This document shows positions 1 to 32,000 of a DNA stretch of 32,000 nucleotides, one piece after another. Numbering within the stretch: position 1 is the stretch's first letter; the number at the start of each line of letters is the position of its first letter. Both the position numbers and the translations under genes were made by a program. The stretch comes from Candidatus Saccharimonadota bacterium (GTDB lineage Bacteria > Patescibacteriota > Microgenomatia > UBA1406 > GWC2-37-13). The stretch lies in NCBI GenBank assembly GCA_016700135.1, contig CP065004.1:420001-452000 (forward strand), in the 5' to 3' direction. The notes beneath the pieces were generated by a model, which saw nothing but the letters and a program-made list of their open reading frames with translations, did no database searches and was not told the DNA's origin.

Positions 1-599
1 CAGTAAAAAAATGTATCTTCTTTGTTGTCAGCAAACCAAGAGACACTTTTGTCAACGAACTCTTCATACTGTTCTCTATTCTGCTTCCATGCATTGATAT
101 CATACTGCTCAAAAATATTAAACGAATCGAACCCTCGGCTCAAACCCGTGAAATCGTCATGAAGTATCCCCGATGTTACAAAACTAACGGTTTTATACCC
201 GTTCTTTTGTAGAATGGCAGCAAGTGTCTCCGTGTCATTTAGACGTTCCGTGTTCGTAAATAATCCGCCCTCATCGGCGTGCTGCGGACTGGCATTAGAA
301 AAAATACCTGTCTGTGATGGAGATTTTCCGGTAAACAGCATAGCAAATGACGGATATGTCTGAGGTATCAGTGTATACGCGTTTTGAAATACCGTCGCCT
401 GTTTTGACAATTTTTTCAGGTGCGGATCTGTCTCTCTGTCATATCCGTAGGTTGAGAGATGATCAGGTCGGACAGTATCCACGGAAATCAGCACAATATT
501 TAAATCGGGATGTCGCAGATCTCTGGTTTTGTACGAAAGAAACCATACGCCCGCTATAATGACGGTACTGAGTAGAAGAGCTTGAAATATAGGTCTCAT
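1..599 (-). CDS. Sulfatase-family (alkaline-phosphatase superfamily) membrane-anchored protein, N-terminal ~199 codons; gene continues past window start
   Basis: Own reverse-strand translation from the ATG at 599-597: MRPIFQALLLSTVIIAGVWFLSYKTRDLRHPDLNIVLISVDTVRPDHLSTYGYDRETDPHLKKLSKQATVFQNAYTLIPQTYPSFAMLFTGKSPSQTGIF... It stays open to base 1, so it is absent from the ORF track. A TM helix is followed by the ISVDTxRxDHL metal-site block and a T-x-PS...TG block, typical of sulfatase-type enzymes. Confidence 0.7.
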   Translation of the reverse strand, partial: MRPIFQALLLSTVIIAGVWFLSYKTRDLRHPDLNIVLISVDTVRPDHLSTYGYDRETDPHLKKLSKQATVFQNAYTLIPQTYPSFAMLFTGKSPSQTGIFSNASPQHADEGGLFTNTERLNDTETLAAILQKNGYKTVSFVTSGILHDDFTGLSRGFDSFNIFEQYDINAWKQNREQYEEFVDKSVSWFADNKEDTFFY

Positions 600-657
600 A
601 AGTGATCGTTATATATAATATACTAGCTCCAAAGCATGTGTCACATTTTTCATACCT

Positions 658-1938
658 ATGCGGGATCTTAAAACGACTACAATCGAAACACTTACTAGGC
701 TGCAAGACATAGACATCATTGAGAGAATAGATAATTATTCCGAGCGTTTCTATGATGAGCCAAGGCACTTTTACTTTGGGACTGTGTTATCTTCTGATTA
801 TGAAAAAATTCTGAGGAAGGATTACTTTTATCATTCCGAACAGTCAATCGGAGTGGGAATATCTTTTGAATCACCCTATCATGCACTTTTAAAATCAATA
901 ATGGAAGCGGTTGAGCGTTTTTCTCAAAGATCCGTCCCTACTGATCGGATACGGTACCGAACTCTATCTGTCTCCGAACAAAAGGCTTCAATTTTTTTCC
1001 AATCTGAAGACTTAAACTTTAAACTCAAGCCGTTACAATTCGGCTTTGTGGAAGGAATGGATATGATTACAGGACAACCTGCGGAGGTCCCTGCACAATA
1101 CGTATACCTGGAGTCGTACCATAAACTGACAAATCATACTGAAACACTTTTTACCCCGGATATTTCCACCGGTACTGCGGCCGGTTTTGATGAAGAAAAG
1201 GTCCTCATGACCGGTATTTGTGAGATTGTAGAACGGGATGCTCTCATGTCACTTTACCTCAACTCGGTACCTTTGCATCCGATAGATACGCGAAGTTTAC
1301 CGTTTCAAAAGATAAAAAGGATAATAAATCTCTGCAGAAGATATCTCCTGACGCCGTATATTTTCATCATACAGACCGATTTACAGATTCCTGTCGCTAT
1401 GACAATACTGGTAGACAAGACGGGGTACGGAGCCGCTGTTTCAGTGGGTGGGGGATGCTCACCCGAGATTGAAAGTGCTATTATTCACAGTATTGAAGAG
1501 TCGCTGGCATTCCGATTTCTCATAAAACGGAAAATGAATGAGCTACGTACGACCGAATTCAATATAAAGCAAAGCGAAATTATCGACAATACATATATGC
1601 AAATGTACTGGAGCGCTTTGGATAAGATTAATGAATTATCGTTCTGGATTGATCAAGATCCTCTTCCCTATCAACATCCCGATAATCCGATACAAAAGCT
1701 CTCCGATTTTGTCTCTTTGTGTAAGAAAAGAAAGATTCCTCTGTATAATGTAAATATCACTCCAAAGCCTTTGCAAGATGCAGGAATAGTGGTGCGAAGA
1801 GCTGTTATGCCTACGCTTCAGCCATTTTATGATGATCGGACTAAACCATTTATTTATAAAAAGAGGATAGAGACGGTATCAAAAAAATTTAATAAACACA
1901 CCTATACCTTAAATCCCATTCCCCATCCGATACCATGA
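658..1938 (+). CDS. YcaO-type cyclodehydratase (azoline-forming class)
   Basis: 426 aa. YcaO hallmark blocks GVGISFESPYHALLKSIMEAVERFS and STGTAAGFDEEKVLMTGICEIVERDA. The C-terminus ...NPIPHPIP matches the PxPxP motif described for azoline-forming YcaOs. The stop overlaps the next start (ATGA). Confidence 0.85.
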   Translation: MRDLKTTTIETLTRLQDIDIIERIDNYSERFYDEPRHFYFGTVLSSDYEKILRKDYFYHSEQSIGVGISFESPYHALLKSIMEAVERFSQRSVPTDRIRYRTLSVSEQKASIFFQSEDLNFKLKPLQFGFVEGMDMITGQPAEVPAQYVYLESYHKLTNHTETLFTPDISTGTAAGFDEEKVLMTGICEIVERDALMSLYLNSVPLHPIDTRSLPFQKIKRIINLCRRYLLTPYIFIIQTDLQIPVAMTILVDKTGYGAAVSVGGGCSPEIESAIIHSIEESLAFRFLIKRKMNELRTTEFNIKQSEIIDNTYMQMYWSALDKINELSFWIDQDPLPYQHPDNPIQKLSDFVSLCKKRKIPLYNVNITPKPLQDAGIVVRRAVMPTLQPFYDDRTKPFIYKKRIETVSKKFNKHTYTLNPIPHPIP

Positions 1939-2690
1939 AAAAAATTGATATAAAAGAGCTCACTCAGACAAGAAGTCATGCGTACCAAAGATTTCATAAG
2001 AAAACGATTCTTTCGTCCATTCCTCAATTTGAGTTTATGCCTGATGAACTGCCTGAAGCAGCTACGAAAACCTACTATAAGTCGTATCCGCGATTCCCGG
2101 AGATCAAACTTCCGACGCCGGACATGAAGCTGGGAAAACTGAGCGAATCTTTTGAGCAAAGAACTTCTTCCCGAACCTTTTCCAACAAACCGGTTTCAAT
2201 GAAGCAGTTGAGCACACTTCTCCATTTCTCTGCCGGAGAACATAATAAAAATAAACGATTTTACCCTTCCGGCGGGGCAAGATATGGCTTAGAGACGTAT
2301 CTCATTTCAACAAATACTTCTCTTGAAAACGGTGTGTATCATTACTATGTTCCCGGACATTCTCTCGAAAAACTCCTTTCGATAGATACCGTAGATTTTC
2401 ACAAAGCATTTACCCCTTACAATCAAACATGGGCTAAGAATATGGGCTTCATGATTGTGATGACAGCCGTTATCGATAGAATATTCATCAAATACGGTGA
2501 GAGAAGCTATCGATTTGCGCATATCGAAGCCGGCCATATGGGGCAGAATATGTATCTGATCTCCAATCAAATCAGTCTGAATTGCTGCGGCGCAGCCGGC
2601 ATCGTTGATACATACTTTGAAAAAGTGCTGGATATCAACCTGGAAAAGGAGCCCATAATCTACACGGTGATTTTTGGCAGTATCGGTTGA
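1935..2690 (+). CDS. SagB-type (nitroreductase-fold, FMN) azoline dehydrogenase
   Basis: 251 aa. Blocks RTSSRTFSNKPVSMKQLSTLLHFSAG and RFYPSGGARYGLETYLI are typical of SagB/McbC-type dehydrogenases. Translationally coupled to the YcaO gene. Confidence 0.8.
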   Translation: MKKIDIKELTQTRSHAYQRFHKKTILSSIPQFEFMPDELPEAATKTYYKSYPRFPEIKLPTPDMKLGKLSESFEQRTSSRTFSNKPVSMKQLSTLLHFSAGEHNKNKRFYPSGGARYGLETYLISTNTSLENGVYHYYVPGHSLEKLLSIDTVDFHKAFTPYNQTWAKNMGFMIVMTAVIDRIFIKYGERSYRFAHIEAGHMGQNMYLISNQISLNCCGAAGIVDTYFEKVLDINLEKEPIIYTVIFGSIG

Positions 2691-2727
2691 TAAGTAAAGC
2701 CTAAACTGATAATGTATAACTATATCT

Positions 2728-3099
2728 ATGAAACTTCTCAAGTACATCATCATTCTTCTTTTTGTCGTGGTACTGGCCGAAGCATTTTATTTGTTCGTGA
2801 TCAAAGGCTTTCAGTTTGGTCCTAAGAAACAGAACACTGCACAAACAGCAATCACAAGGTCTCCTACAGCAACTCCGTCCGAACCGTCAGAGATTGAGAT
2901 TGATGAAAATCGGCTGGAAAGTATTGACCAATTTTATTACGACATTAACCCCAATATGGCCCTTGATCCTAAAGTGATTTACAGTCACATCTTTTATAAA
3001 AAAAGGTGTTACCCAGAAATCGGTCATACAAAATACTCATCAGGGAAGGATCTCTCAAATCGATCGTACCCCACGCAAAGCTTTTTACGGGTATTATGA
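2728..3099 (+). CDS. Membrane-anchored protein TM1, N-terminal part (frame broken at the A7 run 2998-3004)
   Basis: N-terminal TM helix (LLKYIIILLFVVVLAEAFYLFVI) followed by a P/S/T-rich linker (RSPTATPSEPSE). After the A-run the listed frame turns into Cys/His/Tyr-rich text and stops, while the adjacent frame stays open (next feature). Confidence 0.55.
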   Translation: MKLLKYIIILLFVVVLAEAFYLFVIKGFQFGPKKQNTAQTAITRSPTATPSEPSEIEIDENRLESIDQFYYDINPNMALDPKVIYSHIFYKKRCYPEIGHTKYSSGKDLSNRSYPTQSFLRVL

Positions 3100-3382
3100 T
3101 TCTGTCCTTACAATCAGACTGGTCAATTCGGATAATCCGAATATTGGAATCACCCTCAACTTCAGTGAAGAGGATCTGAAAAGGCTAAATGTTTTCATCG
3201 ACCTTGATGAGGAAATTCAAACTGCAAGTACGGACATCCTTAAGGTAGGAGACACGATTGTTGTTGAGGATACTATTGATGCTACCGTCTCTATTCCGAA
3301 TGAGGCTGCAGGACAGGATGGTTTCTTGACCAAATCTTGGGGATTTAATAGAATTAAGACAGTCATAACCAAAATAAACTAA
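3002..3382 (+). CDS. C-terminal continuation of TM1 in the adjacent frame (no start codon of its own)
   Basis: Own translation of the frame starting at 3002: KGVTQKSVIQNTHQGRISQIDRTPRKAFYGYYDSVLTIRLVNSDNPNIGITLNFSEEDLKRLNVFIDLDEEIQTASTDILKVGDTIVVEDTIDATVSIPNEAAGQDGFLTKSWGFNRIKTVITKIN*. About 127 open codons contain no Met. Removing one A from 2998-3004 joins it to ...VIYSHIFYKK. It loosely resembles the C-terminal half of the 12838-13329 protein. Confidence 0.5.
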   Translation, partial: KGVTQKSVIQNTHQGRISQIDRTPRKAFYGYYDSVLTIRLVNSDNPNIGITLNFSEEDLKRLNVFIDLDEEIQTASTDILKVGDTIVVEDTIDATVSIPNEAAGQDGFLTKSWGFNRIKTVITKIN

Positions 3383-3402
3383 TATCATTCATAACGATTT
3401 AT

Positions 3403-3960
3403 ATGCGAACAAAAATTCATAATTATTCGAAGCCGAAAATCACTTCAAAAAAAATCAAGAGTAATTTTTTTTACAGTAAAAGAATGTATGACGGTGAGGA
3501 TCTTCTTGCCGGTATGATGGATGTTAGGATTCTTGCACGGTCCGGCTCTTGTAGCTGTTTCCCTGATTATACGAAAGTACTCCTTCCCGGCAACAATACG
3601 AAATCGATAAGAGATATTCGAGAAGGAGACACGGTGACTTCATACAATCTTGATGAGAATAGATTGACTGAGAGCAAAGTCATGGAGCAAATTATTCATC
3701 TTGATGCAAAAGTACAGTACTTTATCATCAACGGGAATATCAAGACAACCGCAGAACATCCGTTCTGGGTAAACGGAGAAAGATGGACAAGAGCCCACGA
3801 GATAAAGGTAGGAGATTGGCTGCTTACACCGACAGGTGAAAAAGTGGAAATTTCCGATATCGAGTCTTATTCCGCAGTAGAGACAGTATACAATCTTGAG
3901 CTGGAAGGAGAAGAACACAACTATTTTGCAGAAAATGTACTGGTACATAACCAACGCTAA
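3403..3960 (+). CDS. 51-aa leader-like N-terminal peptide fused to a complete Hint (intein-fold) autoprocessing domain
   Basis: 185 aa. Hint block A is C52-FPDYTKVLLPG...IRDIREGDTV, block B is TAEHPFWV, and the terminal block is VYNLELEGEEHNYFAENVLVHN followed only by QR-stop. The N-terminal 51 aa contain Y8-SKPKI and end in SGSCS directly before Cys52 (codon 3556-3558). Confidence 0.8.
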   Translation: MRTKIHNYSKPKITSKKIKSNFFYSKRMYDGEDLLAGMMDVRILARSGSCSCFPDYTKVLLPGNNTKSIRDIREGDTVTSYNLDENRLTESKVMEQIIHLDAKVQYFIINGNIKTTAEHPFWVNGERWTRAHEIKVGDWLLTPTGEKVEISDIESYSAVETVYNLELEGEEHNYFAENVLVHNQR

Positions 3961-4785
3961 TGTAAGATGTCTCCGTTTTTGAAAAATGATATAACCTTTT
4001 CCTCGTCCTTGGGGAAATCAAGGTAATAAAAGTGATTAAACTCCGCTACAAACTTCAGAAATATTTCCATTTTGTCTTTTACCTGCACACCGTCATAAGT
4101 AAAATCACCTAAAAATAAATTCAGTATCTGCTTATTGTCTTCCAGTTTTGTGACTTTGACATTCGCTCGATTTTCTCAAAAAGAAGATTTTCCTGAGAGG
4201 ATAGCTTTCCGAATGCTTAGTTAGCCACCAATTCCTTTCCCATAACGGATTTTGGAAGCAATGGAAGGTATTCCCAATCTTTAATCAGGACAAATCATCA
4301 GCAAAACGGTGGAACTTTTTCCGTAGGAGTGTACTGATTGTAGTCTTCCCCGCCCCGGATTTTCCTAAAAAAAGATATGCTCTTCCTTCGTGAATAATGC
4401 TTGATGCATGCTGAAAAAATCCGGTATCTTTTATGAGAATACTCAGAATTTCCGTAATAATATAATGAAATTGAGACGTGCTTATGGAATAATAAGTTCG
4501 GATACGATTCGGAGATTTTTGCTCATAGAGATTGATAAAGTGAAATTTGCTTTGAATACCGGGAATGACACTCATGATATTGCTTTCCCGAAACTCAATC
4601 GTATAATCAACCTTTTTGGGCTTTTCCATAGAGACAAAGTCGCGAAAAAGCATCATTATCTCTCGCTGCAATTTGTCGCGAAGAAACACCGTAAAACGGG
4701 GCTTGATCATAACGACTTTAATTGAAAAGCCGATAATATTCAGATAAAAAGTACTCATAGATCCTTGTATAATAATCAGACCCAT
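3957..4785 (-). pseudogene. HPr-kinase-like P-loop kinase paralogue, inactivated (in-frame TGA plus one frameshift)
   Basis: The ORF 4285-4785 ends ...HASSIIHEGRAYLFLGKSGAGKTTISTLLRKKFHRFADDLS-TGA (4285-4287). The same frame continues as LKIGNTFHCFQNPLWERN...YPLRKIFFLRKSSEC, collinear with the 11615 paralogue (ADD..AFQLPLEKK..PIRALFYLSQS). A 1-nt frame change near 4158 then gives KVTKLEDNKQILNLFL...FLKFVAEFNHFYYLDFPKDEEKVISFF...-TAG (3957-3959). Confidence 0.65.
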
Positions 4786-4806
4786 TATAGCCTAATCATA
4801 ATCCGT

Positions 4807-7044
4807 ATGTCAGAGATTCATCCCATCATTCAAACCATTGAGAACAACGATGAGGCTTATATACTGTGGAAAGATCACAACATCAAAAATGCAATTGTTT
4901 TGCATATAGACGCACATTTAGATTACAGAAACGATCGTGCCGGACTTCATATCGGGAATTATCTAAAGCATGCAGTTAAAGAACATCTTGCAAAAACGAT
5001 CTACTGGATAGTGCCGGGAAGCGGCAAACAGTTTACAAGCAAGCGGCAAGCGATCAAACAAAAACTGCGTTCTGCAGGGATTCACGAAGAAATAGTACAA
5101 GCAAAATCAGGACTAACGACACTTATTGACCAAACTCGCTTGATCGTATGCCCCTTAGGACTACTACCGAAGACTATCGAAGAACCATATGTCATCGATA
5201 TTGATCTCGATTTTATGTTTTTTTCTTCCTGTCTTACGGCCGATCGGGTACGTAATATTGGCAAAAGATCGCCGTGGATCTCTACTGAGTATTTTGCAAA
5301 GACAATAAAACCGTTGGTAAAAAGTGCCGCATTGACTACTCTTTGCTACTCGACAACCGGAGGCTGGACTCCTATGAGATATCGCCATTTCGGAGATCAG
5401 ATTTTACATATTTTGGGAACTCAAAAGGACAGTATTCATCAAAGAATTATCGCTGGAAATTTTTTTACTTCGTTCTGGAAATATTTCAAAGATAATACAT
5501 TGCAGCAGGCGAAAAAATATTATCAGTCTGCTTTAGCACTGAATCCGACATACGCAAGTTTTTTCATGACTGACGGTCCTCTGTTCATATTGAAAGGTGA
5601 CTTGAGAAGTGCAAGAACAGAATTTTCCCGACTGCAGCAAATTGATCCTCAAAATATTTATGCAATCTTTGGCCTGGGCCTCGTGGAGCTACTTTCAGGC
5701 AATTTGACAAAAGCGAAGGTCTTGATGGAAAAAGCACGATCAATAACGAGTAATAAGGAAATTGTACTCTTTTTAATATATATACAGTCACAACTTGGTG
5801 AGCACGAGATGGTTCAAGAACTTCTGACGGAGTACAAAAAGAGTACGTTCCCTGAAAAACCGCTACCCACAAATGTTCTTAACGGGATACTCCATGAGAT
5901 CGCGGAAAAACTTAAGACAGAGCATCAGATAAAAAATATCGGACAGATGTATCTGTATCCGAATCCTCACGCGGTCACAGTATGGAAAAGGCTGGCGGAA
6001 TACTCCTCCAATAACATCGGAAACTGGACTGAAGAACCTGAAAGCCTTCGGCATACAGCAGCCGCAATCGAACTTGATCTTATCGAAAAAATGGTTGATT
6101 TATATTTCGAAAACCCTGCCGCATATGGAGGATATATGACATCCGGTGCGACGGAAGGAAATATTTTTTCTGCATGGCTGGGACGTAAATATCTTGAAAA
6201 GAAACCCGTGAAATCTCCTATCATACTTCTTGCCAATGACCTCGCCCATTACTCTATCTTCAAGGCAGCAGACGTAACCGGTCTAACCGTTCAATCCATC
6301 CCGGTCAATACCAAAGATTGGAACACGGATACCGACAAACTCATAAAAACAGTCGTCAAATTAAAGAAAAAAGGTATTTCAAAATTTCTTATACCTCTCA
6401 CTCTCGGATACACAGTCGGAGGGACAAATGATGACGTTCAAACAATTGTTCAGGAACTACGCCGGTTGAAAGAGAAAATGGGTATTGAGTATTTCCTTTG
6501 GATCGATGCCGCACTTTCCGGCCTTACCATACCGTTTCTTAAGAATGACTATAGATCCTATTTCTCTCAGGAAATCCATACGGTTGTCGTTGACTTTCAT
6601 AAGGCTCTCGGCGTCCCGATGCCGGCAGGATTTGTTCTCTACCGAAAAGAATTGGCGGGACCGATAAAAACGACTATCCCTTACCTGTCAACCGGTGACA
6701 GCACTCTCCTCGGTTCACGAAACGGAATTGCTCCAATAGCAGCCTGGATGAGTATCCATCAGTATGGATTTACCAAACTTTCCCGTATCCTTAAGAAAGA
6801 AATACATCGCAAGAATAGGATAATAAGCGAAGTGCGAAGAAAATTTCCGGATGCAAGAGTAATAACTGACAGCGATTCACTCCATGCCGCCATATTAGTA
6901 CATGAAGCGCTTCCTCAATCATTCTGTACACGATATGGGCTGCATCTCCGAAAATATACGATAAACAACAAAGAATACTTGTTGTATCCCTTGTTTTTCA
7001 TGCCCCGATGGGATCAGGAATATGCAAGCGGTCCGCGGGAATGA
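4807..7044 (+). CDS. Three-domain fusion: UPF0489-like N-domain, TPR repeats, and a group-II PLP-dependent decarboxylase-like C-domain
   Basis: N-domain: AYILWKDHNIKNAIVLHIDAHLDY and YVIDIDLDFMFFSS (UPF0489-like HxDxHxD and DIDLDFF blocks). TPR: AKKYYQSALALNPTYA and FSRLQQIDPQNIYAIFGLG. C-domain: GGYMTSGATEGNIFSAW, AHYSIFKAADVTGL, IDAALSGLTIPF and VVVDFHKALGVPMPAGFVLYRK (PLP-lysine D-x-HK block). The track starts at TTG 4765; I prefer ATG 4807 (MSEIHPII). TGTATAAT at 4766-4773 is a possible extended -10. Confidence 0.7.
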   Translation: MSEIHPIIQTIENNDEAYILWKDHNIKNAIVLHIDAHLDYRNDRAGLHIGNYLKHAVKEHLAKTIYWIVPGSGKQFTSKRQAIKQKLRSAGIHEEIVQAKSGLTTLIDQTRLIVCPLGLLPKTIEEPYVIDIDLDFMFFSSCLTADRVRNIGKRSPWISTEYFAKTIKPLVKSAALTTLCYSTTGGWTPMRYRHFGDQILHILGTQKDSIHQRIIAGNFFTSFWKYFKDNTLQQAKKYYQSALALNPTYASFFMTDGPLFILKGDLRSARTEFSRLQQIDPQNIYAIFGLGLVELLSGNLTKAKVLMEKARSITSNKEIVLFLIYIQSQLGEHEMVQELLTEYKKSTFPEKPLPTNVLNGILHEIAEKLKTEHQIKNIGQMYLYPNPHAVTVWKRLAEYSSNNIGNWTEEPESLRHTAAAIELDLIEKMVDLYFENPAAYGGYMTSGATEGNIFSAWLGRKYLEKKPVKSPIILLANDLAHYSIFKAADVTGLTVQSIPVNTKDWNTDTDKLIKTVVKLKKKGISKFLIPLTLGYTVGGTNDDVQTIVQELRRLKEKMGIEYFLWIDAALSGLTIPFLKNDYRSYFSQEIHTVVVDFHKALGVPMPAGFVLYRKELAGPIKTTIPYLSTGDSTLLGSRNGIAPIAAWMSIHQYGFTKLSRILKKEIHRKNRIISEVRRKFPDARVITDSDSLHAAILVHEALPQSFCTRYGLHLRKYTINNKEYLLYPLFFMPRWDQEYASGPRE

Positions 7045-7895
7045 AATTTGTATTCAGTCGGGTCAGAGATACCCGCCCGGAGAAAACTTTGTTTTCTATA
7101 CTGACAGAAATAACATCTGCCGCAGTGAATTTTGTAGTTTATCGGACTGATACAGCTAAACATTTTTTCGAGCGGATATCCTTTCTCAGTAGCCCAACGT
7201 ATCAAAATATCTTTGTCCCAAAAAAATCCGAGTTCTTTCTCTAAAGCAAGGGATGTATACTGCCAGTTCATGTCACCGGTCAAAATGCAAAGATTTTGCA
7301 TCACGCTTCGCATCGCCGTCAGCGTCTCATACTTCAAACTTTCTCCGTCTGACGTGACGAATGCAGAGAAGATCGTGCGGATTGATACATTCTTTTCTTC
7401 CTGAAGAAAAAGCGCATACTCGGCAGCATTCAGGGCTAAAAGACCGCTGTAAAGAGGTAAGCCTTTCCTCTGATTTGTGTCACTACTTACAACCTCCTGA
7501 GAATGCTCGGTGATCTTCCATCTGATCTCTTTCGGAGGCATAGGAACATCCAAGTACTGGACTGTCTGAAAAAGCTTAGCATATTTTTTCTGGAAAAACT
7601 GAGAGAAGAACCGTACTGCATTTTCTTCCCGTTGGATGCGCTTATGTCCTCTCCGGAAAAAAACAGGGTAGACCTGCATCTGATACTCTTCAAGAAGCAT
7701 TCCCCAAAGTATAGTAGAGTCCAAACCACCGGATACGGTGAGGATTACCGATTCTCCTTTTTGAGGCATGCGGAAAACATATCCCCGCTTCTCCTTCAAA
7801 AAAGACTCAATGCATTTCAAGGCTGAAAGGTCTTCAAGCTTTCGCTCTATTAACATTCTCTGTAGTTGTTTACTTGTGAGTTTCGGTAATTTCAT
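7014..7895 (-). CDS. QueC-like PP-loop ATP pyrophosphatase (7-cyano-7-deazaguanine-synthase family fold)
   Basis: 293 aa. PP-loop VILTVSGGLDSTILW, and a C-terminal zinc cluster SCISPINYKIHCGRCYFCQYRKQSFLRAGISDP matching the QueC pattern C..CG.C..C..R...F...G..DP. The start overlaps the upstream stop (ATGA at 7895). Its 3' end overlaps the convergent 4807-7044 gene by 31 nt. Confidence 0.7.
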   Translation of the reverse strand: MKLPKLTSKQLQRMLIERKLEDLSALKCIESFLKEKRGYVFRMPQKGESVILTVSGGLDSTILWGMLLEEYQMQVYPVFFRRGHKRIQREENAVRFFSQFFQKKYAKLFQTVQYLDVPMPPKEIRWKITEHSQEVVSSDTNQRKGLPLYSGLLALNAAEYALFLQEEKNVSIRTIFSAFVTSDGESLKYETLTAMRSVMQNLCILTGDMNWQYTSLALEKELGFFWDKDILIRWATEKGYPLEKMFSCISPINYKIHCGRCYFCQYRKQSFLRAGISDPTEYKFHSRGPLAYS

Positions 7896-8767
7896 CAGTA
7901 ACGAATCATAAAATTGCTTTTCCTTCCCCGTTTAAATTTTTTTATATAGGGAGAATATGTTGAGACTTTGATTTCTTTCTTGTTCGGAAAGAACTGAAAA
8001 ATCCGTAAAAACCCGTTTCCGCCTTTTTCGAGATCCTGAAAATTCTGTACGGCTTGATGAACTGCTTCTCCGCACGTATTAGCACTCATTATATAATTCT
8101 CTCCCGTTTGTGTATGAAAATGACCGGAGAGAACTAAACGGATATTGCAGTTTGTCTTGATAAGTTTATGCCAGATATCCTCACCGGCATTACCGAGACC
8201 GCCATAATGAGATATATCGCTCCGGTACGGCAGATCGTCGTAGACAAATGCATGTGTCGCAATTACGGCCATTGTATCACGGTGCCGTTTCAAGATGTTG
8301 TCAGCCCATTGCAGAATCTTATCTGACGGATCAATCTGCAGATGAATAAAAAGGAGAGAGAATGTGTCAACAACAATATGCTGATAACTATTCTGATTCC
8401 CGAGGTATCCTCCTCCGTACCATGATTGTTTTCGGAATTTCTTTATCGGGAAAAAATGATTATAAGTCTGGAAAGAAACTTGTTCATCGTCATAAAAATC
8501 AGCATCATGATTCCCGGGCGCCAAAGCATAAGGAATAACTCCATCAAGCTTGGACAGTTCTGCCGCCATTTTGTGCCATTGTGTCTGATCCGCTGAATTA
8601 TCATCAACGATATCCCCCAAATGCGAAACGAATCGGATGTTTAGTTTCTCCTTTTCCTTCAATATCCAATCCAGTTGTGCTGAAAAAATTTCAGGATATT
8701 TCGACGCATAGAGTTGTGTATCTGACAAAACAATAACGGAATAAAAGGGATTATGCCGAAAAAACAT
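7895..8767 (-). CDS. Calcineurin-like metallophosphoesterase
   Basis: 290 aa with the canonical motif series VLSDTQ, HLGDIVDD, APGNHD, ATHAF and LSGHFH. Confidence 0.8.
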   Translation of the reverse strand: MFFRHNPFYSVIVLSDTQLYASKYPEIFSAQLDWILKEKEKLNIRFVSHLGDIVDDNSADQTQWHKMAAELSKLDGVIPYALAPGNHDADFYDDEQVSFQTYNHFFPIKKFRKQSWYGGGYLGNQNSYQHIVVDTFSLLFIHLQIDPSDKILQWADNILKRHRDTMAVIATHAFVYDDLPYRSDISHYGGLGNAGEDIWHKLIKTNCNIRLVLSGHFHTQTGENYIMSANTCGEAVHQAVQNFQDLEKGGNGFLRIFQFFPNKKEIKVSTYSPYIKKFKRGRKSNFMIRY

Positions 8768-8772
8768 ATGAT

Positions 8773-9759
8773 TTATTGTATCCTGACACCCATCACATAG
8801 GCGGGATCTATCTTTGCGGAAATAATAAACTCATCTCCCGGTGAAACAGATAACTTTTTGTTTGCAGAGGCCTTCAAGACACCCTGCGGAGGAATATTCA
8901 GATTCTGTGCCAGATTCTGAACATGGTTTCTACTGAGTAAATCAATCTTTAACTTAGCACTTCCCAATGTTCCGAAATGCCCATCTTTATTGAATATTCC
9001 TGTATCTTTGGTATCCCCCACTGCCACTTCAACACGAGAAAAGGTGTACTCATGATGCACTACGATATGAAGGCTTTTATCCTTCACGTAATAATTATCT
9101 CCTTTTTCTGACAACAGGAATGACGGTTTTTCGCTAGAGTTAAGGAGAACAGCGTGCGGATACTGACCTTTAAATGAAATACCTCCTCCAAACTGCTCCC
9201 GAGATTTATGCTTCAGATCTGCAAAAGCAGTACCGGGAGAAAAAATTAAGGTTTGTTTAGGAGTCGTATCCTCCGGAAAAAAATCCATATCAAGAGAGTG
9301 TATAACAGAAGTTGCTCCCACTCCTTTTCCGCTATTTATAATGCATATGGCTTGCGGAAGCAGCTTCCCCGAGTAATATGGCCAGTCATGAAGCGCTTCT
9401 ACCTCCGGGTTATCCTCTTCTCGATATTCGGCAAGTTTATCTCCGAACGGTACAGCTGCAAACTGCTTGGTTCCCCAGAACGTCCAAGAATCTGTTTTTT
9501 TATCAAATACAAGAACACGTGAATACGCAGGTTCAGAATCCCAGTTCTTTTGTGCAGGAAGACTGGCTTTTCGATGTGCGAGCGTAATCAAATCAAGAAC
9601 TTTTGTATGAAACATTTCAGGAATAGACACGACTACGGCTTCACCCTGATGGAGGACAGTATTCAGTACACTTGAAAAAGAACATTCCTTTATAACGCTT
9701 ACTGAATGTACTGACTGAATAATCGTCGGATCGCCGGGAATAATCGGCAGCTTATGCAT
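8773..9759 (-). CDS. Hypothetical protein (328 aa) inside the PqqD-to-QueC-like operon; no recognised domain
   Basis: Long ORF with protein-like composition. It overlaps the upstream PqqD-like gene by 8 nt and lies 5 nt from the downstream gene. I recognise no motif. Confidence 0.6.
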   Translation of the reverse strand: MHKLPIIPGDPTIIQSVHSVSVIKECSFSSVLNTVLHQGEAVVVSIPEMFHTKVLDLITLAHRKASLPAQKNWDSEPAYSRVLVFDKKTDSWTFWGTKQFAAVPFGDKLAEYREEDNPEVEALHDWPYYSGKLLPQAICIINSGKGVGATSVIHSLDMDFFPEDTTPKQTLIFSPGTAFADLKHKSREQFGGGISFKGQYPHAVLLNSSEKPSFLLSEKGDNYYVKDKSLHIVVHHEYTFSRVEVAVGDTKDTGIFNKDGHFGTLGSAKLKIDLLSRNHVQNLAQNLNIPPQGVLKASANKKLSVSPGDEFIISAKIDPAYVMGVRIQ

Positions 9760-10045
9760 GAGAAGATTTTGTGGGTTTCTTTTCGATTAGTAATTTTTTC
9801 TTCATAAGTTTGTCTACAAACTCTTTCGTATCTTTCAGGGCTTTCTCCTGATTAATTTCATACTCATCGACCAGATATTTTACAAGATCACTAAAAGTCG
9901 CACCTTTTTTTAGCTGCTTGAAAAGATCAGCAGCCGTTTCGTTGAGGGTATGCAAAATTGAGGTTTCACCGTCGAAGATAAATACCTCCTCATTCACCTG
10001 CTGGACAACGAGGTCTTTTTTGAGTTTATATTTTGATTTCTTCAT
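9752..10045 (-). CDS. PqqD-family protein (RiPP recognition element-like), copy 2
   Basis: 97 aa. VVQQVNEEVFIFDGETSILHTLNETAADLFKQLKKGATFSDLVKYLVDEYEINQEKALKDTKEFVDKLMKKKLL fits the PqqD pattern (beta strands, then LN.t....w, then a 3-helix bundle). Confidence 0.75.
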   Translation of the reverse strand: MKKSKYKLKKDLVVQQVNEEVFIFDGETSILHTLNETAADLFKQLKKGATFSDLVKYLVDEYEINQEKALKDTKEFVDKLMKKKLLIEKKPTKSSHA

Positions 10046-10311
10046 ACGCTCTCAACTATATGTAACTTGACCAGTGACTGGATAAATGTCTTAACCTCCT
10101 TTTTGGCGTTGTTATTTGATATCTCGTACTCCTTCGTTAATGAAGCTATTATTTGCACCAATGTTTTTTTTTCTTTCAGGGACTGAAAAATGATAGAACC
10201 CGTTTCGTTAAACGTATAGAGTTTTGACTCTCCAGCATCAAAAATAATTATTCCTTCCGGAACCTTCTGAACAATAGCTCCCTTTCTGATTTCATATTTC
10301 TTTTCAGCCAT
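10042..10311 (-). CDS. PqqD-family protein (RiPP recognition element-like), copy 1
   Basis: 89 aa. IVQKVPEGIIIFDAGESKLYTFNETGSIIFQSLKEKKTLVQIIASLTKEYEISNNNAKKEVKTFIQSLVKLHIV. Overlaps copy 2 by 4 nt. Confidence 0.75.
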   Translation of the reverse strand: MAEKKYEIRKGAIVQKVPEGIIIFDAGESKLYTFNETGSIIFQSLKEKKTLVQIIASLTKEYEISNNNAKKEVKTFIQSLVKLHIVESV

Positions 10312-10318
10312 ATCGGGT

Positions 10319-10330
10319 ATAGTATACTAT
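10319..10330. promoter_or_regulatory. 12-bp perfect palindrome ATAGTATACTAT in the 26-bp divergent intergenic gap
   Basis: Read directly. It sits between the minus-strand start at 10311 and the plus-strand start at 10338. It contains TATACT/TATAGT -10-like hexamers facing both ways. Confidence 0.3.
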
Positions 10331-10337
10331 TTTTCAC

Positions 10338-11618
10338 ATGTCTGCAAAAAATAATGTAACAATTGATCTAAGAACTACCGATCACATTAAGTCATTCGGC
10401 CACAGCATGTACCCGATTCTTCACAACGGAGATATTATTTATTACAAAAAAACTCCTTATCAAAAAATCAAACTGAATGACATAATCATCTCCCAAAAGA
10501 ACAACCTTTATGTCACCCATAGAGTTATATATAAAACTTCGGATTATATTATTACAAAGGGAGATAATAATTTAGAAATTGACGAGCCGCTCTTGCCTGA
10601 ATCAATCATCGGTGTTGTAAATAAAGTACAACGAGGCAAAGTAACGTTTATCCCTGAAACCTATTACCTCCTCCAGTCTTCAATATATTACCAACATATA
10701 CATTCCGTGATTAAGGAAATGGAGCGCCATACGATCTCCTATGTATTGCTAAAAGGACTCCCTCTGCATCTAAAATATCACCAGGAACACCCGCGAAAAG
10801 GTTTTTTTGATTTTGATATTCTTATTTCTCCCACAGATAGAGACGTACTTATGAAAATACTGAATGATCTCGGTTTTAAAAGACGATATGATTTCCTTTC
10901 ACCAACCCACGAAAGACTTATGAACAAATCTATCGAAGAAACATGTATGAAGAAATTTGAAGGATTTAATATCGCAGTTGATATCCATTATGAAGCTGTA
11001 TTTATGATGACTCAGATCGGAACACTCAACCCTCTATATCATCAGAGCTACATTGACGGATTCACAAAGGAACTTTTTAACAATACCGTCACTTTTCAGG
11101 AACACGATCTTAAATGTCAGTTGCTTACTGATGAGTATCTCTTCGTATATCTCTCTCTACATTTTTTTCATCATAATTTTAAAAGTCTTCATCGACTAAA
11201 CCTAATCGCAGCGCTAATTCAATCAATTCCACGAGCAAAGCGTCACGGATTCTGGAAATCTGTTTTTTCTATCATTCACAAGTATCGTCTGCAAGGATAT
11301 ATTTACGGAACATTTATAAGTTTAGAAAAATACCTTCCGGCAACAAGTATTCCACAATGGTTCTTGAATAAAATACGACCGGGCAAAGCTCAATGTAATT
11401 ATTTAAAAAACTACTTTCTCACAGAGCATATTTATGAAGAATACAACGCTACCCGCGCCGGGATCTTATTATTTACACATCTATATATTCTTTCATATAA
11501 TCCATGGTACAAAAAAATACTCGTTTTTTTACAACCTGCAGTCATTTTCATGATGGTATGGCTTGTATACTATTACGTTACAACAAGATGTAAAAAATTA
11601 CTCCGTACATTTCTATGA
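10338..11618 (+). CDS. Fusion of an S24/S26-type serine peptidase domain and an NTP_transf_5-type nucleotidyltransferase domain, with a C-terminal TM helix
   Basis: N-domain: SFGHSMYPILHNGDIIYY...VTHRVIY...ITKGDNN (signal-peptidase/LexA-like G-x-SM-x-P block). Middle: ISYVLLKGLPLHLKYHQEHPRKGFFDFDILISPTDRDVLMKILNDLGF, matching the 'uncharacterised nucleotidyltransferase' family seen in lasso and sacti clusters. C-terminal: ILVFLQPAVIFMMVWLVYYYV. Confidence 0.65.
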   Translation: MSAKNNVTIDLRTTDHIKSFGHSMYPILHNGDIIYYKKTPYQKIKLNDIIISQKNNLYVTHRVIYKTSDYIITKGDNNLEIDEPLLPESIIGVVNKVQRGKVTFIPETYYLLQSSIYYQHIHSVIKEMERHTISYVLLKGLPLHLKYHQEHPRKGFFDFDILISPTDRDVLMKILNDLGFKRRYDFLSPTHERLMNKSIEETCMKKFEGFNIAVDIHYEAVFMMTQIGTLNPLYHQSYIDGFTKELFNNTVTFQEHDLKCQLLTDEYLFVYLSLHFFHHNFKSLHRLNLIAALIQSIPRAKRHGFWKSVFSIIHKYRLQGYIYGTFISLEKYLPATSIPQWFLNKIRPGKAQCNYLKNYFLTEHIYEEYNATRAGILLFTHLYILSYNPWYKKILVFLQPAVIFMMVWLVYYYVTTRCKKLLRTFL

Positions 11619-12418
11619 AGAACTCCGTAATTATCCTGAATACTGCCGCTATATATATTGCTATCGATTTATCACGAATAGCTGATCCTGATATCTTAAA
11701 AGCGCTCTCGGATCAAATCTCTACGTTCTATAAGATGGAGATTGTTAGGAATTTTAAGAAGAAACCGGATTTCACCATTTACTACGTTGCTGATGAAGAA
11801 TACCGATTTGTAAAACAGCAAATAAGGAAAGGAACCAGTATTAACTACTTCTTGGAAACCTTTAGCATTGGAGAGGACTCGGCAAAAATCCACTATCATG
11901 TAAGTATTGCTCAATTCCAATTCTTCTTAAAATTAATCTTACAATCGATTCTCGGGTCCCGAAAGGGTTTCATACTTCACTCCTCCGGAATCACAGACGA
12001 TCAGCATGCATTTCTGTTTTTAGGTCCGAACGGGATCGGAAAATCTACCATCGTAGATAACCTTTCACAAAAATATCGTCCCTATGCAGACGATATGGTG
12101 ATTGTCAGGAAAATTGAACGGGAGTGGTACGCTTTTCAGCTTCCTTTGGAAAAAAAACGTTATAAAAAGATCCCAGATTCAAAAATGCCGATTCGGGCAT
12201 TATTCTATCTGTCTCAAAGCAAAAAAACCAAATTACAGAAAATCTCTTCTACAGAGGCTAGTAAAAAGCTTCTTGACCAACTCATAAGAAACGGTCTCAC
12301 AAAAAAAAATATAACATATCTTTTTGAATTTTTAGCTTTTGTAGATCACTACATTCTTGAAACTCCGAAGAAGACTGCTATAAAAACTATTGAAGGATTA
12401 GTCAGCTCTTATCAGTAA
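11615..12418 (+). CDS. HPr-kinase-like P-loop kinase (RiPP precursor Ser-kinase type)
   Basis: 267 aa. GFILHSSGITDDQHAFLFLGPNGIGKSTIVDNL...YADDMVIV resembles the HprK C-terminal catalytic domain fold found in lasso-peptide kinases. 4-nt overlap with the upstream gene. Confidence 0.7.
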   Translation: MKNSVIILNTAAIYIAIDLSRIADPDILKALSDQISTFYKMEIVRNFKKKPDFTIYYVADEEYRFVKQQIRKGTSINYFLETFSIGEDSAKIHYHVSIAQFQFFLKLILQSILGSRKGFILHSSGITDDQHAFLFLGPNGIGKSTIVDNLSQKYRPYADDMVIVRKIEREWYAFQLPLEKKRYKKIPDSKMPIRALFYLSQSKKTKLQKISSTEASKKLLDQLIRNGLTKKNITYLFEFLAFVDHYILETPKKTAIKTIEGLVSSYQ

Positions 12419-12833
12419 GACGTTTTTTTAAAGAATCAATCTCTTTCTGCTGATCTTGGACCGCCTGCACAAGAAGTGATATTACGCCGGCATAATCTAC
12501 CCTCAACAGGCCGGATGTTTCAACAACAGACTCCGGGAGAACATCCCGAACATTTTGGGCGATCAGCCCTGCCGACTCCTTTGAAGTCCCTTTCCATGTG
12601 TACGTAACCGGCTCCAACTTCATCACTCGTGAAATTGAGTTCTTGAGAGGCTTCACAGAAACCTTTAACGACTTATCCGAATAAATAATCGGCAGATACA
12701 GGCTGTTGCTTGCGGCATATACCTCATTCATAAGTAAACCCTCAAGTAACGTATCGTCGTGATACCTTGAGAACAGATTTAATTGTATTTCCTCGACAGA
12801 TACCGACGGTGGAATAAATTTCTTTTTTTGCAT
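12402..12833 (-). CDS. 52-aa leader-like N-terminal peptide fused to a Peptidase_S74 (intramolecular chaperone, self-cleaving) domain
   Basis: 143 aa. From S52: SDKSLKVSVKPLKNSISRVMKLEPVTYTWKGTSKESAGLIAQNVRDVLPESVVETSGLLRVDYAGVISLLVQAVQDQQKEIDSLKKRL. This matches the S-D-x-x-x-K start, the G.IAQ.V..v.PE.V block, the VDY block and the terminal coiled coil of the endosialidase/tail-fibre chaperone domain. Only 52 aa precede it. Confidence 0.75.
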   Translation of the reverse strand: MQKKKFIPPSVSVEEIQLNLFSRYHDDTLLEGLLMNEVYAASNSLYLPIIYSDKSLKVSVKPLKNSISRVMKLEPVTYTWKGTSKESAGLIAQNVRDVLPESVVETSGLLRVDYAGVISLLVQAVQDQQKEIDSLKKRLTDKS

Positions 12834-12837
12834 AGCT

Positions 12838-13329
12838 TTAAAGCAGTTCCAAACTGATAGAGCTCGCCGAATTACTTAGAATATTATAATCAAATATTAT
12901 TCGGATTACGGTACCCGCCGTGATCAACTCCTGCATCTTCTCATATGTCGCAGGCTGCTTTTCGTCCTCGGAAGTTAGAATAACAGTTTTATCGATGGTT
13001 GCCTGATCGAAGTAAAACGAAACCTCTTCCTTCACACCAACAACTTTCACGGTCAGTTCTGCTATCTGAGATGAATCATTCTTACTCAAACCCAGTACAG
13101 TCCCCCTGTACACAAGGGAAGCTGATGCGGATTCCAGACCGGCAGTTTCTGCGATATAGACAGCCTGCCTTCCTTTTTGTTCAGGCTTCGGTATAGGCGA
13201 TGCGGTACTGAGTTTGCTGCCTACAGTCCCTGAAGCATTTCCTTTTCTATATAGAATAATTCCTGCTTCCACTACAATCACAATCAATAACAGAACGATC
13301 ACAGCAGGTAAAAAATATATTTTTTTCAT
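12838..13329 (-). CDS. Membrane-anchored protein TM2 (architectural twin of the 2728-3382 protein)
   Basis: 163 aa. TM helix FLPAVIVLLLIVIVVEAGIILY, P/S-rich linker STASPIPKPEQK, then a small beta-rich domain. Its stop is 4 nt before the S74-fusion start. Confidence 0.6.
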   Translation of the reverse strand: MKKIYFLPAVIVLLLIVIVVEAGIILYRKGNASGTVGSKLSTASPIPKPEQKGRQAVYIAETAGLESASASLVYRGTVLGLSKNDSSQIAELTVKVVGVKEEVSFYFDQATIDKTVILTSEDEKQPATYEKMQELITAGTVIRIIFDYNILSNSASSISLELL

Positions 13330-13420
13330 AAAGCAATAAAGAAAATCTGTTTATCTATCTTTATCATGATACATTAAAATAATGCTTCCCGAAAATTAGA
13401 ATAGTTATATATATTAGTTA

Positions 13421-14875
13421 CTACTGATTTCTTACCGATTTTTCATAATAGCAGTCAAGATTGTTCGCATGACACCAAGCTGAAAACCAATCTCTATCTT
13501 CAAACTGCATTTCGGGATAAAGAATCGTATATTCCCGCAGATGCTTCTCAACATATGACCGTGCATCTTCTTCTGAGCGGACAAGCGACATTAATTCAAA
13601 CACCTTTACTACGTAGCCGGTATCCCGGGGGGCGCGATTTAGTGCTGATAGATAGTACTGCAATGCTTTTGAATTATTTCCTATTGACGAATTGAATCTT
13701 CCAAGAAATGACATATCAAAAGGGACATCTCTATAGAGATACGCATACTTGTTAATTAATATCTCCATTTGATTAAATTTCTGATTTCTATATAAATCCG
13801 CAATCTGATAACGATACCCCTTATCATTTATTGGATAGAGCCGTAACGCCAAAGAAGAATTCCCCCGCGCATTTACGTACGAAGATACGAATATTCCTAC
13901 ACCAAATAGAGCAACAAGGAAGGATACTGATTTCAATAGTATCGAACCATGAATAGATGCTTTTTCTTCGTATAAAAGAGCTCCGCAAATAAAAAAGAAT
14001 ACAAACAAAAATGCCATAAGGTGATAATAATTGAATTCAAAGAGGACAAACAATCCAATAAAAACTGAGCCGATTACATTATTAATAACTCGTTTCCTGC
14101 GCATTTGACGGATTACCTTACGAGTCACCACAAATATGATGAGTGCAAACGTCAGAAACGAAACGATCCCATGTTCAGCAGCGATATCGATAAATAAGTT
14201 ATGGCTTGTGCTGACGACATAATCAATGTTTTTAGAATAATAAAGACTGGCGTAGTAAAAATTCCCTCCACCATAGCCTGTTAAAGGGCGTTCTCGAATG
14301 GCTTGCAGTGCTGTCGTAATAAACCCTATTCTTCCGTTATCAAAATCTTTATAGTGAAAAGCTGTTTCGTCACGGATGACAACTGTACGAAGTTGAGAAA
14401 TAACCGGGATTTCTGTTTGGTCTGCAAACGGAATGAGAAGAAATAGGACTGTTACTAGCGCTACTAGCAGTGAAATTTTATAGTTTCTGATGCTCTTGAA
14501 GACAGCATTGTTCGTGAGATAATCGACCATAATAACTACCAACATCCCAAGATACGCTGACCGCAGATAGCTCAGCCACAACAGTATCGATAATAAAAAT
14601 ACTGATACGATAGATGCTGTCGTTCGCCTATGGCGCATATATACGAAGGAAATTATCAGCAATAAGAATACAAATACTCCTTGGGGATAATGTGTTAAAT
14701 CTACTACGCGATAGATAAGCTGATCATCATGAGTTGGTACTATATTAGAAAAGATAGGATGCTCCGTTAATAATAATCCGCTATACAACAAGCTGAGGAG
14801 TGAAGATACCACAATAAACGGGACTACGTATTTCTGTATTTGATTTGCATTGTTGTAAACATAGATAAATATCAA
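13421..14875 (-). CDS. O-antigen-ligase-like (Wzy_C) polytopic membrane protein with a C-terminal TPR-like tail; main part
   Basis: Many TM helices. Wzy_C signature STSHNLFIDIAAEHGIVSFL. C-terminal soluble part ALQYYLSALNRAPRDTGY is TPR-like. The listed start is a TTG inside the homopolymer-affected region. Confidence 0.7.
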   Translation of the reverse strand: MIFIYVYNNANQIQKYVVPFIVVSSLLSLLYSGLLLTEHPIFSNIVPTHDDQLIYRVVDLTHYPQGVFVFLLLIISFVYMRHRRTTASIVSVFLLSILLWLSYLRSAYLGMLVVIMVDYLTNNAVFKSIRNYKISLLVALVTVLFLLIPFADQTEIPVISQLRTVVIRDETAFHYKDFDNGRIGFITTALQAIRERPLTGYGGGNFYYASLYYSKNIDYVVSTSHNLFIDIAAEHGIVSFLTFALIIFVVTRKVIRQMRRKRVINNVIGSVFIGLFVLFEFNYYHLMAFLFVFFFICGALLYEEKASIHGSILLKSVSFLVALFGVGIFVSSYVNARGNSSLALRLYPINDKGYRYQIADLYRNQKFNQMEILINKYAYLYRDVPFDMSFLGRFNSSIGNNSKALQYYLSALNRAPRDTGYVVKVFELMSLVRSEEDARSYVEKHLREYTILYPEMQFEDRDWFSAWCHANNLDCYYEKSVRNQ

Positions 14876-15095
14876 AAAAAAAAGAAACTATATAGAGGAA
14901 ATATTCAAATGCTGTCTGGATATGTACGGCATAAATTGCTGACAACAGTGTTGTAATGATAAAAAGGATCATTAATAATCCCAAGTTATAAAGAATTCGT
15001 ATCTGTACTTTGGATCGGATATACGTACTAAAAAAGCAAAAAGGAGTAATATAAAGAAGTATCATTGTGTTGTTCTCACCAGGAATAATCCCCAC
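14781..15095 (-). CDS. Probable N-terminal TM segment of the same Wzy_C gene, separated by the A10 (T10 on the coding strand) run at 14874-14883
   Basis: The ORF reads ...AFEYFLYIVSFFF then goes out of frame. Removing one T from the T10 run gives ...YIVSFFLIFIYVYNNANQIQKYVV, which is the start of the 13421-14875 ORF. The text is hydrophobic and TM-like. Confidence 0.5.
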   Translation of the reverse strand: MGIIPGENNTMILLYITPFCFFSTYIRSKVQIRILYNLGLLMILFIITTLLSAIYAVHIQTAFEYFLYIVSFFFDIYLCLQQCKSNTEIRSPVYCGIFTPQLVV

Positions 15096-15180
15096 AAATT
15101 GAGAAGATACAGGAGAAACAAAAAAAGATAAAACAAAATGACGCGAAGTTTTGTAATCATTGACTTAAAGTATACAGTGA

Positions 15181-16887
15181 ATGTGGTTTTTTCACATTTT
15201 AGTTGCTATTATAATAAGTATGCATAAGCAAGCTAATCGAGTAGTGCGGGTGCTTTTTTTCCTTCTTGTATCGTCGCTTGCCCTTTCCTATGCTAAAGGC
15301 GTCTCTGCTGCAGGACAGTGTGGGACACAAGATGATCGGCACTATCTGAATGTGCGTTTTTATGATGAAAACGGCAATATATGGGCTACGAACGCCCCTG
15401 ACGGAGGACAGACAGTACAGCTTTCAGGATGCCGTCCGCCTCCCGAGAGAGCACCTGTACAAGTAGGCCGACCTGATCTCCCGGATACACCTATGGACAA
15501 CTGGGTTGATGGTAGCGGCAACTGGAGGAGATGGATTTGTCGGGACAACCTAGCGACTGCTCAAATTAGAACATATCGCTGTGACACATTACCTCCGAAC
15601 GAGTTTGTCTATATTGATGTATGGACATATCCTCCATATGACCCGAATCTGACGGAATGGACATATATCGATACGGGAGACGGCGAGACATTTTCCGGAG
15701 TCGGGCCTCGGGTGACAATTCCGAATTCTGATTTACAGGATGACTCTAGCGGGAGATACCATCTGAATGTACAGATGGTTCTGGCTACCACCGACATTCA
15801 GGGTTTTAAAGTCAAAATGCCAGGAAACTATACCAGTCCGTCAACCGATAATCAGACGGTCACTCTTGCAAATGGCGCAACAACAATAGCCACGACGACT
15901 GCTAACCCCTATTACTTTCTTGATCTTGATCCGCAGCCCACCTATACGGTATCAGTGACACAACCTGCCGTAAACTACGCCGTCGGATATACTCTTTGTT
16001 TCAATGCTACAAATTGCCATACAAGCGGTATAACTATGGGAAATGCCGCTACTTTCAATTCTCCTGCCGGCGGATACAGCGACCTTTGGTGGCATTATTG
16101 GGAGTATATCGGTTGGTATCGACTAAAACAGGCATCCTTTACTAAACAAGGGGCGATCGTCAACTTTATTCCGGTGAATACCCTCCCTTATGACGCTTAT
16201 GATACAAACCAACCACTCCTGAATATTCGCCAGGCAGCTGAACCGGATGGGGTGGGGCTGGTAACATCAGGGGGCGGGATTGATCTTGGTCCTGGTAACG
16301 GAGCTACCGTCCCGGCTGTATCCCAGAAAAACTGGGCAAAGCTCACATACTCTGCAAACAAAGGATATCTTTCCAATCTCGGATCTTTCCTATCTTATGC
16401 CAGAGCTAAAAAGGAAATAAAAACGATAACCAATATCAATGATCTGGAATCAAATAAAATCAATATTTTTCAGGGAAACCTGACCCTTCAAAACAACACC
16501 ATCAATCCTTCCCGAGACAACATGGTGTTAATCGTCCAGGGCAATCTGACAATTCAGAGTGCCCCCGGGAACAACTTCAATCAGGCGCGAAGATCCTGGG
16601 GGTTCATTGTCACAGGTCAAATCAATGTAAATCCTTCAATAAATGAAATGAACGGGGTGTTTATCGCCAACAACTTCGATCTCGCATACGGCGCAGCAAC
16701 CAGCACAACACCTCTGAAAGTGGTCGGAAATCTGATCTCAAATACACCGCTCACCAATATTAAAAGATATCGTCCTGTTGCGGATTACCAAAGAGCATCG
16801 CTGTATGTCGTGTTCTATCCTGAGTACTATTATGACCTTGTGCCTTACCTCTCTACTATCACACAGGAAGGACGCCAGCTGGAGTAA
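15181..16887 (+). CDS. Secreted protein of unknown function (signal peptide; Thr/Asn-rich; repeated beta-strand-like QGNLT motifs near the C-terminus)
   Basis: 568-aa ORF. Signal-peptide-like RVVRVLFFLLVSSLALSYAKGVSAAGQ; the start may be Met14 at 15220. Near the C-terminus: IFQGNLTLQNNTI, LIVQGNLTIQSAPG and GVFIANNFDL. No family recognised. Confidence 0.6.
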   Translation: MWFFHILVAIIISMHKQANRVVRVLFFLLVSSLALSYAKGVSAAGQCGTQDDRHYLNVRFYDENGNIWATNAPDGGQTVQLSGCRPPPERAPVQVGRPDLPDTPMDNWVDGSGNWRRWICRDNLATAQIRTYRCDTLPPNEFVYIDVWTYPPYDPNLTEWTYIDTGDGETFSGVGPRVTIPNSDLQDDSSGRYHLNVQMVLATTDIQGFKVKMPGNYTSPSTDNQTVTLANGATTIATTTANPYYFLDLDPQPTYTVSVTQPAVNYAVGYTLCFNATNCHTSGITMGNAATFNSPAGGYSDLWWHYWEYIGWYRLKQASFTKQGAIVNFIPVNTLPYDAYDTNQPLLNIRQAAEPDGVGLVTSGGGIDLGPGNGATVPAVSQKNWAKLTYSANKGYLSNLGSFLSYARAKKEIKTITNINDLESNKINIFQGNLTLQNNTINPSRDNMVLIVQGNLTIQSAPGNNFNQARRSWGFIVTGQINVNPSINEMNGVFIANNFDLAYGAATSTTPLKVVGNLISNTPLTNIKRYRPVADYQRASLYVVFYPEYYYDLVPYLSTITQEGRQLE

Positions 16888-16893
16888 GTTGAG

Positions 16894-18126
16894 ATGAATA
16901 CATTATTCACTCAGATAAAGTCAGATCGTATTAGAAAGTACGCTTTGTACGTTTTCTTGTTTTTTCTTCCTGTCCAGCTCGGTACTTTTTTCTTTCTCCC
17001 GATATCATACATTGACGGTCTCCGTATTGACTATCTGGCTCCGGCTTTATATATGACCGATCTCTTAGTCTGCATGCTCATTGCCGTACACTGGAAAACC
17101 ATACGTGATGAGATAATAAAATATACACAAATCAAATGGTTGGTCTTTGCTTCTCTGTTAATTGTGCTTATTCAGATAGATACGGCAATACAGCCTGTCA
17201 TCGCACTATATCGGACGGCAAAGGTAATTGAAGGACTTTTCTTGTTCTTCATTTTTCGCAAATCCGAAATACCGGCCCCCTTGCTGTTAAAAATACTTTT
17301 TTCAGCTGCGCTCACTCAACTGAGTATAGCGCTATATCATGTCCTGACGGGCCATTCTGTGCAGGGAGGAGCATATTTTTTGGGAGAACGTTCTTTTTCA
17401 CTTTCCACACCGGGGATAGCAAAAGTAGCCATTTCAGGTGTAGAAGTACTTCGCGGGTACGGGACATTCTCTCACCCGAATTCTCTTGCCGGCTTCTACC
17501 TGCTGCTGTATGCTTTTGTCCTTTACGCTCCGAAATCGGCAGGCATCTGGAAGTACCTTTTTCTGGGAATATGTATGATGCTCATTGTCCTGTCTTTTTC
17601 AAAAGTAGCCATCCTGGGGGTACTTCTCCTGTCTGCATATTATGCCATCCGGAATCTCCAAAATTGCACGGTGTGTACACTCTCAAGAGTGACGGTACCG
17701 CTCGTACTGGCAATCATTATTTTCGGCACACAAGGGGATACGGAATCGTTGCAAAAACGCGTGTGGCTTACCGATTCAGCCGTAAAAATTATCACGTCAT
17801 ACCCGTGGACGGGAGCCGGTCTCGGGAACTACCTGTATGCACAGTCTGTATTCCCGATACCTTATACATATGTTTTTTTGCAGCCTGTTCATAATGTTTT
17901 TTTACTCCTTATAGCAGAGGCAGGCATACCCGTATTTTTTTTCATTTCTTATGTGTTTTTGCGGTATATAAAAGTGTATTTCAGTAATCCGCAAGTACAC
18001 GCTGTACTCTTTGTGCTTCTGCTTACCGGTATGTTTGATCACTACTGGCTGACACTGCAGCAGAATTTTCTACTGCTCCCTGTCGTATTTGGACTTCTCC
18101 GAAAGCATGAACATGTGGTAAAATAG
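16894..18126 (+). CDS. O-antigen-ligase-family (Wzy_C) polytopic membrane protein
   Basis: 410 aa and about 10 TM helices. Periplasmic-loop block GYGTFSHPNSLAGFYLLL and the signature QPVHNVFLLLIAEAGIPVFFF. Confidence 0.7.
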   Translation: MNTLFTQIKSDRIRKYALYVFLFFLPVQLGTFFFLPISYIDGLRIDYLAPALYMTDLLVCMLIAVHWKTIRDEIIKYTQIKWLVFASLLIVLIQIDTAIQPVIALYRTAKVIEGLFLFFIFRKSEIPAPLLLKILFSAALTQLSIALYHVLTGHSVQGGAYFLGERSFSLSTPGIAKVAISGVEVLRGYGTFSHPNSLAGFYLLLYAFVLYAPKSAGIWKYLFLGICMMLIVLSFSKVAILGVLLLSAYYAIRNLQNCTVCTLSRVTVPLVLAIIIFGTQGDTESLQKRVWLTDSAVKIITSYPWTGAGLGNYLYAQSVFPIPYTYVFLQPVHNVFLLLIAEAGIPVFFFISYVFLRYIKVYFSNPQVHAVLFVLLLTGMFDHYWLTLQQNFLLLPVVFGLLRKHEHVVK

Positions 18127-18135
18127 TGCTTACCT

Positions 18136-18206
18136 TGCCCGGTCGTCTAACGGTAGGACAACAGACTCTGGATCTGTTTATCTTGGTTCGAATCCAAGCT
18201 GGGCAG
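18136..18206 (+). tRNA. tRNA-Gln (anticodon CUG)
   Basis: Hand-folded cloverleaf. Acceptor TGCCCGG/CTGGGCA. D-arm GTCT-AACGGTA-GGAC. Anticodon arm ACAGA-CTCTGGA-TCTGT (anticodon CTG). Variable region TTAT. T-arm CTTGG-TTCGAAT-CCAAG. Discriminator G. CCA is not encoded. Confidence 0.85.
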
Positions 18207-18488
18207 CAAAACTGGATTCGGACGGGAGTGACAGTAAAGATCAGACTATTACAGTAAGCTATAGTCAAAACACTTCCATAATTTTCTTCATCGGTTCTAA
18301 ACTCATCGAGATACCAATAAAGCTCATTTTATATTGACAGCAAAGTCTAAATCGAACATGATTGACCCTAGTTAGGATTCGAACCAATTATTCCTATAGT
18401 CGAAATTGATACGTTTTGTTATACTATTTTGAATATATATTAACAGGACAATATAATTCAAATTCAGAAAAAATATATATAGTACTTA

Positions 18489-19982
18489 ATGAGAGCTTTA
18501 TTAGATACAAATATTGTTATAGATCGGGAAAATAATACAATTCTGGATAAAAAATGCCAAGATTTGTTCCGTATAGCTCAAGATAATAAAATAAATCTCC
18601 TTATTCATCCGTTAACAATAAAAGAGATTGAAAAGGATACTAATCAAGAAAGGAGAAAAATTTCACTATCAAAAATATCTTCATATTCACAACTTGAATC
18701 TCCAAAAATTTTATCTGACATTAGTCAATTCCCTGAACTAGGGAGTTTAAAAGGGAAAGACAAGATTGATGATAATTTACTTTATTGTATAAAGCGAAAT
18801 GCAGTAAATCTATTAATCACAGAGGATAAGGGATTATTGAGTAAAGCAAGTCGTATCGGAATAGATGATAAGGTAATGAATATTATTGAAGCAAATAGAT
18901 ATTTTAATAATCTATTCTATTCCTATGTCGCTACACCAATACATTTGCAGGAAGTTCCATTATCAACCTTAAATTTTGATGATACATTTTTCGATTCACT
19001 AAAATCATCATATCCTGAGTTTAAAGATTGGTGGGAAAAGATTTCTAAAGAAGGCAGAAAAGGCTTTGTACATCAATTATCTGATGGAACCATAGCTTCT
19101 CTTTTAGTAATAAAAGAAGAAAATGAACCCATCGATGATAGTACTCCAGCAATTAAAAAAGCTAAACGATTGAAGATATGTACATTAAAAGTGAATGATA
19201 CAGGTAAAAAAATCGGCGAGTTGTTTTTAAGAATTGCAATTGATTACGCTGTAGAAAAAAATATTCCTGAAATATATTTAACTCATTTTATAGAGGATAA
19301 TGATAGGCTTGTATCACTAATTAAATCTATCGGATTTATAGAAAAATCAAAAAAAGCCAGTACTGGGGAACCAATATTTATCAAATATCTAGAATTAACT
19401 AAAGAGTTTTCGACTAGAAAAGATATCAGTAGGTATTTGTTCCCTACATATTACGATGGGCCAGAAGTAAATAAATATATTGTTCCAATCAAACCAGAGT
19501 ACCATGATAGATTATTCGTCGGGAAACATGATCGTCAGCTTGCTTTGGCAGAATATAGCAACTCCATTGTAGAACAGAATACAGTTAAGAAAGCCTATAT
19601 TTGTAATTCAAGAATTACTGGTCTACAGGAAGGGGATATTATACTTTTTTATTGTTCAGATACTTTAAAAGCACTTACATCCATTGGTGTAATTCAAGAA
19701 GTATATACGAATCAAGATGAAGCTACAGAAATTGCAAATAAAGTCGGTAAAAGAACTGTCTACAGCTTATCTGAATTAGAAGAACTTGCGAGAAAAAAAG
19801 CACTTGTGCTTTTATTTAGACATCATTTTTATTTCAATAAGCCAATGGATCTCAAGCTCTTACGTGATTCTTCTTTACTAAAAGCTGCACCTCAGTCTAT
19901 AATGAAAATAGATCATCAAAAATATTTAGAGATTAAGAATAAAGCTCAAATTTATGAACGTTTTACTGTCGATAAAACCTAA
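18489..19982 (+). CDS. Three-domain protein: N-terminal PIN-like nuclease, central GNAT-like acetyltransferase, C-terminal PUA-like (ASCH/EVE-type) domain
   Basis: PIN: MRALLDTNIVIDRE and NLLITEDKGLL. GNAT-like: CTLKVNDTGKKIGELFLRIAIDYAVEKNIPEIYLTHF. C-terminal: YIVPIKPEYHDRLF...GDIILFYCSDTLKALTSIGVIQEV, a PUA-like beta-barrel pattern. Confidence 0.55.
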   Translation: MRALLDTNIVIDRENNTILDKKCQDLFRIAQDNKINLLIHPLTIKEIEKDTNQERRKISLSKISSYSQLESPKILSDISQFPELGSLKGKDKIDDNLLYCIKRNAVNLLITEDKGLLSKASRIGIDDKVMNIIEANRYFNNLFYSYVATPIHLQEVPLSTLNFDDTFFDSLKSSYPEFKDWWEKISKEGRKGFVHQLSDGTIASLLVIKEENEPIDDSTPAIKKAKRLKICTLKVNDTGKKIGELFLRIAIDYAVEKNIPEIYLTHFIEDNDRLVSLIKSIGFIEKSKKASTGEPIFIKYLELTKEFSTRKDISRYLFPTYYDGPEVNKYIVPIKPEYHDRLFVGKHDRQLALAEYSNSIVEQNTVKKAYICNSRITGLQEGDIILFYCSDTLKALTSIGVIQEVYTNQDEATEIANKVGKRTVYSLSELEELARKKALVLLFRHHFYFNKPMDLKLLRDSSLLKAAPQSIMKIDHQKYLEIKNKAQIYERFTVDKT

Positions 19983-20346
19983 GTATGTCGATAAGATAGT
20001 GCAAAGTATTAAGAAGTATGAATTTAGAAAAATCATTTTTAAGAATAAATCTCCTTGGAGGGTGTATATATATTGTTCTAGTCCAGTAAAAAAGATTGTC
20101 GGATATTTTACAATTGAAACGATTATTGAAGATCATCCTTATAATTTATGGGAGACTTGTAAAGATCATTCTGGTATCTCTAAAGAAGACTTCTTTACCT
20201 ATTTTGAAGATAGAGAAAAAGGATATGCGATAAAGATTGATAAAATAGATATATTTAAAAATCCCGTTGAGCCAAATGAATATTTCGATAATTTTATTCC
20301 GCCTCAATCATATAAATACTTAGAGGTAGATTTATTGTCCTCATAG
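19954..20346 (+). CDS. ASCH-domain protein
   Basis: 130 aa. MNVLLSIKPKYVDKIVQSIKKYEFRKIIFK...RVYIYCSSPVKKIVGYFTIETII fits the ASCH N-terminal pattern (SIkP.y...I..G.K..E.R). Overlaps the upstream gene by 29 nt. Confidence 0.6.
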   Translation: MNVLLSIKPKYVDKIVQSIKKYEFRKIIFKNKSPWRVYIYCSSPVKKIVGYFTIETIIEDHPYNLWETCKDHSGISKEDFFTYFEDREKGYAIKIDKIDIFKNPVEPNEYFDNFIPPQSYKYLEVDLLSS

Positions 20347-20398
20347 TAAGCTCTTCAACTTAATGGTAGAATTAATATTCTTAAGCACTTTCACATTT

Positions 20399-20640
20399 AT
20401 ACAGTAAAGTCATCGTCGTCGTTTGATGGTTCGAATCCATCTGTGTGTCGAATTCAGGATAAGAGAACAGAGATTCAGATATTAGTCCAATCAAAAATTA
20501 TTATAAACCTTTTACAAAATGGAAAGGAGATTTTAACTATGACATATCCCGCTATACTAATAACATTAGCATTAATTGTTCAGATTAATTTTTCATTCTT
20601 GATACATATCCATAGGGATGGACGACTGACTTTACTGTAT
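20399..20640. repeat. Inverted repeat pair (ATACAGTAAAGTCATCGTC at 20399-20417; reverse complement with a 1-nt indel at 20621-20640) flanking ~200 bp that includes a tRNA T-arm-like fragment
   Basis: Read directly. 14 nt are perfect (ATACAGTAAAGTCA) plus 5 more after a 1-nt indel. The enclosed segment contains GATGG-TTCGAAT-CCATC (20425-20441). Confidence 0.6.
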
Positions 20641-20653
20641 AAATGACGCACTT

Positions 20654-21911
20654 CTATATTAAAGTTTTATTACGTAATCGTCTTGAAATCGGCAGATATT
20701 TGATAAAGTCATGTTTTGCTTTTGGTGTTCCTTCTCGTAATATATATTTTGCAAAATCTTTCACTCCAATATTAATGTCTTCTATGAATTTGTCAGTATT
20801 TAAGTAAATAGCATCCGTGACATGTTTTTTATAATCATTCATAGTGATTTGAAGCTTTTCAGGTATCCGTATATCTTTTTCATCCATTTTTTCAATAATT
20901 TTATTTATGTAGTGCAATAATACTCGTTCCTTAACATAAGGTTCTTTACATTTTTATTCTTAAATCGTGAGCAATGATAATAAATATGGTGATGAGTACC
21001 ACCTGACTTCAGTTTTCTGTACCTTTCCTCTCCTACTACCTTAGAACCACAATTTCCACAGATAAAAATATCTTTAAAAATAAAGAATTTATATCCCCAT
21101 TTTCTCTTCATTGGCAAGCTTAGTTCTTTTGGGTTTCATCAAATATTTCTTTTGTAATGAGAGGTTCATGAGATCCTTTATACCATTTTACCACTTTTTA
21201 AGGAAACTCAAAGTAACCGTAATAAAATGGGTTTTTTAACATAAGATAAACCATGCTGTTGGTAATCTTTTACCCGTCCTAGTAGTAAATTTTTGCTTAT
21301 CCATCCATTCTTTTACCATACGACAGCTATGGTACATATATGCAACACGGTCAAATGCACCTTTTACGATCTCTGCTCTCTGGATCAATAATTATGTCTT
21401 TCATGCCTCCTAAAGATCGATTTAAATAACCAAGAGGTGCAGGACCAGGTCTCCATCCCATCTCACATTTACTTTTAATCCTCTTTTACATTAATTCCTT
21501 TATTGTCATTCTCTAATTTTGCTTGTGAACACAAGATCATGAGTAAGAATTTATCGTTTGGAGTATTGCGGAAGGTTTGGGAATAAGTCCGAATTTCTTT
21601 TAATTTCCCTTGATCCATTAAATCTACTATGACTCCAAGATCACCTGCATTTCTTGATAATCTATCCGGGTGCCATGTTAGGATAGCATTAAACTCTCAA
21701 GCATGATATCTGCAATAAGTTCTTTAAACACTGGTCTTTGTCCTGATTGCTTCGCAGAATGGCTTTCTTGTCTTATTTCCTTGACTGTAGCTCCTTCTTT
21801 TTCGGCAATAAGGGTCATCTCTTTTATTTGCGAATCAATACTCATTGCCTGACGCTCGTCAGATTCTGATGATTTTCTGGCATAAAGACAGTATCCAATA
21901 GTATCACTCAT
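20654..21911 (-). pseudogene. Large serine recombinase, heavily disrupted (at least 6 frame breaks)
   Basis: Fragments recovered in three frames. Resolvase domain: YCLYARKSSESDERQAMSIDSQ...SGQRPVFKELIADI, then ILTWHPDRLSRNAGDLGVIVDL. Recombinase domain: RGLKVKCEMGWRPGPAPLGYLN and LKNPFYYGYFEF. Zinc ribbon: ICGNCGSKVVGEERY...YYHCSRFK. Then a C-terminal coiled part. Confidence 0.75.
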
Positions 21912-22150
21912 ATTGCTGGAATGAATTGTTTAATGGTGGCAATATCCTTCTTATCAACTGCATAAACACCAGAAATACTATATTCGTACTCTTGATCCTT
22001 ATATAAATTTTCTACGTGTTGCTCAAGTAGAATTTCAGCGTAACAATGATTAAAGGTATTAATGATCCAACTGTGATAATACACATAGCCACTTATTGTT
22101 ATTTCTATAGATACTATGAAAGCTTTTGTTTGTTGTTTCATACAACACAA
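21908..22150 (-). CDS. Small hypothetical protein immediately upstream of the recombinase remnant (4-nt overlap)
   Basis: 80-aa ORF only. No motif recognised. Confidence 0.3.
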   Translation of the reverse strand: MCCMKQQTKAFIVSIEITISGYVYYHSWIINTFNHCYAEILLEQHVENLYKDQEYEYSISGVYAVDKKDIATIKQFIPAI

Positions 22151-22187
22151 TGAGGCCAGAGAAGATTGAGGAAGTCAAGTTTAAATA

Positions 22188-22961
22188 TTACATATATCTT
22201 TTATCAATGAATGGAATTGATTTTTCAATAAATTTAGCACCTAATTTTTCAGGATTTACATTTTTAGGAAATTGAGTTTTGCTGTTATAAATTGCTCCTA
22301 TTAGTTTTAAATTTTCAGTTTTACAATTTTTAAAAACTGCTCCTTGTAAATTAGCTCCTGAAAAATTTGTTTTATATAAAGTACAACTATCAAATATGGA
22401 ATGCTGTAAGTGTGCATTTTTAAACGAAGCTTTTATTAAGTCCGCTTTAAATTGTGTGCCGATTAATTTGGCTTCATCGAAAATAGCCAACCTTAAGTCA
22501 ACAACTATAAATTTTGAATTCGTTAAATTAGCTTTTATAAAATTGGCTTCTTCTAATTGTCCTCCGCTAAAGTCTACACCCCATGCTACTGCATCTTGTA
22601 GATTTGCTTTACGAAGCCATGCATCTTTAAAAATGCAATCTTGTTCGAGCCAATTATTTGCTTTTAATTCCGCAAGAGCATTTAATGCCAGTCCATTATC
22701 ACTACTACCAATTTGACGGATTAGTCTAGACTTTAATTCTTTCCGAGCTCTTTGTTCATTTATATAATCAATTATAAAAATAGTAAAAGTTAAACTTAAG
22801 GATTCAATTGCAATACCTTGAGCAAGTTGAGAACCGTGGTAAGCAAAATAAGAAGATGTAAGAAATATAAATATTAATGCAATAAAAATATACTGAAGAA
22901 TAGGCTCTAAATCTGGCATTAGCTCTTTAGTAAATATGTTTTTAATATCGTTATTAATCAT
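22188..22961 (-). CDS. Membrane-anchored pentapeptide-repeat protein
   Basis: Two N-terminal TM helices, then tandem A(D/N)LxX pentapeptides: ANLQDAVAWGVDFSGGQLEEANFIKANLTNSKFIVVDLRLAIFDEAKLIGTQFKADLIKASFKNAHLQHSIFDSCTLYKTNFSGANLQGAVFKNC. Confidence 0.8.
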   Translation of the reverse strand: MINNDIKNIFTKELMPDLEPILQYIFIALIFIFLTSSYFAYHGSQLAQGIAIESLSLTFTIFIIDYINEQRARKELKSRLIRQIGSSDNGLALNALAELKANNWLEQDCIFKDAWLRKANLQDAVAWGVDFSGGQLEEANFIKANLTNSKFIVVDLRLAIFDEAKLIGTQFKADLIKASFKNAHLQHSIFDSCTLYKTNFSGANLQGAVFKNCKTENLKLIGAIYNSKTQFPKNVNPEKLGAKFIEKSIPFIDKRYM

Positions 22962-23001
22962 AAATATATAGATATAAAATAAATCAGACTATTATAGCAA
23001 T

Positions 23002-23026
23002 AAAAACCCCTCTTTCGAGGGGTTTT
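23002..23026 (-). terminator. Rho-independent terminator (stem CCCCTC/GAGGGG, loop TTTC, A5/T4 flanks) after the 23048-23491 gene
   Basis: Read directly: AAAAACCCCTCTTTCGAGGGGTTTT. On the minus strand the hairpin is followed by TTTTT. A second 20-bp perfect palindrome, AAATAACGGATCCGTTATTT (23030-23049), overlaps the stop codon. Confidence 0.6.
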
Positions 23027-23047
23027 AGTAAATAACGGATCCGTTAT

Positions 23048-23491
23048 TTATTGAATCACTTCACACTCTTTAACTTCAATTACTCCAATTGTTTGGTTTC
23101 CAACAACACCTTGAACGGTCACAGTTTGACCATTCGTTAATGGTAGTAGTTGATCTTTATCTTTTACTTTACAGCTAATTTGAGTTAAAGAGAACTCTTT
23201 AGTAGCGATGTTTGTAAATGATAGTCCTGAATCTGTAATATTACTGATCTCAGCAGTAAATTGTACAAATTTATCTTGCCATTCATTTTCAGCAGCAACT
23301 TGATTAGCATCAAATGCGTCAGCCAAAGTTCTTGCTTCTATTACCATTGGAGTAGGGGTCGGTTCTGCTTCATTATTAGTTCCGGAGCCATTCGATCCAG
23401 AGCTATTATTTTTGTCACCAGATCCACTGAGTGCAGCAATAATAATAATTACTACCAGCGCTATTCCTCCCCACTTAAGTATTTTTTTCAT
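23048..23491 (-). CDS. Secreted or membrane-anchored small protein with an OB-fold-like (tRNA_anti-like type) C-domain
   Basis: 147 aa. Anchor WGGIALVVIIIIAALSGS, low-complexity linker NNSSGSNGSGTNNEAEPTPTP, then ARTLADAFDANQVAAENEWQDKFVQFTAEISNI...VTVQGVV, which resembles the small extracellular OB-fold family. Confidence 0.45.
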   Translation of the reverse strand: MKKILKWGGIALVVIIIIAALSGSGDKNNSSGSNGSGTNNEAEPTPTPMVIEARTLADAFDANQVAAENEWQDKFVQFTAEISNITDSGLSFTNIATKEFSLTQISCKVKDKDQLLPLTNGQTVTVQGVVGNQTIGVIEVKECEVIQ

Positions 23492-23524
23492 ATATACACC
23501 CCCTCTCTAATTTAATTTATCAAT

Positions 23525-23600
23525 AGATAATGCTAGATATATCTTGCATTATCTATCCCTATAATACAGGACAAATCGAAAAAAAGCTAGATATATCTAG
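23525..23600. promoter_or_regulatory. Operator-like repeats in the divergent region upstream of the XRE gene
   Basis: The 13-nt GCTAGATATATCT occurs twice (23532-23544, 23586-23598). The second copy is part of the perfect 14-bp palindrome CTAGATATATCTAG. The first is nested in the inverted repeat AGATAATGC...GCATTATCT (23525-23554). Confidence 0.5.
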
Positions 23601-23643
23601 TAAATAAATATGTGTCGACTTAGTAAGCTTTTTGCTAAGTCGT

Positions 23644-23859
23644 ATGAACTACAATCATCTATACAAAAAACTGGGTGAAAACATTGAAAAAATAAGAAAG
23701 GAAAAGAAGTTGACTCAAGAAAAACTTGCTGAAGATGCAGGTCTGCATAGGGAGTATTTTTGGGATATTGAAACTGGTCGGAATATATCTATTAAAACAG
23801 CATATAAAATTGCAAGGGCATTAGAGGTAAAGTTGTCTGAATTATTTGATTTTGAATAA
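23644..23859 (+). CDS. XRE-family helix-turn-helix transcriptional regulator
   Basis: MNYNHLYKKLGENIEKIRKEKKLTQEKLAEDAGLHREYFWDIETGRNISIKTAYKIARALEVKLSELF is a classic HTH_3 pattern. The track starts at TTG 23632; ATG 23644 is preferred. Confidence 0.8.
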   Translation: MNYNHLYKKLGENIEKIRKEKKLTQEKLAEDAGLHREYFWDIETGRNISIKTAYKIARALEVKLSELFDFE

Positions 23860-24147
23860 TTAGTCTCCATAAATTCTTCGGAAATTACTAGTACTGGTTC
23901 TATAGTTTACAGAAGGTCGGCGAAAGCCTTTCATTTTGAATGGTCCAGTATATTTTTTATCTTTCTCAATAATTTTTTGCATTAGCAAGGAAAATGCATC
24001 TGCTAAGTCATCATACTTTTCAGTCCCAAAATAAGTTAGTTGCTGGATTAGAGTTTGTGCATCTGAACCTTGGGGAAAGTAGACTTTACCATTTTGAAGT
24101 AGAGAAGCAGCAATAGAGAGTCTATCTGCTTTAGAAGATTGAAACAC
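23860..24147 (-). CDS. C-terminal end of the terminase large subunit in the adjacent frame
   Basis: Adding one A to the A7 run gives ...EELKKKNYQVEGVSVFQSSKADRLSIAASLLQNGKVYFPQGSDAQTLIQQLTYFGTEKYDDLADAFSLL. That is the usual terminase C-terminal pattern dK..Rl.....l..g.v.fP....l..el..F.....DD..Da. Confidence 0.65.
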   Translation of the reverse strand: MFQSSKADRLSIAASLLQNGKVYFPQGSDAQTLIQQLTYFGTEKYDDLADAFSLLMQKIIEKDKKYTGPFKMKGFRRPSVNYRTSTSNFRRIYGD

Positions 24148-24158
24148 AGATACTCCTT

Positions 24159-25418
24159 CTACCTGATAGTTCTTTTTTTCAATTCTTCTATCGCAGCTCT
24201 TTTATATCCTACGTCTTCAATATCTATTTGCATACTTTTTTTATTTCCAATACTCTCCACAACTTTTTCTAGTTCTTGTTGTGTTTCAAGGAAGGTTAGC
24301 CGTCTATTCATAATATATGGACTAATATAAACGGTTAAATTTTCTTCTGCACCGTATATATATGCACATACAAAAGCTGTTTTATCTGCGGTATCTTTTT
24401 GTGAAATCGCAAGATCTACACCAAGGGCTACATATTGCATATCTGCACGATGTAGTGGCAGTTCTTCATAATATTTAATCCATTCAGGCAAGACTATTTG
24501 GTCTTCTTCTGAAACAATTTTGAGTAAATATTCCCGTTGAAATGTTTTAATATTGCCAACTTTACTTTGTAATGTCGCTATGCTTTTTTGATTTGTAAAT
24601 TTTCCCGGCCATACAGTTATGCCATCATCATTAAGGAGAGGATAAAAGTGATAAGAACCATCTAATTCTTTGTTTTCAATTAGTTCTTTATATCTCATCA
24701 TGACAGAATCGGAATGTAGCAAATTGCCTACCATTATTATTTTCGTTTCCATATCTCCTGCAGGTATTACTTCACCCGATATAAAGTTGAACGTTTTATC
24801 TCGACTTTCTTTTGTTTTAATAGAACTTAAATCTTCAATATCATCACAAATGATGAGTTGTGGCCTATACTGACGGTGTTTTACTCCTCTGATACTTTCT
24901 CCTACTGAATATGTTGAAATACGAGCTCCAAACTGAGAAAGAACTAAAGATGAAACACTCCATTCTTCTTGGTAATCAATTTTTAGATTGAAGTCTCGTT
25001 TTAGAAGTTCATTATTTTCTAATTCCGATCTGATATTCATGAGTAGTTGGCGCGATTGTCCTTGAGTTCTACTAATAAGAACAATATGTTTCAGTTGATG
25101 TTTACCTAAAATACTCCATATTGGGAGTGACATAGAAAATATGGTCGTTTTGGCTGAACCTCGAAAGGTTACTACTTCATCGAACTGACTTTTAATATTC
25201 TCAGAAATGCGAAATAATTCTTCATGAAATGGTGCAGTTGGGTAGGTAATGTGTTCACTAAAATAGATATGAAAGAAGTAATAATGGCTTTCCCATGCTA
25301 GCTTCTTTCTTACTTTCGGATCGTTAATGATTTTATCCTTCAAGCTTTTCATTATCATTATGTAATATTTGTAATGCGTTTTTAATGAGTTCCTCTTGTT
25401 CTGGAGACAATTTTTCAT
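24159..25418 (-). CDS. Phage terminase large subunit, ATPase plus most of the nuclease domain (frame broken at the A7/T7 run 24173-24179)
   Basis: Walker A-like VTFRGSAKTTIFS, Walker B LIICDDIEDL, nuclease block YVALGVDLAISQKDTADKTAF. Ends ...IEELKKRTIR-stop. The real start is probably Met21 or Met23 (25358 or 25352). Confidence 0.75.
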   Translation of the reverse strand: MKNCLQNKRNSLKTHYKYYIMIMKSLKDKIINDPKVRKKLAWESHYYFFHIYFSEHITYPTAPFHEELFRISENIKSQFDEVVTFRGSAKTTIFSMSLPIWSILGKHQLKHIVLISRTQGQSRQLLMNIRSELENNELLKRDFNLKIDYQEEWSVSSLVLSQFGARISTYSVGESIRGVKHRQYRPQLIICDDIEDLSSIKTKESRDKTFNFISGEVIPAGDMETKIIMVGNLLHSDSVMMRYKELIENKELDGSYHFYPLLNDDGITVWPGKFTNQKSIATLQSKVGNIKTFQREYLLKIVSEEDQIVLPEWIKYYEELPLHRADMQYVALGVDLAISQKDTADKTAFVCAYIYGAEENLTVYISPYIMNRRLTFLETQQELEKVVESIGNKKSMQIDIEDVGYKRAAIEELKKRTIR

Positions 25419-25740
25419 CCTCTAATTGTTTAGTAGTAATTTCCAGTTTGTTGGTATAGTCAGGGTGATGATGTTTGAGCCAATAAATAATTCCTGTCAT
25501 ATTCCCGTTTTTGATGGCAGACAATAGTTGGCTTTCTGCCAAATCATTTATGAAAAATTTTCCTTCCTGAATAGCTTGATCAGTTTCTTTCTTGAAAATT
25601 TTGTCCTCTTTCCGCCATCGATAATATGTAGCTCTCCCGATTCCAACCTTTTCGCAAACTATCTGGATTATCGGAATTTTTTTTTGTTCTATAACAAGTT
25701 GTTTATTATTGCCTTGGCGTTCTGTAATGGTATCACCCAT
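25333..25740 (-). CDS. Terminase small-subunit-like HTH protein
   Basis: 135 aa. IIQIVCEKVGIGRATYYRWRKEDKIFKKETDQAIQEG is an HTH followed by helical text, and it sits directly upstream of the large subunit. The assignment rests on position and the HTH only. Confidence 0.45.
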   Translation of the reverse strand: MGDTITERQGNNKQLVIEQKKIPIIQIVCEKVGIGRATYYRWRKEDKIFKKETDQAIQEGKFFINDLAESQLLSAIKNGNMTGIIYWLKHHHPDYTNKLEITTKQLEDEKLSPEQEELIKNALQILHNDNEKLEG

Positions 25741-26512
25741 AGATTTTTTTAACTCGTAATCCAGTCAACTTCTCCCAACGATCAATAATTACCTGACAAT
25801 ACTCAGGATCAAGTTCGATCATTACACATTTTCTTTTCGTCTGTTCTGCGGCAAGTAGGGTAGAACCTGACCCACCGAATGGATCGTAAATAATGTCATT
25901 GATATTGCTGCTATTAAGTATGAGATGCCTCATAAGAGATATTGGCTTCATTGTTGGATGCAACGTACTTCTATTTGGTTTGGGAAAGAATAGTACGCTT
26001 TGATCTTTACTTTTTCTAAACCTATGACTCCCATACCATCCATAGGCAATAAGCTCATGTTTAGGACAGTAATCAAGTCGGCCCACAACAGAATTATTTT
26101 TTACCCAAATAAGAAGTTGTGAAAGTTTTACTCCTGCCTGAATCATCCCGTCTCGAAGGGCAAATATCATTTTGTCTGAATTAAAAATATAAATGCTATT
26201 TGGTATATTCATGAAAGGAAGAGCGAGACTTAGCCATTTATAAGTAAATTCAGAATACTCTGTATCTGTTTGAAAATGATCTGTCAGTATATCTTTCGGT
26301 TTGGAAACATTCTGAAAATTTGCTTTTGACGCAACATAGTCGATAGCGTAAGGCGGATCGGATATTATCGCACTAATCTTCACATTATTTAATATCTTAT
26401 TGATGATAGAAAGGTCGGTTGCATCACCATTTATAAGATAGTGTCCATTCATTTCAAACATATCTCCATATTTAATTAAGTTTTCTGGCTTTTTTACCAG
26501 TAAATTGTTCAT
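25733..26512 (-). CDS. DNA methyltransferase (N6-adenine/N4-cytosine family, DPPY type)
   Basis: 259 aa. Motif IV AIISDPPYAIDY and motif I IYDPFGGSGSTLLAAEQTKRKCVMIELDPEYCQVIIDRWEKLTG. Confidence 0.8.
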   Translation of the reverse strand: MNNLLVKKPENLIKYGDMFEMNGHYLINGDATDLSIINKILNNVKISAIISDPPYAIDYVASKANFQNVSKPKDILTDHFQTDTEYSEFTYKWLSLALPFMNIPNSIYIFNSDKMIFALRDGMIQAGVKLSQLLIWVKNNSVVGRLDYCPKHELIAYGWYGSHRFRKSKDQSVLFFPKPNRSTLHPTMKPISLMRHLILNSSNINDIIYDPFGGSGSTLLAAEQTKRKCVMIELDPEYCQVIIDRWEKLTGLRVKKIYG

Positions 26513-27176
26513 ATCGTTTTATGATGAGATCACAAAAGACAGGTTCGATCTCAACTAATATTGCCCGTCTTTTTAATTGTTCGCATGCAATTAAGGTAGA
26601 TCCACTTCCTCCAAATTGATCCAATATAATATCTCCCGGTTGAGTACATCTTCTTATTGCCTTCTCATGAAGAGTAGGAGGTTTTTCAGTAGGATGTGTG
26701 TATTCATTCATTGCTTTCCGTTTAGCAAGCCAGATATCAAATAGATCGAGAATATCATCAGTAAGACGATTTCCGGATCCTACTTCTTTATTGAAGACCT
26801 CATTAAGATTATGTAGCTTAGAAGAGAGGAATGGTTTACCTCGTGTTCCATACACACATGGTTCATATGCTTTGTTAAAAGCAACTTGTGGAGTTGGATT
26901 ATGCCCATTTTTAATCCATAAGCATACTCTCTTATGATCTATACTTTGTTCTTGATAAATTTGTTGTAAAAGCCCAATATACTTTTGATCACAGTAGTAA
27001 AAGAAATGACTATCTTTTTCAACGGAAGCCAGAGCATTTTGGATAATTTCTGTTAGAAACTGTTTAAACTCTGAATCTGATTTATTATCCTGTGTCTTTC
27101 CACCGTACTGTTTGGCACCTCCTAGACCTTTATTGTAATCAAGATCAATATTGTAAGGACTGTCCGAATAGACCAT
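26472..27176 (-). CDS. DNA methyltransferase domain (DSPY variant of motif IV) of a ParB-methylase fusion
   Basis: MVYSDSPYNIDLDY and ILDQFGGSGSTLIACEQLKRRAILVEIEPVFCDLIIKRYEQFTG. The upstream in-frame text continues into the ParB remnant (next feature). Confidence 0.75.
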   Translation of the reverse strand: MVYSDSPYNIDLDYNKGLGGAKQYGGKTQDNKSDSEFKQFLTEIIQNALASVEKDSHFFYYCDQKYIGLLQQIYQEQSIDHKRVCLWIKNGHNPTPQVAFNKAYEPCVYGTRGKPFLSSKLHNLNEVFNKEVGSGNRLTDDILDLFDIWLAKRKAMNEYTHPTEKPPTLHEKAIRRCTQPGDIILDQFGGSGSTLIACEQLKRRAILVEIEPVFCDLIIKRYEQFTGKKARKLN

Positions 27177-27726
27177 TTTTATACCTGGTACATTTATGCA
27201 TATTTTTGTTGAATCTGCACAAATTAGAAGATGATCTCCTAGCTCATAAACATCACCGGGCTTTGTTTTAGGCTCGTCAATTTTTTCTAATTCTTTTTCA
27301 GTATCGAAGTTGTCATCTTCTACAGATAAATGTTCGTCCCATATTTGTGAAAGGTCGCTATTATCAAAACCAATATCAAGTAAAAGGTCAATATCGAATG
27401 ACTTCAGCTTTTCAAAGTCCCATTCCCAGTATTTTTATTAAGTCTAAGGTTCAACTCCTTCTCTTTATCTTCATCGGGAATATTGACATATACAACAGGT
27501 ACTTCTGTATATCTGAGCTGTTTTGCTATCTCTAAACGGAAATGACCACCTATAACAATATCTTTTCGATTGGGTGAACTGTTTACAATGAGAGGATCTA
27601 CAAATCCATATTTTTAATACTTTGAGTGAGATCTTGAATCGCTTTTTCACTCCAGGACCGCGGGTTATATAGTGCTGGGTTAAGATCTGATATCTTGACC
27701 TGCACGACTTTAATGTGATTGTTCAT
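27177..27726 (-). pseudogene. ParB-like nuclease N-domain and linker belonging to the 26472 methylase, interrupted by two 1-nt frame changes
   Basis: Own translation from ATG 27726: MNNHIKVVQVKISDLNPALYNPRSWSEKAIQDLTQSIK. After a frame change at T5 27611-27615: KYGFVDPLIVNSSPNRKDIVIGGHFRLEIAKQLRYTEVPVVYVNIPDEDKEKELNLRLNKNTG. After a frame change at CCC 27425-27427: EWDFEKLKSFDIDLLLDIGF...KPGDVYELGDHLLICADSTK...MVYSDSPY. The final frame equals the methylase frame. Confidence 0.65.
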
Positions 27727-27750
27727 ACAAAATGAAAATTATTAATAAAA

Positions 27751-27797
27751 AAGGACTCCCCCACAAACAAAACTGTCTTTTGTTTGCATGAGTCCTT
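27751..27797. other. Nested hairpin (outer AAGGACTC/GAGTCCTT, inner CAAACAAAA/TTTTGTTTG, loop CTGTC) in a divergent intergenic region
   Basis: Read directly. On the minus strand it is followed by TTTTTTATTAATAATTTTC, which makes it terminator-like, immediately upstream of the ParB start. Confidence 0.4.
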
Positions 27798-27968
27798 TAT
27801 AGAGTACACCTCTACTTCTCCCCCCGTTTTGATGAGGTTGAGAGAATTGCAAAAAGGATATACTTTTTAATTCAATTTGTCAAATATTGATTTTATAGAT
27901 TGATGTGACAGACAATATTAAGATTTTGTTCTATAATGATACTGCTTAATTATCTTTAAGAGTCTTTA

Positions 27969-29255
27969 TTGAAAGCAATTGATTTATATATGAACGATAA
28001 TTCGCAAATAGAAATAAACATAACATTACAGAAAGATCTTAAGAGGTTTTTTAAAACATTGTTGATTAATCTAAAAAGTAAAAATAGAGCGAAAGATGAA
28101 TTAAAAGCTTTACAAAATCATAATAGACTATTGCTCGGCAAAGAAGGGATAGGAATTACCTTGATTGATAAGGAATATGATCAATACCGAAAGATTATAA
28201 AGCAATTATCAGAAGTCTTTACTAAAAGTAAAAACTATAGTAAGAAATATGCTGAAACTATATTAATAGATGCTATTTGGAAAGTGGTGGAATCAGATAA
28301 AGATATAAATGGCGCGGCATTAGAAGGGTCACAACATATTAAGCATAAATATACAATCGGTTTATCTAATTGGGATATATATTTCCCAGTAACAGGATTA
28401 TTATTGCATAAAAGGACAGAATGGAACTTTGGTAAAGCAAAATTTATAACCATAAGAAATAGGAAACTACTGAATTCATTCAAAAATAGAAGCTTTATGC
28501 CAGAGTTAGGTTCGGTAACTTGTTTTATATATATACAAGTAAAAGCAATAGATCATAGCTCAGCTATAAATATTGCTAAGCCTATTGCTGATCTTCATAT
28601 ATCTACTATAAATGCATTAGGAGTAATCAGTGGGATATCAAAACATAATACCTCTTTATCTTCATATGGTGGAATTGGTGAAAAGATTCACTCTTTTACA
28701 TTTGTTGGAAAGAGTAGAAATTTATTAGGTTGGAGTAGATCTATGAGCTATAATCTTGCTGGATTTAGTCCTCATGTATTAAAGAGCAATTCTTTTATCA
28801 AATTGTTTAAGCCTATAAAAATCAGTACTAAATTAAAAATAATGCAAGATAAACTTTATACTGATCGTATATTTCCGGCACTTAAATGGACTGGTCGAGC
28901 CATTAGTCAAAATACAGAAGAAGAAATATTTTTATATTATTGTTTAGCTTTCGAGGCTATTCTTTATGAAAATAATTTTAAAGAAGAATTAATGAAAAAT
29001 TTAAAAAAAAGAGCTTATAAGCTTCTTTTTACTCATGGGAGTTATTTGGGTAATACAATTGAAGCACTTAATGAATTTGATCATCTTTACAAACTCCGTT
29101 CAGCAATTGTACATCGAGGTGGCACTGAAGTATCAGAAGATGATATCCAATTAATCAAATCCTTGGTTGTTGGTTGTCTGTATAAGTTTTACCAAACGAA
29201 ATATTATGAGCGTTTTAAAACATCTAAACAATTAGAAACGTGGTTAGATACATAA
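27969..29255 (+). CDS. Hypothetical protein with a C-terminal HEPN-like R-x4-H motif
   Basis: 428-aa ORF (TTG at 27969; ATG alternative at 27990). The C-terminal helical region contains FDHLYKLRSAIVHRGGTEVSEDDI (R-SAIV-H). The motif alone is weak evidence. Confidence 0.5.
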   Translation: MKAIDLYMNDNSQIEINITLQKDLKRFFKTLLINLKSKNRAKDELKALQNHNRLLLGKEGIGITLIDKEYDQYRKIIKQLSEVFTKSKNYSKKYAETILIDAIWKVVESDKDINGAALEGSQHIKHKYTIGLSNWDIYFPVTGLLLHKRTEWNFGKAKFITIRNRKLLNSFKNRSFMPELGSVTCFIYIQVKAIDHSSAINIAKPIADLHISTINALGVISGISKHNTSLSSYGGIGEKIHSFTFVGKSRNLLGWSRSMSYNLAGFSPHVLKSNSFIKLFKPIKISTKLKIMQDKLYTDRIFPALKWTGRAISQNTEEEIFLYYCLAFEAILYENNFKEELMKNLKKRAYKLLFTHGSYLGNTIEALNEFDHLYKLRSAIVHRGGTEVSEDDIQLIKSLVVGCLYKFYQTKYYERFKTSKQLETWLDT

Positions 29256-29268
29256 TTATTTTGAGCAA

Positions 29269-30933
29269 ATGGAATACTTACAAAATGAACAACACTACAT
29301 CGACCGCTACGACCTCAATACCATTGAAGAATGCCTCAATACTGTAAAAATGTATCAAGAAGTATATAAAAAGAGTTTAACGAGTAAAGAGTTAAAAGAT
29401 TTACCAGAAGAAGAAAAATTAAGAAATGTAAATCTAATGCTCCATAGAACCCTTTTCGTTATTAAGGGCAAGAGATATGAGAAAAAACAAGAAACTGTTC
29501 ACGAATGGATGGAAGAAGACAGACTCAAACAGGATAAACAAGATCACACTCCCGTACCTGAAGGAATAATGTGTCCACTTTGCAATGGTCAAATGCATTT
29601 TAATTCTACAAAGCATCTTGACCATACTTACGACAGCGCGTTAATTCGAATGATGTTTCTTTTTAAGTGCAATGATTGTAAAAATCAGCAATGGGTATAT
29701 GATGACGGAGGAATACGCGTTTCTAACCCTGATCTTTGCCCCAAATGTAAATCAGAATTAAATATCAAAGCTACACGTAAAGGCAAAATTATTACTTGGA
29801 AACACAAATGTAAAAGCTGTAGTTATACAAAAACTGAAATTGACGATTTTGAAAAGCATGATGAAGAACATAAGAAATGGCTGGAAAAGCAAAAGAAAAA
29901 GGAAGTTGAAGATAATAAGTTGTTAAAAAAATATCGAGAAGAATTTTGTTTGACAGATAAAGAAGGAAAAGAGTATGTAGAAACTCTTGAAGCGATGGAA
30001 GTAGGTCATGAGGTGTATGAAGAAGAAAAACGGAAGTATGATAATCAATCTTATCAGATAGCCATGAGCTTAAAGAAACTCACAATATTGGAACTTGAAG
30101 AATTATTATCTGAATCGTTAGAAAAGGAAAAATATGTTAAATTCACTCTTGATAAACCAGATATGGGAAGATTTGTAACGATTCCTTTTAGTATTTTAGA
30201 TGCTAACTCAACTAGGAATCCCAATATAAGTGAAGCTAAGCTAAAAAAACTCATAAAAGATACTTTGGAAGATACAAATTGGAGGCTAATGAGTGATGGG
30301 GTACATTATCGTTTAGGATATCTTTCTGGCACGCTTAAAGCATATGAACAGGCGGAAGATTTAATGGAACTTTTAGGAAAACAAGAAAAGAATCCTCCTG
30401 AATCAAAAATTGATCCTGAACAACGTGCAAAATACATGAGTCATAATTTAGTACAGCTTGCCAAACTATCAGGAGAAATGGATGGGATACGAGAGACAAG
30501 GAAACGAAGATTAGAAAAAGAACCAGATGGTTTTTTTCTTAATGATGGTGGTCAAGGATATACATGTGGTATTTGCTTTGATGCACATGATGGTGAAGAT
30601 ATTTGGTGGCGACTAGATGGATTACGATGTAGGGATTGTTGGAGAAATATTCAAGAAGGTGTAATTCCGATATTAAACCTTGACAAAAGAAGATGGGAAA
30701 AGGAATTTTTTACAAAAAATGAAATCACTGATAAACTAGGTGTCCATCCATCGACAATCAGAAAGCTACGTCGCGAAGGAGTACTTTATGGGCGTGATCT
30801 GAAAAGAGAAAATAGATCAATTTATTACACTATTTATCTTAACAGTGAAAATAAAAGATTCTTGAAGAAATATCCTAAAAAAGATAAGAAGACTAAAAAA
30901 ACAATTAGTGGCAAAGACAGTGATCTTATTTAA
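29269..30933 (+). CDS. Lys/Glu-rich protein with several CxxC zinc-ribbon pairs and a C-terminal HTH-like segment
   Basis: 554 aa. CPLCNGQM, CNDCKNQ, CPKCKSEL and CKSCSY, a later CGIC...CRDCW, then ITDKLGVHPSTIRKLRREGVLYG (MerR/excisionase-like HTH). No family recognised. Confidence 0.55.
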   Translation: MEYLQNEQHYIDRYDLNTIEECLNTVKMYQEVYKKSLTSKELKDLPEEEKLRNVNLMLHRTLFVIKGKRYEKKQETVHEWMEEDRLKQDKQDHTPVPEGIMCPLCNGQMHFNSTKHLDHTYDSALIRMMFLFKCNDCKNQQWVYDDGGIRVSNPDLCPKCKSELNIKATRKGKIITWKHKCKSCSYTKTEIDDFEKHDEEHKKWLEKQKKKEVEDNKLLKKYREEFCLTDKEGKEYVETLEAMEVGHEVYEEEKRKYDNQSYQIAMSLKKLTILELEELLSESLEKEKYVKFTLDKPDMGRFVTIPFSILDANSTRNPNISEAKLKKLIKDTLEDTNWRLMSDGVHYRLGYLSGTLKAYEQAEDLMELLGKQEKNPPESKIDPEQRAKYMSHNLVQLAKLSGEMDGIRETRKRRLEKEPDGFFLNDGGQGYTCGICFDAHDGEDIWWRLDGLRCRDCWRNIQEGVIPILNLDKRRWEKEFFTKNEITDKLGVHPSTIRKLRREGVLYGRDLKRENRSIYYTIYLNSENKRFLKKYPKKDKKTKKTISGKDSDLI

Positions 30934-30943
30934 TTATAAATTT

Positions 30944-31417
30944 ATGAAAAATAAACCGACAAAGCAACATTATGTACCTCAATGTTACTTGAAGACATTT
31001 GCAACAGCCGAATCGATTAACGATAAAGAACCACTCATATGGATTTTCCCTAAGAATGAACGTAAAGGAAGGTTAGACAAAGTTAAAAATGTCTTGTTTG
31101 CGAAGGATTTATATACCCTCGATGTCGGTGGAAATAAAGATTATTCAATTGAAAAAAGTTTGGGAAATATAGAGGCAGAATATACCACAGTGTATAGAGA
31201 GAAGATTGCCAAAAGACTTCCATTAAGTAACAAGGATCATGCTGTCCTATGCATATTTATAGGAGCTCTTATGCAACGGACACTAAGACATAAAGACTCT
31301 GTCGAAAAATTCCTGAGCGAGGTGATTGAAAAAATGGAGAAAATGGATGAGGCTCATAACGCAAAGAGCAAGATTTTGGAGGACTATAAAAGCTCAAGCA
31401 GAATAGTCACAAATTAG
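30944..31417 (+). CDS. DUF4238-family protein, N-terminal part (frame broken near the A4 run 31388-31391)
   Basis: MKNKPTKQHYVPQCYLKTF is the hallmark HYVPQ.YL..F start of DUF4238. The track start at 30908 overlaps the upstream gene; ATG 30944 is preferred. Confidence 0.6.
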   Translation: MKNKPTKQHYVPQCYLKTFATAESINDKEPLIWIFPKNERKGRLDKVKNVLFAKDLYTLDVGGNKDYSIEKSLGNIEAEYTTVYREKIAKRLPLSNKDHAVLCIFIGALMQRTLRHKDSVEKFLSEVIEKMEKMDEAHNAKSKILEDYKSSSRIVTN

Positions 31418-31461
31418 GAATCTTCAATATCCTTCCTGATATAGCTGAAGTTCTTACAAAA

Positions 31462-31869
31462 ATGAATTTAGCATTTATGTGTACGGACAATAAGTCCCCA
31501 GGATATATAACTTGTGATGATCCATGTATCATGTTCAATCCTGAGCTACAATGGCAAAAATTTTATGGATATGGTCTTGCACAAAAATCTATTGAATTAA
31601 GCATCACTATTTCTCCCACCACGATGGCAATATTTAGTTGGCAAAACCTTCGAGGATACATAAAAACAACAGACGCGCGAGTTCAAGAGCACAATAGAAT
31701 GGTTCGACATCATGCCTACAAATATTTTCTTTTAAATGAGCCTAAGACAAAATTCATTTGGTTTAGTAAATATCCACTAAGTTTAATGTTTATGTTTAGA
31801 GTACTAAAGCATAAATTGGGTGAAATGATTTTTAGAATCAAATACCTATGGAAGATGAGAAAATACTAA
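31462..31869 (+). CDS. DUF4238-family protein, C-terminal part in the adjacent frame
   Basis: This frame is open from 31390: KLKQNSHKLGIFNILPDIAEVLTKMNLAFMCTDNKSPGYITCDDPCIMFNP (family pattern w.il......f.tsDnPv). One extra A at 31388-31391 would join both parts. Confidence 0.55.
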   Translation: MNLAFMCTDNKSPGYITCDDPCIMFNPELQWQKFYGYGLAQKSIELSITISPTTMAIFSWQNLRGYIKTTDARVQEHNRMVRHHAYKYFLLNEPKTKFIWFSKYPLSLMFMFRVLKHKLGEMIFRIKYLWKMRKY

Positions 31870-32000
31870 AATATGGCGTTCATTTAATGAATGCTGGTAA
31901 TAAAGACGAAGCCGCTAAGGTATTTTCTGTCTTGGCTAATTCAAAGGACGATGAGATGAAAATTCAAGCTTATGATGCTTTACTGTCTATCCTAGATCAA
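31848..32000 (+). CDS. Start of a possible TPR-like protein (partial, runs off the window)
   Basis: Own translation: MEDEKILKYGVHLMNAGNKDEAAKVFSVLANSKDDEMKIQAYDALLSILDQ. Open to the window end. Helical-repeat-like text only. Confidence 0.3.
   Translation, partial: MEDEKILKYGVHLMNAGNKDEAAKVFSVLANSKDDEMKIQAYDALLSILDQ

Follow-up and report, generated by a model that had tools for sequence, protein, structure and literature searches.

The RiPP-type block in the window (the whole stretch of DNA that was analysed, 32,000 nucleotides) is a genuine conserved gene cluster for peptide modification. It appears to consist of two adjacent modules of a peptide maturation system and, in the best explanation as a whole, which is considered likely, the precursors would bring their own C-terminal release device in the form of a fused self-cleaving domain. 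An earlier sequence-only reading had proposed a RiPP-like cluster, which was borne out; its description as a single hybrid of azoline machinery plus lasso-type accessories did not hold.

Cluster composition and conservation

The predicted features of the window are as follows:

3..599, minus strand: sulfatase/alkaline-phosphatase-superfamily protein, N-terminal 200 residues (tblastn with the L026 sulfatase, 68% identity, residues 1-200)
658..1938, plus strand: stand-alone YcaO-family ATP-dependent cyclodehydratase, 426 aa (PF02624, E = 5e-34)
1935..2690, plus strand: SagB-type FMN-dependent azoline dehydrogenase (TIGR03605, 118.7 bits, cutoff 78.4)
2728..3379, plus strand: TM_A, small membrane-anchored protein, frameshifted, about 216 aa in relatives (tblastn)
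3403-3960, plus strand: Hint precursor, whole ORF, made up of leader (47 residues), core (4 residues) and a Hint domain of bacterial-intein-like type
3403..3543, plus strand: its leader, residues 1-47, with the junction motif ILARS at the end (alignment A1)
3544..3555, plus strand: its putative core peptide GSCS, residues 48-51, a hypervariable segment directly before Hint Cys1
3556..3960, plus strand: its Hint domain (A-type BIL-like), C52-N183, then the 2-residue tail QR and stop (PF07591 PT-HINT, E = 7.7e-14)
3960..4758, minus strand: ScmC_A, P-loop HprK-like protein of the Hint module, disrupted as assembled (tblastn)
4807..7044, plus strand: peptide-arginase-like (UPF0489/arginase fold), TPR and group II PLP-dependent decarboxylase protein (Pyridoxal_deC, E = 2.2e-12; TPR), probably starting at the ATG at 4807
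7014..7895, minus strand: QueC-like PP-loop ATP pyrophosphatase with an SGGLDS motif and a C-terminal Cys cluster (PF06508, E = 2e-10)
7895..8767, minus strand: calcineurin-like metallophosphoesterase (PF00149, E = 8.1e-14), syntenic in relatives
8773..9759, minus strand: 328-aa protein of a narrow family, two predicted tandem beta-sandwich (jelly-roll) domains (AF2 pLDDT 85.8)
9752..10045, minus strand: PqqD-family leader-binding (RRE) protein 1 (PF05402, E = 6.7e-14)
10042..10311, minus strand: PqqD-family leader-binding (RRE) protein 2 (PF05402, E = 2e-13)
10338..11618, plus strand: signal-peptidase-I-like (S26, Ser-His type)/NTP_transf_5 fusion with a C-terminal membrane segment (TIGR02228; PF14907)
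11615..12418, plus strand: ScmC_B, intact P-loop HprK-like protein (TIGR04249 ScmC, E = 3.4e-11, below cutoff)
12402-12833, minus strand: S74 precursor, whole ORF, with a related leader, a conserved core and a Peptidase_S74 domain
12681..12833, minus strand: its leader and conserved core (…EVYAASNSLYLPIIY), residues 1-51 (alignment A2)
12402..12680, minus strand: its Peptidase_S74 intramolecular-chaperone self-cleaving domain, from Ser52 (SDKSLK; PF13884)
12838..13329, minus strand: TM_B, small membrane-anchored protein directly upstream of the S74 precursor (synteny)
13421..18126: Wzy_C/568-aa secreted protein/Wzy_C block (Wzy_C PF04932)

The cluster is regarded as genuine because its gene inventory holds and its genes are co-conserved. 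Every gene listed in the sequence-only reading was recovered at its coordinates, with Pfam or NCBIfam matches for YcaO, SagB and both PqqD-like proteins (E ~1e-13), and the ORF coordinates bear out the overlaps between stops and starts. The genes are syntenic in at least 10 independent contigs, down to 30-40% protein identity, so their adjacency is not due to chance; the homologues are strongly co-localised rather than scattered. Four ORFs absent from the first inventory fill the supposed gaps (2728-3379, 3403-3960, 12402-12833 and 12838-13329), and two of them are precursors, which escaped notice owing to their fusion to self-cleaving domains. The claim of a missing stand-alone precursor is literally correct, as leader-HMM scans found none in the window, while the wider notion that there is no precursor has to be abandoned.

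Each module holds one small membrane protein, one precursor and one ScmC P-loop protein, and between both modules there are the PqqD proteins and the single signal-peptidase-like/NTP_transf_5 fusion. The block is read as two modules and not one hybrid since the Hint/YcaO module is found without the S74 module in five loci (L004, L001, L023, L034 and L112). ScmC adjoins the precursor in all of the approximately 12 lineages examined, YcaO and SagB lie directly upstream of it in about 10 of the 12, with SagB always directly downstream of YcaO in relatives, and PqqD and the fusion are present in most lineages, down to 36-41% precursor identity. The left end of the block is truncated by the window edge, where the sulfatase gene runs off; this gene adjoins YcaO in L006, L026 and L027 and is probably part of the cluster. 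As anticipated by the earlier reading, none of the window ORFs proved in domain searches to encode a lasso cyclase, a B2 protease, an E1-like partner or an ABC transporter, and no exporter for the cluster product was identified.

Precursors fused to self-cleaving domains

The layout of a conserved leader, a hypervariable Cys/Ser/Gly core and a conserved Hint domain is shared by 11 close and 54 diverse homologues and occurs in at least 49 clusters (50% identity) of proteins with about 180-210 residues. The leaders follow the pattern Y.KP.I.SKKIK.NFFYS.R..D..LL.G (alignment A1, Hint-precursor homologues), and the Hint nucleophile Cys1 (C52) immediately follows the core, which varies between RSGSCS, ASGSSS, QSACGC, QSGPLS, ...GCCT and ...CCCGG. 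Among the 54 family members, the 12 residues preceding Cys1 contain 10.6% Cys compared to 0.4% in the leaders, and 43.7% Cys, Ser, Thr and Gly combined compared to 16%. Some observations speak against the proposed pathway: certain members with YcaO/SagB have few or no core Cys or Ser residues, as in L034/P0058 with the core GPGH, and YcaO is missing from the 8 kb around L111, a Cys-rich member. The Hint catalytic set (Cys1, block-B T..H and C-terminal HN) is kept, with C52, T116 and H119 invariant and H182 and N183 nearly invariant in 54 sequences. AF2 predicts a confidently folded Hint domain (pLDDT >90) and a disordered leader and core (pLDDT <50 in the leader segment), and the best Foldseek matches of the domain are the BIL domains 6y75 and 2lwy (target-normalised TM 0.82-0.85). 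A junction motif of the form hydrophobic-hydrophobic-A-x-[SATG] is present in 29 of the 54 precursors, compared to 2.6 expected from shuffles. Signal peptidases follow a -3/-1 rule, and the residues of this motif fit it.

In the S74 precursor, the nucleophile Ser immediately follows the core, as Cys1 does in the Hint precursor. PF13884 matches with 49.6 bits (cutoff 22) over model positions 1-57 of 58, starting at residue 52; S52, D53, L56 and K57 are invariant (alignment A2), as is the S-D-x-x-x-K dyad. Phage tail fibres are the source type of this domain.

Both precursors begin with the same family of basic leaders of about 30-45 residues. In a search of 5307 segments, an HMM built from Hint-type leaders alone matches a stand-alone Cys-rich peptide of 59 aa in L024 (E = 5.9e-10), which adjoins a radical SAM enzyme and ScmC, as well as the S74-type precursor of L006 (E = 1.4e-6). 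The S74-leader HMM matches the same L024 peptide (E = 3.4e-7), and tblastn with this peptide matches positions 12768-12827 of the window (E = 7e-5); for the window's own S74 leader, the similarity to Hint leaders is transitive only, via L024 and L006. There thus appears to be one leader family in three contexts: fused to Hint with YcaO/SagB, fused to S74, and stand-alone with radical SAM.

Modification, leader handling and accessory genes

The YcaO protein lacks a fused E1-like domain and ends in NPIPHPIP, confirming the PxPxP terminus reported earlier; the PHP motif is kept in 9 orthologues. Its best NCBIfam match, TIGR03604 SagD, scores 144 bits, under the cutoff of 219. Azoline-forming YcaOs usually require an E1-like/Ocin-ThiF partner, none of which is encoded by the window ORFs. 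Because of this and the score below the TIGR03604 cutoff, the chemistry of this YcaO could be other than azoline formation.

Of the supposed S24-peptidase/NTP_transf_5 fusion, the fusion itself is real (TIGR02228 with 56.4 bits, cutoff 51.85; PF14907 with E = 4.3e-17), and the peptidase scores best as signal peptidase I, which belongs to the same clan as S24. The motifs GxSMxP, THRV and KGDNN are kept in 9-10 of 11 orthologues, the Ser, His and GDN boxes of the S26 domain are conserved, and the gene adjoins the distant Hint-precursor loci L033, L034, L035, L037 and L112. The protein is a candidate leader peptidase and nucleotidyl/glycosyl-phosphate transferase.

In line with the earlier reading, one HprK-like protein is intact and the other is disrupted as assembled. 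ScmC_B has the Walker A motif GPNGIGKST followed by ADD, and PF27840 ScmC is precomputed on its orthologues. ScmC_A shares 76% identity with its intact counterpart of 267 aa in L026 when aligned through its two lesions. One of these is a TGA in frame that follows ...FADDLS, the other a +1 frameshift at about position 4150 (DNA; alignment to L007). ScmC is probably an HprK-like ATP-dependent kinase, an assignment based on the weak similarity of the family profile to HPr kinase/phosphatase 1ko7 (80 residues, E = 0.0023) and of ScmC to TIGR04352 (E = 0.005).

Rather than being parts borrowed from lasso clusters, PqqD, ScmC and the peptidase/NTP_transf_5 fusion form a recurrent set, presumably for leader handling, that is found with the one leader family in each of its three contexts. 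On lasso precursors, an HprK homologue performs phosphorylation and a nucleotidyltransferase, sometimes fused to the leader protease, adds a hexose to the phosphate (PMC8498205).

In almost all loci, the gene ahead of the precursor encodes a protein with the TM_A architecture. TM_B has this architecture in common with TM_A, with weak sequence similarity only, and L024, L025 and L006 have TM_B orthologues at the equivalent place. The 216-aa L026 orthologue of TM_A aligns as two segments in different frames (tblastn), the lesion being one extra A in an A-run near 3000 (A7 here, A6 in L007). With both ScmC_A and TM_A disrupted in the assembly, module A of this genome may have lost its activity or depend on ScmC_B. 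The Wzy_C block is possibly associated with the cluster as a recurrent neighbour: L024 has the same block between its S74 module and its radical-SAM module, and Wzy_C genes are likewise neighbours of L001, L004 and L112, all of them distant loci.

The remaining genes named earlier, namely those for the QueC-like protein, the metallophosphoesterase, the TPR/PLP-decarboxylase fusion and the family-less 328-residue protein, are all present. The N-terminal domain profile of the decarboxylase fusion has the peptide arginase OspR (8brp) as its best PDB match (E = 0.015) and the domain keeps the DxHxD and DxD metal motifs; among NCBIfam models, the protein matches histidine decarboxylase best (168 bits, under the cutoff of 305). 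This protein is encoded by two separate genes in L004 and L006, and the QueC-like gene is syntenic in L004, L006, L024 and L026. The 328-aa protein has no Pfam or NCBIfam match and its family comprises only 10 clusters in 5.8e9 proteins; Foldseek relates it to tandem CBM22, PNGase F, PHM and bicupins at a TM of about 0.25, which is of no diagnostic value. Together with the sulfatase gene, we infer these to be tailoring genes of a Roizmanbacteria subclade, whose target would, as a tentative proposal, be the peptide C-terminus.

Proposed maturation pathway

With all activities taken from family membership, a RiPP-type maturation is considered likely in which PqqD binds the leader and YcaO and SagB act on the core, followed by self-cleaving release and leader removal. 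The leader would be bound by the PqqD proteins, probably joined by ScmC as the ATP-dependent kinase. YcaO would cyclodehydrate core Cys/Ser residues to azolines with ATP, and SagB would oxidise these to azoles. An N-to-S acyl shift at Cys1 of the Hint domain would then convert the last core peptide bond into a thioester, whose hydrolysis or capture by an amine would free the modified peptide; in module B, the S74 Ser-Lys dyad would make the equivalent cut. The cytoplasmic signal-peptidase-like domain would remove the leader after the A-x-S junction, and the fused NTP_transf_5 domain and ScmC may add a phosphate-linked group, comparable to that of phosphorylated or glycosylated Firmicute lasso peptides.

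Alternative explanations

Instead of releasing a peptide, the Hint domain could be a BIL-type intervening splicing element that joins the pre-Hint segment to the tail (here ...GSCS and QR), with a core spanning both flanks. In favour of this, the C-terminal His-Asn is kept in more than 90% of 54 members, although the tails have only 2-30 residues, and several members combine short pre-Hint segments with Cys/Gly-rich tails (P0134 RGNCCCTSTCAC, P0084 KSVCSGC, P0171 SKTSCGGSSCSA, P0145 QGCGGGGGY). Double-Hint precursors are known in L033 and P0097, and precursors of the arginase-like-domain clade end in Arg (HNQR/HNYR) in 8 of 8 cases compared to 0 of 9 outside it. However, this correlation is confined to a single clade and hence amounts to about one evolutionary event, most tails are short and unremarkable, and Cys, Ser or Thr hardly ever occupies the +1 position. 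When such a +1 nucleophile is lacking, BIL domains yield predominantly N- and C-cleavage rather than ligation products (PMC7664689), and splicing is considered unlikely. A further possibility, judged quite improbable, is a non-diffusible product, in which the Hint thioester serves to couple the modified peptide, by a covalent bond, to some other protein or a component of the envelope, with the involvement of Wzy_C. Covalent attachment via a Hint thioester occurs in Hedgehog (cholesterol) and in Tetrahymena BIL-ubiquitin-like proteins, and it is BIL2 from the Tetrahymena BUBL1 locus that the domain matches best in structure. Several features would fit: there is no transporter, each module has a small membrane-anchored protein, and Wzy_C genes lie on the flanks both here and in L001, L004, L024 and L112. 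The hosts would fit as well, being CPR bacteria, for which contact with other surfaces is central. Nevertheless, the Wzy_C adjacency could simply reflect gene order conserved locally between small, related genomes, the hypervariable cores resemble antagonistic or signalling peptides more, and no evidence points to an acceptor molecule.

It is very unlikely that a pretoxin-HINT cassette and a prophage tail-fibre tip have decayed to leave the Hint and S74 proteins in the cluster by chance, with the true YcaO/SagB substrate located elsewhere or being a protein. Pretoxin-HINT is indeed the best Pfam match and the NCBI name of the S74 protein is 'tail fiber domain-containing protein', but neither is attached to a toxin domain or tail-fibre shaft, and length, position and catalytic residues of both are constant across many lineages. 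This reading is largely refuted by the constant architecture, by the at least 49 clusters with the same leader-core-Hint layout, and by the leader, which recurs on a short Cys-rich peptide of classic type encoded next to a radical SAM enzyme. Fortuitous adjacency or an anti-phage defence island (QueC-like/Qat-type) is rated as extremely improbable. It was suggested by weak QatC and 'DS8 antiphage' matches of the QueC-like and phosphoesterase proteins, but the matches in a PADLOC scan are confined to generic QueC and P-loop models without system partners, and the synteny over at least 10 contigs refutes it. More distant Hint/YcaO loci lack the genes for the QueC-like protein, the phosphoesterase and the 328-aa protein, which are therefore accessories of the RiPP module and not an independent system.

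Relation to known RiPP classes

As far as the literature search reached, the gene combination of this maturation system with self-cleaving precursors corresponds to no described RiPP class, in agreement with the earlier reading, and the searchable literature holds no description of precursors fused to self-cleaving domains for such a pathway. The system occurs in Candidatus Roizmanbacteria and related lineages.

Gene content of the cluster

The cluster consists of two adjacent modules on a common platform, each encoding a putative precursor fused to a C-terminal protein domain, and not of the single hybrid block that had been proposed from the sequence alone, in a reading that saw no stand-alone precursor. 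This separation is based on the Hint/YcaO module (module A), which is found without the S74 module (module B) in the relatives' loci L004, L001, L023, L034 and L112.

The genes named by the sequence-only reading were all confirmed in place by ORF and domain searches. Besides those listed below, these are a QueC-like PP-loop protein, a metallophosphoesterase, a 328-aa protein without a family and an intact ScmC/HprK-like P-loop protein. The suspected dead kinase is genuine, and two descriptions had to be revised. The peptidase/NTP_transf_5 fusion is present, but its S24 label is not retained since signal peptidase I (TIGR02228) scores above cutoff; the TPR/PLP-decarboxylase fusion is also present, with its start corrected, probably to the ATG at 4807. 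The gaps between the genes, regarded as too small for a further short precursor ORF, are filled by four overlooked ORFs, two of which are the precursors. The cluster is cut by the left window edge.

Features of the cluster (window positions; strand where noted)
3-599, minus strand: start of a sulfatase gene, the neighbour of YcaO in relatives
658-1938: YcaO, 426 aa, PF02624 (E = 5e-34, full domain), C-terminal end NPIPHPIP
1935-2690: SagB dehydrogenase, TIGR03605 (118.7 bits, cutoff 78.4)
2728-3379: small membrane-anchored protein before the Hint precursor (TM_A), frameshifted in an A-run
3403-3960: Hint precursor, 185 aa, of which 51 N-terminal residues precede a Hint domain (PF07591, E = 7.7e-14)
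about 3960-4758, minus strand: ScmC-A (the dead kinase), with in-frame TGA and +1 frameshift relative to intact 267-aa orthologues
from 4807: TPR/PLP-decarboxylase fusion, 745 aa, N-terminal arginase-like domain at 4807-5520
9752-10045 and 10042-10311: two PqqD proteins, PF05402 (E about 1e-13 each)
10338-11618: S26 (signal-peptidase-like)/NTP_transf_5 fusion
12402-12833, minus strand: S74 precursor, 143 aa, of which 51 N-terminal residues precede a complete Peptidase_S74 intramolecular-chaperone domain
12838-13329: small membrane-anchored protein before the S74 precursor (TM_B)

The two small membrane-anchored proteins are taken only as positional and architectural analogues, since the homology across modules is weak (10-16 bits) and largely confined to the TM helix.

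A family of Hint-fused precursors

The Hint domain of the 185-aa protein begins at Cys52 (Cys1 of the domain), and the protein ends in LVHN-QR. Across 11 close homologues, a conserved leader (Y.KP.I.SKKIK.NFFYS.R..D..LL.G) is followed by a hypervariable segment rich in Cys, Ser and Gly, such as RSGSCS, ASGSSS, QSACGC, ...SCASSVPGCCT or ...GGSCCCGG, after which Cys1 is invariant and the domain is conserved again. At the level of the alignment, this is the classic pattern of a RiPP precursor. In the AlphaFold prediction, residues 1-49 are disordered, and a Hint fold is modelled with confidence over residues 50-185.

The family was enlarged by an exhaustive profile search covering 1.84 billion representatives. 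Among the best 150 hits, 49 were proteins of 177-211 aa matching from about residue 2, one of these 49 being a 338-aa double-Hint protein. The same leader was found in these 49, with cores such as SCSCGC, HCCSSCGG and GGCGGCGGSGCGGCG, and at 50% identity the family forms at least 49 clusters. The named source genomes among its members belong to Candidatus Roizmanbacteria of the candidate phyla radiation (CPR). The window itself is also assigned to a Candidatus Roizmanbacteria genome (CPR/Patescibacteria), based on how NCBI names the proteins identical to its own. The composition of 54 members differs by region, as given below.

Residue composition by region in 54 members of the Hint precursor family
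12 residues before Cys1: Cys 10.6%; Cys, Ser, Thr and Gly combined 43.7%
Leader: Cys 0.4%; combined 16%
Hint domain: Cys 1.2%; combined 18.5%

A profile search of species-representative contigs with the close Hint alignment recovered two true relatives, which is an underestimate given the much larger family found by the exhaustive search. The metagenome scan returned mostly generic marine Hint proteins without the leader, and only L031-L035 and L037 were informative loci. The 54-sequence alignment was too divergent for a pattern-based search of loci.

A junction motif, consisting of two hydrophobic residues followed by A-x-[SATG], precedes the core in 29 of the 54 precursors (for example LLAQS, VFAQS, VYAAS and, in the window, ILARS), compared with 2.6 ± 1.6 in shuffled sequences. 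The core behind it is very short, with a median of five residues up to Cys1 (GSCS in the window), and is followed by a Hint domain of 134 residues. Some family members deviate from this layout. Tandem Hint domains occur in L033 (5870-6904, with the spacer MKSGGGGGGG) and in the homologous protein P0097. Other variants, among P0134, P0084, P0171, P0145 and P0077, have a very short pre-Hint segment and a Cys/Gly-rich tail after His-Asn, for example RGNCCCTSTCAC. Such variants suggest that the tail may itself serve as a core, or else that ligation takes place.

The S74 precursor and a shared leader

In the second precursor, the Peptidase_S74 domain begins at Ser52 in SDKSLK and matches model positions 1-57 of 58 of PF13884 (49.6 bits, gathering score 22). 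The Ser-Lys dyad (S52 and K57) is invariant among the S74 precursor homologues. The core of this type is conserved (EVYA.SNS.YLP.I), in contrast to the Hint type. The domain resembles the Peptidase_S74 domains of phage endosialidases, tail fibres and MYRF in its full-length match starting exactly at the nucleophile Ser, its Ser-x4-Lys dyad and its C-terminal helical tail. Whereas those domains follow a long trimeric fibre or spike, no tail fibre, tail spike or long trimeric passenger precedes the domain here, only the 51 residues of leader and core, and the gene lies in a cellular peptide-maturation module rather than in a phage.

The relative's locus L024 contains an ordinary 59-aa peptide, MKKKFVSPSIKSKKVQVNFFSTSRVVDGEMLLSHALLAQSGCGYTIYQCMNPNCTGVCI, encoded beside a radical SAM enzyme, an ScmC protein and a small membrane protein. 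An HMM built from the Hint-type leaders alone matches this peptide (E = 5.9e-10) as well as the S74-type precursor of L006 (E = 1.4e-6), and an HMM built from the S74-type leaders alone also matches the peptide (E = 3.4e-7). Because the leader HMMs cross-match between Hint-fused, S74-fused and stand-alone types, a single leader family spans three precursor architectures. The junction motif is likewise present in the stand-alone and S74 precursors. By virtue of its leader sequence, the 59-aa peptide is the decisive link that marks the Hint and S74 proteins as predicted precursors. The surrounding genes (L024, 321-3141) form a third module type, composed of ScmC, a 486-aa radical SAM protein, the stand-alone Cys-rich precursor with the shared leader and the small membrane protein. 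This radical-SAM module has no tblastn match in the window.

Co-conservation across relatives

The sequence-only reading had left open whether the homologues in related genomes are co-localised or scattered. Neighbourhoods of precursor homologues at 36-88% identity, from about 12 lineages, show that they are clearly co-localised. In all lineages examined, an ScmC gene directly adjoins the precursor, and in most of them a small membrane protein gene lies upstream of the precursor. YcaO-SagB is directly upstream of the precursor in about 10 of the 12 lineages, the exceptions being L111 and possibly L035. PqqD and the S26/NTP_transf_5 fusion occur in most lineages, including the distant loci L033, L034, L035, L037 and L112. 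Only the Roizmanbacteria subclade (window, L004, L006, L007, L024 and L026) carries the genes for the arginase-like/TPR/PLP-decarboxylase, QueC-like, phosphoesterase, 328-aa and sulfatase proteins. An assignment of one PqqD paralogue to each module was rejected, as both PqqD proteins of L006 are closer to PqqD1 than to PqqD2.

Two species-representative MAGs, L007 and L008, carry near-identical clusters. Their titles, 'uncultured Gammaproteobacteria bacterium', are probably wrong because the gene content and the closest named proteins indicate Roizmanbacteria. In L023 (1204-6569), two arylsulfotransferase genes flank a distant Hint/YcaO locus, and in the Roizmanbacteria loci a sulfatase and an FG-GAP protein adjoin YcaO, so that sulfate or phosphate ester chemistry may recur as an accessory theme.

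Downstream of the cluster, 13421-18126 encodes a Wzy_C (O-antigen-ligase-like) protein, a secreted 568-aa protein without a family and a second Wzy_C protein. L024 has this block as well (4725-9393), with the S74 module on one side and the radical-SAM module on the other, and the distant loci L001, L004 and L112 are likewise flanked by Wzy_C genes. This block may be linked to export or surface attachment. It is followed by a tRNA-Gln(CTG) at 18136-18207, beyond which the G+C content falls from about 0.44 to 0.29-0.35 (18400-32000). This low-G+C region, which resembles an integrated element or defence island, encodes a PIN-domain protein, a pentapeptide-repeat protein and an AbiEi/HTH-like protein, and it contains two N6/N4 DNA methylase ORFs next to each other, at 25733-26512 and at 26472-27176. 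In its place beyond the second Wzy_C gene, L024 carries the radical-SAM module.

Disrupted genes in this genome

Both genes next to the Hint precursor gene are broken in the assembled sequence of the window, and the precursor gene between them is intact. In TM_A, the lesion at 2990-3005 is a one-base change in an A-run (A7, compared with A6 in L007). In ScmC-A (4140-4290), gaps of one and two bases relative to L007 create the in-frame TGA, and the +1 shift follows about 50 codons further on. These lesions could be errors of the long-read assembly or signs of recent decay and pseudogenisation. An alternative genetic code with TGA as a sense codon was rejected because the TGA is flanked by the 1- and 2-base gaps and accompanied by the separate downstream frameshift.

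Comparison with known systems

The closest parallel to the YcaO/SagB step is found in LAP/TOMM systems such as streptolysin S (SagBCD) and microcin B17 (McbBCD), which likewise combine translationally coupled YcaO and SagB with an N-terminal leader and a hypervariable core rich in Cys, Ser and Gly. As expected for this class, the precursor combines a conserved leader with a variable core rich in Cys, Ser and Thr, in the unusual form that the very short core is followed by a Hint domain where a LAP/TOMM precursor has its stop codon. The E1-like C or Ocin-ThiF F protein of these systems is absent: no E1-like or Ocin-ThiF-like partner was found in any ORF of 1-18 kb, YcaO carries no N-terminal fusion, and stand-alone PqqD proteins and an ScmC P-loop protein are encoded instead. 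YcaO also remains below the cutoff of the SagD subfamily (TIGR03604, 144 bits against 219). An ABC exporter and a CaaX-type protease, both known from LAP/TOMM clusters, are missing here, and no exporter was found.

The framing as a lasso-type cluster is favoured by the PqqD-like proteins, which match PF05402 as expected for a B1 protein; the lasso-specific NCBIfam models reach only 33-44 bits against cutoffs of 70-80. The reported absence of a lasso cyclase and a B2 protease holds, as no ORF matches Asn_synthase or a transglutaminase-like leader protease and the sole PP-loop protein is QueC-like (293 aa). Because both enzymes are lacking, a lasso system is excluded. The combination of PqqD, HPr-kinase-like and NTP_transf_5 families is nevertheless the one known from the accessory genes of Firmicute lasso clusters (paeninodin, pseudomycoidin), from SynChlorMet (ScmC/ScmD) and from HPr-rel-A cassettes. 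As sometimes observed with lasso B2, the nucleotidyltransferase is fused to a leader-type protease, which is S26 here and not transglutaminase-like. SynChlorMet is suggested by ScmC as the best-scoring NCBIfam model, by the match to the broader Pfam ScmC family PF27840 and by the radical SAM partner in the sister module of L024. In the window, there is no radical SAM/SPASM maturase and the equivalog scores are low (TIGR04249, 43 bits against 125; TIGR04248, 19-27 bits against 100), and for these reasons the set is not a SynChlorMet equivalog. Unlike the lasso, SynChlorMet and HPr-rel-A sets, the platform misses all equivalog cutoffs and serves three precursor architectures. NCBIfam contains no model for the Hint or S74 precursors, and a reading as a defence system was rejected by a PADLOC scan.

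In ScmC, the Walker A motif, D159 and D160 are invariant. Profile searches against the PDB gave mostly generic Walker-A/P-loop matches, together with 1ko7 over 80 residues at E = 0.0023, and TIGR04352 was matched at E = 0.005, which weakly suggests a kinase. Searches of the PDB with single ScmC and QueC-like sequences returned nothing useful.

Predicted competence of the Hint domain

The catalytic residues of the Hint domain are retained. In the 54 sequences, C52 (the N-terminal nucleophile), T116 and H119 (block-B T-x-x-H) are invariant, and at least 90% retain H182 and N183. At the +1 position stands a non-nucleophilic residue, Q in the window and in most other members one of K, G, A, Q, R and Y. 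The AF2 model has the HINT fold with pLDDT >90 over residues 50-185, and its top Foldseek matches are BIL2 of Tetrahymena BUBL (6y75) and the C. thermocellum BIL (2lwy), with target-normalised TM scores of 0.82-0.85; mini-inteins and Hedgehog rank behind the BIL domains.

The HINT fold, Cys1 and the block-B T..H are shared with A-type BILs, BUBL proteins and the Hedgehog Hog domain, as are the C-terminal His-Asn and the non-nucleophilic +1 residue. By analogy, an N-terminal thioester and cleavage rather than splicing would be expected. BIL domains with a non-nucleophilic +1 residue mainly perform N- and C-terminal cleavage (PMC7664689, PMC7765530). A hypervariable segment beside the domain is also common to both. 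Known BILs are embedded in large proteins that are secreted or variable, or they adjoin ubiquitin-like domains, whereas the domain in the window forms the C-terminal part of a RiPP-type precursor of about 185 residues and, unlike them, is genetically coupled to YcaO, SagB, PqqD and ScmC.

Proposed maturation pathway

Sequence data establish the architectures, the genetic linkage and the retention of catalytic residues. All activities in the following scheme are inferred from sequence and family membership. The leader would be docked by PqqD, probably together with ScmC, and Cys and Ser residues of the core would be converted to azoles by YcaO and SagB. Some YcaO-linked cores contain neither Cys nor Ser (GPGH in L034), which is a caveat for the azole step. 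Cys1 of the Hint domain would then attack the Ser51 carbonyl in a hemiorthoamide chemistry as in YcaO, and the resulting thioester would be hydrolysed or captured, freeing leader and core from the domain. The YcaO/SagB step would work as in LAP/TOMM systems and the release step as in a BIL or Hedgehog domain.

Leader removal would follow. Signal peptidases obey the -3/-1 rule, and the fit of the junction motif to this rule makes the S26 domain the best candidate for the leader peptidase. Its boxes with Ser (GxSMxP), His (THRV) and GDN are kept in 9-10 of 11 orthologues, and in genomes with two copies of the S26/NTP_transf_5 fusion, one copy is degenerate. Finally, phosphate-linked groups may be added by ScmC and NTP_transf_5, by analogy to Firmicute lasso precursors, which are modified by a homologous kinase and a homologous nucleotidyltransferase, the latter in some cases forming one protein with the leader protease (PMC8498205).

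The clade-specific genes plausibly act on the C-terminus. In the 745-aa protein, the N-terminal domain matches the peptide arginase OspR of the landornamide pathway (8brp) best among PDB entries, a weak match at E = 0.015 in which the manganese-binding DxHxD and DxD motifs are invariant. The binuclear manganese ligands of OspR are His12, Asp39, His41, Asp43, Asp165 and Asp167 (PMC10028609). At the position of His12, the fused proteins (window, L026 and L024) have Asn and the split proteins (L004 and L006) have His, and, unlike OspR, the domain in the window is fused to TPR repeats and the PLP decarboxylase. Precursors ending in Arg (HNQR or HNYR; tail QR at 3952-3957 in the window) account for 8 of 8 in the arginase-like clade and 0 of 9 outside it, a correlation drawn from a single clade and to be read as a lead, not as statistical evidence. 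The PLP-lysine motif DFHK of the decarboxylase is kept in the window translation. The decarboxylase could supply an amine, and the QueC-like PP-loop enzyme could activate a carboxylate.

A further-reaching and rather doubtful reading is that the Hint domain contributes chemistry and is not just a cutter. The C-terminus of a heterocyclised mini-peptide would be turned into a thioester and captured by an internal nucleophile or an amine, for example from the arginase-like/PLP-decarboxylase protein, giving a capped, conjugated or cyclised polyazole. The family would then be a large undescribed class of precursors, with a parallel phage-derived S74 module for the same purpose. If true, a RiPP pathway would contain a natural counterpart of expressed protein ligation.

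Implications

RiPP mining tools seek short stand-alone precursor ORFs. Here, the precursors are hidden in proteins of about 145-210 residues annotated as 'Hint domain' or 'tail fiber domain', and such pathways are now called precursor-less or otherwise mis-explained. No description of Hint- or S74-fused RiPP precursors, or of the ScmC platform, was found in open-access PMC papers and bioRxiv preprints. To our knowledge, little is known about the specialised metabolites of CPR bacteria. YcaO clusters of CPR bacteria appear in the literature solely as antiSMASH hits, and their attribution to MCR thioamidation (PMC12153355) is an example of such a mis-explanation.

The hypervariability of the cores suggests diversifying selection on the products. 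Should the thioester be put to productive use, no other natural RiPP pathway would precede this one in employing intein chemistry for C-terminal functionalisation, and peptide engineering would gain a compact handle that is genetically encoded. The arrangement also offers a testable role for the widespread, uncharacterised set of ScmC, PqqD and NTP_transf_5 genes.

What the first reader, a model, noticed from the sequence alone, without database searches (positions are those of the whole stretch)
3403..3960. Candidate precursor whose follower is a Hint (intein-fold) domain: 51-aa leader-like peptide ending in SGSCS next to the catalytic Cys
**Seen:** the 185-aa ORF is 51 N-terminal residues plus a complete Hint domain (C52-FPDYTKVLLPG, TAEHPFWV, NYFAENVLVHN), followed only by Q-R. 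There is no host protein. The +1 residue is Gln, so protein splicing is not possible. What remains is an N-S acyl shift at Ser51-Cys52, which places a thioester on the 51-mer, and Asn cyclisation.

**Leader features:** the 51-mer carries Y8-S-K-P-K-I13, i.e. YxxPx(L/I/V), the leader motif bound by PqqD-type RREs in lasso systems. It ends in the Ser/Cys-rich SGSCS, residue types that YcaO/SagB heterocyclise. The gene is last in the YcaO-SagB-TM1 operon.

**Inference:** the Hint domain may act as a built-in leader/follower-release or C-terminal activation device. The thioester could be hydrolysed, or captured by an amine made by the neighbouring decarboxylase, analogous to Hedgehog cholesteroylation. 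I know of no described RiPP precursor of this design.
Basis: partly seen in the sequence, partly recalled or inferred. Interest (0 to 1): 0.9.

Follow-up and report, generated by a model that had tools for sequence, protein, structure and literature searches.

The report
RiPP precursor with self-cleaving Hint follower
A small protein of an uncultured Roizmanbacteria (CPR) bacterium joins a peptide-natural-product style leader and a tiny Ser/Cys-rich core to an intein-like self-cutting domain; I found no description of this way of building a modified-peptide precursor, and it recurs across many CPR genomes.

Summary
ORF 3403-3960 (+) encodes 51 N-terminal residues, a complete type-A BIL/PT-HINT domain (C52...H182-N183) and a 2-residue tail.

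It belongs to a family of more than 60 representatives of about 180-210 aa.
- Y8, P11, C52, T116 and H119 are invariant; HN is present in 56/58.
- A +1 nucleophile occurs in only 7/58.
- The N-extein splits into a Lys-rich, Cys-free leader and a short Cys/Gly/Ser-rich segment.

In 14 distinct loci the gene sits with an HprK-like ScmC (13/14), PqqD (11/14), a signal-peptidase-like/NTP_transf_5 fusion (10/14) and usually YcaO/SagB (11/14). One locus has a radical-SAM enzyme instead.

A leader-only DNA scan found the same leader on stand-alone 41-82-aa peptides in the same cluster slot. The same leader is also fused to an unrelated autoproteolytic domain (Peptidase_S74), including window 12402-12833 (-).

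The leader-core-Hint precursor reading is therefore well supported. Self-cleavage and the fate of the thioester are inferred. Amine capture, "splicing impossible" and YcaO as the defining partner are not supported as stated.

No paper in the searchable library describes this design, and subscription journals were not searched. Verdict: new variant of a known kind; high interest.

The parts
658..1938 (+). YcaO cyclodehydratase (SagD-type)
   Evidence: Pfam YcaO 5e-34; NCBIfam TOMM_cyclo_SagD 4.8e-42, below its cutoff; orthologues lie upstream of the Hint gene in most family loci.
1935..2690 (+). SagB-type FMN dehydrogenase (nitroreductase fold); overlaps the YcaO stop by 4 bp
   Evidence: Pfam Nitroreductase 2e-20; NCBIfam antibiot_sagB 118.7 bits, above the 78.4 cutoff.
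2728..3382 (+). Small N-terminally anchored TM protein, frameshifted in this assembly at an A6/A7 homopolymer. An intact gene of this kind precedes the precursor gene in most loci.
   Evidence: Translation compared with the 217-aa L008 orthologue. A TMup HMM hits both halves. No Pfam domain.
3403..3960 (+). Precursor protein: leader, core-like segment, Hint domain and QR tail (185 aa)
3403..3537 (+). Leader (residues 1-45): Lys-rich, with Y8-x-x-P11-x-I13, K16-K-I-K, N21-F-F, D30, L34-L, I43-L-A45
   Evidence: Y8 and P11 are invariant in 58/58. The leader HMM scores 68 bits here. Leaders contain 0 Cys in 2302 residues and 17% Lys. AF2 shows little secondary structure, with pLDDT 52-82.
3538..3555 (+). 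Core-like segment R46-S-G-S-C-S51, immediately before the scissile S51|C52 bond
   Evidence: The equivalent segment is length- and sequence-variable (2 to ~47 aa) and is 16% Cys, 20% Gly, 18% Ser and 0% Lys across the family. The boundary is approximate.
3556..3951 (+). Type-A BIL / PT-HINT-class Hint domain (C52 to N183), with block B T116-x-x-H119 and terminal H182-N183
   Evidence: Pfam; PDB profile hits; AF2 pLDDT 95-98; Foldseek top hits are BIL domains; catalytic residues are invariant or nearly so.
3952..3957 (+). Two-residue C-extein, Q184-R185 (no +1 nucleophile)
   Evidence: Family tails are 0-28 aa (median 5), and +1 is Ser/Thr in only 7/58.
3957..4785 (-). ScmC-type HprK-related P-loop protein, convergent with and overlapping the Hint gene. 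Disrupted here by an in-frame TGA and a +1 frameshift, so probably a pseudogene.
   Evidence: The ScmC HMM hits three fragments. An intact orthologue holds this position in 13/14 loci.
4765..7044 (+). TPR plus group-II PLP decarboxylase fusion (histidine-decarboxylase-like). Accessory gene confined to the Roizmanbacteria subclade.
   Evidence: Pfam Pyridoxal_deC 2.2e-12 and TPR; NCBIfam histidine decarboxylase 2.8e-49, below cutoff. Present in L005, L007 and L008 only.
7014..7895 (-). QueC-like PP-loop ATPase (SGGLDS). Accessory gene of the subclade.
   Evidence: Pfam QueC 2e-10; conserved in L005, L007 and L008.
7895..8767 (-). Calcineurin-like metallophosphoesterase. Accessory gene of the subclade.
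   Evidence: Pfam Metallophos 8.1e-14; conserved in L005, L007 and L008.
8773..9759 (-). Conserved 328-aa protein with no known domain. Accessory gene of the subclade.
   Evidence: No Pfam or NCBIfam hit. Orthologues of 328-331 aa are in L005, L007 and L008.
9752..10311 (-). Two tandem PqqD-type RRE proteins (9752-10045 and 10042-10311)
   Evidence: Pfam PqqD 6.7e-14 and 2e-13. The nearest NCBIfam models are lasso-type PqqD chaperones, below cutoff. PqqD is present in 11/14 family loci.
10338..11618 (+). Fusion of an ER/archaeal-type signal-peptidase-I-like domain (G21-H-S-M-Y-P, T60-H-R-V) with NTP_transf_5. Candidate leader peptidase plus nucleotidyl/glycosyl-phosphate transferase.
   Evidence: NCBIfam sigpep_I_arch 56.4 bits, above the 51.85 cutoff; Pfam NTP_transf_5 4.3e-17. 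The GxSMxP and THRV motifs are conserved in orthologues of most loci.
11615..12418 (+). Second, intact ScmC-type HprK-related P-loop protein, convergent with the S74 precursor
   Evidence: NCBIfam SCM_chp_ScmC 3.4e-11, below cutoff; ScmC HMM 2.5e-86.
12402..12833 (-). Second precursor of the same leader family: a 51-residue leader and short segment (MQKKKFIPPSV...VYAAS-NSLYLPIIY) fused to a Peptidase_S74 intramolecular-chaperone autoprocessing domain that starts at S52-D-K-S-L-K
   Evidence: Pfam Peptidase_S74 4.9e-13. The leader HMM, built only from Hint proteins, gives E 4.4e-4 here and 2.7e-8 for the L007 orthologue, with the next best ORF at 0.18. Aligns from residue 51 to the phage tail-fibre chaperone 6f45.
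12838..13329 (-). TM protein immediately upstream of the S74 precursor, weakly related to the TM protein upstream of the Hint precursor
   Evidence: TMup HMM gives a weak hit (E 1.7e-5, 10.8 bits), and the L007 counterpart hits at 8.9e-5. No Pfam domain.

Best explanation
The 185-aa protein is the substrate (precursor) of a CPR-specific, RRE-dependent RiPP-like pathway. It is not an intein and not a toxin fragment.

Proposed mechanism:
1. Residues 1-45 are a leader. Its invariant Y-x-x-P-x-(I/L/V) strand is read by the stand-alone PqqD proteins.
2. Residues ~46-51 (RSGSCS) are a very short core. YcaO and the SagB-type dehydrogenase can convert its Cys/Ser residues to azol(in)es.
3. The HprK-like ScmC and the NTP_transf_5 protein may further decorate the peptide, by analogy with Ser phosphorylation and hexosylation of lasso precursors.
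4. The C-terminal type-A BIL Hint domain acts as a built-in, single-turnover follower. Cys52 performs an N-S acyl shift on the Ser51-Cys52 bond, and the resulting thioester is resolved, releasing the modified N-terminal peptide with a defined C-terminus. The default resolution is hydrolysis, because cleavage dominates in type-A BILs.
5. The signal-peptidase-like domain fused to NTP_transf_5 is the candidate leader peptidase for the conserved hydrophobic-hydrophobic-A-x-S site.

Shown here: the domain identity and intact catalytic residues; the leader/core compositional switch; conserved synteny; the same leader on stand-alone peptides; and the same leader on an S74 autoprotease fusion.

Inferred: RRE binding, which residues are modified, that cleavage occurs, its timing, and the leader cleavage site.
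For: Domain and catalytic residues:
- Hint/BIL identity.
- Family tally: C52, T116 and H119 in 58/58; H182 and N183 in 56/58; a +1 Ser/Thr in only 7/58; the -1 residue is small (S, G, C or T) in 40/58; tails have a median of 5 aa.

Leader and core:
- Y8 and P11 are invariant.
- Leaders have 0/2302 Cys and 17% Lys. The segment after the hydrophobic-hydrophobic-A motif is 16% Cys, 20% Gly, 18% Ser and 0% Lys, with many indels.

Synteny in 14 distinct leader-Hint loci:
- ScmC 13/14, PqqD 11/14, NTP_transf_5 10/14, YcaO and/or SagB 11/14, and a radical-SAM enzyme instead in L013.
- The core of the radical-SAM-linked member is Cys/Asp-rich, unlike the Gly/Ser/Cys cores next to YcaO.

Leader-only DNA scan of metagenomes: stand-alone 41-82-aa peptides carry the same leader and C/G/S/T-rich C-termini. 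They sit directly after YcaO-SagB(-TM) or next to NTP5, PqqD and ScmC, and those loci contain no Hint-coding sequence.

The same leader is fused to an unrelated autoproteolytic S74 domain with an N-extension of the same length.

Precedents:
- HprK-family kinase plus NTP-transferase modify RRE-recognised lasso precursors (PMC6993621).
- Type-A BILs mainly cleave (PMC4031507).
Against: - There is no biochemical evidence for cleavage, RRE binding or heterocyclisation.
- The core is extremely short here, and in some members it is only 2-4 residues with no Cys/Ser/Thr other than Hint Cys1 (e.g. P0136, P0110, P0146). That is odd for a released natural product and leaves room for Cys1 itself, or the whole N-extein, being what matters.
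- The conserved C-terminal His-Asn is not needed for simple N-terminal release.
- In the window, the adjacent ScmC is a pseudogene and the TM gene is frameshifted, so this copy may be partly decayed, although paralogues exist.
- Contexts were sampled from only 14 loci out of a family of more than 60 representatives.
- The leader/core boundary was set by a regular expression and is approximate.
Confidence: 0.62

Rival explanations
1. The precursor architecture is the same, but the Hint thioester is used productively rather than hydrolysed. Possible captures are: the upstream Cys/Ser side chain, giving an AIP-like thiolactone or lactone; the alpha-amine exposed by leader removal, giving head-to-tail cyclisation; the alpha-amine of the short C-tail after Asn cyclisation (BIL-type ligation); or an external amine such as the product of the neighbouring PLP decarboxylase.
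For: - The full catalytic set, including His-Asn, is conserved, which simple release would not require.
- A Cys or Ser lies 2-5 residues upstream of Cys1 in most members, and several tails after HN are Cys-rich, e.g. P0118, P0155, P0068 and P0137.
- Double-Hint members have a 10-residue MKSGGGGGGG segment between two Hints.
- Type-A BILs can ligate by aminolysis.
- The closest structures are BIL domains of the Tetrahymena BUBL locus. From memory, these are proposed to conjugate ubiquitin-like domains through the BIL thioester.
- A PLP decarboxylase is conserved in the Roizmanbacteria subclade.
Against: - The S74 follower on the same leader family gives plain proteolysis with no thioester, and stand-alone precursors need no activation. 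The common denominator is therefore release, not activation.
- The decarboxylase is absent from most family loci.
- Some members have no upstream nucleophile and almost no tail.
- The window tail is only QR.
Confidence: 0.22
2. The Hint domain does not cleave in vivo. Cys52 itself is the YcaO/SagB substrate, with the thiazoline formed at the Ser51-Cys52 junction, or the domain serves as a folded carrier or scaffold. The functional product would then be the whole modified protein.
For: - Cys1 is the only heterocyclisable residue present in every member, and some members have no other Cys/Ser/Thr near it.
- Inference: the hydroxythiazolidine intermediate of the N-S shift is chemically the species a YcaO would phosphorylate.
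Against: - T116, H119, H182 and N183 would not need to be conserved for a scaffold.
- Family members exist without YcaO.
- Stand-alone and S74-fused precursors of the same leader family have no such Cys.
Confidence: 0.08
3. The N-extension is a targeting or secretion signal. The system would then be a cell-envelope pathway in which the Hint (or S74) domain attaches or releases a small surface peptide, linked to the neighbouring Wzy_C/O-antigen-ligase-like, Bac_transf and glycosyltransferase genes.
For: - Wzy_C, Bac_transf or glycosyltransferase genes recur next to the cluster in the window (13421-14875, 16894-18126) and in L001, L005, L008, L011, L012, L013 and L014.
- A small TM protein always precedes the precursor.
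- The candidate peptidase is of the signal-peptidase type.
Against: - The leader has no hydrophobic core typical of Sec signals.
- PqqD/RRE proteins and YcaO/SagB or radical-SAM enzymes are RiPP hallmarks.
- Envelope glycan genes are very common in CPR genomes, and adjacency was not tested statistically.
Confidence: 0.06
4. The ORF is an orphan remnant of a polymorphic-toxin PT-HINT cassette or of a multi-Hint surface protein, and has no role in the YcaO cluster.
For: - The best Pfam model is PT-HINT.
- The nearest leaderless relatives lie in RHS loci or in giant multi-Hint proteins.
- The flanking genes in the window are damaged.
Against: - More than 60 representatives share the same size and the same invariant leader.
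- Synteny is conserved to 30-40% identity.
- There is no toxin domain.
- The leader is shared with stand-alone peptides.
Confidence: 0.02

Closest known systems
Type-A bacterial intein-like (BIL) domains (Amitai 2003; Dassa 2004; C. thermocellum BIL, PDB 2LWY)
   Same: Hint fold, Cys1, block-B T-x-x-H, C-terminal His-Asn, and no +1 nucleophile. The expected chemistry is an N-terminal thioester plus Asn cyclisation, with cleavage dominating.
   Different: Known BILs sit inside large, variable secreted or surface proteins. This one follows a 51-residue RiPP-type leader and core, is followed by only 2 residues, and is embedded in a PqqD/YcaO/ScmC cluster.
BIL domains of ciliate BUBL loci (Tetrahymena BIL2, PDB 6Y75/6TMM)
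   Same: Best structural and sequence match. A small N-terminal module is placed directly before a BIL domain. From memory, the BIL thioester is proposed to activate the C-terminus of the ubiquitin-like module without ATP.
   Different: Eukaryotic. The upstream module there is a folded ubiquitin-like domain, not an unstructured leader peptide, and no RiPP enzymes are involved.
Hedgehog C-terminal autoprocessing domain
   Same: A signalling or cargo N-terminal part is released by a C-terminal Hint through a thioester. This is a conceptual model for nucleophile capture. Foldseek hits 1at0 and 6tyy.
   Different: There is no sterol-recognition region here; only QR follows the Hint. His-Asn is present here but not in Hedgehog. 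Sequence similarity is much lower than to BILs.
Linear azol(in)e peptide (LAP/TOMM) clusters, including the YcaO-nitroreductase clusters reported in CPR genomes (Sharrar et al. 2020, PMC7298704)
   Same: A YcaO plus SagB-type dehydrogenase pair next to a precursor with a Cys/Ser-rich core, in Microgenomates/Parcubacteria hosts.
   Different: The reported CPR precursor is a stand-alone 84-aa peptide. No Hint or S74 fusion, PqqD/ScmC/NTP_transf_5 core set, or Y-x-K-P-x-I leader family is described. There is no E1-like/ocin-ThiF partner here; the RRE is a discrete PqqD.
Lasso-peptide clusters with an HprK-like kinase and NTP-transferase (paeninodin PadeK; pseudomycoidin PsmK/PsmN)
   Same: A Y-x-x-P-x-(L/I/V)-type leader motif, a discrete PqqD RRE, an HprK-family P-loop protein and an uncharacterised nucleotidyltransferase acting on the precursor.
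   Different: No lasso cyclase (Asn-synthetase homologue) or B2 protease was found in the window. The Tyr lies about 44 residues before the scissile bond. It was not verified that PsmN belongs to PF14907.
SynChlorMet (Scm) and HPr-rel-A cassettes of NCBIfam/TIGRFAMs
   Same: An ScmC-like HprK-related protein together with a PqqD-family chaperone. One family locus (L013) also has a radical-SAM enzyme.
   Different: Scores are well below the equivalog cutoffs (ScmC 43 vs 125 bits; ScmD 18.7 vs 100). These are relatives, not members, and those cassettes have no Hint or S74 precursors described.
Peptidase_S74 intramolecular chaperone autoprocessing domains of phage tail fibres, endosialidases and MYRF
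   Same: The second precursor type in this window carries this domain with the S-D-x-x-x-K motif at its start. It is self-releasing, like the Hint.
   Different: In phages it follows a long fibre or spike whose trimerisation it chaperones. Here it follows a 51-residue leader peptide in a RiPP-like cluster.
PT-HINT domains of polymorphic toxins
   Same: Best-scoring Pfam model. The leaderless outgroup P0014 lies beside an RHS toxin.
   Different: No N-terminal RHS or filamentous region and no C-terminal toxin.

Membership tests
Hint superfamily, type-A BIL class | Hint fold | tested here: met
   Pfam PT-HINT and Intein_splicing above cutoff; AF2 pLDDT 95-98 for residues 52-185; Foldseek TM(target) 0.77-0.86 to BIL domains.
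Hint superfamily, type-A BIL class | N-terminal Cys/Ser nucleophile and block-B T-x-x-H | tested here: met
   C52, T116 and H119 are invariant in 58/58.
Hint superfamily, type-A BIL class | C-terminal His-Asn with no +1 Cys/Ser/Thr | tested here: met
   H182-N183 is followed by Q184. HN is present in 56/58, and +1 is Ser/Thr in only 7/58. The definition is taken from PMC4031507.
Hint superfamily, type-A BIL class | Autocatalytic N- and C-terminal cleavage | not testable with these tools
   Needs expression of wild type and C52A/N183A mutants.
Canonical intein | Inserted in-frame in a conserved host protein, with a +1 nucleophile, so that splicing restores the host | tested here: not met
   The N-extein is 51 aa, the C-extein is 2 aa, and +1 is Gln. 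No host-protein homology was found for the flanks.
Polymorphic-toxin PT-HINT module | Located between an N-terminal delivery region (RHS, filamentous) and a C-terminal toxin domain | tested here: not met
   The domain architecture is 51 aa + Hint + QR. Only the leaderless outgroup P0014 is RHS-linked.
RRE-dependent RiPP precursor | Conserved leader followed by a variable core enriched in modifiable residues | tested here: met
   Cys 0% vs 16%, Lys 17% vs 0%, with indels confined to the pre-Cys1 segment.
RRE-dependent RiPP precursor | Encoded next to an RRE (PqqD) and tailoring enzymes | tested here: met
   Window: two PqqD, YcaO and SagB. Family: PqqD 11/14 and YcaO/SagB 11/14, with a radical-SAM enzyme in L013.
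RRE-dependent RiPP precursor | The same leader family is found on ordinary short precursor peptides in equivalent clusters | tested here: met
   L017, L020/21, L022, L024, L026/37 and L033 carry 41-82-aa peptides in the same slot, with no Hint sequence in the locus.
RRE-dependent RiPP precursor | The leader binds the RRE, the core is post-translationally modified, and a mature product is released | not testable with these tools
   Requires binding assays and MS.
LAP/TOMM (azole-forming) system | YcaO cyclodehydratase plus FMN dehydrogenase plus a Cys/Ser/Thr-rich core | tested here: met
   the core is SGSCS. This is not universal in the Hint-leader family: L012, L013 and L032 lack YcaO in the sequence available.
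Lasso peptide system | Asn-synthetase-like lasso cyclase and transglutaminase-like B2 leader protease | tested here: not met
   Neither was found among the window proteins scanned with Pfam and NCBIfam. The only PP-loop protein is QueC-like.
Lasso peptide system | Y-x-x-P-x-L leader motif read by a PqqD-type B1 protein | tested here: inconclusive
   The motif is present and invariant, and the PqqD proteins score best against lasso PqqD models but below their cutoffs. Binding was not tested.
Hedgehog-type autoprocessing protein | Hint module followed by a sterol-recognition region that recruits the nucleophile | tested here: not met
   Only 2 residues follow the Hint.
SynChlorMet cassette (NCBIfam ScmC/ScmD equivalogs) | Scores above the equivalog cutoffs for ScmC and ScmD, with ScmE/F radical-SAM partners | tested here: not met
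   ScmC 43 bits vs a 125 cutoff; ScmD 18.7 vs 100; no radical-SAM enzyme in the window.

The most novel reading that the evidence does not exclude
CPR bacteria have a widespread RiPP-like precursor family in which one leader (Y-x-K-P-x-I...) is combined with interchangeable C-terminal modules: none, a BIL-type Hint, tandem Hints, or an S74 autoprotease. In the Hint versions, the self-generated thioester would be a natural, ATP-independent C-terminal activation device. It could drive thiolactone/lactone or head-to-tail macrocyclisation, C-terminal amidation, or transfer to an acceptor, as a ribosomal-peptide counterpart of Hedgehog cholesteroylation and of laboratory intein-based cyclisation and ligation.
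Probability: 0.3. Interest if true: 0.95.

Novelty: new variant of a known kind. Interest (0 to 1): 0.85.

Why it matters
- RiPP precursors are normally released from their followers or leaders by separate proteases. A precursor that carries its own intein-like, or S74, self-cleaving follower would be a new biosynthetic logic, and a natural precedent for the intein-thioester chemistry used in peptide engineering.
- It gives BIL domains, whose biological roles are largely unknown, a concrete and testable function.
- It defines a leader family and a core gene set (PqqD, ScmC, SPase-like/NTP_transf_5, TM protein) for mining natural products in CPR bacteria. These organisms cannot be cultured and their secondary metabolism is almost unexplored.
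- The proteins are small and the key experiments are simple.

Tried and rejected
Searches that failed or were wasted:
- The search for homologous proteins with the leader-focused alignment was swamped by Lys-rich words: 1 hit among 256 candidates.
- The literature search for 'ScmC' alone returned only unrelated acronyms. The meaning came from NCBIfam instead.

Readings considered and rejected:
- Canonical intein: no host protein and no +1 nucleophile.
- Polymorphic-toxin fragment: the family is conserved with its leader and synteny, and only the leaderless outgroup is RHS-linked.
- Lasso system: no cyclase or B2 protease.
- Decarboxylase-derived amine capture as a general mechanism: the decarboxylase is confined to one subclade.
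- 'Stand-alone' leader peptides being broken Hint genes: the Hint HMM finds nothing in those loci.

Limits:
- About 15 of the 28 metagenome pattern hits were chance matches in unrelated ORFs.
- Whether PsmN of pseudomycoidin belongs to PF14907 was not checked.
Full report
**1. Observation**

Residues 52-183 are a complete Hint domain.
- Pfam gives PT-HINT 7.7e-14 and Intein_splicing 9.4e-13, both above their cutoffs.
- A family profile hits solved BIL domains: 6y75/6tmm at 1e-17 and 2lwy at 6.5e-16.
- AlphaFold2 with a 53-sequence alignment gives pLDDT 95-98 for residues 52-185. The N-extein is largely unstructured, with pLDDT 52-57 for residues 21-50.
- Foldseek ranks the Tetrahymena BUBL BIL2 and the Clostridium thermocellum BIL ahead of true inteins and Hedgehog.

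Only Q-R follows His182-Asn183. The gene closes a co-directional run of YcaO (658-1938), SagB-type dehydrogenase (1935-2690) and a small TM protein. The source is a Candidatus Roizmanbacteria MAG on a 1.45-Mb contig.

**2. The protein belongs to a sizeable, sharply defined family**

The first search found 11 proteins of 185-192 aa, down to 40% identity. An exhaustive profile search of 1.84 billion representatives found 37,594 Hint proteins. Among the best 150, about 50 clusters at 50% identity are 177-211 aa long and match the profile from position ~1 to 184, which means leader plus Hint.

In a 58-sequence alignment:
- Y8, P11, C52, T116 and H119 are invariant, and H182 and N183 are present in 56/58.
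- The +1 residue is Ser/Thr in only 7/58.
- The -1 residue is small (S, G, C or T) in 40/58.
- N-exteins are 36-86 aa (median 50.5), and tails are 0-28 aa (median 5).

By the definition in PMC4031507 this is a type-A BIL: Cys1, a C-terminal His-Asn and no +1 nucleophile. It forms a thioester and cyclises Asn, cleavage products dominate, and ligation by aminolysis is possible.

**3. The N-extein is organised like a leader plus core**

The consensus is M-K-K-K-Y-x-K-P-x-I-K-x-K-K-I-K-x-N-F-F...R-F-x-D-S-x-D-x-L-L...(hydrophobic)(hydrophobic)-A-x-S. A segment that varies in length (2 to ~47 residues) and sequence follows, and then Cys1.

The composition switches abruptly. Leaders have 0 Cys in 2302 residues and 17% Lys. 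The segment after the hydrophobic-hydrophobic-A motif is 16% Cys, 20% Gly, 18% Ser and 0% Lys (the boundary was set by a regular expression and is approximate). Several members have classic azole-type cores, such as P0101, P0090, P0052, P0149 and P0170-172. In the window the segment is just R-S-G-S-C-S.

**4. Genomic context**

Fourteen distinct leader-Hint loci were examined.
- An HprK-related P-loop protein lies convergent and immediately downstream in 13/14. It matches PF27840 and NCBIfam 'SynChlorMet cassette protein ScmC', below the cutoff.
- PqqD occurs in 11/14.
- An NTP_transf_5 protein occurs in 10/14.
- YcaO and/or SagB occur in 11/14.
- L013 has a radical-SAM enzyme in place of YcaO, and its precursor core is Cys/Asp-rich (CAPQCYGDCD).
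- L012 (a 476-kb contig) and L032 show no YcaO within reach.
- A small TM protein precedes the precursor gene in most loci.
- At least one NTP_transf_5 protein per locus carries an N-terminal ER/archaeal-type signal-peptidase-I domain with G-x-S-M-x-P and T-H-R-V (NCBIfam sigpep_I_arch above cutoff). From established knowledge, signal peptidases prefer small residues at -3 and -1. This domain therefore fits the conserved A-x-S site as a candidate leader peptidase. That is an inference.
- The PLP decarboxylase, QueC-like ATPase, metallophosphoesterase and the 328-aa unknown protein are conserved only in the Roizmanbacteria subclade (window, L005, L007, L008).
- The leaderless next-tier Hint protein P0014 sits beside an RHS toxin, so the family is distinct from polymorphic-toxin modules.

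**5. Two results that go beyond the finding**

First, a leader HMM built only from Hint-family N-exteins was run against 4,276 ORF segments of the window and loci. Apart from the Hint proteins, it picked out exactly two ORFs. Both are Peptidase_S74 proteins: L007 453-917 (E 2.7e-8) and window 12402-12833 (-) (E 4.4e-4). The next best ORF scored 0.18.
- The window S74 protein has a 51-residue extension, MQKKKFIPPSVSVEEIQLNLF...LL...VYAAS-NSLYLPIIY. The S74 domain then starts at S52-D-K-S-L-K and aligns from residue 51 to a phage tail-fibre intramolecular chaperone.
- It is convergent with the second, intact ScmC (11615-12418) and is preceded by its own TM protein.
- So the same leader is fused to two unrelated self-processing domains.

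Second, I scanned the metagenome collection with a DNA pattern encoding only the leader motif Y-x-K-P-x-[IMV]-x3-K-[IMV]-K-x-[NS]-F. It matched the window once, with 0 expected. Of the 28 hits, about 13 are genuine.
- They include stand-alone peptides of 41-82 aa with the full leader and C/G/S/T-rich C-termini: L017, L020/21, L022, L024, L026/37 and L033.
- These lie directly after YcaO-SagB(-TM) or next to NTP_transf_5, PqqD and ScmC, which is the slot occupied by the Hint fusion.
- The Hint HMM finds nothing in those loci.

Together these results show that the N-extein is a genuine precursor-type leader family, and that Hint and S74 are optional followers.

**6. Mechanism**

The best-supported model has these steps:
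- PqqD reads the Y-x-x-P-x-(I/L/V) strand of the leader.
- YcaO/SagB (or a radical-SAM enzyme elsewhere) modify the Cys/Ser of the short core.
- ScmC and NTP_transf_5 may phosphorylate and glycosylate a Ser. In lasso systems, HprK-family PadeK/PsmK and the NTP-transferase PsmN do this on the C-terminal Ser of the precursor (PMC6993621).
- The Hint domain removes itself by an N-S acyl shift at Ser51-Cys52 followed by resolution of the thioester, and the SPase-like domain removes the leader.

The S74 version and the stand-alone versions lack a thioester. That argues that the common role of the followers is self-release, and that hydrolysis is the default fate.

Several observations keep productive capture alive as the main rival (thiolactone or lactone, head-to-tail cyclisation, BIL-type ligation, or amine capture):
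- the conserved His-Asn;
- the frequent Cys/Ser 2-5 residues upstream of Cys1;
- Cys-rich tails in some members;
- double-Hint proteins with an intervening MKSGGGGGGG segment.

Members with almost no core and no other Cys/Ser/Thr (P0136, P0110, P0146) are not explained well by any model.

**7. Comparison with what is known**

- The domain is a type-A BIL. It is neither a canonical intein nor a toxin PT-HINT module.
- The cluster is a LAP-type YcaO/SagB system. Clusters of this kind have already been noted in CPR genomes by genome mining: 110 clusters in 93 genomes, with a stand-alone 84-aa precursor (PMC7298704).
- The accessory trio of PqqD, an HprK-like protein and an NTP-transferase resembles lasso-peptide tailoring sets and Haft's SynChlorMet and HPr-rel-A cassettes. 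However, no lasso cyclase or B2 protease is present, and the NCBIfam equivalog cutoffs are not reached.
- Full-text searches combining Hint domain, intein or BIL with YcaO, PqqD, RRE, RiPP or follower found no description of a Hint- or S74-fused precursor. The library lacks most subscription-journal papers, so prior description cannot be excluded.

**8. Verdict**

- Autoprocessing and modification remain to be shown experimentally.
- I rate this a new variant of a known kind, with high interest.

Noticed in passing
window 12402-12833 (-), with ScmC 11615-12418 (+) and TM protein 12838-13329 (-); also L007 453-920: A second precursor type: the same leader family fused to a Peptidase_S74 intramolecular-chaperone autoprocessing domain. 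Its N-extension is 51 residues and the S-D-K-S-L-K motif sits at the junction. It mirrors the arrangement of TM protein, precursor and convergent ScmC seen at the Hint gene.
   Followed up: yes
L017 1468-1671; L020 3372-3497; L021 146-271; L022 926-1108; L024 7346-7597 (-); L026 ~975-1160; L033 ~1790-1960; L037 ~4240-4430: Stand-alone 41-82-aa peptides with the same leader and Cys/Gly/Ser/Thr-rich C-termini lie in YcaO-SagB and/or NTP_transf_5-PqqD-ScmC clusters with no Hint. One (L020/21) ends ...LLATFKS, with a C-terminal Ser like the phosphorylated Ser of paeninodin-type precursors.
   Followed up: partly
window 2728-3382 (+) and 3957-4785 (-): Both genes flanking the Hint gene are disrupted relative to their L008 orthologues. 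The TM protein has a +1 shift at an A6/A7 homopolymer, which could be an assembly error. ScmC has an in-frame TGA created by a substitution and 3-bp deletion, plus a 1-bp insertion outside any homopolymer, so it is probably a real pseudogene.
   Followed up: partly
window 10338-11618 (+); orthologues in L007, L008, L011, L013, L014, L020-22, L036: NTP_transf_5 proteins carry an N-terminal ER/archaeal-type signal-peptidase-I-like domain with a conserved catalytic Ser (GxSMxP) and His (THRV). This is a candidate leader peptidase for the conserved hydrophobic-hydrophobic-A-x-S site of the leaders.
   Followed up: partly
window 4765-9759: A block conserved only in the Roizmanbacteria subclade: a TPR plus histidine-decarboxylase-like PLP enzyme (fused here and in L008, separate genes in L005/L007), a QueC-like PP-loop ATPase, a metallophosphoesterase and a 328-aa protein with no known domain. 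A QueC-like enzyme could in principle amidate a carboxylate with a decarboxylase-derived amine. This is speculation and was not tested.
   Followed up: no
P0021 (L014 7686-8681), P0169 (L044 6541-7539), P0081: Family members with two tandem Hint domains after one leader, separated by only MKSGGGGGGG (P0021/P0169) or FKI (P0081). Such a short segment would be freed at both ends by Asn cyclisation and thioester formation.
   Followed up: no
P0118, P0155, P0068, P0137, P0157, P0061, P0129: Some family members have Cys- or Gly-rich tails of 7-28 residues after the terminal His-Asn (e.g. RGNCCCTSTCAC), suggesting that the C-extein may also be a substrate or be ligated in those members.
   Followed up: no
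window 13421-14875 (-), 16894-18126 (+); L001, L005, L008, L011, L013, L014: Wzy_C (O-antigen-ligase-like) genes, and often Bac_transf and glycosyltransferase genes, recur beside these clusters. A 568-aa secreted protein with no known domain (window 15181-16887) lies between the two Wzy_C genes. Enrichment was not tested.
   Followed up: no
window 18489-32000: The right part of the window looks like a mobile or defence island. It holds a PIN-domain protein (18489-19982), a pentapeptide-repeat protein (22188-22961), two adjacent N6/N4 DNA methylases (25733-27176), an HTH_Tnp_1_2 protein next to an unannotated 419-aa protein (24159-25740), an AbiEi-like HTH protein (29269-30933) and DUF4238 (30908-31417).
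   Followed up: partly
one search hit list (e.g. P0022 3399 aa, P0025 1285 aa with 9 stretches, P0069 2724 aa with 8): The closest leaderless relatives of this Hint domain are giant proteins with up to nine Hint repeats. Their source organisms and function were not examined.
   Followed up: no

Follow-up and report, generated by a model that had tools for sequence, protein, structure and literature searches.

The 32,000-nucleotide stretch of DNA analysed here (the window) encodes two proteins with unrelated autoproteolytic domains, a Hint protein (3403-3960, plus strand) and an S74 protein (12402-12833, minus strand), and the question raised by this locus is why both of them begin with a similar peptide. 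An earlier note on this DNA had aligned the two N-termini by eye and proposed that they are a common leader read by shared machinery. Its coordinates and sequences agree with those used in this study: positions 3403-3558 encode residues 1-52 of the Hint protein (MRTKIHNYSKPKITSKKIKSNFFYSKRMYDGEDLLAGMMDVRILARSGSCS followed by Cys52), and positions 12833-12678 of the minus strand encode residues 1-52 of the S74 protein (MQKKKFIPPSVSVEEIQLNLFSRYHDDTLLEGLLMNEVYAASNSLYLPIIY followed by Ser52).

The similarity of these N-termini is real, beyond chance both pairwise and as family profiles. The ungapped 16-residue segment in which it was first noticed (residues 8-23 of the Hint protein against 6-21 of the S74 protein) does contain 4 identities and has a BLOSUM62 score of 26, but this is modest when taken alone, since 5 of 400 shuffles reach the same value. 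When the full 51-residue N-termini are compared, the gapped local score is 41, against 19.4 +/- 3.8 in 5000 shuffles (p ~4e-4), and the semi-global alignment gives p ~2e-4 against shuffles. A score of 41 was reached by none of 274 real 51-residue windows taken from other long ORFs of the same stretch (maxima 37 and 33). Profiles of the two N-terminal families, built from 10 Hint homologues and 6 S74 homologues, align in hhalign with a score of 30.2 (P = 2.6e-6, probability 88.7%), about 10 standard deviations above 300 column shuffles of the profile pair (8.7 +/- 2.0, maximum 18). Shuffle-tested pairwise and profile alignments had been proposed as the way to check the comparison made by eye, and both uphold it. 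The conserved columns of the two families also coincide, running from [Y/F], P, [I/V], I, N, F and S through D..LLxG[LM][LM] to [VI][YL]-A-x-S, which means that the N-terminal motif is kept among homologues and that the acidic patch followed by LLxG(M/L)(M/L), previously seen in the two proteins, is a feature of both families. The Ser-rich stretch said to lie just before the cleavage site has to be amended for the S74 protein, in which AASNS is found 7 residues ahead of the cleavage Ser, with the hydrophobic LYLPIIY coming after it.

An exhaustive search of 1.84 billion proteins with a profile of the leader only retrieved 92 cluster representatives (50% clustering) at E <= 1e-3, 91 of which were judged genuine; a word-indexed search with the leader profile had returned two proteins only. 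Of these, 66 are peptides standing alone, 21 are fused to a Hint domain, 2 to an S74 domain and 1 to a CFI-box domain; P0104 is one more stand-alone peptide, its called start being over-long, and the remaining representative is a false positive. The stand-alone members are mostly 39-80 aa long and hold Cys/Gly/Ser-rich tails. The family consensus of the leader consists of Y (96%), P (99%), [ILV] (98%), N (76%), F (91%), R (75%), D (70%) and A (60%); the leader alignment contains no conserved stretch of 7-10 columns. The aromatic-x-x-Pro-x-aliphatic motif is present in the leaders of both precursors of the window, which reach 85.6 bits (Hint) and 84.3 bits (S74) with the profile, and an A-[QAR]-S followed by a hypervariable Cys/Gly/Ser region is found across the family. 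No Pfam or NCBIfam model matches these leaders. Against PDB chains, the profile gave only chance matches to activin receptor kinase and detected no leader chains of lasso peptides or linear polyphosphorylated peptides (LPP), so that the relatedness to lasso and LPP leaders rests on the short motif and on the homology of the recognition proteins. Because the profile family is made up mostly of stand-alone precursors and its loci bear ScmC and PqqD genes, the shared N-terminus is supported, on sequence grounds, as a genuine, homologous leader of the RiPP type, and the Hint and S74 N-termini can be regarded as paralogous copies of one RiPP leader-peptide family.

In the Hint precursor, the leader is assigned to residues 1-44 (3403..3534, plus strand), which include Y8-S-K-P11-K-I13, KKIKSNFFYS, D30GEDLLAGMM and V41RIL; AlphaFold gives a pLDDT below 50 over residues 16-49, which indicates a peptide that is disordered when alone. 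The junction and the probable core, A45-R-S47-G-S-C-S51 (3535..3555, plus strand), combine the A-x-S with heterocyclisable Ser and Cys residues that abut Cys1 of the Hint domain, the exact boundary between leader and core being a predicted one. This core (SGSCS) is modest compared with those of its relatives, which are much richer in Cys, Ser and Thr. The rest of the protein (residues 52-185 plus stop; 3556..3960, plus strand) is a Hint domain of the bacterial intein-like (BIL) type, identified by Pfam from residue ~50 (PT-HINT, 52.6 bits; Intein_splicing, 48.7 bits) and by AlphaFold, which models a Hint fold with a pLDDT above 90 over residues 50-185. Its best fold matches are BIL2 6Y75 (Foldseek E = 1.5e-11, target-normalised TM 0.82), BIL 2LWY (target-normalised TM 0.85) and mini-inteins. 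The catalytic residues Cys52 (Cys1), T116-x-x-H119 and H182-N183 are invariant in 11 homologues, at 40% identity. The HN motif is followed by Gln-Arg-stop and not by the +1 Cys, Ser or Thr of canonical inteins; consequently, this domain has no +1 nucleophile. In the Hint-fused relatives, the +1 residue is mostly Gly, Lys, Ala, Gln or Pro and the tails are 2-10 residues long. Cys1 is found in all 21 Hint-fused representatives, always directly after the core, and the HN motif is mostly kept.

The S74 precursor shows the same arrangement. Its leader (residues 1-39; 12717..12833, minus strand) holds F6-I-P-P9-S-V11, VEEIQLNLFS, D26DTLLEGLLM and E37VY, and most of its columns are invariant in 6 homologues. 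With respect to the family consensus, the Tyr is replaced by Phe and the basic segment has become acidic (KKIK to EEIQ). The junction and probable core, A40-A-S42-N-S-L-Y-L-P-I-I-Y51 (12681..12716, minus strand), are invariant among homologues, and the same type of core (YAxTxxLPYIS) is found in the stand-alone peptides P0073 and P0091, both of which lack an S74 domain. This core has no Cys and few residues that a YcaO enzyme could heterocyclise. The C-terminal part (residues 52-143 plus stop; 12402..12680, minus strand) is a Peptidase S74 intramolecular-chaperone autoproteolysis domain with S52-D53...K57 and a C-terminal coiled coil. It matches Peptidase_S74 (PF13884) over residues 52-103 with 49.6 bits (cutoff 22), position 1 of the model falling at S52; S52, D53 and K57 are invariant in the 6 S74 homologues, and the S74 profile aligns to the phage tail-fibre chains 6F45 and 8JOV at 'sSDrRlKkdI'. 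The AlphaFold model of the monomer is poor (pLDDT 38.7).

As had been recognised before, the cluster encodes two PqqD-type proteins: PqqD-A (9752..10045, minus strand; PF05402, 52.4 bits), a discrete RiPP recognition element of the B1 type, and its paralogue PqqD-B (10042..10311, minus strand; PF05402, 50.9 bits), whose gene is adjacent and overlaps by 4 bases. The best solved relatives of both are TfuB1 (6JX3), PbaB1 (9X90), LppB (9X8Z) and TbiB1 (5V1U), with TfuB1 as the best PDB match of PqqD-A (E = 4.6e-6) and PbaB1, TfuB1 and LppB as those of PqqD-B; the top matches in NCBIfam are the lasso_PqqD models, with scores below cutoffs. Structures and mutagenesis have demonstrated that B1 proteins of this kind bind [Y/W]xxPx[L/V/I] leaders (PMC13381572). 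PqqD-A and PqqD-B are ~36% identical to each other and fall into separate orthologue groups: the orthologues of PqqD-A in loci L003 and L007 are 63-70% identical to it, and PqqD-B is 60-61% identical to its own orthologues. PqqD-A adjoins a 328-aa gene, as in locus L001, and the synteny suggests that PqqD-A is the partner of the Hint/YcaO module and PqqD-B that of the S74 module. For the single PqqDs of L001 and L010, which are 32-43% identical to both PqqD-A and PqqD-B, the assignment was made by synteny for this reason. PqqD-B is distinguished by its strand region, PEGIxIFDAGESKLYTF. Leaders with Phe and the Glu pair occur in double clusters only, alongside this changed region; the lone S74 module (P0035) and the stand-alone peptides with the S74 type of core keep Tyr and a basic leader, and the accompanying PqqD has a generic strand motif. 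The joint changes in leader and PqqD-B point to discrimination rather than sharing, and count as a single evolutionary event, as they belong to one lineage of double clusters only.

ScmC/HprK-like P-loop proteins are likewise encoded twice. ScmC1 (3961..4785, minus strand) adjoins the Hint precursor and has at least two frameshifts in the window; its 166-aa N-terminal ORF shares 91% identity with the L003 orthologue, which is intact at 251 aa, and the rest of the protein lies in two other frames. ScmC2 (11615..12418, plus strand) is convergent with the S74 precursor and overlaps its 3' end. It keeps an intact P-loop (GPNGIGKST), matches TIGR04249 (in NCBIfam, the SynChlorMet cassette protein ScmC) with 43 bits, against a cutoff of 125, and matches HprK_rel_A weakly; relatives of these proteins match PF27840 ScmC and, weakly, hpr-ser. 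ScmC2 is 52-54% identical to the ScmC proteins beside the S74 precursors of L003 and L007 and 25% identical to ScmC1, and the two are deep paralogues in separate orthologue groups. Directly upstream of the precursor there is always a gene for a single-pass membrane protein, in the window at 2728..3382 (plus strand) for the Hint module and at 12838..13329 (minus strand) for the S74 module. The former is frameshifted near 3000, its C-terminal part (3002-3382) lying in another frame and matching a 214-aa homologue in L001, and the position of the latter is conserved in L003, L005, L013 and L015. Among all module copies of this protein a weak similarity was seen, and the two encoded in the window gave no significant match to each other in BLASTP. 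On account of the frameshifts in ScmC1 and in this membrane-protein gene, the Hint module may be decaying in the window, or the assembly may contain indel errors.

A gene for a fusion of a signal-peptidase-I-like (SpI-like) domain with NTP_transf_5 is present in the window as a single copy (10338..11618, plus strand). The N-terminal domain reaches 56.4 bits with TIGR02228 (cutoff 51.85) and displays the Ser23, His61 and Asp76 motifs; the NTP_transf_5 domain reaches 63 bits with PF14907 (cutoff 31.2), and the protein ends in a membrane segment. The same fusion is found in the S74-only locus L013, in the stand-alone locus L015 and in the Hint locus L017. It is the sole plausible component that the two modules could share, and a candidate for both leader peptidase and secondary modifier. 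A YcaO cyclodehydratase (658-1938, plus strand; PF02624, 118.5 bits; TIGR03604, 144 bits, below its cutoff of 219) and a SagB-type dehydrogenase (1935-2690, plus strand; PF00881, 74.1 bits; TIGR03605, 118.7 bits, cutoff 78.4) precede the Hint precursor and would be the azole-forming pair of its module. Neither the long ORFs of the window nor the related loci listed include an ABC transporter or MsbA-like exporter.

Related loci show how these genes are combined elsewhere. An ScmC gene lies beside the precursor at every locus examined, in a number equal to that of the precursors, and most loci also have a PqqD; YcaO/SagB, a radical SAM (rSAM) enzyme or the SpI-NTP_transf_5 fusion are added variably. 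L001 and L017 follow the order YcaO-SagB-TM-Hint-ScmC...PqqD, and in L001 the Hint module stands alone, with a single PqqD and its own ScmC. In L010, the order is PqqD-ScmC-YcaO-SagB-TM-precursor. L013 contains the S74 module alone (TM-S74-ScmC-SpI/NTP_transf_5-PqqD), L015 a module of the same type with a precursor lacking any such domain, and L003 a double or triple cluster. PqqD was not seen in L008 and L012, both on truncated contigs, nor SpI/NTP_transf_5 within 8 kb in L034. The clusters sit among envelope genes (Wzy_C, Bac_transf and glycosyltransferases).

According to these data, we consider probable a model in which one RiPP leader family is read by a dedicated PqqD and ScmC for each precursor and the C-terminal domains cut themselves off. 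Each precursor would consist of a leader of ~40-45 residues, a short core and a self-cutting domain. In the leader, [Y/F]xxPx[I/V] would be the docking strand for a discrete PqqD of the lasso/LPP B1 type, and the remainder (I-K-x-N-F-F-x-S, D-x-x-L-L-x-G and [VI][YLF]-A-x-S) presumably puts the peptide in place for the neighbouring ScmC/HprK-like P-loop enzyme, a putative kinase, for the signal-peptidase-I-like leader peptidase and, in the case of the Hint precursor, for YcaO and SagB, which may form azoles on S47-S51. The two modules, placed side by side, would have arisen by duplication of a set formed by membrane protein, precursor, ScmC-like protein and PqqD, after which PqqD-A and ScmC1 would serve the Hint precursor and PqqD-B and ScmC2 the S74 precursor, with the single SpI-like/NTP_transf_5 gene probably common to both. 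The replacements of Tyr by Phe and of KK by EE in the S74 leader, matched by the changes in PqqD-B, probably keep the pathways apart. Finally, the C-terminus of the core would be freed without a separate protease, in one precursor by an N-to-S acyl shift at Hint Cys52 that yields a thioester, and in the other by the Ser52/Lys57 dyad of the S74 domain.

The similarity of the two N-termini admits other explanations. That the Lys-rich N-termini of an AT-rich genome resemble each other by chance or composition, without sharing a function, would agree with the K-rich run at which both proteins start and with a first-noticed stretch of 4 identities in 16 positions that 5 of 400 shuffles match, but it can be taken as refuted by the full alignment, better than 5000 shuffles (p ~4e-4) and than all 274 real windows, by a profile-profile score ~10 standard deviations above column shuffles, and by a joint profile whose 91 representatives form a coherent family and have conserved gene neighbours. 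A different matter is whether the homologous leaders are read by fully shared machinery, with both PqqDs acting jointly or interchangeably and every enzyme of the cluster processing both precursors, as the earlier note had supposed. Part of that proposal stands, inasmuch as the peptide is a homologous RiPP leader and the SpI-like/NTP_transf_5 gene is present once for the whole cluster; the adjacent, overlapping PqqD genes and the relaxed specificity for precursor peptides of the actinobacterial B1 protein FusB1 (PMC13381572) would also fit it. However, PqqD and ScmC are duplicated, one each per precursor, as deep paralogues with module-specific orthologues, and modules with a single PqqD exist elsewhere (L001, L013, L015, L017), which speaks against the two ~36% identical PqqDs being a shared reader pair. 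Furthermore, the S74 leader changed its docking Tyr and reversed its charge only where the modules coexist, together with changes in PqqD-B, and its core, without Cys, offers little to YcaO. Complete sharing is for these reasons rather unlikely.

The shared N-terminus might alternatively be mainly an export or sorting signal, cut at the membrane by the signal-peptidase-like enzyme. Its basic N-terminal run, the conserved A-x-S (in agreement with the -3/-1 rule for type I signal peptidases), the C-terminal membrane segment of the peptidase fusion, the single-pass membrane protein always encoded beside the precursor, the lack of an ABC exporter in the window and the location among Wzy_C, Bac_transf and glycosyltransferase envelope genes are all compatible with such a role. 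Nevertheless, the segment between the basic run and A-x-S is charged and amphipathic, with no hydrophobic core region, at almost all loci the leader is found together with PqqD and ScmC genes, and cleavage by the homologous LPP peptidase requires that the leader be presented by the recognition protein, also in a cell-free assay (PMC13381572), which makes an export signal an improbable main function; the roles of export signal and recognition tag are not mutually exclusive. That the fusions are unproductive, evolutionary accidents with inactive domains in a Hint module that is decaying here, is very improbable in spite of the frameshifts in ScmC1 (at least two) and in the upstream membrane-protein gene (one): the Hint precursor ORF is intact, the genes broken here have intact orthologues in L003, a Hint domain with Cys1 right after the core and HN mostly kept is carried by 21 of the 92 representatives (50% clustering), the Hint catalytic columns are invariant at 40% identity, and the S74 fusion recurs, as part of an intact module, in a distant lineage (P0035).

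The preferred reading, dedicated recognition of a common leader family, finds its closest known counterpart in the LPP family of Bacillota, the phylum to which the described LPP clusters are restricted (Popov et al., Nat Commun 2026; PMC13381572). These encode an HprK-like kinase, an NTP transferase that is uncharacterised and an exporter resembling MsbA, and their leader follows the consensus YxxPxVLxHQxIxFET, after which comes a core that starts with A-Q-S and is polyphosphorylated at Ser3 (PMC13381572). In both systems, the leader starts with YxxPx[V/I], long precursors (35-200 aa) whose C-termini vary can occur, the clusters are embedded among polysaccharide genes, and a second co-resident pathway with a similar leader has to be told apart (Tyr against Trp in LPP, Tyr against Phe here). 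The SpI-like/NTP_transf_5 gene is the analogue of LppS plus LppN (PMC13381572), with peptidase and NTP transferase fused in the clusters described here. Unlike LPP, these clusters belong to CPR bacteria and have no MsbA-like exporter; the leader is ~20 residues longer and without HQxIxFET, A-[QAR]-S lies ~37 residues after the Tyr instead of 16, in many members YcaO/SagB or a radical SAM enzyme is present in addition, and Hint, S74 or CFI-box domains, which PMC13381572 does not mention, form the C-terminal part of some precursors. The lasso B1 systems (TfuB1/FusB1, 6JX3; TbiB1, 5V1U/5V1V; PbaB1, 9X90) provide the nearest solved relatives of the PqqDs, and their docking motif, YxxPx[L/V/I], is also carried by the leader, although the S74 leader has Phe where Tyr or Trp is the documented binding determinant. 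In contrast to lasso clusters, there is no lasso cyclase, no B2 transglutaminase-type peptidase and no Thr at leader position -2, and the products are presumably linear or azole-containing. As in TOMM clusters of the SagBCD and McbBCD types, YcaO and a SagB-type FMN dehydrogenase are encoded beside a precursor with a Cys/Ser/Gly-rich core, but here there is an ScmC/HprK-like protein per precursor and the core is fused directly to Hint. Since neither an E1-like C protein nor an Ocin-ThiF partner was found when the annotated genes of the window, L001, L010 and L017 were inspected, leader binding would fall to the stand-alone B1-type PqqD.

Hint domains turn the preceding peptide bond into a thioester, which is then hydrolysed or captured, by cholesterol in Hedgehog and by lysine in BUBL ubiquitin-like conjugation. 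The domain found here matches the fold of such proteins (BIL of C. thermocellum, 2LWY; BUBL BIL2 of Tetrahymena, 6Y75; Hedgehog, 1AT0) and, like them, holds Cys1, TxxH and HN without a +1 nucleophile; however, the part upstream of it is a RiPP leader plus core of ~51 residues and not a folded protein or toxin module. Similarly, the S74 domain shares the SDxxxK Ser/Lys dyad and the C-terminal coiled coil with its counterparts in phage tail spikes, phage tail fibres and MYRF, but known S74 domains fold and trimerise a large upstream fibre before cutting themselves off, while the one found here follows a leader plus core of 51 residues and is encoded in a RiPP-type cluster, not in a phage. Literature searches that combined Hint, intein or S74 with RiPP, YcaO or cyclodehydratase brought up nothing relevant, and those on CPR/Patescibacteria with YcaO found nothing on this system; the new features are the presence in CPR bacteria, the hybrid with YcaO, and C-terminal domains predicted to remove themselves.

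As a further speculation, which we regard as doubtful, Hint, S74 and possibly CFI-box domains may have been recruited independently as self-removing followers, and the Hint core may leave as a C-terminal thioester that is captured. The captor could be the N-terminus of the peptide itself after leader removal, giving a small azole-containing macrocycle, an amine, or another nucleophile. If true, this would be a natural counterpart, within a RiPP pathway, of expressed protein ligation and intein-mediated cyclisation, using the Hint chemistry of Hedgehog and BUBL. A PLP decarboxylase was considered as a general source of the capturing amine and rejected, because its gene is absent from the Hint loci L008 and L017.

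A self-cleaving domain acting as a C-terminal follower would be a new design principle for RiPPs, and its Hint version, which would necessarily proceed via a peptide thioester, is chemically enabling and of biotechnological interest. The clusters extend the LPP type of machinery (recognition protein, leader peptidase, HprK-like enzyme and NTP transferase) beyond Bacillota and combine it with YcaO/SagB or radical SAM chemistry. They also offer a second, independent case of how paralogous recognition proteins may separate co-resident pathways with similar leaders. Members with a named source come from CPR bacteria (Roizmanbacteria, Woesebacteria); this taxonomic range is based on few source names, as a scan of a genome collection with the Hint family yielded mostly unrelated Hint proteins without the leader. 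With its 91 representatives, the uncurated leader family could serve directly for mining the genomes of CPR bacteria, about whose natural products almost nothing is known. The host of the cluster was named in the analysis as Candidatus Roizmanbacteria.

The Hint protein (3403-3960, + strand) comprises residues 1-51 followed by an invariant Cys52 that opens the Hint domain, in which T116-x-x-H119 and a terminal H182-N183 precede Gln-Arg-stop. In the S74 protein (12402-12833, - strand), residues 1-51 are followed by S52-D53...K57, a Ser/Lys dyad found at position 1 of the Peptidase_S74 model. These domain models and catalytic residues match the description of both fusion proteins in the earlier note, which had suggested that they carry a common N-terminal leader read by shared machinery. 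The ungapped 16-residue alignment reported there is present but, taken alone, only mildly unusual, its score of 26 being reached by 5 of 400 shuffles. Over the whole 51-residue N-termini, the gapped local score is 41, compared with 19.4 ± 3.8 for shuffles (p about 4e-4), and hhalign of the two N-terminal family profiles yields P = 2.6e-6, approximately 10 standard deviations above 300 column shuffles. MAFFT consistently aligns both families over [Y/F]xxPx[I/V]...I-[KQ]-x-N-[FL]-F...S...D...LLxG[LM][LM]...[VI][YL]-A-x-S, and these aligned positions are exactly the ones that stay conserved among Hint and S74 homologues, at identities as low as 40% and 57%, respectively. The relatedness of the N-termini is thus borne out by pairwise and profile scores well above those of shuffled sequences. 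A Lys-rich, AT-driven composition is excluded as the cause of the likeness, because a score of 41 is reached by none of 274 real 51-aa windows taken from other long ORFs of the same DNA.

With a leader profile built from the N-termini alone, a word-indexed search retrieved a pair of short peptides that stand alone, P0027 (62 aa; source name Candidatus Woesebacteria) and P0028, while an exhaustive search of 1.84 billion representatives gave 92 matches at E <= 1e-3. Classification by domain HMMs and NCBIfam divided these into 66 stand-alone peptides (39-80 aa), 21 Hint fusions, 2 S74 fusions and 1 CFI-box-CTERM fusion, the remaining two being a low-complexity false positive and a stand-alone peptide whose start was called too far upstream. 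The family consensus, KKK-Y(96%)-x-K-P(99%)-x-[ILV](98%)-K-x-K-K-[IVL]-K-x-N-F-F(91%)-x-S-x-R-x-x-D-S...L-L...V-[YLF]-A-Q-S-G, is followed by a hypervariable tail rich in Cys, Gly, Ser and Thr, which is how a RiPP leader and its core are classically laid out. The leader matches no model in Pfam or NCBIfam, and its profile does not detect solved lasso or LPP (linear polyphosphorylated peptide) leader chains. Both N-termini can be assigned as paralogues within one large leader family that has not been curated. AlphaFold models the Hint domain at a pLDDT above 90 and gives low confidence to residues 1-49 of the same protein, as would be expected of a leader that stays disordered until it is bound. 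Predicted boundaries leave cores of 4-7 residues in the Hint precursor and 9-12 in the S74 precursor; those of relatives reach ~35. The taxonomic range of the family rests on a few source names; the GTDB genome records L018 and L019 are titled 'uncultured Gammaproteobacteria', probably a labelling error in MAG submissions, and NCBI names P0001 (the window Hint protein) and the 58%-identical P0008 Candidatus Roizmanbacteria.

The RiPP-like cluster spans 658-14875 of a window that the source names of identical proteins assign to a Candidatus Roizmanbacteria genome, within the candidate phyla radiation (CPR). Its Hint module holds a TOMM-like pair of YcaO (658-1938, +) and SagB-type dehydrogenase (1935-2690, +), followed by a single-pass membrane protein (2728-3382, +), the Hint precursor and a ScmC/HprK-like gene, ScmC#1 (3961-4785, -). 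Further on are encoded PqqD-A (9752-10045, -), PqqD-B (10042-10311, -), a signal-peptidase-I-like domain fused to NTP_transf_5 (10338-11618, +), ScmC#2 (11615-12418, +), the S74 precursor, a second single-pass membrane protein (12838-13329, -) and a Wzy_C gene (13421-14875, -). The signal-peptidase-like domain scores 56.4 with TIGR02228 (curated cutoff 51.85) and its Ser23, His61 and Asp76 motifs are visible; ScmC family scores fall below the curated cutoffs. A frameshift near position 3000 breaks the membrane protein gene that lies just before the Hint precursor; the C-terminal portion (3002-3382), read in another frame, matches an intact 214-aa homologue in locus L001. ScmC#1 carries at least two frameshifts relative to an intact, 91%-identical orthologue in L003, so that it is either a pseudogene or the product of local assembly indel errors. 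Because of these lesions, the Hint module may be decaying in this genome, or the assembly may be locally wrong; the Hint precursor gene itself is intact, as are its neighbours in L003.

Related loci combine the same parts. Stand-alone precursors occur in L010 (PqqD-ScmC-YcaO-SagB-membrane protein-precursor), in L012 (SagB-hydrolase-precursor-ScmC) and, with an S74-type core (YAxTxxLPYIS), in L015, which has the same module as L013, an S74 locus of a distant lineage (membrane protein-precursor-ScmC-signal peptidase/NTP_transf_5 fusion-PqqD, without YcaO). Hint precursors are found in L001 (YcaO-SagB-membrane protein-precursor-ScmC plus one PqqD), in L017, which adds the signal peptidase/NTP_transf_5 fusion to this content, and on the truncated contig L008. 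L003 holds a double cluster like that of the window, in which the contig end truncates a Hint gene. A further, third type of precursor, unannotated and absent from the window, has the family leader and a Cys-rich tail ...LLAQSGCGYTIYQCMNPNCTGVCI (L003:2471-2665, -; L005:36-251, -); it adjoins a PapB-like radical SAM/SPASM enzyme as well as a third ScmC gene of its own. In L034 (8001-8471, P0119/P0048), beside YcaO, SagB, ScmC and PqqD genes, the family leader is joined to a CFI-box-CTERM domain (NF041770, 52.8 bits). This domain likewise starts with a Cys that immediately follows the core, and it may be a third type of self-processing follower. Almost every precursor gene is preceded by one for a small single-pass membrane protein.

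The shared machinery proposed in the earlier note is only partly supported. PqqD-A and PqqD-B are paralogues of 36% identity, each with its own 60-73% identical orthologues in L003 and L007, and the Hint and S74 modules each occur alone elsewhere with one PqqD, which argues against a shared PqqD pair. ScmC#1 and ScmC#2 (25% identical) also have module-specific orthologues. Across the window, L001, L003, L008, L010, L012, L013, L015, L017 and L034, ScmC-like genes equal precursors in number (2:2, 3:3, otherwise 1:1) and lie near them, in most loci adjacent and usually convergent with or overlapping the precursor 3' end; ScmC is therefore suggested to be a one-to-one, precursor-specific partner. 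The signal peptidase/NTP_transf_5 fusion remains single-copy even with two or three precursors, and is probably the one component that both precursors share. The S74 leaders of double clusters are family outliers, with Phe for the 96% Tyr and V-E-E-I-Q for K-K-I-K, whereas the lone S74 module (P0035: KYIKPKLFIKKIR) and stand-alone S74-core peptides retain the Tyr and the basic run. PqqD-B and its orthologues show PEGIxIFDAGESKLYTF, in contrast to the generic E-[ED]-x-x-IFDGExS-L of PqqD-A and the PqqDs of L001, L010 and L013. From this single lineage, we infer a co-divergence that would insulate two neighbouring pathways, analogous to the Tyr-versus-Trp leader choice by which paralogous recognition proteins separate LPP from co-resident paeninodin lasso pathways (PMC13381572). 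The probable arrangement is a related leader on both precursors, each of them read by its own PqqD, with the peptidase in common.

The best solved relatives of both window PqqDs are the lasso/LPP B1 recognition proteins TfuB1 (6JX3), PbaB1 (9X90), LppB (9X8Z) and TbiB1 (5V1U), and their best NCBIfam matches are lasso PqqD chaperones, below cutoff. LPP clusters of Bacillota, described by Popov et al. 2026 (PMC13381572), lie in polysaccharide loci and encode precursors of 35-200 aa with YxxPxVLxHQxIxFET leaders. The S74 module contains the same kit (PqqD-B, signal-peptidase-like domain, NTP_transf_5 and a putative ScmC/HprK-like enzyme), but its peptidase and transferase are fused, no exporter was found among the window's genes, HQxIxFET is missing from the longer leader, the precursor ends in a predicted self-cleaving tail unmentioned in PMC13381572, and the organisms are CPR rather than Bacillota. 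The Hint module has in addition a TOMM-like YcaO/SagB pair, but no E1-like or ThiF-like partner was found among the window's annotated genes. LPP/lasso-type leader recognition and TOMM chemistry are known kinds. What appears to be new is the occurrence in CPR bacteria, the hybrids of LPP with YcaO and with rSAM, and the Hint, S74 and CFI-box domains as candidate self-cleaving followers; the searched literature yielded none of these.

In the proposed working order, PqqD would bind [Y/F]xxPx[I/V] as an added beta-strand, and the ScmC/HprK-like enzyme would act on a conserved Ser, the candidates being that after N-F-F and that of A-x-S. In the Hint precursor, Ser/Cys residues of S47-S51 would be converted into azol(in)es by YcaO/SagB. 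The signal-peptidase-like domain would then remove the leader at or beside A-x-S; a cut after the Ser is favoured by the -3/-1 rule for type I signal peptidases, whereas analogy with LPP (core AQS, Ser3 phosphorylated) would favour one before the Ala. As the last step, the C-terminal domain would take itself off. In the S74 precursor, the bond between Tyr51 and Ser52 would be hydrolysed by the Ser52/Lys57 dyad, presumably once the domain has trimerised, and an N-to-S acyl shift at Hint Cys52 would yield a thioester at Ser51, which could only be hydrolysed or captured because the domain has no +1 nucleophile. Capture of this thioester, or cyclisation of the core, is considered unlikely; it is suggested by the closest folds to the Hint domain, those of bacterial intein-like (BIL) domains such as BIL2 from the BUBL locus of Tetrahymena, which use the thioester for conjugation.

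Between ScmC#1 and PqqD-A lies a block encoding an arginase-like/TPR/PLP-decarboxylase fusion of 759 aa (4765-7044, +), a QueC-like PP-loop protein (7014-7895, -), a metallophosphoesterase (7895-8767, -) and a 328-aa unknown protein (8773-9759, -). This block accompanies the Hint module in L001 (where the fusion is two genes) and L003, the closest relatives; the Hint loci L008 and L017, which are more distant, lack it. A conserved trio of Wzy_C, an unknown protein of ~540-580 aa and Wzy_C flanks the cluster (window 13421-18126; L003:4725-9393; L005:1272-6028), and Bac_transf and glycosyltransferase genes flank those of L008, L013, L015, L017 and L034, which recalls the polysaccharide-locus setting of LPP clusters. 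Outside the cluster (18489-19982, 22188-22961, 25733-27176 and 29269-30933) are encoded a PIN-domain protein, a pentapeptide-repeat protein, two adjacent N6_N4 DNA methylases and a protein with weak AbiEi/HTH matches.

Follow-up and report, generated by a model that had tools for sequence, protein, structure and literature searches.

Peptide arginases OspR (landornamide; PDB 8brp), BipC (biphenomycin) and FlmR/OhkR are RiPP maturases of the pfam12640 (UPF0489) type. OspR, a characterised peptide arginase with the pfam12640 (UPF0489) peptide-arginase fold, has the metal ligands His12, Asp39, His41 and Asp43 (PMC10028609), and BipC, which its authors place in the UPF0489 superfamily, has been proven to act as a peptide arginase that converts Arg to Orn (PMC12707348); the statement in a preliminary description of this locus that UPF0489 has no established function is therefore outdated. 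TPR-bearing or decarboxylase-fused members are mentioned in neither of two papers on peptide arginases (PMC12707348, PMC12703449).

Daptide biosynthesis is an RRE-bearing RiPP pathway in which a PLP enzyme and a methyltransferase take part and the peptide C-terminus is rebuilt to an amine (PMC10036551). It employs an oxidative decarboxylase and a class III aminotransferase that act on the peptide itself, and differs from the present locus in having no group II decarboxylase, QueC-like enzyme or arginase. In the formation of capsule glucuronamide in Campylobacter jejuni HS:2, a decarboxylase gives ethanolamine phosphate, an ATP-dependent ligase makes the amide, and a phosphatase then acts. There, too, an ATP-dependent enzyme forms an amide from an amine that an amino-acid decarboxylase has provided, but the enzyme families are different and the acceptor is a sugar.

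The window, by which we mean the whole 32,000-nucleotide stretch of DNA analysed, carries one ORF that joins an arginase-like domain, a TPR domain and a PLP-dependent decarboxylase. This three-part fusion is a rare enzyme of an ultra-small (CPR) bacterium; its parts are all of familiar kinds, but they have not been described in combination. The enzyme probably serves a modified-peptide pathway. Features of the ORF and its neighbours are as follows.

3523..3555, plus strand: putative core of the Hint-domain precursor, V-R-I-L-A-R-S-G-S-C-S, directly before Hint Cys52 (translation)
4807..7044, plus strand: whole ORF, 745 aa, UPF0489/arginase-like + TPR + group II PLP decarboxylase (translation, homologues)
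4807..5421, plus strand: N-domain, residues 1-205, arginase-fold, UPF0489-type, peptide-arginase-like (model, structure match, homologues)
4840..4860, plus strand: motif ENNDEAY, residues 12-18, corresponding to EEH(N/H)EAF of peptide arginases, with Asn14 in place of the MnA ligand His
4903..4923, plus strand: motif HIDAHLD, residues 33-39, the DxHxD metal-binding motif (D35, H37, D39)
5197..5211, plus strand: motif DIDLD, residues 131-135, with metal ligands D133 and D135
5434..5841, plus strand: TPR domain, residues ~210-345, eight helices, about four repeats (Pfam, model, structure matches)
5854..7041, plus strand: group II PLP-dependent decarboxylase domain, residues ~350-745, kin of histidine/serine decarboxylases
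6601..6603, plus strand: codon of the PLP-binding lysine K599 (in DFHK), aligning with HK of SGHK in 7erv and 8jg7
7014..7895, minus strand: QueC-like PP-loop ATPase, in convergent orientation to the fusion, with a 31-nt overlap at the 3' end of the latter (Pfam QueC)
9752..10311, minus strand: two PqqD-like (RRE) genes, likely leader-peptide docking partners (Pfam PqqD)

Translation of the ORF was uninterrupted from 4807 to 7044. Six full-length homologues, 64-74% identical, each contained all three parts, and an identical MS... N-terminus was found in 6/6; because of this common start, the ATG at 4807 is favoured over an upstream TTG at 4765. The three-domain architecture given in the preliminary description was borne out by the translation, the Pfam matches and these homologues, and the blocks quoted there were located at residues 31-40 (VLHIDAHLDY), 130-139 (IDIDLDFMFF) and 596-599 (D-F-H-K). 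The arrangement of the domains is uncertain, since the whole-protein model in the protein atlas had a pTM of only 0.56.

When the same architecture was sought elsewhere, seven versions of the full-length fusion were found in about 5.8 billion protein clusters. Gene order was the same at three fusion loci, the window, L001 and L015; protein P0006 was identical to the L015 copy of the fusion. An assembly artefact is ruled out, because the seven protein clusters came from different sources and the contigs of L001 and L015 are independent and share the gene order. A housekeeping role was rejected: among 401 sampled Patescibacteria genomes, the decarboxylase occurred in 3, the QueC-like gene in 5 and the N-TPR module in 1. 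The fusion is thus rare and tied to a peptide-modification cluster, as had been supposed. Rare as both are, the decarboxylase and the QueC-like gene were found together in genomes G000 and G354. The fusion has a single origin. Its eight decarboxylase sequences in the tree (the seven proteins plus the L015 copy) formed one clade with an SH-aLRT of 100, nested among stand-alone enzymes of QueC/PqqD cassettes.

The N-domain was modelled by AlphaFold at a pLDDT of 96.3. Among 48,161 PDB representatives, its top match was OspR (8brp_A; Z 15.3, rmsd 2.8, 169 residues aligned). This ranking came from the VIA wide scan; Foldseek against PDB also recovered OspR, but its output was dominated by TPR matches. 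A profile-based PDB sequence search found no relative of the N-domain, and the fusion protein had no direct Pfam match to PF12640 (UPF0489) at E<=1. Weak matches were obtained to Arginase PF00491 (E 0.0066) and to the NCBIfam peptide arginase NF052474 (E 0.017; 14.6 bits against a cutoff of 350). However, 56 of 102 N-domain homologues matched PF12640, the homologue from L002 scored 29.3 bits against a cutoff of 27, and the nearest neighbours of the N-domain in the protein atlas were UPF0489 clusters. The UPF0489 assignment made earlier therefore holds transitively, through the homologues and the OspR-like model, whereas direct detection by Pfam failed at E<=1.

Compared with the peptide arginases, the fusion shares the fold, the DxHxD and DIDLD motifs, the position of the first motif and the setting in a peptide-modification gene cluster. 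HIDAHLD, the counterpart of OspR Asp39, His41 and Asp43, was conserved in 148/149 family members; D133 and D135 were invariant (149/149), and DIDLD is also present in OspR and BipC. Five of the six Mn ligands are thus kept, and these are invariant in the fusions. Unlike the peptide arginases, the fusion has a decarboxylase attached and Asn for the MnA His: Asn occupied this position in 7/7 fusions, His in 144 of the 149 family members. The preliminary description had overlooked this exchange. Arginase activity may therefore be lost or changed. Many second-shell positions (E12, W21, N51, W67, W157, T178, S182) were also invariant among the fusions, which are only 64-74% identical.

Where OspR has a dimerisation domain, the fusion has the TPR domain. 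Pfam detected TPR_2 at residues 227-249 (28.2 bits; cutoff 27), TPR_19 (25.7 bits; cutoff 25) and TPR_11, and TPR structures in PDB matched the model at Z 13-15. The UPF0489-TPR module is frequent outside the fusion, in peptide-modification clusters with PqqD: TPR repeats were present in 84/102 N-domain relatives and PqqD in 3/102. In two UPF0489-TPR homologues, P0064 and P0117, a PqqD-like domain homologous to the PqqD genes of the window is fused to the module, and at Omnitrophota loci the module lies amid PqqD, radical SAM, HPr-kinase-like and S24/NTP_transf_5 genes. The closest stand-alone relative of the N-TPR part was P0015.

In the C-terminal part, Pfam placed Pyridoxal_deC (PF00282) at residues 394-677 (46.9 bits; cutoff 27). 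The NCBIfam histidine decarboxylase family NF002748 was matched with an E value of 1e-49 and 168.8 bits, under its equivalog cutoff of 305, and PDB sequence matches included 7erv (E 9e-37) and 8jg7 (E 2e-34). Relative to these histidine/serine decarboxylases, the domain is about 30% identical over about 290 residues; the catalytic residues are conserved, but the substrate-specificity position differs. K599 aligned with the lysine that binds PLP in 7erv (histidine decarboxylase) and 8jg7 (serine decarboxylase) and was invariant across the fusions and their stand-alone relatives, so the PLP lysine noted earlier is intact. H481 (which stacks on PLP), D567 (pyridine nitrogen) and Y626 (catalytic loop) were likewise aligned with both structures and invariant, and the catalytic Tyr lies 27 residues past the PLP Lys, as it does in AtSerDC and CsAlaDC. 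The specificity position of plant serine decarboxylase is the third residue of the YP-Y/F motif (PMC11407765). At this position, in place of the Tyr by which the plant type (YP-Y) is recognised, the fusion has Asn (YPN), and members of the clade vary among N, S and R.

Stand-alone decarboxylases of the same clade usually have a QueC-like neighbour and often PqqD and a tiny lysine-rich peptide gene. The QueC-like gene adjoined the decarboxylase at 26 of 51 non-redundant loci, and at 14 of the 21 whose flanks both extend for 3 kb or more; its product in the window reached no curated family in NCBIfam. A recurrent operon reads methyltransferase, decarboxylase, QueC-like, small ORF, PqqD, S24 peptidase, ABC-2. 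In a basal decarboxylase clade, the partners are YcaO, a nitroreductase-family dehydrogenase and two PaaK-like adenylating ligases instead of the QueC-like enzyme. Together, the QueC-like neighbour at 14/21 loci and the PaaK-like ligases beside the basal clade lend support to the proposal, made in the preliminary description, that an adenylating PP-loop enzyme receives its amine from the decarboxylase. The further suggestion made there, that the amine captures the Hint thioester, is pure speculation. Two clusters of small ORFs near the decarboxylase (87 and 89 aa) were spurious, being antisense ORFs.

An uncharacterised CPR cassette, seen at L016, L017, L024, L031 and L052, shares with the window the decarboxylase clade, the QueC-like neighbour, PqqD and the Lys-rich leader motif: Y-x-K/P-P-K ... 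K-I-K is common to the small ORFs of the cassettes and the N-terminus of the Hint precursor of the window. The cassettes differ in that the decarboxylase stands alone, the arginase-TPR module is absent and YcaO is usually absent (L016 has one); in the fusion, the arginase-TPR module replaces the first ~30 residues of the stand-alone clade members. The cassettes encode tiny peptides, whereas the precursors of the window bear a self-cleaving domain. Within the putative core of the Hint-domain precursor, Arg42 was kept at the window, L001 and L015, and Arg46 was replaced by Ala in L015. The putative core of the second precursor (S74 type) contains no Arg. Among the publications searched, none combines QueC, RiPP and PqqD, and the LPP paper (PMC13381572) mentions none of decarboxylase, QueC, arginase, TPR and PqqD.

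We tentatively favour, with a probability of about 0.4, the reading that the fusion is a peptide-docked bifunctional tailoring enzyme, which would remove the guanidino group of a core Arg and supply an amine for QueC-like attachment to a peptide carboxylate. The N-domain would be a metallohydrolase of the peptide-arginase type whose first metal site is altered, most likely hydrolysing the guanidino group of peptide-bound Arg, and its candidate target is Arg42, a conserved residue within the short Hint-precursor core. The TPR domain may anchor the enzyme on the precursor, or on a complex of the precursor with a PqqD-type recognition protein. The C-terminal domain, a predicted-active PLP alpha-decarboxylase, would convert a free amino acid into a primary amine. 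The QueC-like PP-loop ATPase would activate a peptide carboxylate with ATP, probably that of the C-terminus freed when the Hint or S74 domain cleaves itself, and then couple it to the amine. Domain identities, conservation of the catalytic residues, gene partnerships and the rare, single-origin nature of the fusion are shown by the analysis; we infer both substrates, the order of the steps and the amide-capping chemistry. The bifunctional reading leaves unexplained why amine formation should be fused to a peptide-docked enzyme, and this counts against it, as do the Asn at the MnA position and the lack of Arg in the S74-type core.

The arginase-like domain might instead be dead, serving with the TPR domain as a docking module only, so that the sole chemistry would be amine formation for the QueC-like ligase. 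The exchange of His for Asn at the MnA position in every fusion agrees with this, as does the fact that stand-alone decarboxylases of the same clade do without an arginase-like partner at more than 50 loci. However, at only 64-74% identity the five remaining metal ligands are invariant, as are many second-shell positions, which would not be expected of a dead site, and an Asn side chain can coordinate a metal ion too; we consider a dead domain unlikely. If both active sites, which appear largely intact, worked consecutively on the same guanidino compound, as in polyamine synthesis, free Arg would pass via agmatine to putrescine, or a peptide-attached agmatine would be trimmed to a putrescine amide, giving a diamine cap. 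Fused enzymes often catalyse successive steps, and a ureohydrolase and a decarboxylase are the classical pair of putrescine synthesis. Yet the N-domain is nearest to peptide arginases rather than to agmatinases or free-arginine arginases and has relatives without any decarboxylase; the decarboxylase is nearest to histidine/serine enzymes rather than to known arginine or ornithine decarboxylases, and its clade mates lack an arginase-like neighbour. Consecutive chemistry of this kind is quite unlikely. About as improbable is a bolder form of the bifunctional reading, in which one enzyme both makes and reshapes a new kind of C-terminal cap: the decarboxylase would act on or produce a compound with a guanidino or amino group, this would be joined to the peptide by the QueC-like enzyme, and the altered arginase would trim it there. 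If true, it would be the first RiPP pathway in which C-terminal amine capping relies on a group II PLP decarboxylase together with a QueC-type ligase.

The decarboxylase might also work directly on a peptide-linked substrate, for example an amino acid attached via its side-chain amine by the QueC-like enzyme, so that its alpha-amino acid end stays available for decarboxylation; this would explain the fusion to a peptide-docking module. The joining to a TPR and peptide-arginase module, the constant PqqD context and the action of a PLP aminotransferase on modified peptide C-termini in daptide biosynthesis (PMC10036551) are consistent with such a role. The active-site residues, however, are those of ordinary decarboxylases of free amino acids. 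Moreover, PLP-dependent alpha-decarboxylation requires a free alpha-amine beside a free carboxylate, and a residue within a chain lacks it. We regard this as very unlikely. The last alternative concerns the acceptor. Genes for cell-surface glycans (ABC-2 exporters, Wzy_C, sugar transferases, TagA-like, GT2/GT4 and DegT genes) crowd the loci of many stand-alone decarboxylase/QueC-like pairs, so a sugar polymer, and not a peptide, could receive the amine; Wzy_C genes also lie directly outside the cluster of the window. The pair would then decorate a cell-surface glycopolymer, as by amidation of uronic acids, and the arginase-TPR fusion would be meaningless for peptide maturation. Against this, the fusion sits inside a YcaO/Hint/kinase/PqqD block of conserved order at the window, L001 and L015, its partner domain comes from a peptide-acting family, and PqqD and a leader-like small ORF are present in many of the 'glycan' cassettes themselves. 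Decoration of a glycopolymer is improbable to much the same degree.

Peptide arginases are a young, small family, and we found no description of one that bears a TPR domain or is fused to a second enzyme. The association of the decarboxylase with a QueC-like ATPase, PqqD and a leader-like peptide points to an uncharacterised modification of peptide carboxylates in ultra-small bacteria, from which few natural products are known. Because the fusion physically joins two tailoring steps, it offers a convenient single protein for expression, informative on both gene sets.

The open reading frame at 4807-7044 (+) gave a stop-free translation of 745 residues. An alternative TTG start at 4765, yielding a longer product, is possible; ATG 4807 is the likely start because a Met-Ser N-terminus is common to the six full-length homologues, which are 735-738 aa long and 64-74% identical. 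The three sequence blocks quoted in the preliminary description were all found in the fusion protein:

residues 31-40, VLHIDAHLDY
residues 130-139, IDIDLDFMFF
residues 596-599, DFHK

Pfam placed TPR repeats at 226-311 and Pyridoxal_deC at 394-677 (46.9 bits). The best NCBIfam model was histidine decarboxylase (E 1e-49), with a score far under its cutoff.

The N-domain had been assigned to UPF0489, supposedly a family without established function. Pfam did not detect UPF0489 in the window protein itself, which showed weak matches to Arginase (Pfam, E 0.0066) and a peptide-arginase model (NCBIfam, E 0.017). Among 1.84 billion representative proteins, phmmer with residues 1-215 as the query retrieved 455 relatives at E<=0.001, mostly of 350-550 aa with the domain N-terminal. 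Among 102 relatives scanned, TPR repeats were present in 84, UPF0489 (PF12640) in 56, Arginase in 4 and a PqqD domain in 3. An AlphaFold model of residues 1-350, based on an alignment of 150 sequences, had a mean pLDDT of 96.3. In a scan of 48,161 PDB representatives, independent of Foldseek, its top match was the peptide arginase OspR (8brp_A; Z 15.3, rmsd 2.8 Å, 169 residues, model 4-204). Foldseek also listed OspR and a guanidinopropionase, ranked behind many TPR proteins, and the placement in the protein atlas agreed with an OspR-type/UPF0489 assignment. The UPF0489 assignment is thus upheld by the relatives and the structural match, though not by direct detection, and the family does have an established function, OspR being a peptide arginase (PMC10028609).

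In OspR, MnA is bound by His12 and Asp43 and MnB by His41 and Asp167, with Asp39 and Asp165 bridging; the peptide-arginase motifs are EEH(N/H)EAF, DxHxD and LDIDLDYFSC (PMC10028609). The metal-ligand equivalents D35, H37, D39, D133 and D135 are retained in the window protein, whereas the MnA ligand His12 is replaced by Asn14. This position is Asn in 7/7 fusions and His in 144 of 149 relatives. Because the remainder of the site is invariant, we think from the alignment that the N-domain still binds metal; the His-to-Asn change may have altered its activity.

Across 185,579 species genomes, the fusion turned up at one more locus (L001), and the N-domain minus the decarboxylase at eight. At two Omnitrophota loci, a UPF0489-TPR protein of 476-491 aa lies amid genes for PqqD, B12-radical SAM, radical SAM, HPr-kinase-like and S24/NTP_transf_5 proteins, the same kinds of accessory genes as in the window's cluster. 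Two homologous proteins (P0064, P0117) end in a PqqD-like domain that shares homology with the PqqD genes of the window. At E<=1e-8, the UPF0489-TPR module was not detected in any of the 400 other genomes of Patescibacteria, and a decarboxylase was present in just 1 of the top 150 N-domain representatives. In two other phyla (L005:9950-13598, L007:10016-13604), downstream of the UPF0489-TPR gene lie genes for a GNAT acetyltransferase (~190 aa) and a ~570-aa protein, the latter with a zinc-ribbon match at L005; this arrangement could represent an Arg-to-Orn step followed by acetylation.

The nearest solved structures to the decarboxylase by sequence were histidine decarboxylase (7erv) and plant serine decarboxylase (8jg7). 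As previously proposed, the C-domain has the PLP lysine: K599 aligned with that of both enzymes, as did H481, D567 and the TSGATEGN loop with their counterparts. Tyr626 sits 27 residues past the lysine, as does the catalytic Tyr in plant serine/alanine decarboxylases. The Ser/Ala specificity position of those enzymes is Asn in the window protein and variable across the decarboxylase clade. The domain is rare: of 401 Patescibacteria genomes, 3 had it.

Scanning metagenomes yielded 80 loci; once near-duplicates were removed, 51 were left whose decarboxylase was at least 30% identical. The window's QueC-like gene had a homologue near the decarboxylase at 26 of the 51 loci, and at 14 of the 21 having at least 3 kb on both flanks, frequently spaced by <100 nt. 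Other common neighbours were Methyltransf_24 (41/64 loci), S24/signal-peptidase-like (33/64), ABC-2 transporter (25/64), Wzy_C (13/64) and PqqD (11/64); the recurrent order was methyltransferase, decarboxylase, QueC-like, short gap, PqqD, S24, ABC-2. In three stand-alone decarboxylase cassettes, the QueC-like/PqqD gap holds an ORF of 23-29 codons:

L016:4285-4356, small ORF
L024:7436-7510, small ORF
L017:2827-2916, small ORF

Each has a Lys-rich motif (Y-x-K/P-P-K ... K-I/V-K) matching the N-terminal part of the Hint precursor in the window, and then a short hydrophobic tail; they are candidate precursor peptides. Loci of a basal decarboxylase clade (L061, L064, L065, L068) had no QueC-like gene; each carries two PaaK-like adenylating ligases, and L061, L065 and L068 also have YcaO and a nitroreductase-family dehydrogenase beside the decarboxylase. 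Such loci may represent a further azoline-type peptide cluster that includes an amine-forming enzyme. Of the contextual signals, the pairing of this decarboxylase with a carboxylate-activating enzyme (QueC-like or PaaK-like) is therefore the most robust.

In a quick maximum-likelihood tree, eight fusion decarboxylases (the seven proteins and, from L015, a copy identical to P0006) formed a single clade (SH-aLRT 100) nested amid stand-alone enzymes, its nearest neighbours coming from loci with QueC and PqqD. The same architecture was found at L001 and L015, which share with the window the order YcaO, dehydrogenase, small protein, Hint precursor, kinase, fusion; at L015, QueC-like, metallophosphoesterase, unknown, PqqD and PqqD genes follow. 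The single nested clade and common order therefore indicate that the fusion arose once. Judged by these sequences, it is a one-time joining of a CPR-cassette-type decarboxylase with an arginase-TPR module characteristic of other phyla. L001 (CAZDDM010000022.1), recorded as an uncultured Gammaproteobacteria MAG, has the gene order of the window's CPR cluster at 65-90% protein identity and is probably mis-binned. The HPr-kinase-like gene beside the fusion (window 4285-4785, -) seems to be truncated: it encodes 166 aa, whereas its 82-90% identical counterparts have 276 aa (L001) and 267 aa (L015). GC falls from ~0.40-0.44 in the cluster to 0.29-0.35 across 18000-32000.

Each single domain is of an already known kind. 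In the literature searched, no description of the UPF0489, TPR and decarboxylase combination was found, in keeping with the earlier claim of novelty, and no paper on QueC, RiPP and PqqD together; the two peptide-arginase papers searched (PMC12707348, PMC12703449) mention neither TPR nor decarboxylase.

Several functions can be considered. With Asn14 at the MnA position, the arginase-like domain might be dead, a mere docking domain; the invariant remainder of the site points to retained metal binding. Both domains might instead act on one guanidino compound in a two-step polyamine-type route, or the decarboxylase directly on a peptide conjugate. A role directed at a glycan is a further alternative. 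At L013 in the related CPR genome G354 (G354:C3:14000-33900), a stand-alone decarboxylase is found 1.8 kb from a QueC-like gene, together with an ABC-2 exporter, sugar transferases, a 2-hydroxyacid dehydrogenase, a HAD hydrolase, two methyltransferases and DegT, a set resembling amine decoration of a surface polymer. In decarboxylase cassettes generally, the acceptor may be either a peptide or a sugar polymer.

We tentatively favor a peptide-docked bifunctional enzyme (probability about 0.4), every step of which is inferred. The three Hint precursors (window, L001, L015) end in ...LLAG-x-MDV-R-ILA-(R/A)-SGS-(C/S)-S ahead of the Hint cysteine; the short core thus has one conserved Arg. The arginase-like domain would act on this Arg, the decarboxylase would supply an amine, and the QueC-like enzyme, encoded convergently, would join the amine to a carboxylate freed by self-cleavage.

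What the first reader, a model, noticed from the sequence alone, without database searches (positions are those of the whole stretch)
12402..12833. Second candidate precursor: 52-aa leader-like peptide fused to a Peptidase_S74 self-cleaving chaperone domain, outside any phage context
**Seen:** residues 52-143 match the intramolecular-chaperone/Peptidase_S74 domain of endosialidases and tail fibres. They begin with S52-D-K-S-L-K57, which has the same Ser to Lys+5 spacing as the Ser/Lys dyad that cleaves after the Ser in that family. They continue with SAGLIAQNVRDVLPESV, VDYAGVISLLVQAVQ and a terminal coiled coil.

**Known:** this domain normally sits at the C-terminus of very long fibre proteins and is cut off after folding. 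Here only 52 residues precede it and no phage structural genes are nearby. The gene ends convergently, with a 17-nt overlap, against the HPr-kinase-like gene of the cluster.

**Inference:** autocleavage would release MQKKKFIPPSVSVEEIQLNLFSRYHDDTLLEGLLMNEVYAASNSLYLPIIYS with a free C-terminal Ser. That is the residue type that lasso-associated HprK-like kinases phosphorylate and NTP_transf_5 enzymes further decorate.
Basis: partly seen in the sequence, partly recalled or inferred. Interest (0 to 1): 0.85.

Follow-up and report, generated by a model that had tools for sequence, protein, structure and literature searches.

The report
Peptide precursor with self-cleaving tail-fibre domain
A 143-residue protein of a Candidatus Roizmanbacteria genome joins a peptide-natural-product leader and a short core to the self-cleaving chaperone domain of phage tail fibres, which suggests that this domain serves here as a self-removing tail on a modified-peptide precursor.

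Summary
ORF 12402-12833(-) encodes 143 aa. Residues 52-143 are a complete Peptidase_S74 / intramolecular-chaperone domain, and Ser52/Lys57 sit on the catalytic dyad.

The N-terminus is not a fibre remnant. Residues 1-42 belong to a large leader family (Y/FxxPx[IVL]...N[FL]F...[VY]A[QA]S). About 60 of its representatives are free 39-99-aa peptides. About 16 are fused to self-cleaving Hint domains, one of them in this window at 3403-3960.

Free peptides with the same "YLP" core occupy the same gene slot in relatives. That slot lies in a conserved five-gene module:
- a membrane-anchored protein;
- the precursor;
- a ScmC/HprK-like P-loop protein;
- a signal-peptidase-I::NTP_transf_5 fusion;
- a PqqD recognition protein.

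The module matches the linear polyphosphorylated peptide (LPP) class described in 2026 in Bacillota. It sits in a glycan locus of a candidate-phyla-radiation bacterium.

In characterised S74 proteins the cut falls before the catalytic Ser. The released peptide should therefore end at Tyr51, not at a free C-terminal Ser52. By analogy with LPP, the kinase target is more likely a Ser near the leader/core junction. Cleavage and modification are inferred, not shown.

The parts
12402..12833 (-). Precursor gene, 143 aa: leader + core + S74 self-cleaving domain. NCBI names it 'tail fiber domain-containing protein'.
12708..12833 (-). Leader, residues 1-42 (MQKKKFIPPSVSVEEIQLNLFSRYHDDTLLEGLLMNEVYAAS). 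It carries F6-x-x-P9-x-V11, I16, N19-L-F21 and A40-A-S42.
   Evidence: An independent leader HMM aligns residues 1-43. hhalign against the Hint-fused leaders gives E = 3.5e-6.
12681..12707 (-). Predicted core, residues 43-51 (NSLYLPIIY), the 'YLP' core. The alternative boundary by LPP analogy is after F21, giving a core of residues 22-51.
   Evidence: The same core occurs in free precursors P0074 and P0084 and in the Hint-fused P0095. The boundary itself is inferred.
12405..12680 (-). Peptidase_S74 / intramolecular chaperone auto-processing domain, residues 52-143. Ser52 and Lys57 form the dyad. The predicted cut is Tyr51|Ser52. A C-terminal helix (about 114-141) corresponds to the trimerising coiled coil.
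   Evidence: Cut position from PMC8326128 and PMC4690869.
12838..13329 (-). N-terminally membrane-anchored 163-aa protein, 4 nt upstream of the precursor. It is a constant partner of the precursor slot. Function unknown.
   Evidence: Found at the same position in L001, L008, L013, L015, L017 and L099. The alignment is weak but collinear (A5).
11615..12418 (+). ScmC / HprK-like P-loop protein, the predicted peptide kinase. It converges on the precursor gene with a 17-nt overlap.
   Evidence: TIGR04249 ScmC E = 3.4e-11. PF27840 ScmC in relatives. The family profile matches HPr kinase 1ko7 over 79 residues, E = 0.0019.
10338..11618 (+). Fusion of an archaeal/SipW-type signal peptidase I domain (residues about 20-97: S23 in GHSMYP, H61 in THRV, GDNN) with NTP_transf_5 (residues 115-330). 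Predicted leader peptidase plus phosphate-decorating transferase.
   Evidence: TIGR02228 E = 3e-15 and PF14907 E = 4.3e-17. The same fusion occurs in L001, L013, L015 and L017.
10042..10311 (-). PqqD-type RiPP recognition element, 89 aa. Assigned to the S74 module.
   Evidence: PF05402 E = 2e-13. Lasso-type PqqD models. PDB hits PbaB1 9x90, TfuB1 and LppB 9x8z. The relative L099 has this single PqqD with the S74 module.
9752..10045 (-). Second PqqD recognition element, 97 aa, 39% identical to the first. It probably serves the Hint-fused precursor.
   Evidence: The single PqqD of the S74-less relative L005 scores higher against this one (72.8 against 60.5 bits).
3403..3960 (+). Paralogous precursor, 185 aa: same leader family, core ...ARSGSCS, then a Hint (intein-like) domain that starts at Cys52 and ends in His-Asn.
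658..2690 (+). YcaO cyclodehydratase (658-1938) and nitroreductase-type dehydrogenase (1935-2690). Both belong to the Hint-precursor module, not to the S74 module.
   Evidence: Conserved next to Hint precursors in L005 and L007; in L003 and L004 the nitroreductase is identified and the upstream gene, cut by the contig end, has no family on record.

Best explanation
The gene encodes the precursor of a ribosomally made, post-translationally modified peptide. Its biosynthetic module is of the LPP (linear polyphosphorylated peptide) type.

**Proposed steps (all inferred)**
1. The leader (residues 1-42) is bound through its F/YxxPx[IV] motif by the 89-aa PqqD recognition protein.
2. That protein presents the precursor to the ScmC/HprK-like P-loop protein. 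Predicted action: phosphorylation of a Ser, most likely near the leader/core junction (S22 or S42/S44).
3. It also presents the precursor to the signal-peptidase-I::NTP_transf_5 fusion. Predicted action: leader removal and decoration of the phosphate.
4. The C-terminal S74 domain (residues 52-143) acts as a self-removing follower. It folds, trimerises through its C-terminal coiled coil, and its Ser52/Lys57 dyad cuts the Tyr51-Ser52 bond.
5. The leader-core peptide is thereby released from a soluble trimeric carrier and ends at Tyr51.

**Shown here**
- Domain identity.
- Leader family membership.
- Equivalence of the gene slot with free precursors.
- Conservation of the module.

**Inferred**
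- Cleavage, its exact position, the modification chemistry and the leader/core boundary.
For: 1. The S74 domain is complete and the dyad is invariant.
2. All relatives are 143-154 aa, and the N-terminal 51 residues are as conserved as the domain.
3. A leader profile finds 86 representatives among 1.84 billion proteins. Most are free peptides of 39-99 aa with Cys/Ser/Gly-rich cores, and about 16 are Hint fusions.
4. A leader HMM built without any S74 or YLP member aligns residues 1-43 of the window protein at 24.1 bits. That is above every unrelated segment among 11,341 ORF segments. It scores the more canonical S74 relative P0030 at 38 bits.
5. hhalign of S74 leaders against Hint leaders gives 87.6% probability, E = 3.5e-6.
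6. Free precursors with the same core occupy the same slot. These are P0074 (...VYLPYISNNP...) and P0084 (...IWLPYISNNP). The slot lies between the membrane-anchored protein and a convergent ScmC, next to SpI::NTP_transf_5 and PqqD.
7. The five-gene module recurs with a 41%-identical S74 precursor, alone in a glycan locus with no YcaO or Hint gene.
8. Two unrelated self-cleaving domains, S74 and Hint, sit at the same place directly after the core of homologous precursors. This argues that self-cleavage is the selected property.
9. The gene set matches the characterised LPP system: SpI-like leader peptidase, discrete recognition protein, HprK-like kinase and NTP transferase in a polysaccharide locus (PMC13381572).
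Against: - No experiment shows cleavage or modification.
- In phage S74 proteins, cleavage needs an Arg supplied by a correctly folded upstream triple beta-helix (R897 in endoNF, R1250 in pb1). Residues 26-51 here hold no Arg or Lys. Cleavage would have to be of the MyRF type, independent of upstream folding.
- The AlphaFold model was unusable (mean pLDDT 38.7), so the active-site geometry is untested.
- The window's own leader is a divergent member: 24.1 bits, Phe in place of the 91% Tyr, and Glu-Glu where the family has Lys-Lys.
- Generic S74 proteins also carry a hydrophobic or aromatic strand just before Ser-Asp. Examples are ...AFLYTSD and ...YNPVIGSD. Part of the 'core' could therefore be a structural element of the domain.
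- The Hint-fused YLP relative P0095 would be cut 8 residues further downstream. The three follower types therefore do not define one common C-terminus.
- The ScmC protein scores well below the curated ScmC cut-off (43 against 125 bits). Its kinase activity is assumed.
Confidence: 0.62

Rival explanations
1. It is a precursor whose S74 domain is a permanent trimerisation scaffold. The domain is not cut off. It holds three copies of the leader-core together, or presents them to the enzymes or the envelope, and the functional product is the modified trimeric protein.
For: - The S74 domain is an obligate trimer whose coiled coil drives assembly (PMC8326128).
- No upstream Arg sensor is present (sequence).
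- LPP precursors of up to 200 aa with variable C-termini are reported, and the characterised LPP core of 45 aa stays attached to whatever follows it (PMC13381572).
Against: - Ser52 and Lys57 are invariant down to 41% identity.
- Homologous precursors carry a Hint domain, a second kind of self-cleaving module, at the same position.
- Free precursors do without any C-terminal domain.
Confidence: 0.17
2. It is a small surface or fibre-like S74 protein, or the remnant of a prophage tail-fibre gene. It merely lies next to a peptide-modification cluster, and the N-terminal resemblance to leaders is fortuitous.
For: - NCBI annotates it as a tail fiber domain-containing protein.
- Short cellular S74 proteins of 190-230 aa exist.
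- BLAST alignments to some long S74 proteins extend weakly upstream to residues 7-37.
- Terminase genes lie 11-13 kb away.
Against: - All eight relatives have the same short length and a conserved N-terminus.
- The N-terminus matches an independently built leader model better than any of 11,341 unrelated ORF segments.
- Free leader peptides with the same core replace it in the same slot.
- The module travels with it into loci without phage genes.
- The other short S74 proteins have signal peptides or fibre-like repeats and no YxxP leader.
- An upstream out-of-frame fibre sequence is excluded: a conserved membrane-protein gene ends 4 nt upstream.
Confidence: 0.05
3. One reading: autocleavage occurs after Ser52. 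The 52-residue peptide is released with a free C-terminal Ser, which the HprK-like kinase phosphorylates and NTP_transf_5 decorates, as in paeninodin-type lasso peptides.
For: [quoted passage not shown]
- A Ser follows the hydrophobic core in all YLP precursors, free ones included (...YLPYIS-NNP). This Ser may therefore matter beyond catalysis.
- HprK-like kinases of paeninodin-type clusters are cited as close functional relatives (PMC13381572).
Against: - MyRF is cut between P586 and S587 by mass spectrometry.
- In T5 pb1 and K1F the Ser leaves with the chaperone, and the phi29 density was called less convincing.
- In free precursors the Ser is not C-terminal.
- In LPP, the closest gene set, the kinase acts on core Ser3 next to the leader.
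- The module has no lasso cyclase and no B2 peptidase.
Confidence: 0.12

Closest known systems
Linear polyphosphorylated peptides (LPP) of Bacillota (Popov et al., Nat Commun 2026, PMC13381572)
   Same: - Archaeal/SipW-type signal peptidase I as leader peptidase.
- Discrete lasso-type PqqD recognition protein.
- HprK-like P-loop kinase.
- Uncharacterised NTP transferase (NTP_transf_5).
- A leader with [Y/F]xxPx[VLI] followed by an aromatic residue and a Ser.
- Location inside polysaccharide-biosynthesis loci.
- No macrolactam cyclase.
- A second peptide pathway with a similar leader and its own recognition protein in the same locus.
   Different: - The host is a candidate-phyla-radiation bacterium; the paper calls LPP restricted to Bacillota.
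- The peptidase and the transferase are fused into one protein.
- There is no MsbA-like exporter; a single-pass membrane protein is present instead.
- The leader belongs to a different, longer family that continues to ...VYAQS.
- The kinase is of the ScmC branch.
- The precursor ends in a self-cleaving S74 domain. The paper and its supplements do not mention this.
Intramolecular chaperone auto-processing (ICA / Peptidase_S74) domains of phage endosialidases and tail fibres, and of the eukaryotic transcription factor MYRF
   Same: - Same domain with the Ser-x4-Lys dyad and a terminal coiled coil.
- As in MYRF, the domain would be used outside a virion to release an N-terminal functional part.
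   Different: - Only 51 residues precede it, against a median of about 460.
- There is no triple beta-helix and no upstream Arg sensor.
- The released part would be a modified peptide, not a folded fibre or a DNA-binding trimer.
Hint-fused precursors of the same leader family (window 3403-3960 and about 16 representatives), next to YcaO, a dehydrogenase, ScmC and PqqD
   Same: - Homologous leader.
- A self-cleaving domain begins directly after the core.
- Same accompanying ScmC, PqqD and small membrane protein.
   Different: - A different autoprocessing chemistry: Cys-based N-S acyl shift with a thioester, against Ser/Lys hydrolysis.
- Cys-rich cores and azole-forming enzymes.
- Monomeric rather than trimeric.
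- Not described in the searched literature either.
Paeninodin-type phosphorylated lasso peptides
   Same: Lasso-type PqqD recognition protein, HprK-like kinase and NTP_transf_5-type transferase.
   Different: - The module has no asparagine-synthetase-like cyclase and no B2 cysteine peptidase.
- The core lacks the ring-forming Asp/Glu pattern.
- The predicted released peptide ends in Tyr, not Ser.
RiPP precursors with large protein-like appendages (nitrile-hydratase-like leaders, borosin precursors fused to their methyltransferase, bottromycin follower peptide); from the reviewer's own knowledge, apart from nitrile-hydratase-like leaders, which one listed abstract describes
   Same: A folded protein domain, or a C-terminal follower, is attached to the core.
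   Different: None of these appendages is an autoproteolytic domain that removes itself.

Membership tests
Peptidase_S74 / ICA domain | Sequence match to the family profile above the curated threshold, covering the whole domain | tested here: met
   PF13884 scores 49.6 bits against a cut-off of 22, E = 4.9e-13. Residues 50-142 match the C-termini of tail-fibre PHROGs, E = 1.4e-24. PDB 6f45_A, E = 1.2e-5.
Peptidase_S74 / ICA domain | Catalytic Ser and Lys five residues apart, aligned with the family dyad | tested here: met
   S52 lies at profile position 1. S52/K57 lie over S/K of 6f45. Both are invariant in relatives.
Peptidase_S74 / ICA domain | C-terminal helix that forms the trimeric coiled coil | tested here: inconclusive
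   The alignment to 6f45 and the PHROGs runs to residue 141. A helix at 114-141 appears in the model, but the model has pLDDT 38.7. Trimer formation was not tested.
Peptidase_S74 / ICA domain | Upstream triple beta-helix with an Arg that completes the active site (phage type) | tested here: not met
   Residues 26-51 contain no Arg or Lys, and only 51 residues precede the Ser. MyRF shows this feature is not universal.
Peptidase_S74 / ICA domain | Autoproteolytic release of the domain | not testable with these tools
   Needs protein expression with S52A/K57A controls.
LPP RiPP gene cluster (PMC13381572) | Archaeal-type signal peptidase I with a Ser/His/Asp catalytic set | tested here: met
   TIGR02228 E = 3e-15. 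GHS23MYP, TH61RV and GD76NN are readable in the sequence. Present in four relatives. Here it is fused to the NTP transferase.
LPP RiPP gene cluster (PMC13381572) | Discrete PqqD-type recognition protein | tested here: met
   PF05402 E = 2e-13. Lasso PqqD models E = 1.5e-11. PDB hits PbaB1 2.2e-5 and LppB 0.026.
LPP RiPP gene cluster (PMC13381572) | HprK-like kinase | tested here: inconclusive
   ScmC model at 43 bits, below the cut-off of 125. HprK_rel_A E = 0.005. The family profile matches HPr kinase 1ko7 over 79 residues, E = 0.0019, with a conserved H...GxxGxGK[ST]...DD pattern.
LPP RiPP gene cluster (PMC13381572) | NTP transferase of the uncharacterised NTP_transf_5 type | tested here: met
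   PF14907 E = 4.3e-17.
LPP RiPP gene cluster (PMC13381572) | MsbA-like export pump | tested here: not met
   No ABC exporter appears among the ORFs of the window, nor in L099 within 10 kb.
LPP RiPP gene cluster (PMC13381572) | Precursor leader with the YxxPxVLxHQxIxFETxxS motif | tested here: not met
   Only the [Y/F]xxPx[VI] part, a downstream aromatic residue and a Ser are shared. The spacing and the rest differ, and the leader is about 20 residues longer.
LPP RiPP gene cluster (PMC13381572) | Polyphosphorylation of a core Ser | not testable with these tools
   Needs mass spectrometry after co-expression.
Lasso peptide cluster | Asparagine-synthetase-like macrolactam cyclase and B2 transglutaminase-like peptidase | tested here: not met
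   Neither is found in the module here or in L013/L099. The QueC-like PP-loop protein at 7014-7895 travels with the Hint module.
Phage tail fibre / tailspike gene | Long N-terminal fibre or enzymatic part and neighbouring virion genes | tested here: not met
   51 residues against a median of about 460. No virion genes lie within 10 kb, and the context is conserved and non-phage.
YcaO-dependent azol(in)e peptides | YcaO next to a precursor with a Cys/Ser/Thr-rich core | tested here: not met
   The core NSLYLPIIY has no Cys. The S74 module occurs without YcaO in L099. The YcaO in the window pairs with the Hint precursor.

The most novel reading that the evidence does not exclude
Bacteria of the candidate phyla radiation have at least twice attached an autoproteolytic protein domain to the C-terminus of a peptide-natural-product precursor: the trimeric phage-type S74 chaperone and the Hint/intein-like domain. 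This would make 'self-removing follower domains' a design principle of peptide biosynthesis. In the S74 case, folding and trimerisation would time the release of three leader-core peptides for an LPP-type phosphorylation and glycosylation pathway in a cell-envelope glycan locus. It would be the first use of this phage domain in a peptide pathway and the third independent host context after virions and MYRF.
Probability: 0.5. Interest if true: 0.88.

Novelty: new variant of a known kind. Interest (0 to 1): 0.8.

Why it matters
**If the S74 domain cuts itself off**
- It would be a new way of defining the C-terminus of a modified peptide without a dedicated protease.
- It would be a new biological role for a domain known only from phage fibres and MYRF.
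- It would offer a ready-made, traceless, trimerising and self-cleaving tag for peptide engineering.

**Wider points**
- LPP-type machinery, described only in 2026 and thought to be confined to Bacillota, would extend to ultra-small uncultivated bacteria, where it sits among O-antigen-type glycan genes.
- The finding exposes a leader family of at least 86 representative proteins that links three chemistries (YcaO, radical SAM, kinase/NTP transferase) through a shared ScmC + PqqD pair.
- Current annotation calls the gene a tail-fibre protein, so genome-mining tools would miss it.

Tried and rejected
- **BLASTP of the two N-termini:** S74 against Hint precursor found nothing. Profile methods were needed.
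- **BLASTP of the two small membrane proteins:** nothing found. A multiple alignment suggests weak homology only.
- **AlphaFold2 on the six-sequence alignment:** mean pLDDT 38.7. The model was unusable, so no fold search was run.
- **Literature searches:** none linked S74, Hint or intein-like domains to RiPP precursors. None covered ScmC or peptide clusters of Patescibacteria. The LPP paper turned up by chance.
- **Genome-collection scan with the family alignment:** returned only generic S74 proteins. These served for the length distribution. The one other short ORF (L048, 144 aa) has no leader.
- **Context of P0095 (Hint-fused YLP core):** could not be retrieved.
- **Word-indexed search with the YLP alignment:** added no new S74 fusions.
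- **Lasso reading, considered and rejected:** no cyclase or B2 peptidase is present.
- **Truncated-fibre reading, considered and rejected:** the length and N-terminus are conserved, and a conserved upstream gene abuts the start codon.
Full report
**1. The observation**

- Pfam places Peptidase_S74 (PF13884) on residues 52-103. The score is 49.6 bits against a curated cut-off of 22, E = 4.9e-13. Ser52 sits at profile position 1.
- PHROG profiles of tail fibres and baseplate proteins align residues 50-142 to their last 90-100 positions. The best E-value is 1.4e-24, across 36 families.
- The solved long-tail-fibre protein 6f45_A aligns over residues 51-141, E = 1.2e-5. There S52-D-K-S-L-K57 lies over S-D-R-R-I-K.

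So the domain is complete and the Ser/Lys(+5) pair is in register. The 17-nt convergent overlap with gene 11615-12418 is correct. The source is a 1.45-Mb contig of a Candidatus Roizmanbacteria genome, where NCBI calls the protein 'tail fiber domain-containing protein'. The window has 36.8% G+C.

**2. It is not a broken fibre gene**

- A search of 5.8 billion proteins found five relatives, all 143-144 aa, at 57-85% identity.
- The N-terminal 51 residues are as conserved as the domain.
- A 154-aa relative at 41% identity, P0030, and its cluster mate P0114 have the same architecture.
- A conserved gene for a membrane-anchored protein ends 4 nt upstream. That leaves no room for an out-of-frame fibre.
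- In 62 complete S74 ORFs from other genomes, the part before the Ser-Asp motif has a median of about 460 residues, range 46-2104. The few short ones carry signal peptides or fibre-like repeats, not this N-terminus.

**3. What the N-terminus is**

The window holds a second odd small protein, 3403-3960(+), 185 aa. About 51 residues precede a Hint/intein-like domain that begins at Cys52 and ends in His-Asn. Its relatives at 40% identity have Cys/Ser/Thr/Gly-rich stretches such as CITGGSATCYPPSCASSVPGCCT directly before the Hint Cys. These stretches look like azole-peptide cores.

BLASTP sees no similarity between the two N-termini. A profile-profile comparison does: 87.6% probability, E = 3.5e-6 over 43 columns.

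A profile of 13 such N-termini was searched against 1.84 billion representative proteins. It found 86 proteins at E ≤ 1e-3:
- about 60 are free peptides of 39-99 aa;
- about 16 are Hint fusions of 181-214 aa;
- two are S74 fusions;
- one carries a third kind of C-terminal domain.

The leader consensus runs as follows, with column frequencies. It opens with basic residues. Then come Y (91%, F 8%), x, K, P (99%), x, I/V/L, four residues, I/V/L, two residues, N, F/L and F (94%). S/T, R and D-S follow further along. The leader ends in [VIL]-[LYF]-A (77%)-[QA]-S, after which the variable cores begin.

To avoid circularity, I rebuilt the leader model from 91 sequences with every S74 or 'YLP' member left out.
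- It aligns residues 1-43 of the window protein at 24.1 bits. That is above every unrelated segment among 11,341 ORF segments from the window and all fetched loci.
- It gives 38 bits to P0030 and 52-55 bits to the free YLP peptides.

The leader therefore spans residues 1-42, and NSLYLPIIY (43-51) is left as the core.

**4. The gene slot**

The same core occurs in free precursors:
- P0074: ...EVYAYTVYLPYISNNPPPEPEPDPGGGGS;
- P0084: ...DVYANTIWLPYISNNP;
- one Hint fusion, P0095...SSIYLPYISKSGGIGGR-CF....

P0074 and P0084 lie exactly where the S74 protein lies. Each sits downstream of a 167-185-aa membrane-anchored protein and converges on a ScmC gene, with a 4-nt overlap. NTP_transf_5 and PqqD are adjacent.

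The S74 relatives all show the same order: membrane protein, S74 precursor, ScmC, NTP_transf_5, PqqD. In L099 this five-gene module stands alone among Wzy_C, Bac_transf and glycosyltransferase genes. No YcaO or Hint gene lies within 10 kb.

Conversely, relative L005 has the Hint precursor at 65% identity with YcaO, dehydrogenase, ScmC, decarboxylase, QueC-like, phosphoesterase, the 328-aa protein and one PqqD. It has no S74 module.

The window therefore holds two modules side by side. Each has its own precursor, ScmC (32% identical) and PqqD (39% identical).

**5. The partners**

- *Gene 10338-11618* fuses an archaeal/SipW-type signal peptidase I domain to NTP_transf_5. The peptidase match is TIGR02228, E = 3e-15. 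GHS23MYP, TH61RV and GD76NN are readable in the sequence. The NTP_transf_5 match has E = 4.3e-17. The fusion is conserved in four relatives.
- *Gene 11615-12418* belongs to the ScmC branch of HprK-like P-loop proteins. TIGR04249 gives E = 3.4e-11, below the curated cut-off. A family profile matches HPr kinase 1ko7 over 79 residues, including the region before the P-loop and the Asp-Asp after it.
- *The 89-aa PqqD* matches lasso-type recognition proteins: PbaB1 2.2e-5, TfuB1 3.1e-5 and LppB 0.026.

**6. The closest known system**

Popov et al. (Nat Commun 2026, PMC13381572) describe linear polyphosphorylated peptides.
- The clusters sit in capsular-polysaccharide loci of Bacilli.
- They encode an SpI-like leader peptidase (LppS), a discrete recognition protein (LppB), an HprK-like kinase (LppK), an uncharacterised NTP transferase (LppN) and an MsbA-like pump.
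- The precursors are 35-200 aa, with a YxxPxVLxHQxIxFETxxS leader and highly variable C-termini.
- LppK places several phosphates on core Ser3.
- LppS, helped by LppB, cuts after Thr-1.
- The authors call the family restricted to Bacillota.

The module here shares four of the five core genes, the glycan-locus setting and the YxxPx[VLI] motif. The differences:
- the leader family;
- the peptidase-transferase fusion;
- the missing pump;
- the phylum;
- the S74 follower, which neither the paper nor its supplements mention.

No paper in the searchable library links S74 or Hint domains to peptide precursors.

**7. Where the cut falls**

The literature points the other way.
[quoted passage not shown] S587/K592 are the equivalents of endoNF S911/K916 (PMC8326128).
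[quoted passage not shown] The same was seen for K1F. Only the phi29 appendage was modelled with the Ser retained, on weaker density (PMC4690869).

The released peptide should therefore end at Tyr51 (Phe or Ile in relatives). That removes the proposed free C-terminal Ser.

The same papers raise a caveat. Phage domains need an Arg from the folded upstream triple beta-helix, and residues 26-51 here have no basic residue. MyRF cleaves independently of its upstream stalk, so a MyRF-like mode is possible but untested.

**8. Mechanism proposed**

Shown: domain identity, leader family, slot equivalence and module conservation. The following steps are inferred.
1. The PqqD protein binds F6-x-x-P9-x-V11.
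2. ScmC phosphorylates a Ser.
3. The SpI domain removes the leader.
4. NTP_transf_5 decorates the phosphate.
5. The S74 domain trimerises and cuts Tyr51|Ser52.

Two leader boundaries remain open:
- after S42, where the family's conserved region ends, the variable cores begin, and A-x-S fits the -3/-1 preference of signal peptidases;
- after F21, by positional analogy with LPP. The aromatic residue falls 13-15 residues after the Tyr and a Ser 16-18 after it in both families. This would make S22 the analogue of LPP Ser3.

The strongest argument that self-cleavage is the selected function is convergence. Two unrelated autoprocessing domains sit at the same position of homologous precursors, and free precursors show that no C-terminal domain is needed for recognition.

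The argument has one weak point. The Hint fusion with the YLP core would be cut eight residues further on, so the three follower types do not give one common C-terminus.

**9. A further inference on leader discrimination**

- In the window the S74 leader reads F-I-P-P-S-V-S-V-E-E-I-Q. The family, and the co-resident Hint leader, read Y-x-K-P-x-I-x-x-K-K-I-K.
- In L013 and L099, where the S74 module is alone with one PqqD, the S74 leader is canonical: YIKPKLFIKKIRLN.
- This fits the idea of Popov et al. that co-resident pathways diverge in leader and recognition protein to avoid cross-talk. I did not test it.

**10. Verdict**

The finding is real and is not an artefact or a prophage remnant. 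It is best filed as a new variant of the LPP-type peptide pathway in a candidate-phyla-radiation bacterium. Its precursor carries a phage-type self-cleaving domain as follower.

The architecture and the context are right. The cleavage position, and hence the C-terminal-Ser chemistry, are probably wrong. Interest is high because the architecture is undescribed, directly testable with one small recombinant protein, and potentially useful.

Noticed in passing
window 3403-3960 (+): A Hint/intein-like fusion precursor of 185 aa with the same leader family. Its core ...ARSGSCS runs directly into Cys52-Phe of the Hint domain, and the C-terminus reads VHNQR. Ten aligned relatives of 185-192 aa and further representatives up to 214 aa lie next to a nitroreductase and ScmC, with YcaO identified in L005 and L007. 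An N-S acyl shift would leave a C-terminal thioester on the core.
   Followed up: partly
window 3963-4785 (-) and 2728-3379 (+): Two genes of the Hint module are interrupted. The ScmC paralogue has an in-frame TGA after ...RFADDLS and a frameshift near 4190, whereas the L001 orthologue is an intact 267 aa. The small membrane protein shifts frame at a poly-A tract near 3000, whereas the L005 orthologue is 214 aa. These may be pseudogenes or long-read indel errors. All genes of the S74 module are intact.
   Followed up: partly
window 24159-27176 (-): Terminase large subunit (phrog_38, E = 7.9e-57), terminase small subunit and two N6/N4 DNA methylases, with no capsid, portal or tail genes in view. 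This is probably a prophage or island remnant. Genes 18489-20346 also match phage protein families of unknown function.
   Followed up: partly
L001 about 2650-2830 (-) and L008 (minus strand): A third, free precursor of the same leader family (MKKKFVSPSIKSKKVQVNFFSTSRVVDGEMLLSHALLAQSGCGYTIYQCMNPNCTGVCI). In L001 it lies next to a radical SAM protein and another ScmC. It was not called as a gene in the collection. No counterpart is found in the window.
   Followed up: no
P0043 (156 aa; cluster of 9 members): The same leader is fused to a third kind of C-terminal domain, which begins CFITTAVCSSFGLPDDNPILNTLRQFRDTYM. It has no Pfam match. It starts with Cys-Phe, as the Hint domains do.
   Followed up: no
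window 4765-9759: A TPR + histidine-decarboxylase-like PLP enzyme (759 aa), a QueC-like PP-loop ATPase (293 aa), a calcineurin-like phosphoesterase (290 aa) and a 328-aa protein with no family match. All four are conserved with the Hint module in L001 and L005. Their roles are unknown. An amine made by the decarboxylase could in principle capture a Hint-generated thioester.
   Followed up: no
window 12708-12833 compared with L013/L099: The S74 leader of the window clade has Phe for the family Tyr and Glu-Glu for Lys-Lys. This clade carries two PqqD genes and two precursor types. The S74 leader in single-PqqD loci is canonical. This may reflect leader discrimination between co-resident pathways.
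   Followed up: partly
window 13421-18126: Two Wzy_C (O-antigen ligase/polymerase-like) membrane proteins flank a 568-aa protein with no family match. The trio is conserved next to the S74 module in L001, L008 and L015. This suggests a link between the peptide and an envelope glycan.
   Followed up: no

Follow-up and report, generated by a model that had tools for sequence, protein, structure and literature searches.

A gene for a small membrane protein lies immediately upstream of a leader-bearing RiPP precursor gene in 12 lineage/type combinations (5 + 5 + 2, for membrane proteins of types TM1, TM2 and TM3), among them two pairs in the 32,000-nucleotide stretch of DNA analysed here (the window). 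This conserved adjacency is clearly beyond chance. The unit consists of three genes: the membrane protein, the precursor and a convergent ScmC kinase. We denote as TM-E the small single-pass membrane proteins with a Glu inside the helix, with subfamilies TM1-TM5. The surrounding cluster is best explained as a RiPP pathway with several products, in the genome of an uncultured member of the Roizmanbacteria (candidate phyla radiation, CPR).

Two gene pairs and their cluster

On the minus strand, TM2 (12838..13329; 163 aa, a single-pass membrane protein from the list of open reading frames) is followed after an intergenic gap of 4 nt by the S74 fusion precursor (12402..12833; 143 aa). On the plus strand, TM1 (2728..3382) is followed after a spacer of 20 nt by the Hint fusion precursor (3403..3960; 185 aa). 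The preliminary description had placed both pairs correctly, spacings included. A surplus A in an A7 run (2998-3004) disrupts the reading frame of TM1; without it, the protein has 217 aa. The corrected frame is backed by nine homologs of 214-220 aa that cover 93-100% of corrected TM1, and the homolog in one lineage (L004) carries A6 where the window has A7, bearing out the frame correction proposed earlier. The frameshift is probably a homopolymer error in this assembly. ScmC1 (3957..4785, minus strand), the kinase gene converging on the Hint precursor, is interrupted in this assembly too, with an in-frame stop and frameshifts at or next to short T and A runs; orthologs with an intact frame have 267-276 aa. 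We considered and rejected the possibility that the TM1 and ScmC1 frameshifts reflect a redundant module in decay. Assembly error is the simpler reading, as the TM1 lesion falls in the A7 run, the clearest of the ScmC1 lesions are compatible with indels in short T/A runs, and the window contains another fragmented gene, for a recombinase. Consensus scans for a promoter or terminator between membrane-protein gene and precursor were at chance level.

Residues 1-51 of the S74 fusion (12681-12833) are a RiPP-type leader plus core (leader HMM, 2.8e-20), and residues 52-143 (12402-12680) form a chaperone domain of the Peptidase_S74 type, predicted to cleave itself, that begins at an SDKSLK motif. 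Pfam PF13884 (Peptidase_S74) matches residues 52-103 at model positions 1-57 (4.9e-13; 49.6 bits, cut-off 22), with model position 1 at Ser52 of SDKSLK. S52, D53 and K57 are invariant in six S74-fusion homologs, giving a Ser...Lys motif at the start of the predicted self-cleaving domain, and an alignment of homologs reveals a nearly invariant S74-type peptide core. In the Hint fusion, residues 1-51 (3403-3555) are the leader and a Ser/Cys-rich core (leader HMM, 1.9e-21), and a Hint/intein-like domain with a TAEH motif and a terminal HN (VHNQR) extends from Cys52 (3556-3960). This domain matches PT-HINT (7.7e-14; 52.6 bits, cut-off 27.7) and Intein_splicing (9.4e-13; 48.7 bits, cut-off 35.8), and position 1 of the intein N-terminal model (Intein_Nterm) falls on Cys52. 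Because the residue at +1 after the HN is Gln, cleavage rather than splicing would be expected.

By profile, both precursors end in genuine members of the Peptidase_S74 (phage tail-fibre intramolecular chaperone) and bacterial intein-like/Hint domains, with the catalytic Ser (SDxxxK) and the Cys1/TxxH/HN motifs present, and identity between the S74 part and phage tail-fibre C-termini reaches 48%. Whereas these domains stand behind a fibre or toxin elsewhere, they stand here behind a 51-aa RiPP leader plus core. Viral contigs with S74 domains contained ordinary tail fibres only. One leader sequence is common to the Hint fusion, the S74 fusion and a 59-aa Cys-rich peptide in related contigs, and the three precursor types are therefore one precursor family with different cores. 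The 59-aa precursor has no protease domain, and TM3 lies upstream of it, overlapping by 4 nt. The leader starts with a KKxYxKPxI-type motif, also seen beside the ScmC genes of Elusimicrobia and further phyla. We found no descriptions of Hint or S74 mini-protein RiPP precursors in the searchable literature.

ScmC2 (11615..12418, plus strand), an HprK-like P-loop kinase, is convergent with the S74 precursor gene, whose last 17 nt it overlaps. Its match to the TIGR04249 ScmC equivalog model (3.4e-11) scores 43 bits, below the curated cut-off of 125, and it is a ScmC relative, not an equivalog; ScmC orthologs carry PF27840 (ScmC) in database records. The convergent kinase position is conserved in all loci examined. 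PqqD1 (9752-10045) and PqqD2 (10042-10311), tandem minus-strand genes of the leader-binding (RRE) type, match PF05402 at 6.7e-14 and 2e-13. A plus-strand gene (10338..11618) encodes a signal-peptidase-I-like (S26) domain (TIGR02228, 3e-15) fused to NTP_transf_5 (PF14907, 4.3e-17), with a C-terminal hydrophobic helix, and is a candidate leader peptidase and tailoring enzyme. Wzy_C (13421..14875, minus strand; PF04932, 9.5e-16), an O-antigen-ligase-like polytopic membrane protein, is encoded directly upstream of TM2 on the same strand. Wzy_C occurs in every related cluster, and precedes TM2 in L001, L007, L009, L010 and L012. No exporter or other immunity candidate was found within ±10 kb, no dedicated transporter in any locus, and no regulator genes in the cluster.

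Recurrence of the unit in related lineages

The order TM1 then Hint is found in five lineages (the window, L002, L004, L093, L094), as is TM2 then S74 (the window, L001, L012, L007, L009), with spacers of 1-20 nt for both pairs. The gene pair had been suggested to be functional, with conservation in other genomes as a check, and with each pairing in five lineages this holds. There are exceptions: in L019 a related precursor occurs without a TM-E protein, and TM4 and TM5 of L014 are not adjacent to a precursor. A metagenome scan to widen the family, anchored on a 328-aa protein, gave one locus, and a ScmC-based genome scan gave four relevant loci among 80.

Clusters with the Hint precursor only (L002, L004, L094) contain one PqqD, one ScmC, and TM1 with Hint. 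Dual clusters (the window, L007, L093) contain an extra block of PqqD2, ScmC2, and TM2 with S74 between PqqD1 and Wzy_C. The precursor-specific block is thus duplicated, in agreement with the earlier view of a duplicated set matching the two PqqD genes and two kinases, but a common origin of TM1 and TM2, which that view included, is not proven. The preliminary description had also tied the pairing to two different protease folds. Both pairs are real, but the unit is of three genes, and since TM3 and the protease-less 59-aa precursor share the arrangement, the partner goes with the leader-bearing RiPP precursor rather than the self-cleaving fold. Nor is the membrane protein matched to the S74 fold, as none of 80 phage S74 loci has a TM-E neighbour (or a leader).

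Architecture and kinship of the membrane proteins

In TM2, compared in an alignment of five homologs, a helix spanning roughly residues 6-30 and containing Glu21 is followed by a P/S/T-rich linker, the invariant segment PEQKGRQAVYIAET and a fast-evolving beta-rich C-domain. TM1 has a helix at residues 2-25 with Glu18, a linker, the conserved DPKVIYSHIFYKKG segment and a beta-rich C-domain. The common architecture noted earlier is confidently modelled for TM1, in that the AlphaFold2 model of the homolog P0004 begins with a helix, continues as a low-complexity linker and ends in a beta-rich C-domain (residues 99-217, pLDDT about 80-90), but the TM2 model, with the same plan and a helix at 6-30, is of low confidence (overall pLDDT 50). 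The helix-linker-beta plan by itself is not beyond chance, as an unrelated protein in the window (23048-23491, tRNA_anti-like) shares it. In such anchored OB-fold proteins (PF12869), a short basic N-terminus leads into a helix, which a low-complexity linker connects to a beta domain of ~100 aa. Unlike TM-E, they lack the helix Glu and are not linked to a precursor gene; Pfam gives no match for TM1 or TM2, and the profile match between the two kinds is limited to the helix.

The TM-E signature is a single N-terminal helix with a Glu about two-thirds along, followed by 5-8 hydrophobic residues and then a basic/polar stop. The Glu is invariant as Glu18 in nine TM1 homologs, Glu21 in five TM2 and Glu20 in two TM3; the TM4 helix also has a Glu, and TM5 has Gln instead. 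A regular expression for the Glu-interrupted helix matched 19 of 1,772 ORFs of 120-300 aa, 11 of which are TM-E members, so that the pattern is nearly family-specific. The N-terminal tail has only 3-7 residues. The helix has basic residues on either side, and a Lys/Arg immediately after it is conserved in all subfamilies. A cleavable signal peptide at the 'xEA' site was rejected: positions -3/-1 are not conserved as small (F, I and V occur), and 5-8 hydrophobic residues follow. The N-terminal segment is more likely a continuous helix than a cleaved signal peptide, judged from these residues. An [IL]KxGDx[IV]x[IV] motif recurs in one register in all five subfamilies, with a C-terminal xGDx in TM1 and TM2, and TM1, TM3 and TM4 are joined by profile comparison (3.6e-9, 9e-7 and 2.4e-6). 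TM1 and TM2 have no Pfam or NCBIfam match, and TM1-TM5 have none to PF12869 (tRNA_anti-like) at E ≤ 0.01. Profile searches of PDB chains gave nothing at E ≤ 10 except two chance matches. Foldseek searches of the models against PDB and viral libraries gave nothing at E ≤ 0.001; the weak, insignificant matches of the TM1 model were mostly OB-folds.

Whether TM1 and TM2 are homologous bears on the earlier statement that they were duplicated and diversified, which is not shown by these comparisons. They may be analogous, small anchored proteins recruited independently; the mirrored arrangement would then reflect convergent gene order or the commonness of proteins with an N-terminal anchor, a linker and a small beta-domain in CPR genomes. 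We consider this rather unlikely, although several results favour it. BLASTP of TM1 against TM2 gave nothing, and a TM2 profile (HMMER) searched against 1.84 billion protein representatives matched only two proteins, both TM2-type. Full-length hhalign aligned exactly the segments previously described as loosely similar, but weakly (24% probability, P = 8.5e-4), and an unrelated anchored protein, our negative control, reached P = 8.8e-4 with its matches confined to the helix. We therefore rejected a profile-profile match of P about 1e-3 as proof of homology, and the TM2 model is too poor for the structural comparison that had been proposed as a check. TM3-C against TM1-C was not significant (36 of 150 shuffles reached the score), and the tRNA_anti-like protein has the same architecture. 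Against analogy, the Glu lies at a common position in the helix, at a constant distance from a following Lys-Gly, and is missing from the control protein; the Glu-helix pattern is nearly restricted to TM-E members, and the GD motif and strand order keep one register across five subfamilies. With C-domains only, hhalign of TM1 and TM2 gave E = 0.02, a score reached by 2 of 150 column shuffles, and likewise by 2 of 150 for TM2-C against TM3-C. All three types, moreover, sit upstream of a precursor with the common leader.

The TM2 C-domain is, Wzy_C apart, the fastest-evolving part of the cluster. It is 26% identical to its L007 ortholog, compared with 54-80% for neighbouring genes, Wzy_C (31%) excepted. 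TM1 is conserved as well as the cluster enzymes and evolves no faster than they do.

Possible roles of the TM-E proteins

The most likely reading, which we hold tentatively, is that the membrane protein protects the producer against its own peptide, as a precursor-specific immunity factor. Its premise is that the peptides would be exported antimicrobials. Each precursor has its own cassette of a TM-E gene, the precursor 1-20 nt downstream or overlapping by 4 nt, a convergent ScmC and a dedicated PqqD. TM-E would be co-translated with the precursor and oriented N-in/C-out, with the conserved juxta-membrane segment and small beta-barrel domain binding or fending off the cognate mature peptide on the outward side of the membrane, and the buried helix Glu may pair TM-E with another membrane component. 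The Hint and S74 self-cleaving domains serve precursor processing, in which they would release a peptide of about 51 aa, and the membrane protein is not matched to them.

The immunity reading is suggested by the tight adjacency kept in 5 + 5 + 2 lineages with three membrane-protein/precursor types, by the common leader of these precursors, by the family features of TM-E (helix Glu, GD motif and the profile links among TM1, TM3 and TM4), by the added module, which brings PqqD2, ScmC2, the S74 precursor and TM2 together, and by the position of TM-E as the sole cluster protein, Wzy_C proteins apart, with a plausibly extracytoplasmic domain. Further support comes from the lack of an exporter or rival immunity candidate within ±10 kb, the fast evolution of the TM2 C-domain, as expected of an exposed domain, and the precedent of sunI. 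Like an immunity protein, TM-E is membrane-associated (AlphaFold2 helices 2-25 and 6-30) and encoded beside the structural gene (spacers of 1-20 nt). Counting against immunity, no similarity to characterised immunity proteins was found by sequence (Pfam, NCBIfam, PDB profiles) or fold (Foldseek). The S74 core is nearly invariant yet the TM2 C-domain diverges to 26% between orthologs, which is odd for a specific binder, and TM1 evolves no faster than enzymes. The lineage without TM-E (L019), the non-adjacent members in L014 and the TM1 frameshift in this assembly also stand against it, and the basic residues at both helix ends leave the topology ambiguous. A core-like decoy segment in TM-E (TM2 'AVYIAET..SLVY' compared with S74 core 'EVYAASNSLY') was considered separately and rejected, as cognate and non-cognate local alignments were within the shuffle range.

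SunI (YolF; glycocin sublancin 168, Bacillus subtilis SPbeta) is, like TM-E, a small protein encoded beside a RiPP precursor gene, and reportedly has a single N-terminal membrane anchor. We know of no Glu-in-helix signature in SunI and of no sequence relationship with TM-E, and our comparison found none. The sublancin immunity gene sunI adjoins the precursor gene sunA, has its own promoter, and is separated from sunA by a terminator; SunI is needed for producer self-protection (PMC6391423). The promoter and terminator distinguish sunI from TM-E genes, with their spacing of 1-20 nt or 4-nt overlap. LanI proteins are anchored by a lipid at a lipobox, and TM-E by a helix. LanI lipoproteins such as NisI and SpaI are tethered to the membrane, with a beta-rich domain outside the cytoplasm; each is specific for a single peptide, and their genes lie in the RiPP (lantibiotic) cluster. 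They usually work alongside a LanFEG ABC transporter, and the cluster here has none. No PDB chain matched TM-E by profile or Foldseek.

The main rival to immunity, which we regard as unlikely, is a membrane docking or export adaptor whose C-domain is cytoplasmic (N-out/C-in) and binds the cognate precursor or a PqqD/ScmC complex. Such an adaptor would bring maturation, self-cleavage and release to the membrane, perhaps with Wzy_C or the C-terminally anchored S26-NTP_transf_5 enzyme. The conserved Lys/Arg right after the helix in all subfamilies, the co-segregation with cytoplasmic, precursor-specific PqqD and ScmC, the lack of a dedicated transporter in any locus and the enzyme-like conservation of TM1 fit this arrangement, and the close spacing suggests co-translation and hence stoichiometric synthesis with the substrate. 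The P/S/T-rich linkers and rapidly diverging TM2 C-domain, however, fit an exposed domain better; L019 manages without TM-E, the membrane proteins are unlike known RRE or chaperone folds, and local alignment of precursor and membrane protein shows nothing. In a distinctly improbable version, TM-E proteins would be membrane partners of an undescribed CPR RiPP class, with precursors ending in self-cleaving Hint or S74 follower domains; each would capture its own precursor at the membrane and couple autoproteolytic release of the modified ~51-aa peptide to transporter-independent export, with the buried Glu contacting Wzy_C or S26-NTP_transf_5; a transporter-independent, precursor-specific release route is proposed because the cluster has no ABC transporter. 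It is very unlikely that TM-E is a surface receptor or sensor, whose outward domain senses or displays peptide (autoinduction, host-cell attachment), or a glycosylated surface protein whose linker is a Wzy_C substrate. The O-oligosaccharyltransferase-like Wzy_C is present in every cluster and in all S74 loci is encoded just before TM2 in the same orientation, the linker is rich in P/S/T and of low complexity, and the C-domain evolves fast; but the Wzy_C link is one of adjacency only, there is no signalling domain, the N-terminal tail is 3-7 residues, and the cluster has no regulator genes.

In its ScmC-like kinase, PqqD chaperone and NTP_transf_5, the cluster resembles the SynChlorMet cassette (Haft; ScmC/ScmD). 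Paeninodin-type lasso clusters are further RiPP systems with HprK-like kinase, PqqD and NTP_transf_5; the cyclase and B2 protease of lasso-type systems are absent here, and the precursors here have Hint or S74 follower domains. To our knowledge, no precursor-adjacent membrane protein has been described for such systems. In distant ScmC loci, the TM-family HMMs matched none of the ORFs, and no membrane protein lay beside candidate leader peptides.

A small membrane protein beside a precursor is, taken alone, a familiar theme in bacteriocin clusters. Here the gene order separates product-specific proteins (membrane protein, PqqD, ScmC kinase) from those common to all products (YcaO, dehydrogenase, PLP enzyme, QueC-like protein, phosphoesterase and the 328-aa protein). 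The pairing is independent evidence for the Hint and S74 mini-proteins as true RiPP precursors. The membrane proteins, without database match, are an undescribed family, and offer a handle on CPR peptides, with an immunity role if these are exported antimicrobials and an adaptor role if they are membrane-assembled products.

Gene pairs within a single RiPP-type cluster

The 32,000 nt lie on a 1.45-Mb contig of a metagenome-assembled genome assigned to Candidatus Roizmanbacteria (CPR) and contain a single RiPP-type cluster (658-14875). YcaO (658-1938) and a nitroreductase-type dehydrogenase (1935-2690) are followed by the membrane-anchored protein TM1 (2728-3382(+), frame-corrected; N-terminal fragment IPM65_02360), the Hint fusion (3403-3960(+)) and ScmC1, a broken ScmC-type kinase gene (about 3957-4785(-)); these last three are denoted module 1. 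Then come an arginase-like/TPR/PLP-decarboxylase protein (4765-7044), a QueC-like protein (7014-7895), a metallophosphoesterase (7895-8767), a 328-aa protein without assigned function (8773-9759) and two PqqD genes (9752-10311(-)). The remainder comprises a signal-peptidase-like/NTP_transf_5 fusion (10338-11618(+)), ScmC2 (11615-12418(+)), the S74 fusion (12402-12833(-)), the membrane protein TM2 (12838-13329(-); IPM65_02425) and a Wzy_C protein (13421-14875(-)). The coordinates and spacers in the preliminary description were correct: the Hint fusion lies 20 nt downstream of TM1, and 4 nt separate TM2 from the S74 fusion.

The protein at 10338-11618 combines an S26 signal-peptidase-I-like catalytic domain lacking an N-terminal anchor with NTP_transf_5 and a C-terminal hydrophobic helix, and is a candidate cytoplasmic leader peptidase; the S26 domain is also present as a separate 142-aa protein in the related locus L014. 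A conserved secreted protein (~540-570 aa) between two Wzy_C (O-antigen-ligase-like) genes adjoins the cluster in every locus (window 13421-18126; L007 4725-9393). At tRNA-Gln(CTG) (18136-18207) GC content falls from about 40-44% to 29-35%, and a prophage-like or mobile island extends from there to position 32000, with a PIN-domain protein, serine recombinase fragments (20654-21911), a terminase-like gene (24159-25418, recognized by visual inspection of its translation and lacking a Pfam match) and two DNA methyltransferase-like genes (25733-27176, by eye).

The frame of TM1 is interrupted by an A7 run (2998-3004) with one A too many, where L004 has A6, and the corrected protein is covered 93-100% by nine homologs of 214-220 aa. 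ScmC1 contains an in-frame stop and frameshifts, located within or next to short runs of T and A (about 4150-4300). Orthologs of both genes are intact, and the window contains a further fragmented gene, a serine recombinase; long-read homopolymer error accounts for this most simply and probably lies behind both lesions. Both broken genes do belong to module 1, and its real decay is a less probable alternative.

Conservation of the precursor cassette

The proposal that membrane protein and fusion form a functional pair is supported by conserved adjacency across related loci. A TM1 homolog (46-73% identity to window TM1, spacers of 12-20 nt) precedes a Hint fusion in L002/L013, L003, L004/L005/L006, L093 and L094, and a TM2 homolog (161-166 aa, 40-65% identity, spacers of 1-4 nt) lies upstream of every S74-fusion homolog found (L001, L012, L007/L008/L095, L009/L010). 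This tight spacing is compatible with co-translation. At each TM1/Hint and TM2/S74 locus an ScmC kinase gene converges with the precursor gene; three genes therefore make up the repeated unit. Hint-only clusters (L002, L004, L094) contain one PqqD and one ScmC gene, and in dual clusters (window, L007, L093) an extra block made up of PqqD2, ScmC2, S74 precursor and TM2 lies between PqqD1 and Wzy_C, in keeping with the duplication first suggested alongside the two PqqD and two kinase genes. Each precursor is encoded in a cassette specific to it, together with a membrane protein, a convergent kinase and a PqqD of its own. There are two exceptions: L019 has no membrane protein, and in L014 the membrane proteins TM4 and TM5 flank an ScmC gene and do not adjoin the candidate precursor. 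L013, L014 and L015 (CAZOSM01, CAZYXQ01, CAZDDM01) are titled 'uncultured Gammaproteobacteria' in GenBank and carry the same cluster as the window at 46-88% protein identity; these taxonomic labels look unreliable.

A leader shared by precursors with and without self-cleaving domains

Pfam and NCBIfam confirmed both self-cleaving domains. They begin at residue 52 (Cys52 of CFPDYT in Hint, Ser52 of SDKSLK in S74), which leaves a 51-aa N-terminal peptide in each fusion (51-53 aa in homologs). These peptides (3403-3555 and 12681-12833) share the leader KKxFxxPxIxSKKIQxNFFS...DGExLL, also found on free-standing Cys/Ser-rich peptides of 59 aa (L007 2468-2647(-), L009 33-212(-)) and 65 aa (L019 3377-3574(-)). 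A leader HMM trained on the N-terminal regions of the precursors identified up to then, leaving out the L009 peptide, scored all Hint and S74 fusions at 1e-18 to 1e-22, the omitted L009 peptide at 1.9e-18 and the Ser/Cys-rich L019 peptide, which adjoins YcaO and dehydrogenase genes, at 2e-7. As the model recovers fusions and free-standing peptides alike, the Hint and S74 mini-proteins are predicted RiPP precursors of one leader family. A possible short precursor in L014 (10509-10673(+); …KYIKPQSKKKRIYLYRNKLPVIEGLLLAEDAKEY), between QueC-like and radical-SAM genes, stops soon past an EGLL motif that is mid-sequence in S74-type precursors, and scores weakly with the HMM (E 4.7).

In L007 the gene of the 165-aa membrane protein TM3 (2644-3141(-)) shares 4 nt with an uncalled ORF of 59 aa (MKKKFVSPSIKSKKVQVNFFSTSRVVDGEMLLSHALLAQSGCGYTIYQCMNPNCTGVCI); a radical-SAM gene and a convergent ScmC gene come next, and L009 has the TM3/59-aa pair as well. 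Because the 59-aa peptide carries the shared leader, the membrane protein goes with the precursor, irrespective of an attached self-cleaving domain. The pair suggested for two protease folds is thus recurrent but not tied to those folds: neither the leader nor TM-E proteins (our name for the membrane-protein family with Glu inside the helix, subfamilies TM1-TM5) were found in 80 phage loci that encode tail-fibre S74 domains of up to 48% identity to the S74 part of the window fusion. The third module lies next to the same cluster (L007 321-4490, on a contig shared with L095; L009 33-796) and also has 276-aa and 167-aa proteins without assigned function; its position in the window is occupied by the tRNA and mobile island.

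Descent and possible role of the membrane proteins

For a TM1 homolog AlphaFold2 predicts a helix at the N-terminus, then a disordered linker and a C-domain rich in beta-strands (C-domain pLDDT about 80-90); for TM2 the same element order, and with it the proposed common architecture, is seen only at pLDDT 50. A tRNA_anti-like (OB-fold) protein (23048-23491(-)) has the same plan of N-anchor, low-complexity linker and small beta-domain; used as a negative control, it shows that proteins built in this way are common in the genome. TM1-TM5 matched no Pfam or NCBIfam family, TM1 and TM2 profiles matched no PDB chain, and Foldseek with both models returned nothing significant; the weak matches of the TM1 model were mostly OB-folds, making a small OB-like barrel possible.

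BLASTP does not match TM1 to TM2, and a TM2 profile retrieved only TM2-type proteins from 1.84 billion representatives. Comparison of the two families by hhalign (24% probability, P 8.5e-4) aligns exactly the segments earlier described as loosely similar, but the unrelated tRNA_anti-like protein matches TM2 equally (P 8.8e-4) via the helix alone. With the helix removed, TM1 against TM2 gives E 0.02, a score reached by 2/150 column shuffles, as for TM2 against TM3 (2/150); the TM3 and TM1 C-domains do not align significantly (36/150). TM1, TM3 and TM4 are joined through their N-terminal 70 residues by hhalign (96%, 3.6e-9) and hmmsearch (9e-7 and 2.4e-6 among 15,518 ORFs). Glu (Gln in TM5) occurs at equal helix depth in all subfamilies; among 1,772 ORFs 120-300 aa long the corresponding regex matches 19, 11 being family members and the other 8 not resembling genuine membrane helices. 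In a multiple alignment a shared [IL]KxGDx[IV]x[IV] motif lines up across subfamilies, and the final strand falls in the same register. Of 'duplicated and diversified', the duplicated precursor cassette stands and homology of TM1 and TM2 is not established; we consider their common descent fairly probable.

Between the window and L007, TM2 is 39.5% identical overall and 26% in its C-domain (window 12838-13100, L007 9511-9999), with an invariant juxta-linker segment (PEQKGRQAVYIAET). Wzy_C diverges as fast (about 31%). The S74 fusion is 61% identical (74% over its first 51 aa), ScmC2 54% and the shared enzymes 69-80%; TM1, unlike TM2, changes at an enzyme-like rate.

TM-E and Wzy_C proteins are the only plausible outward-facing components of the cluster, and no transporter genes lie within ±10 kb in any locus. 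By analogy with sunI, an immunity gene adjoining the precursor gene sunA (PMC6391423), and with LanI lipoproteins, our tentative best guess is that TM-E proteins would be precursor-specific self-immunity factors. Basic residues flank the helix on both sides, so either orientation is conceivable, and a docking or export adaptor facing the cytoplasm is the main competing explanation; a sensor or a glycosylation substrate is less likely. The preliminary interpretation was partly right.

The TM-E family is new, but the general theme is known from bacteriocin clusters, where an accessory membrane protein is encoded next to the precursor. HprK-like kinases of lasso-peptide clusters offer a comparison for the ScmC-type kinases. 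Full-text literature searches yielded no mention of Hint or S74 domains in RiPP precursors, of a link between ScmC and such systems, or of SynChlorMet. Of most interest is the setting, that of self-cleaving RiPP precursors in CPR bacteria.
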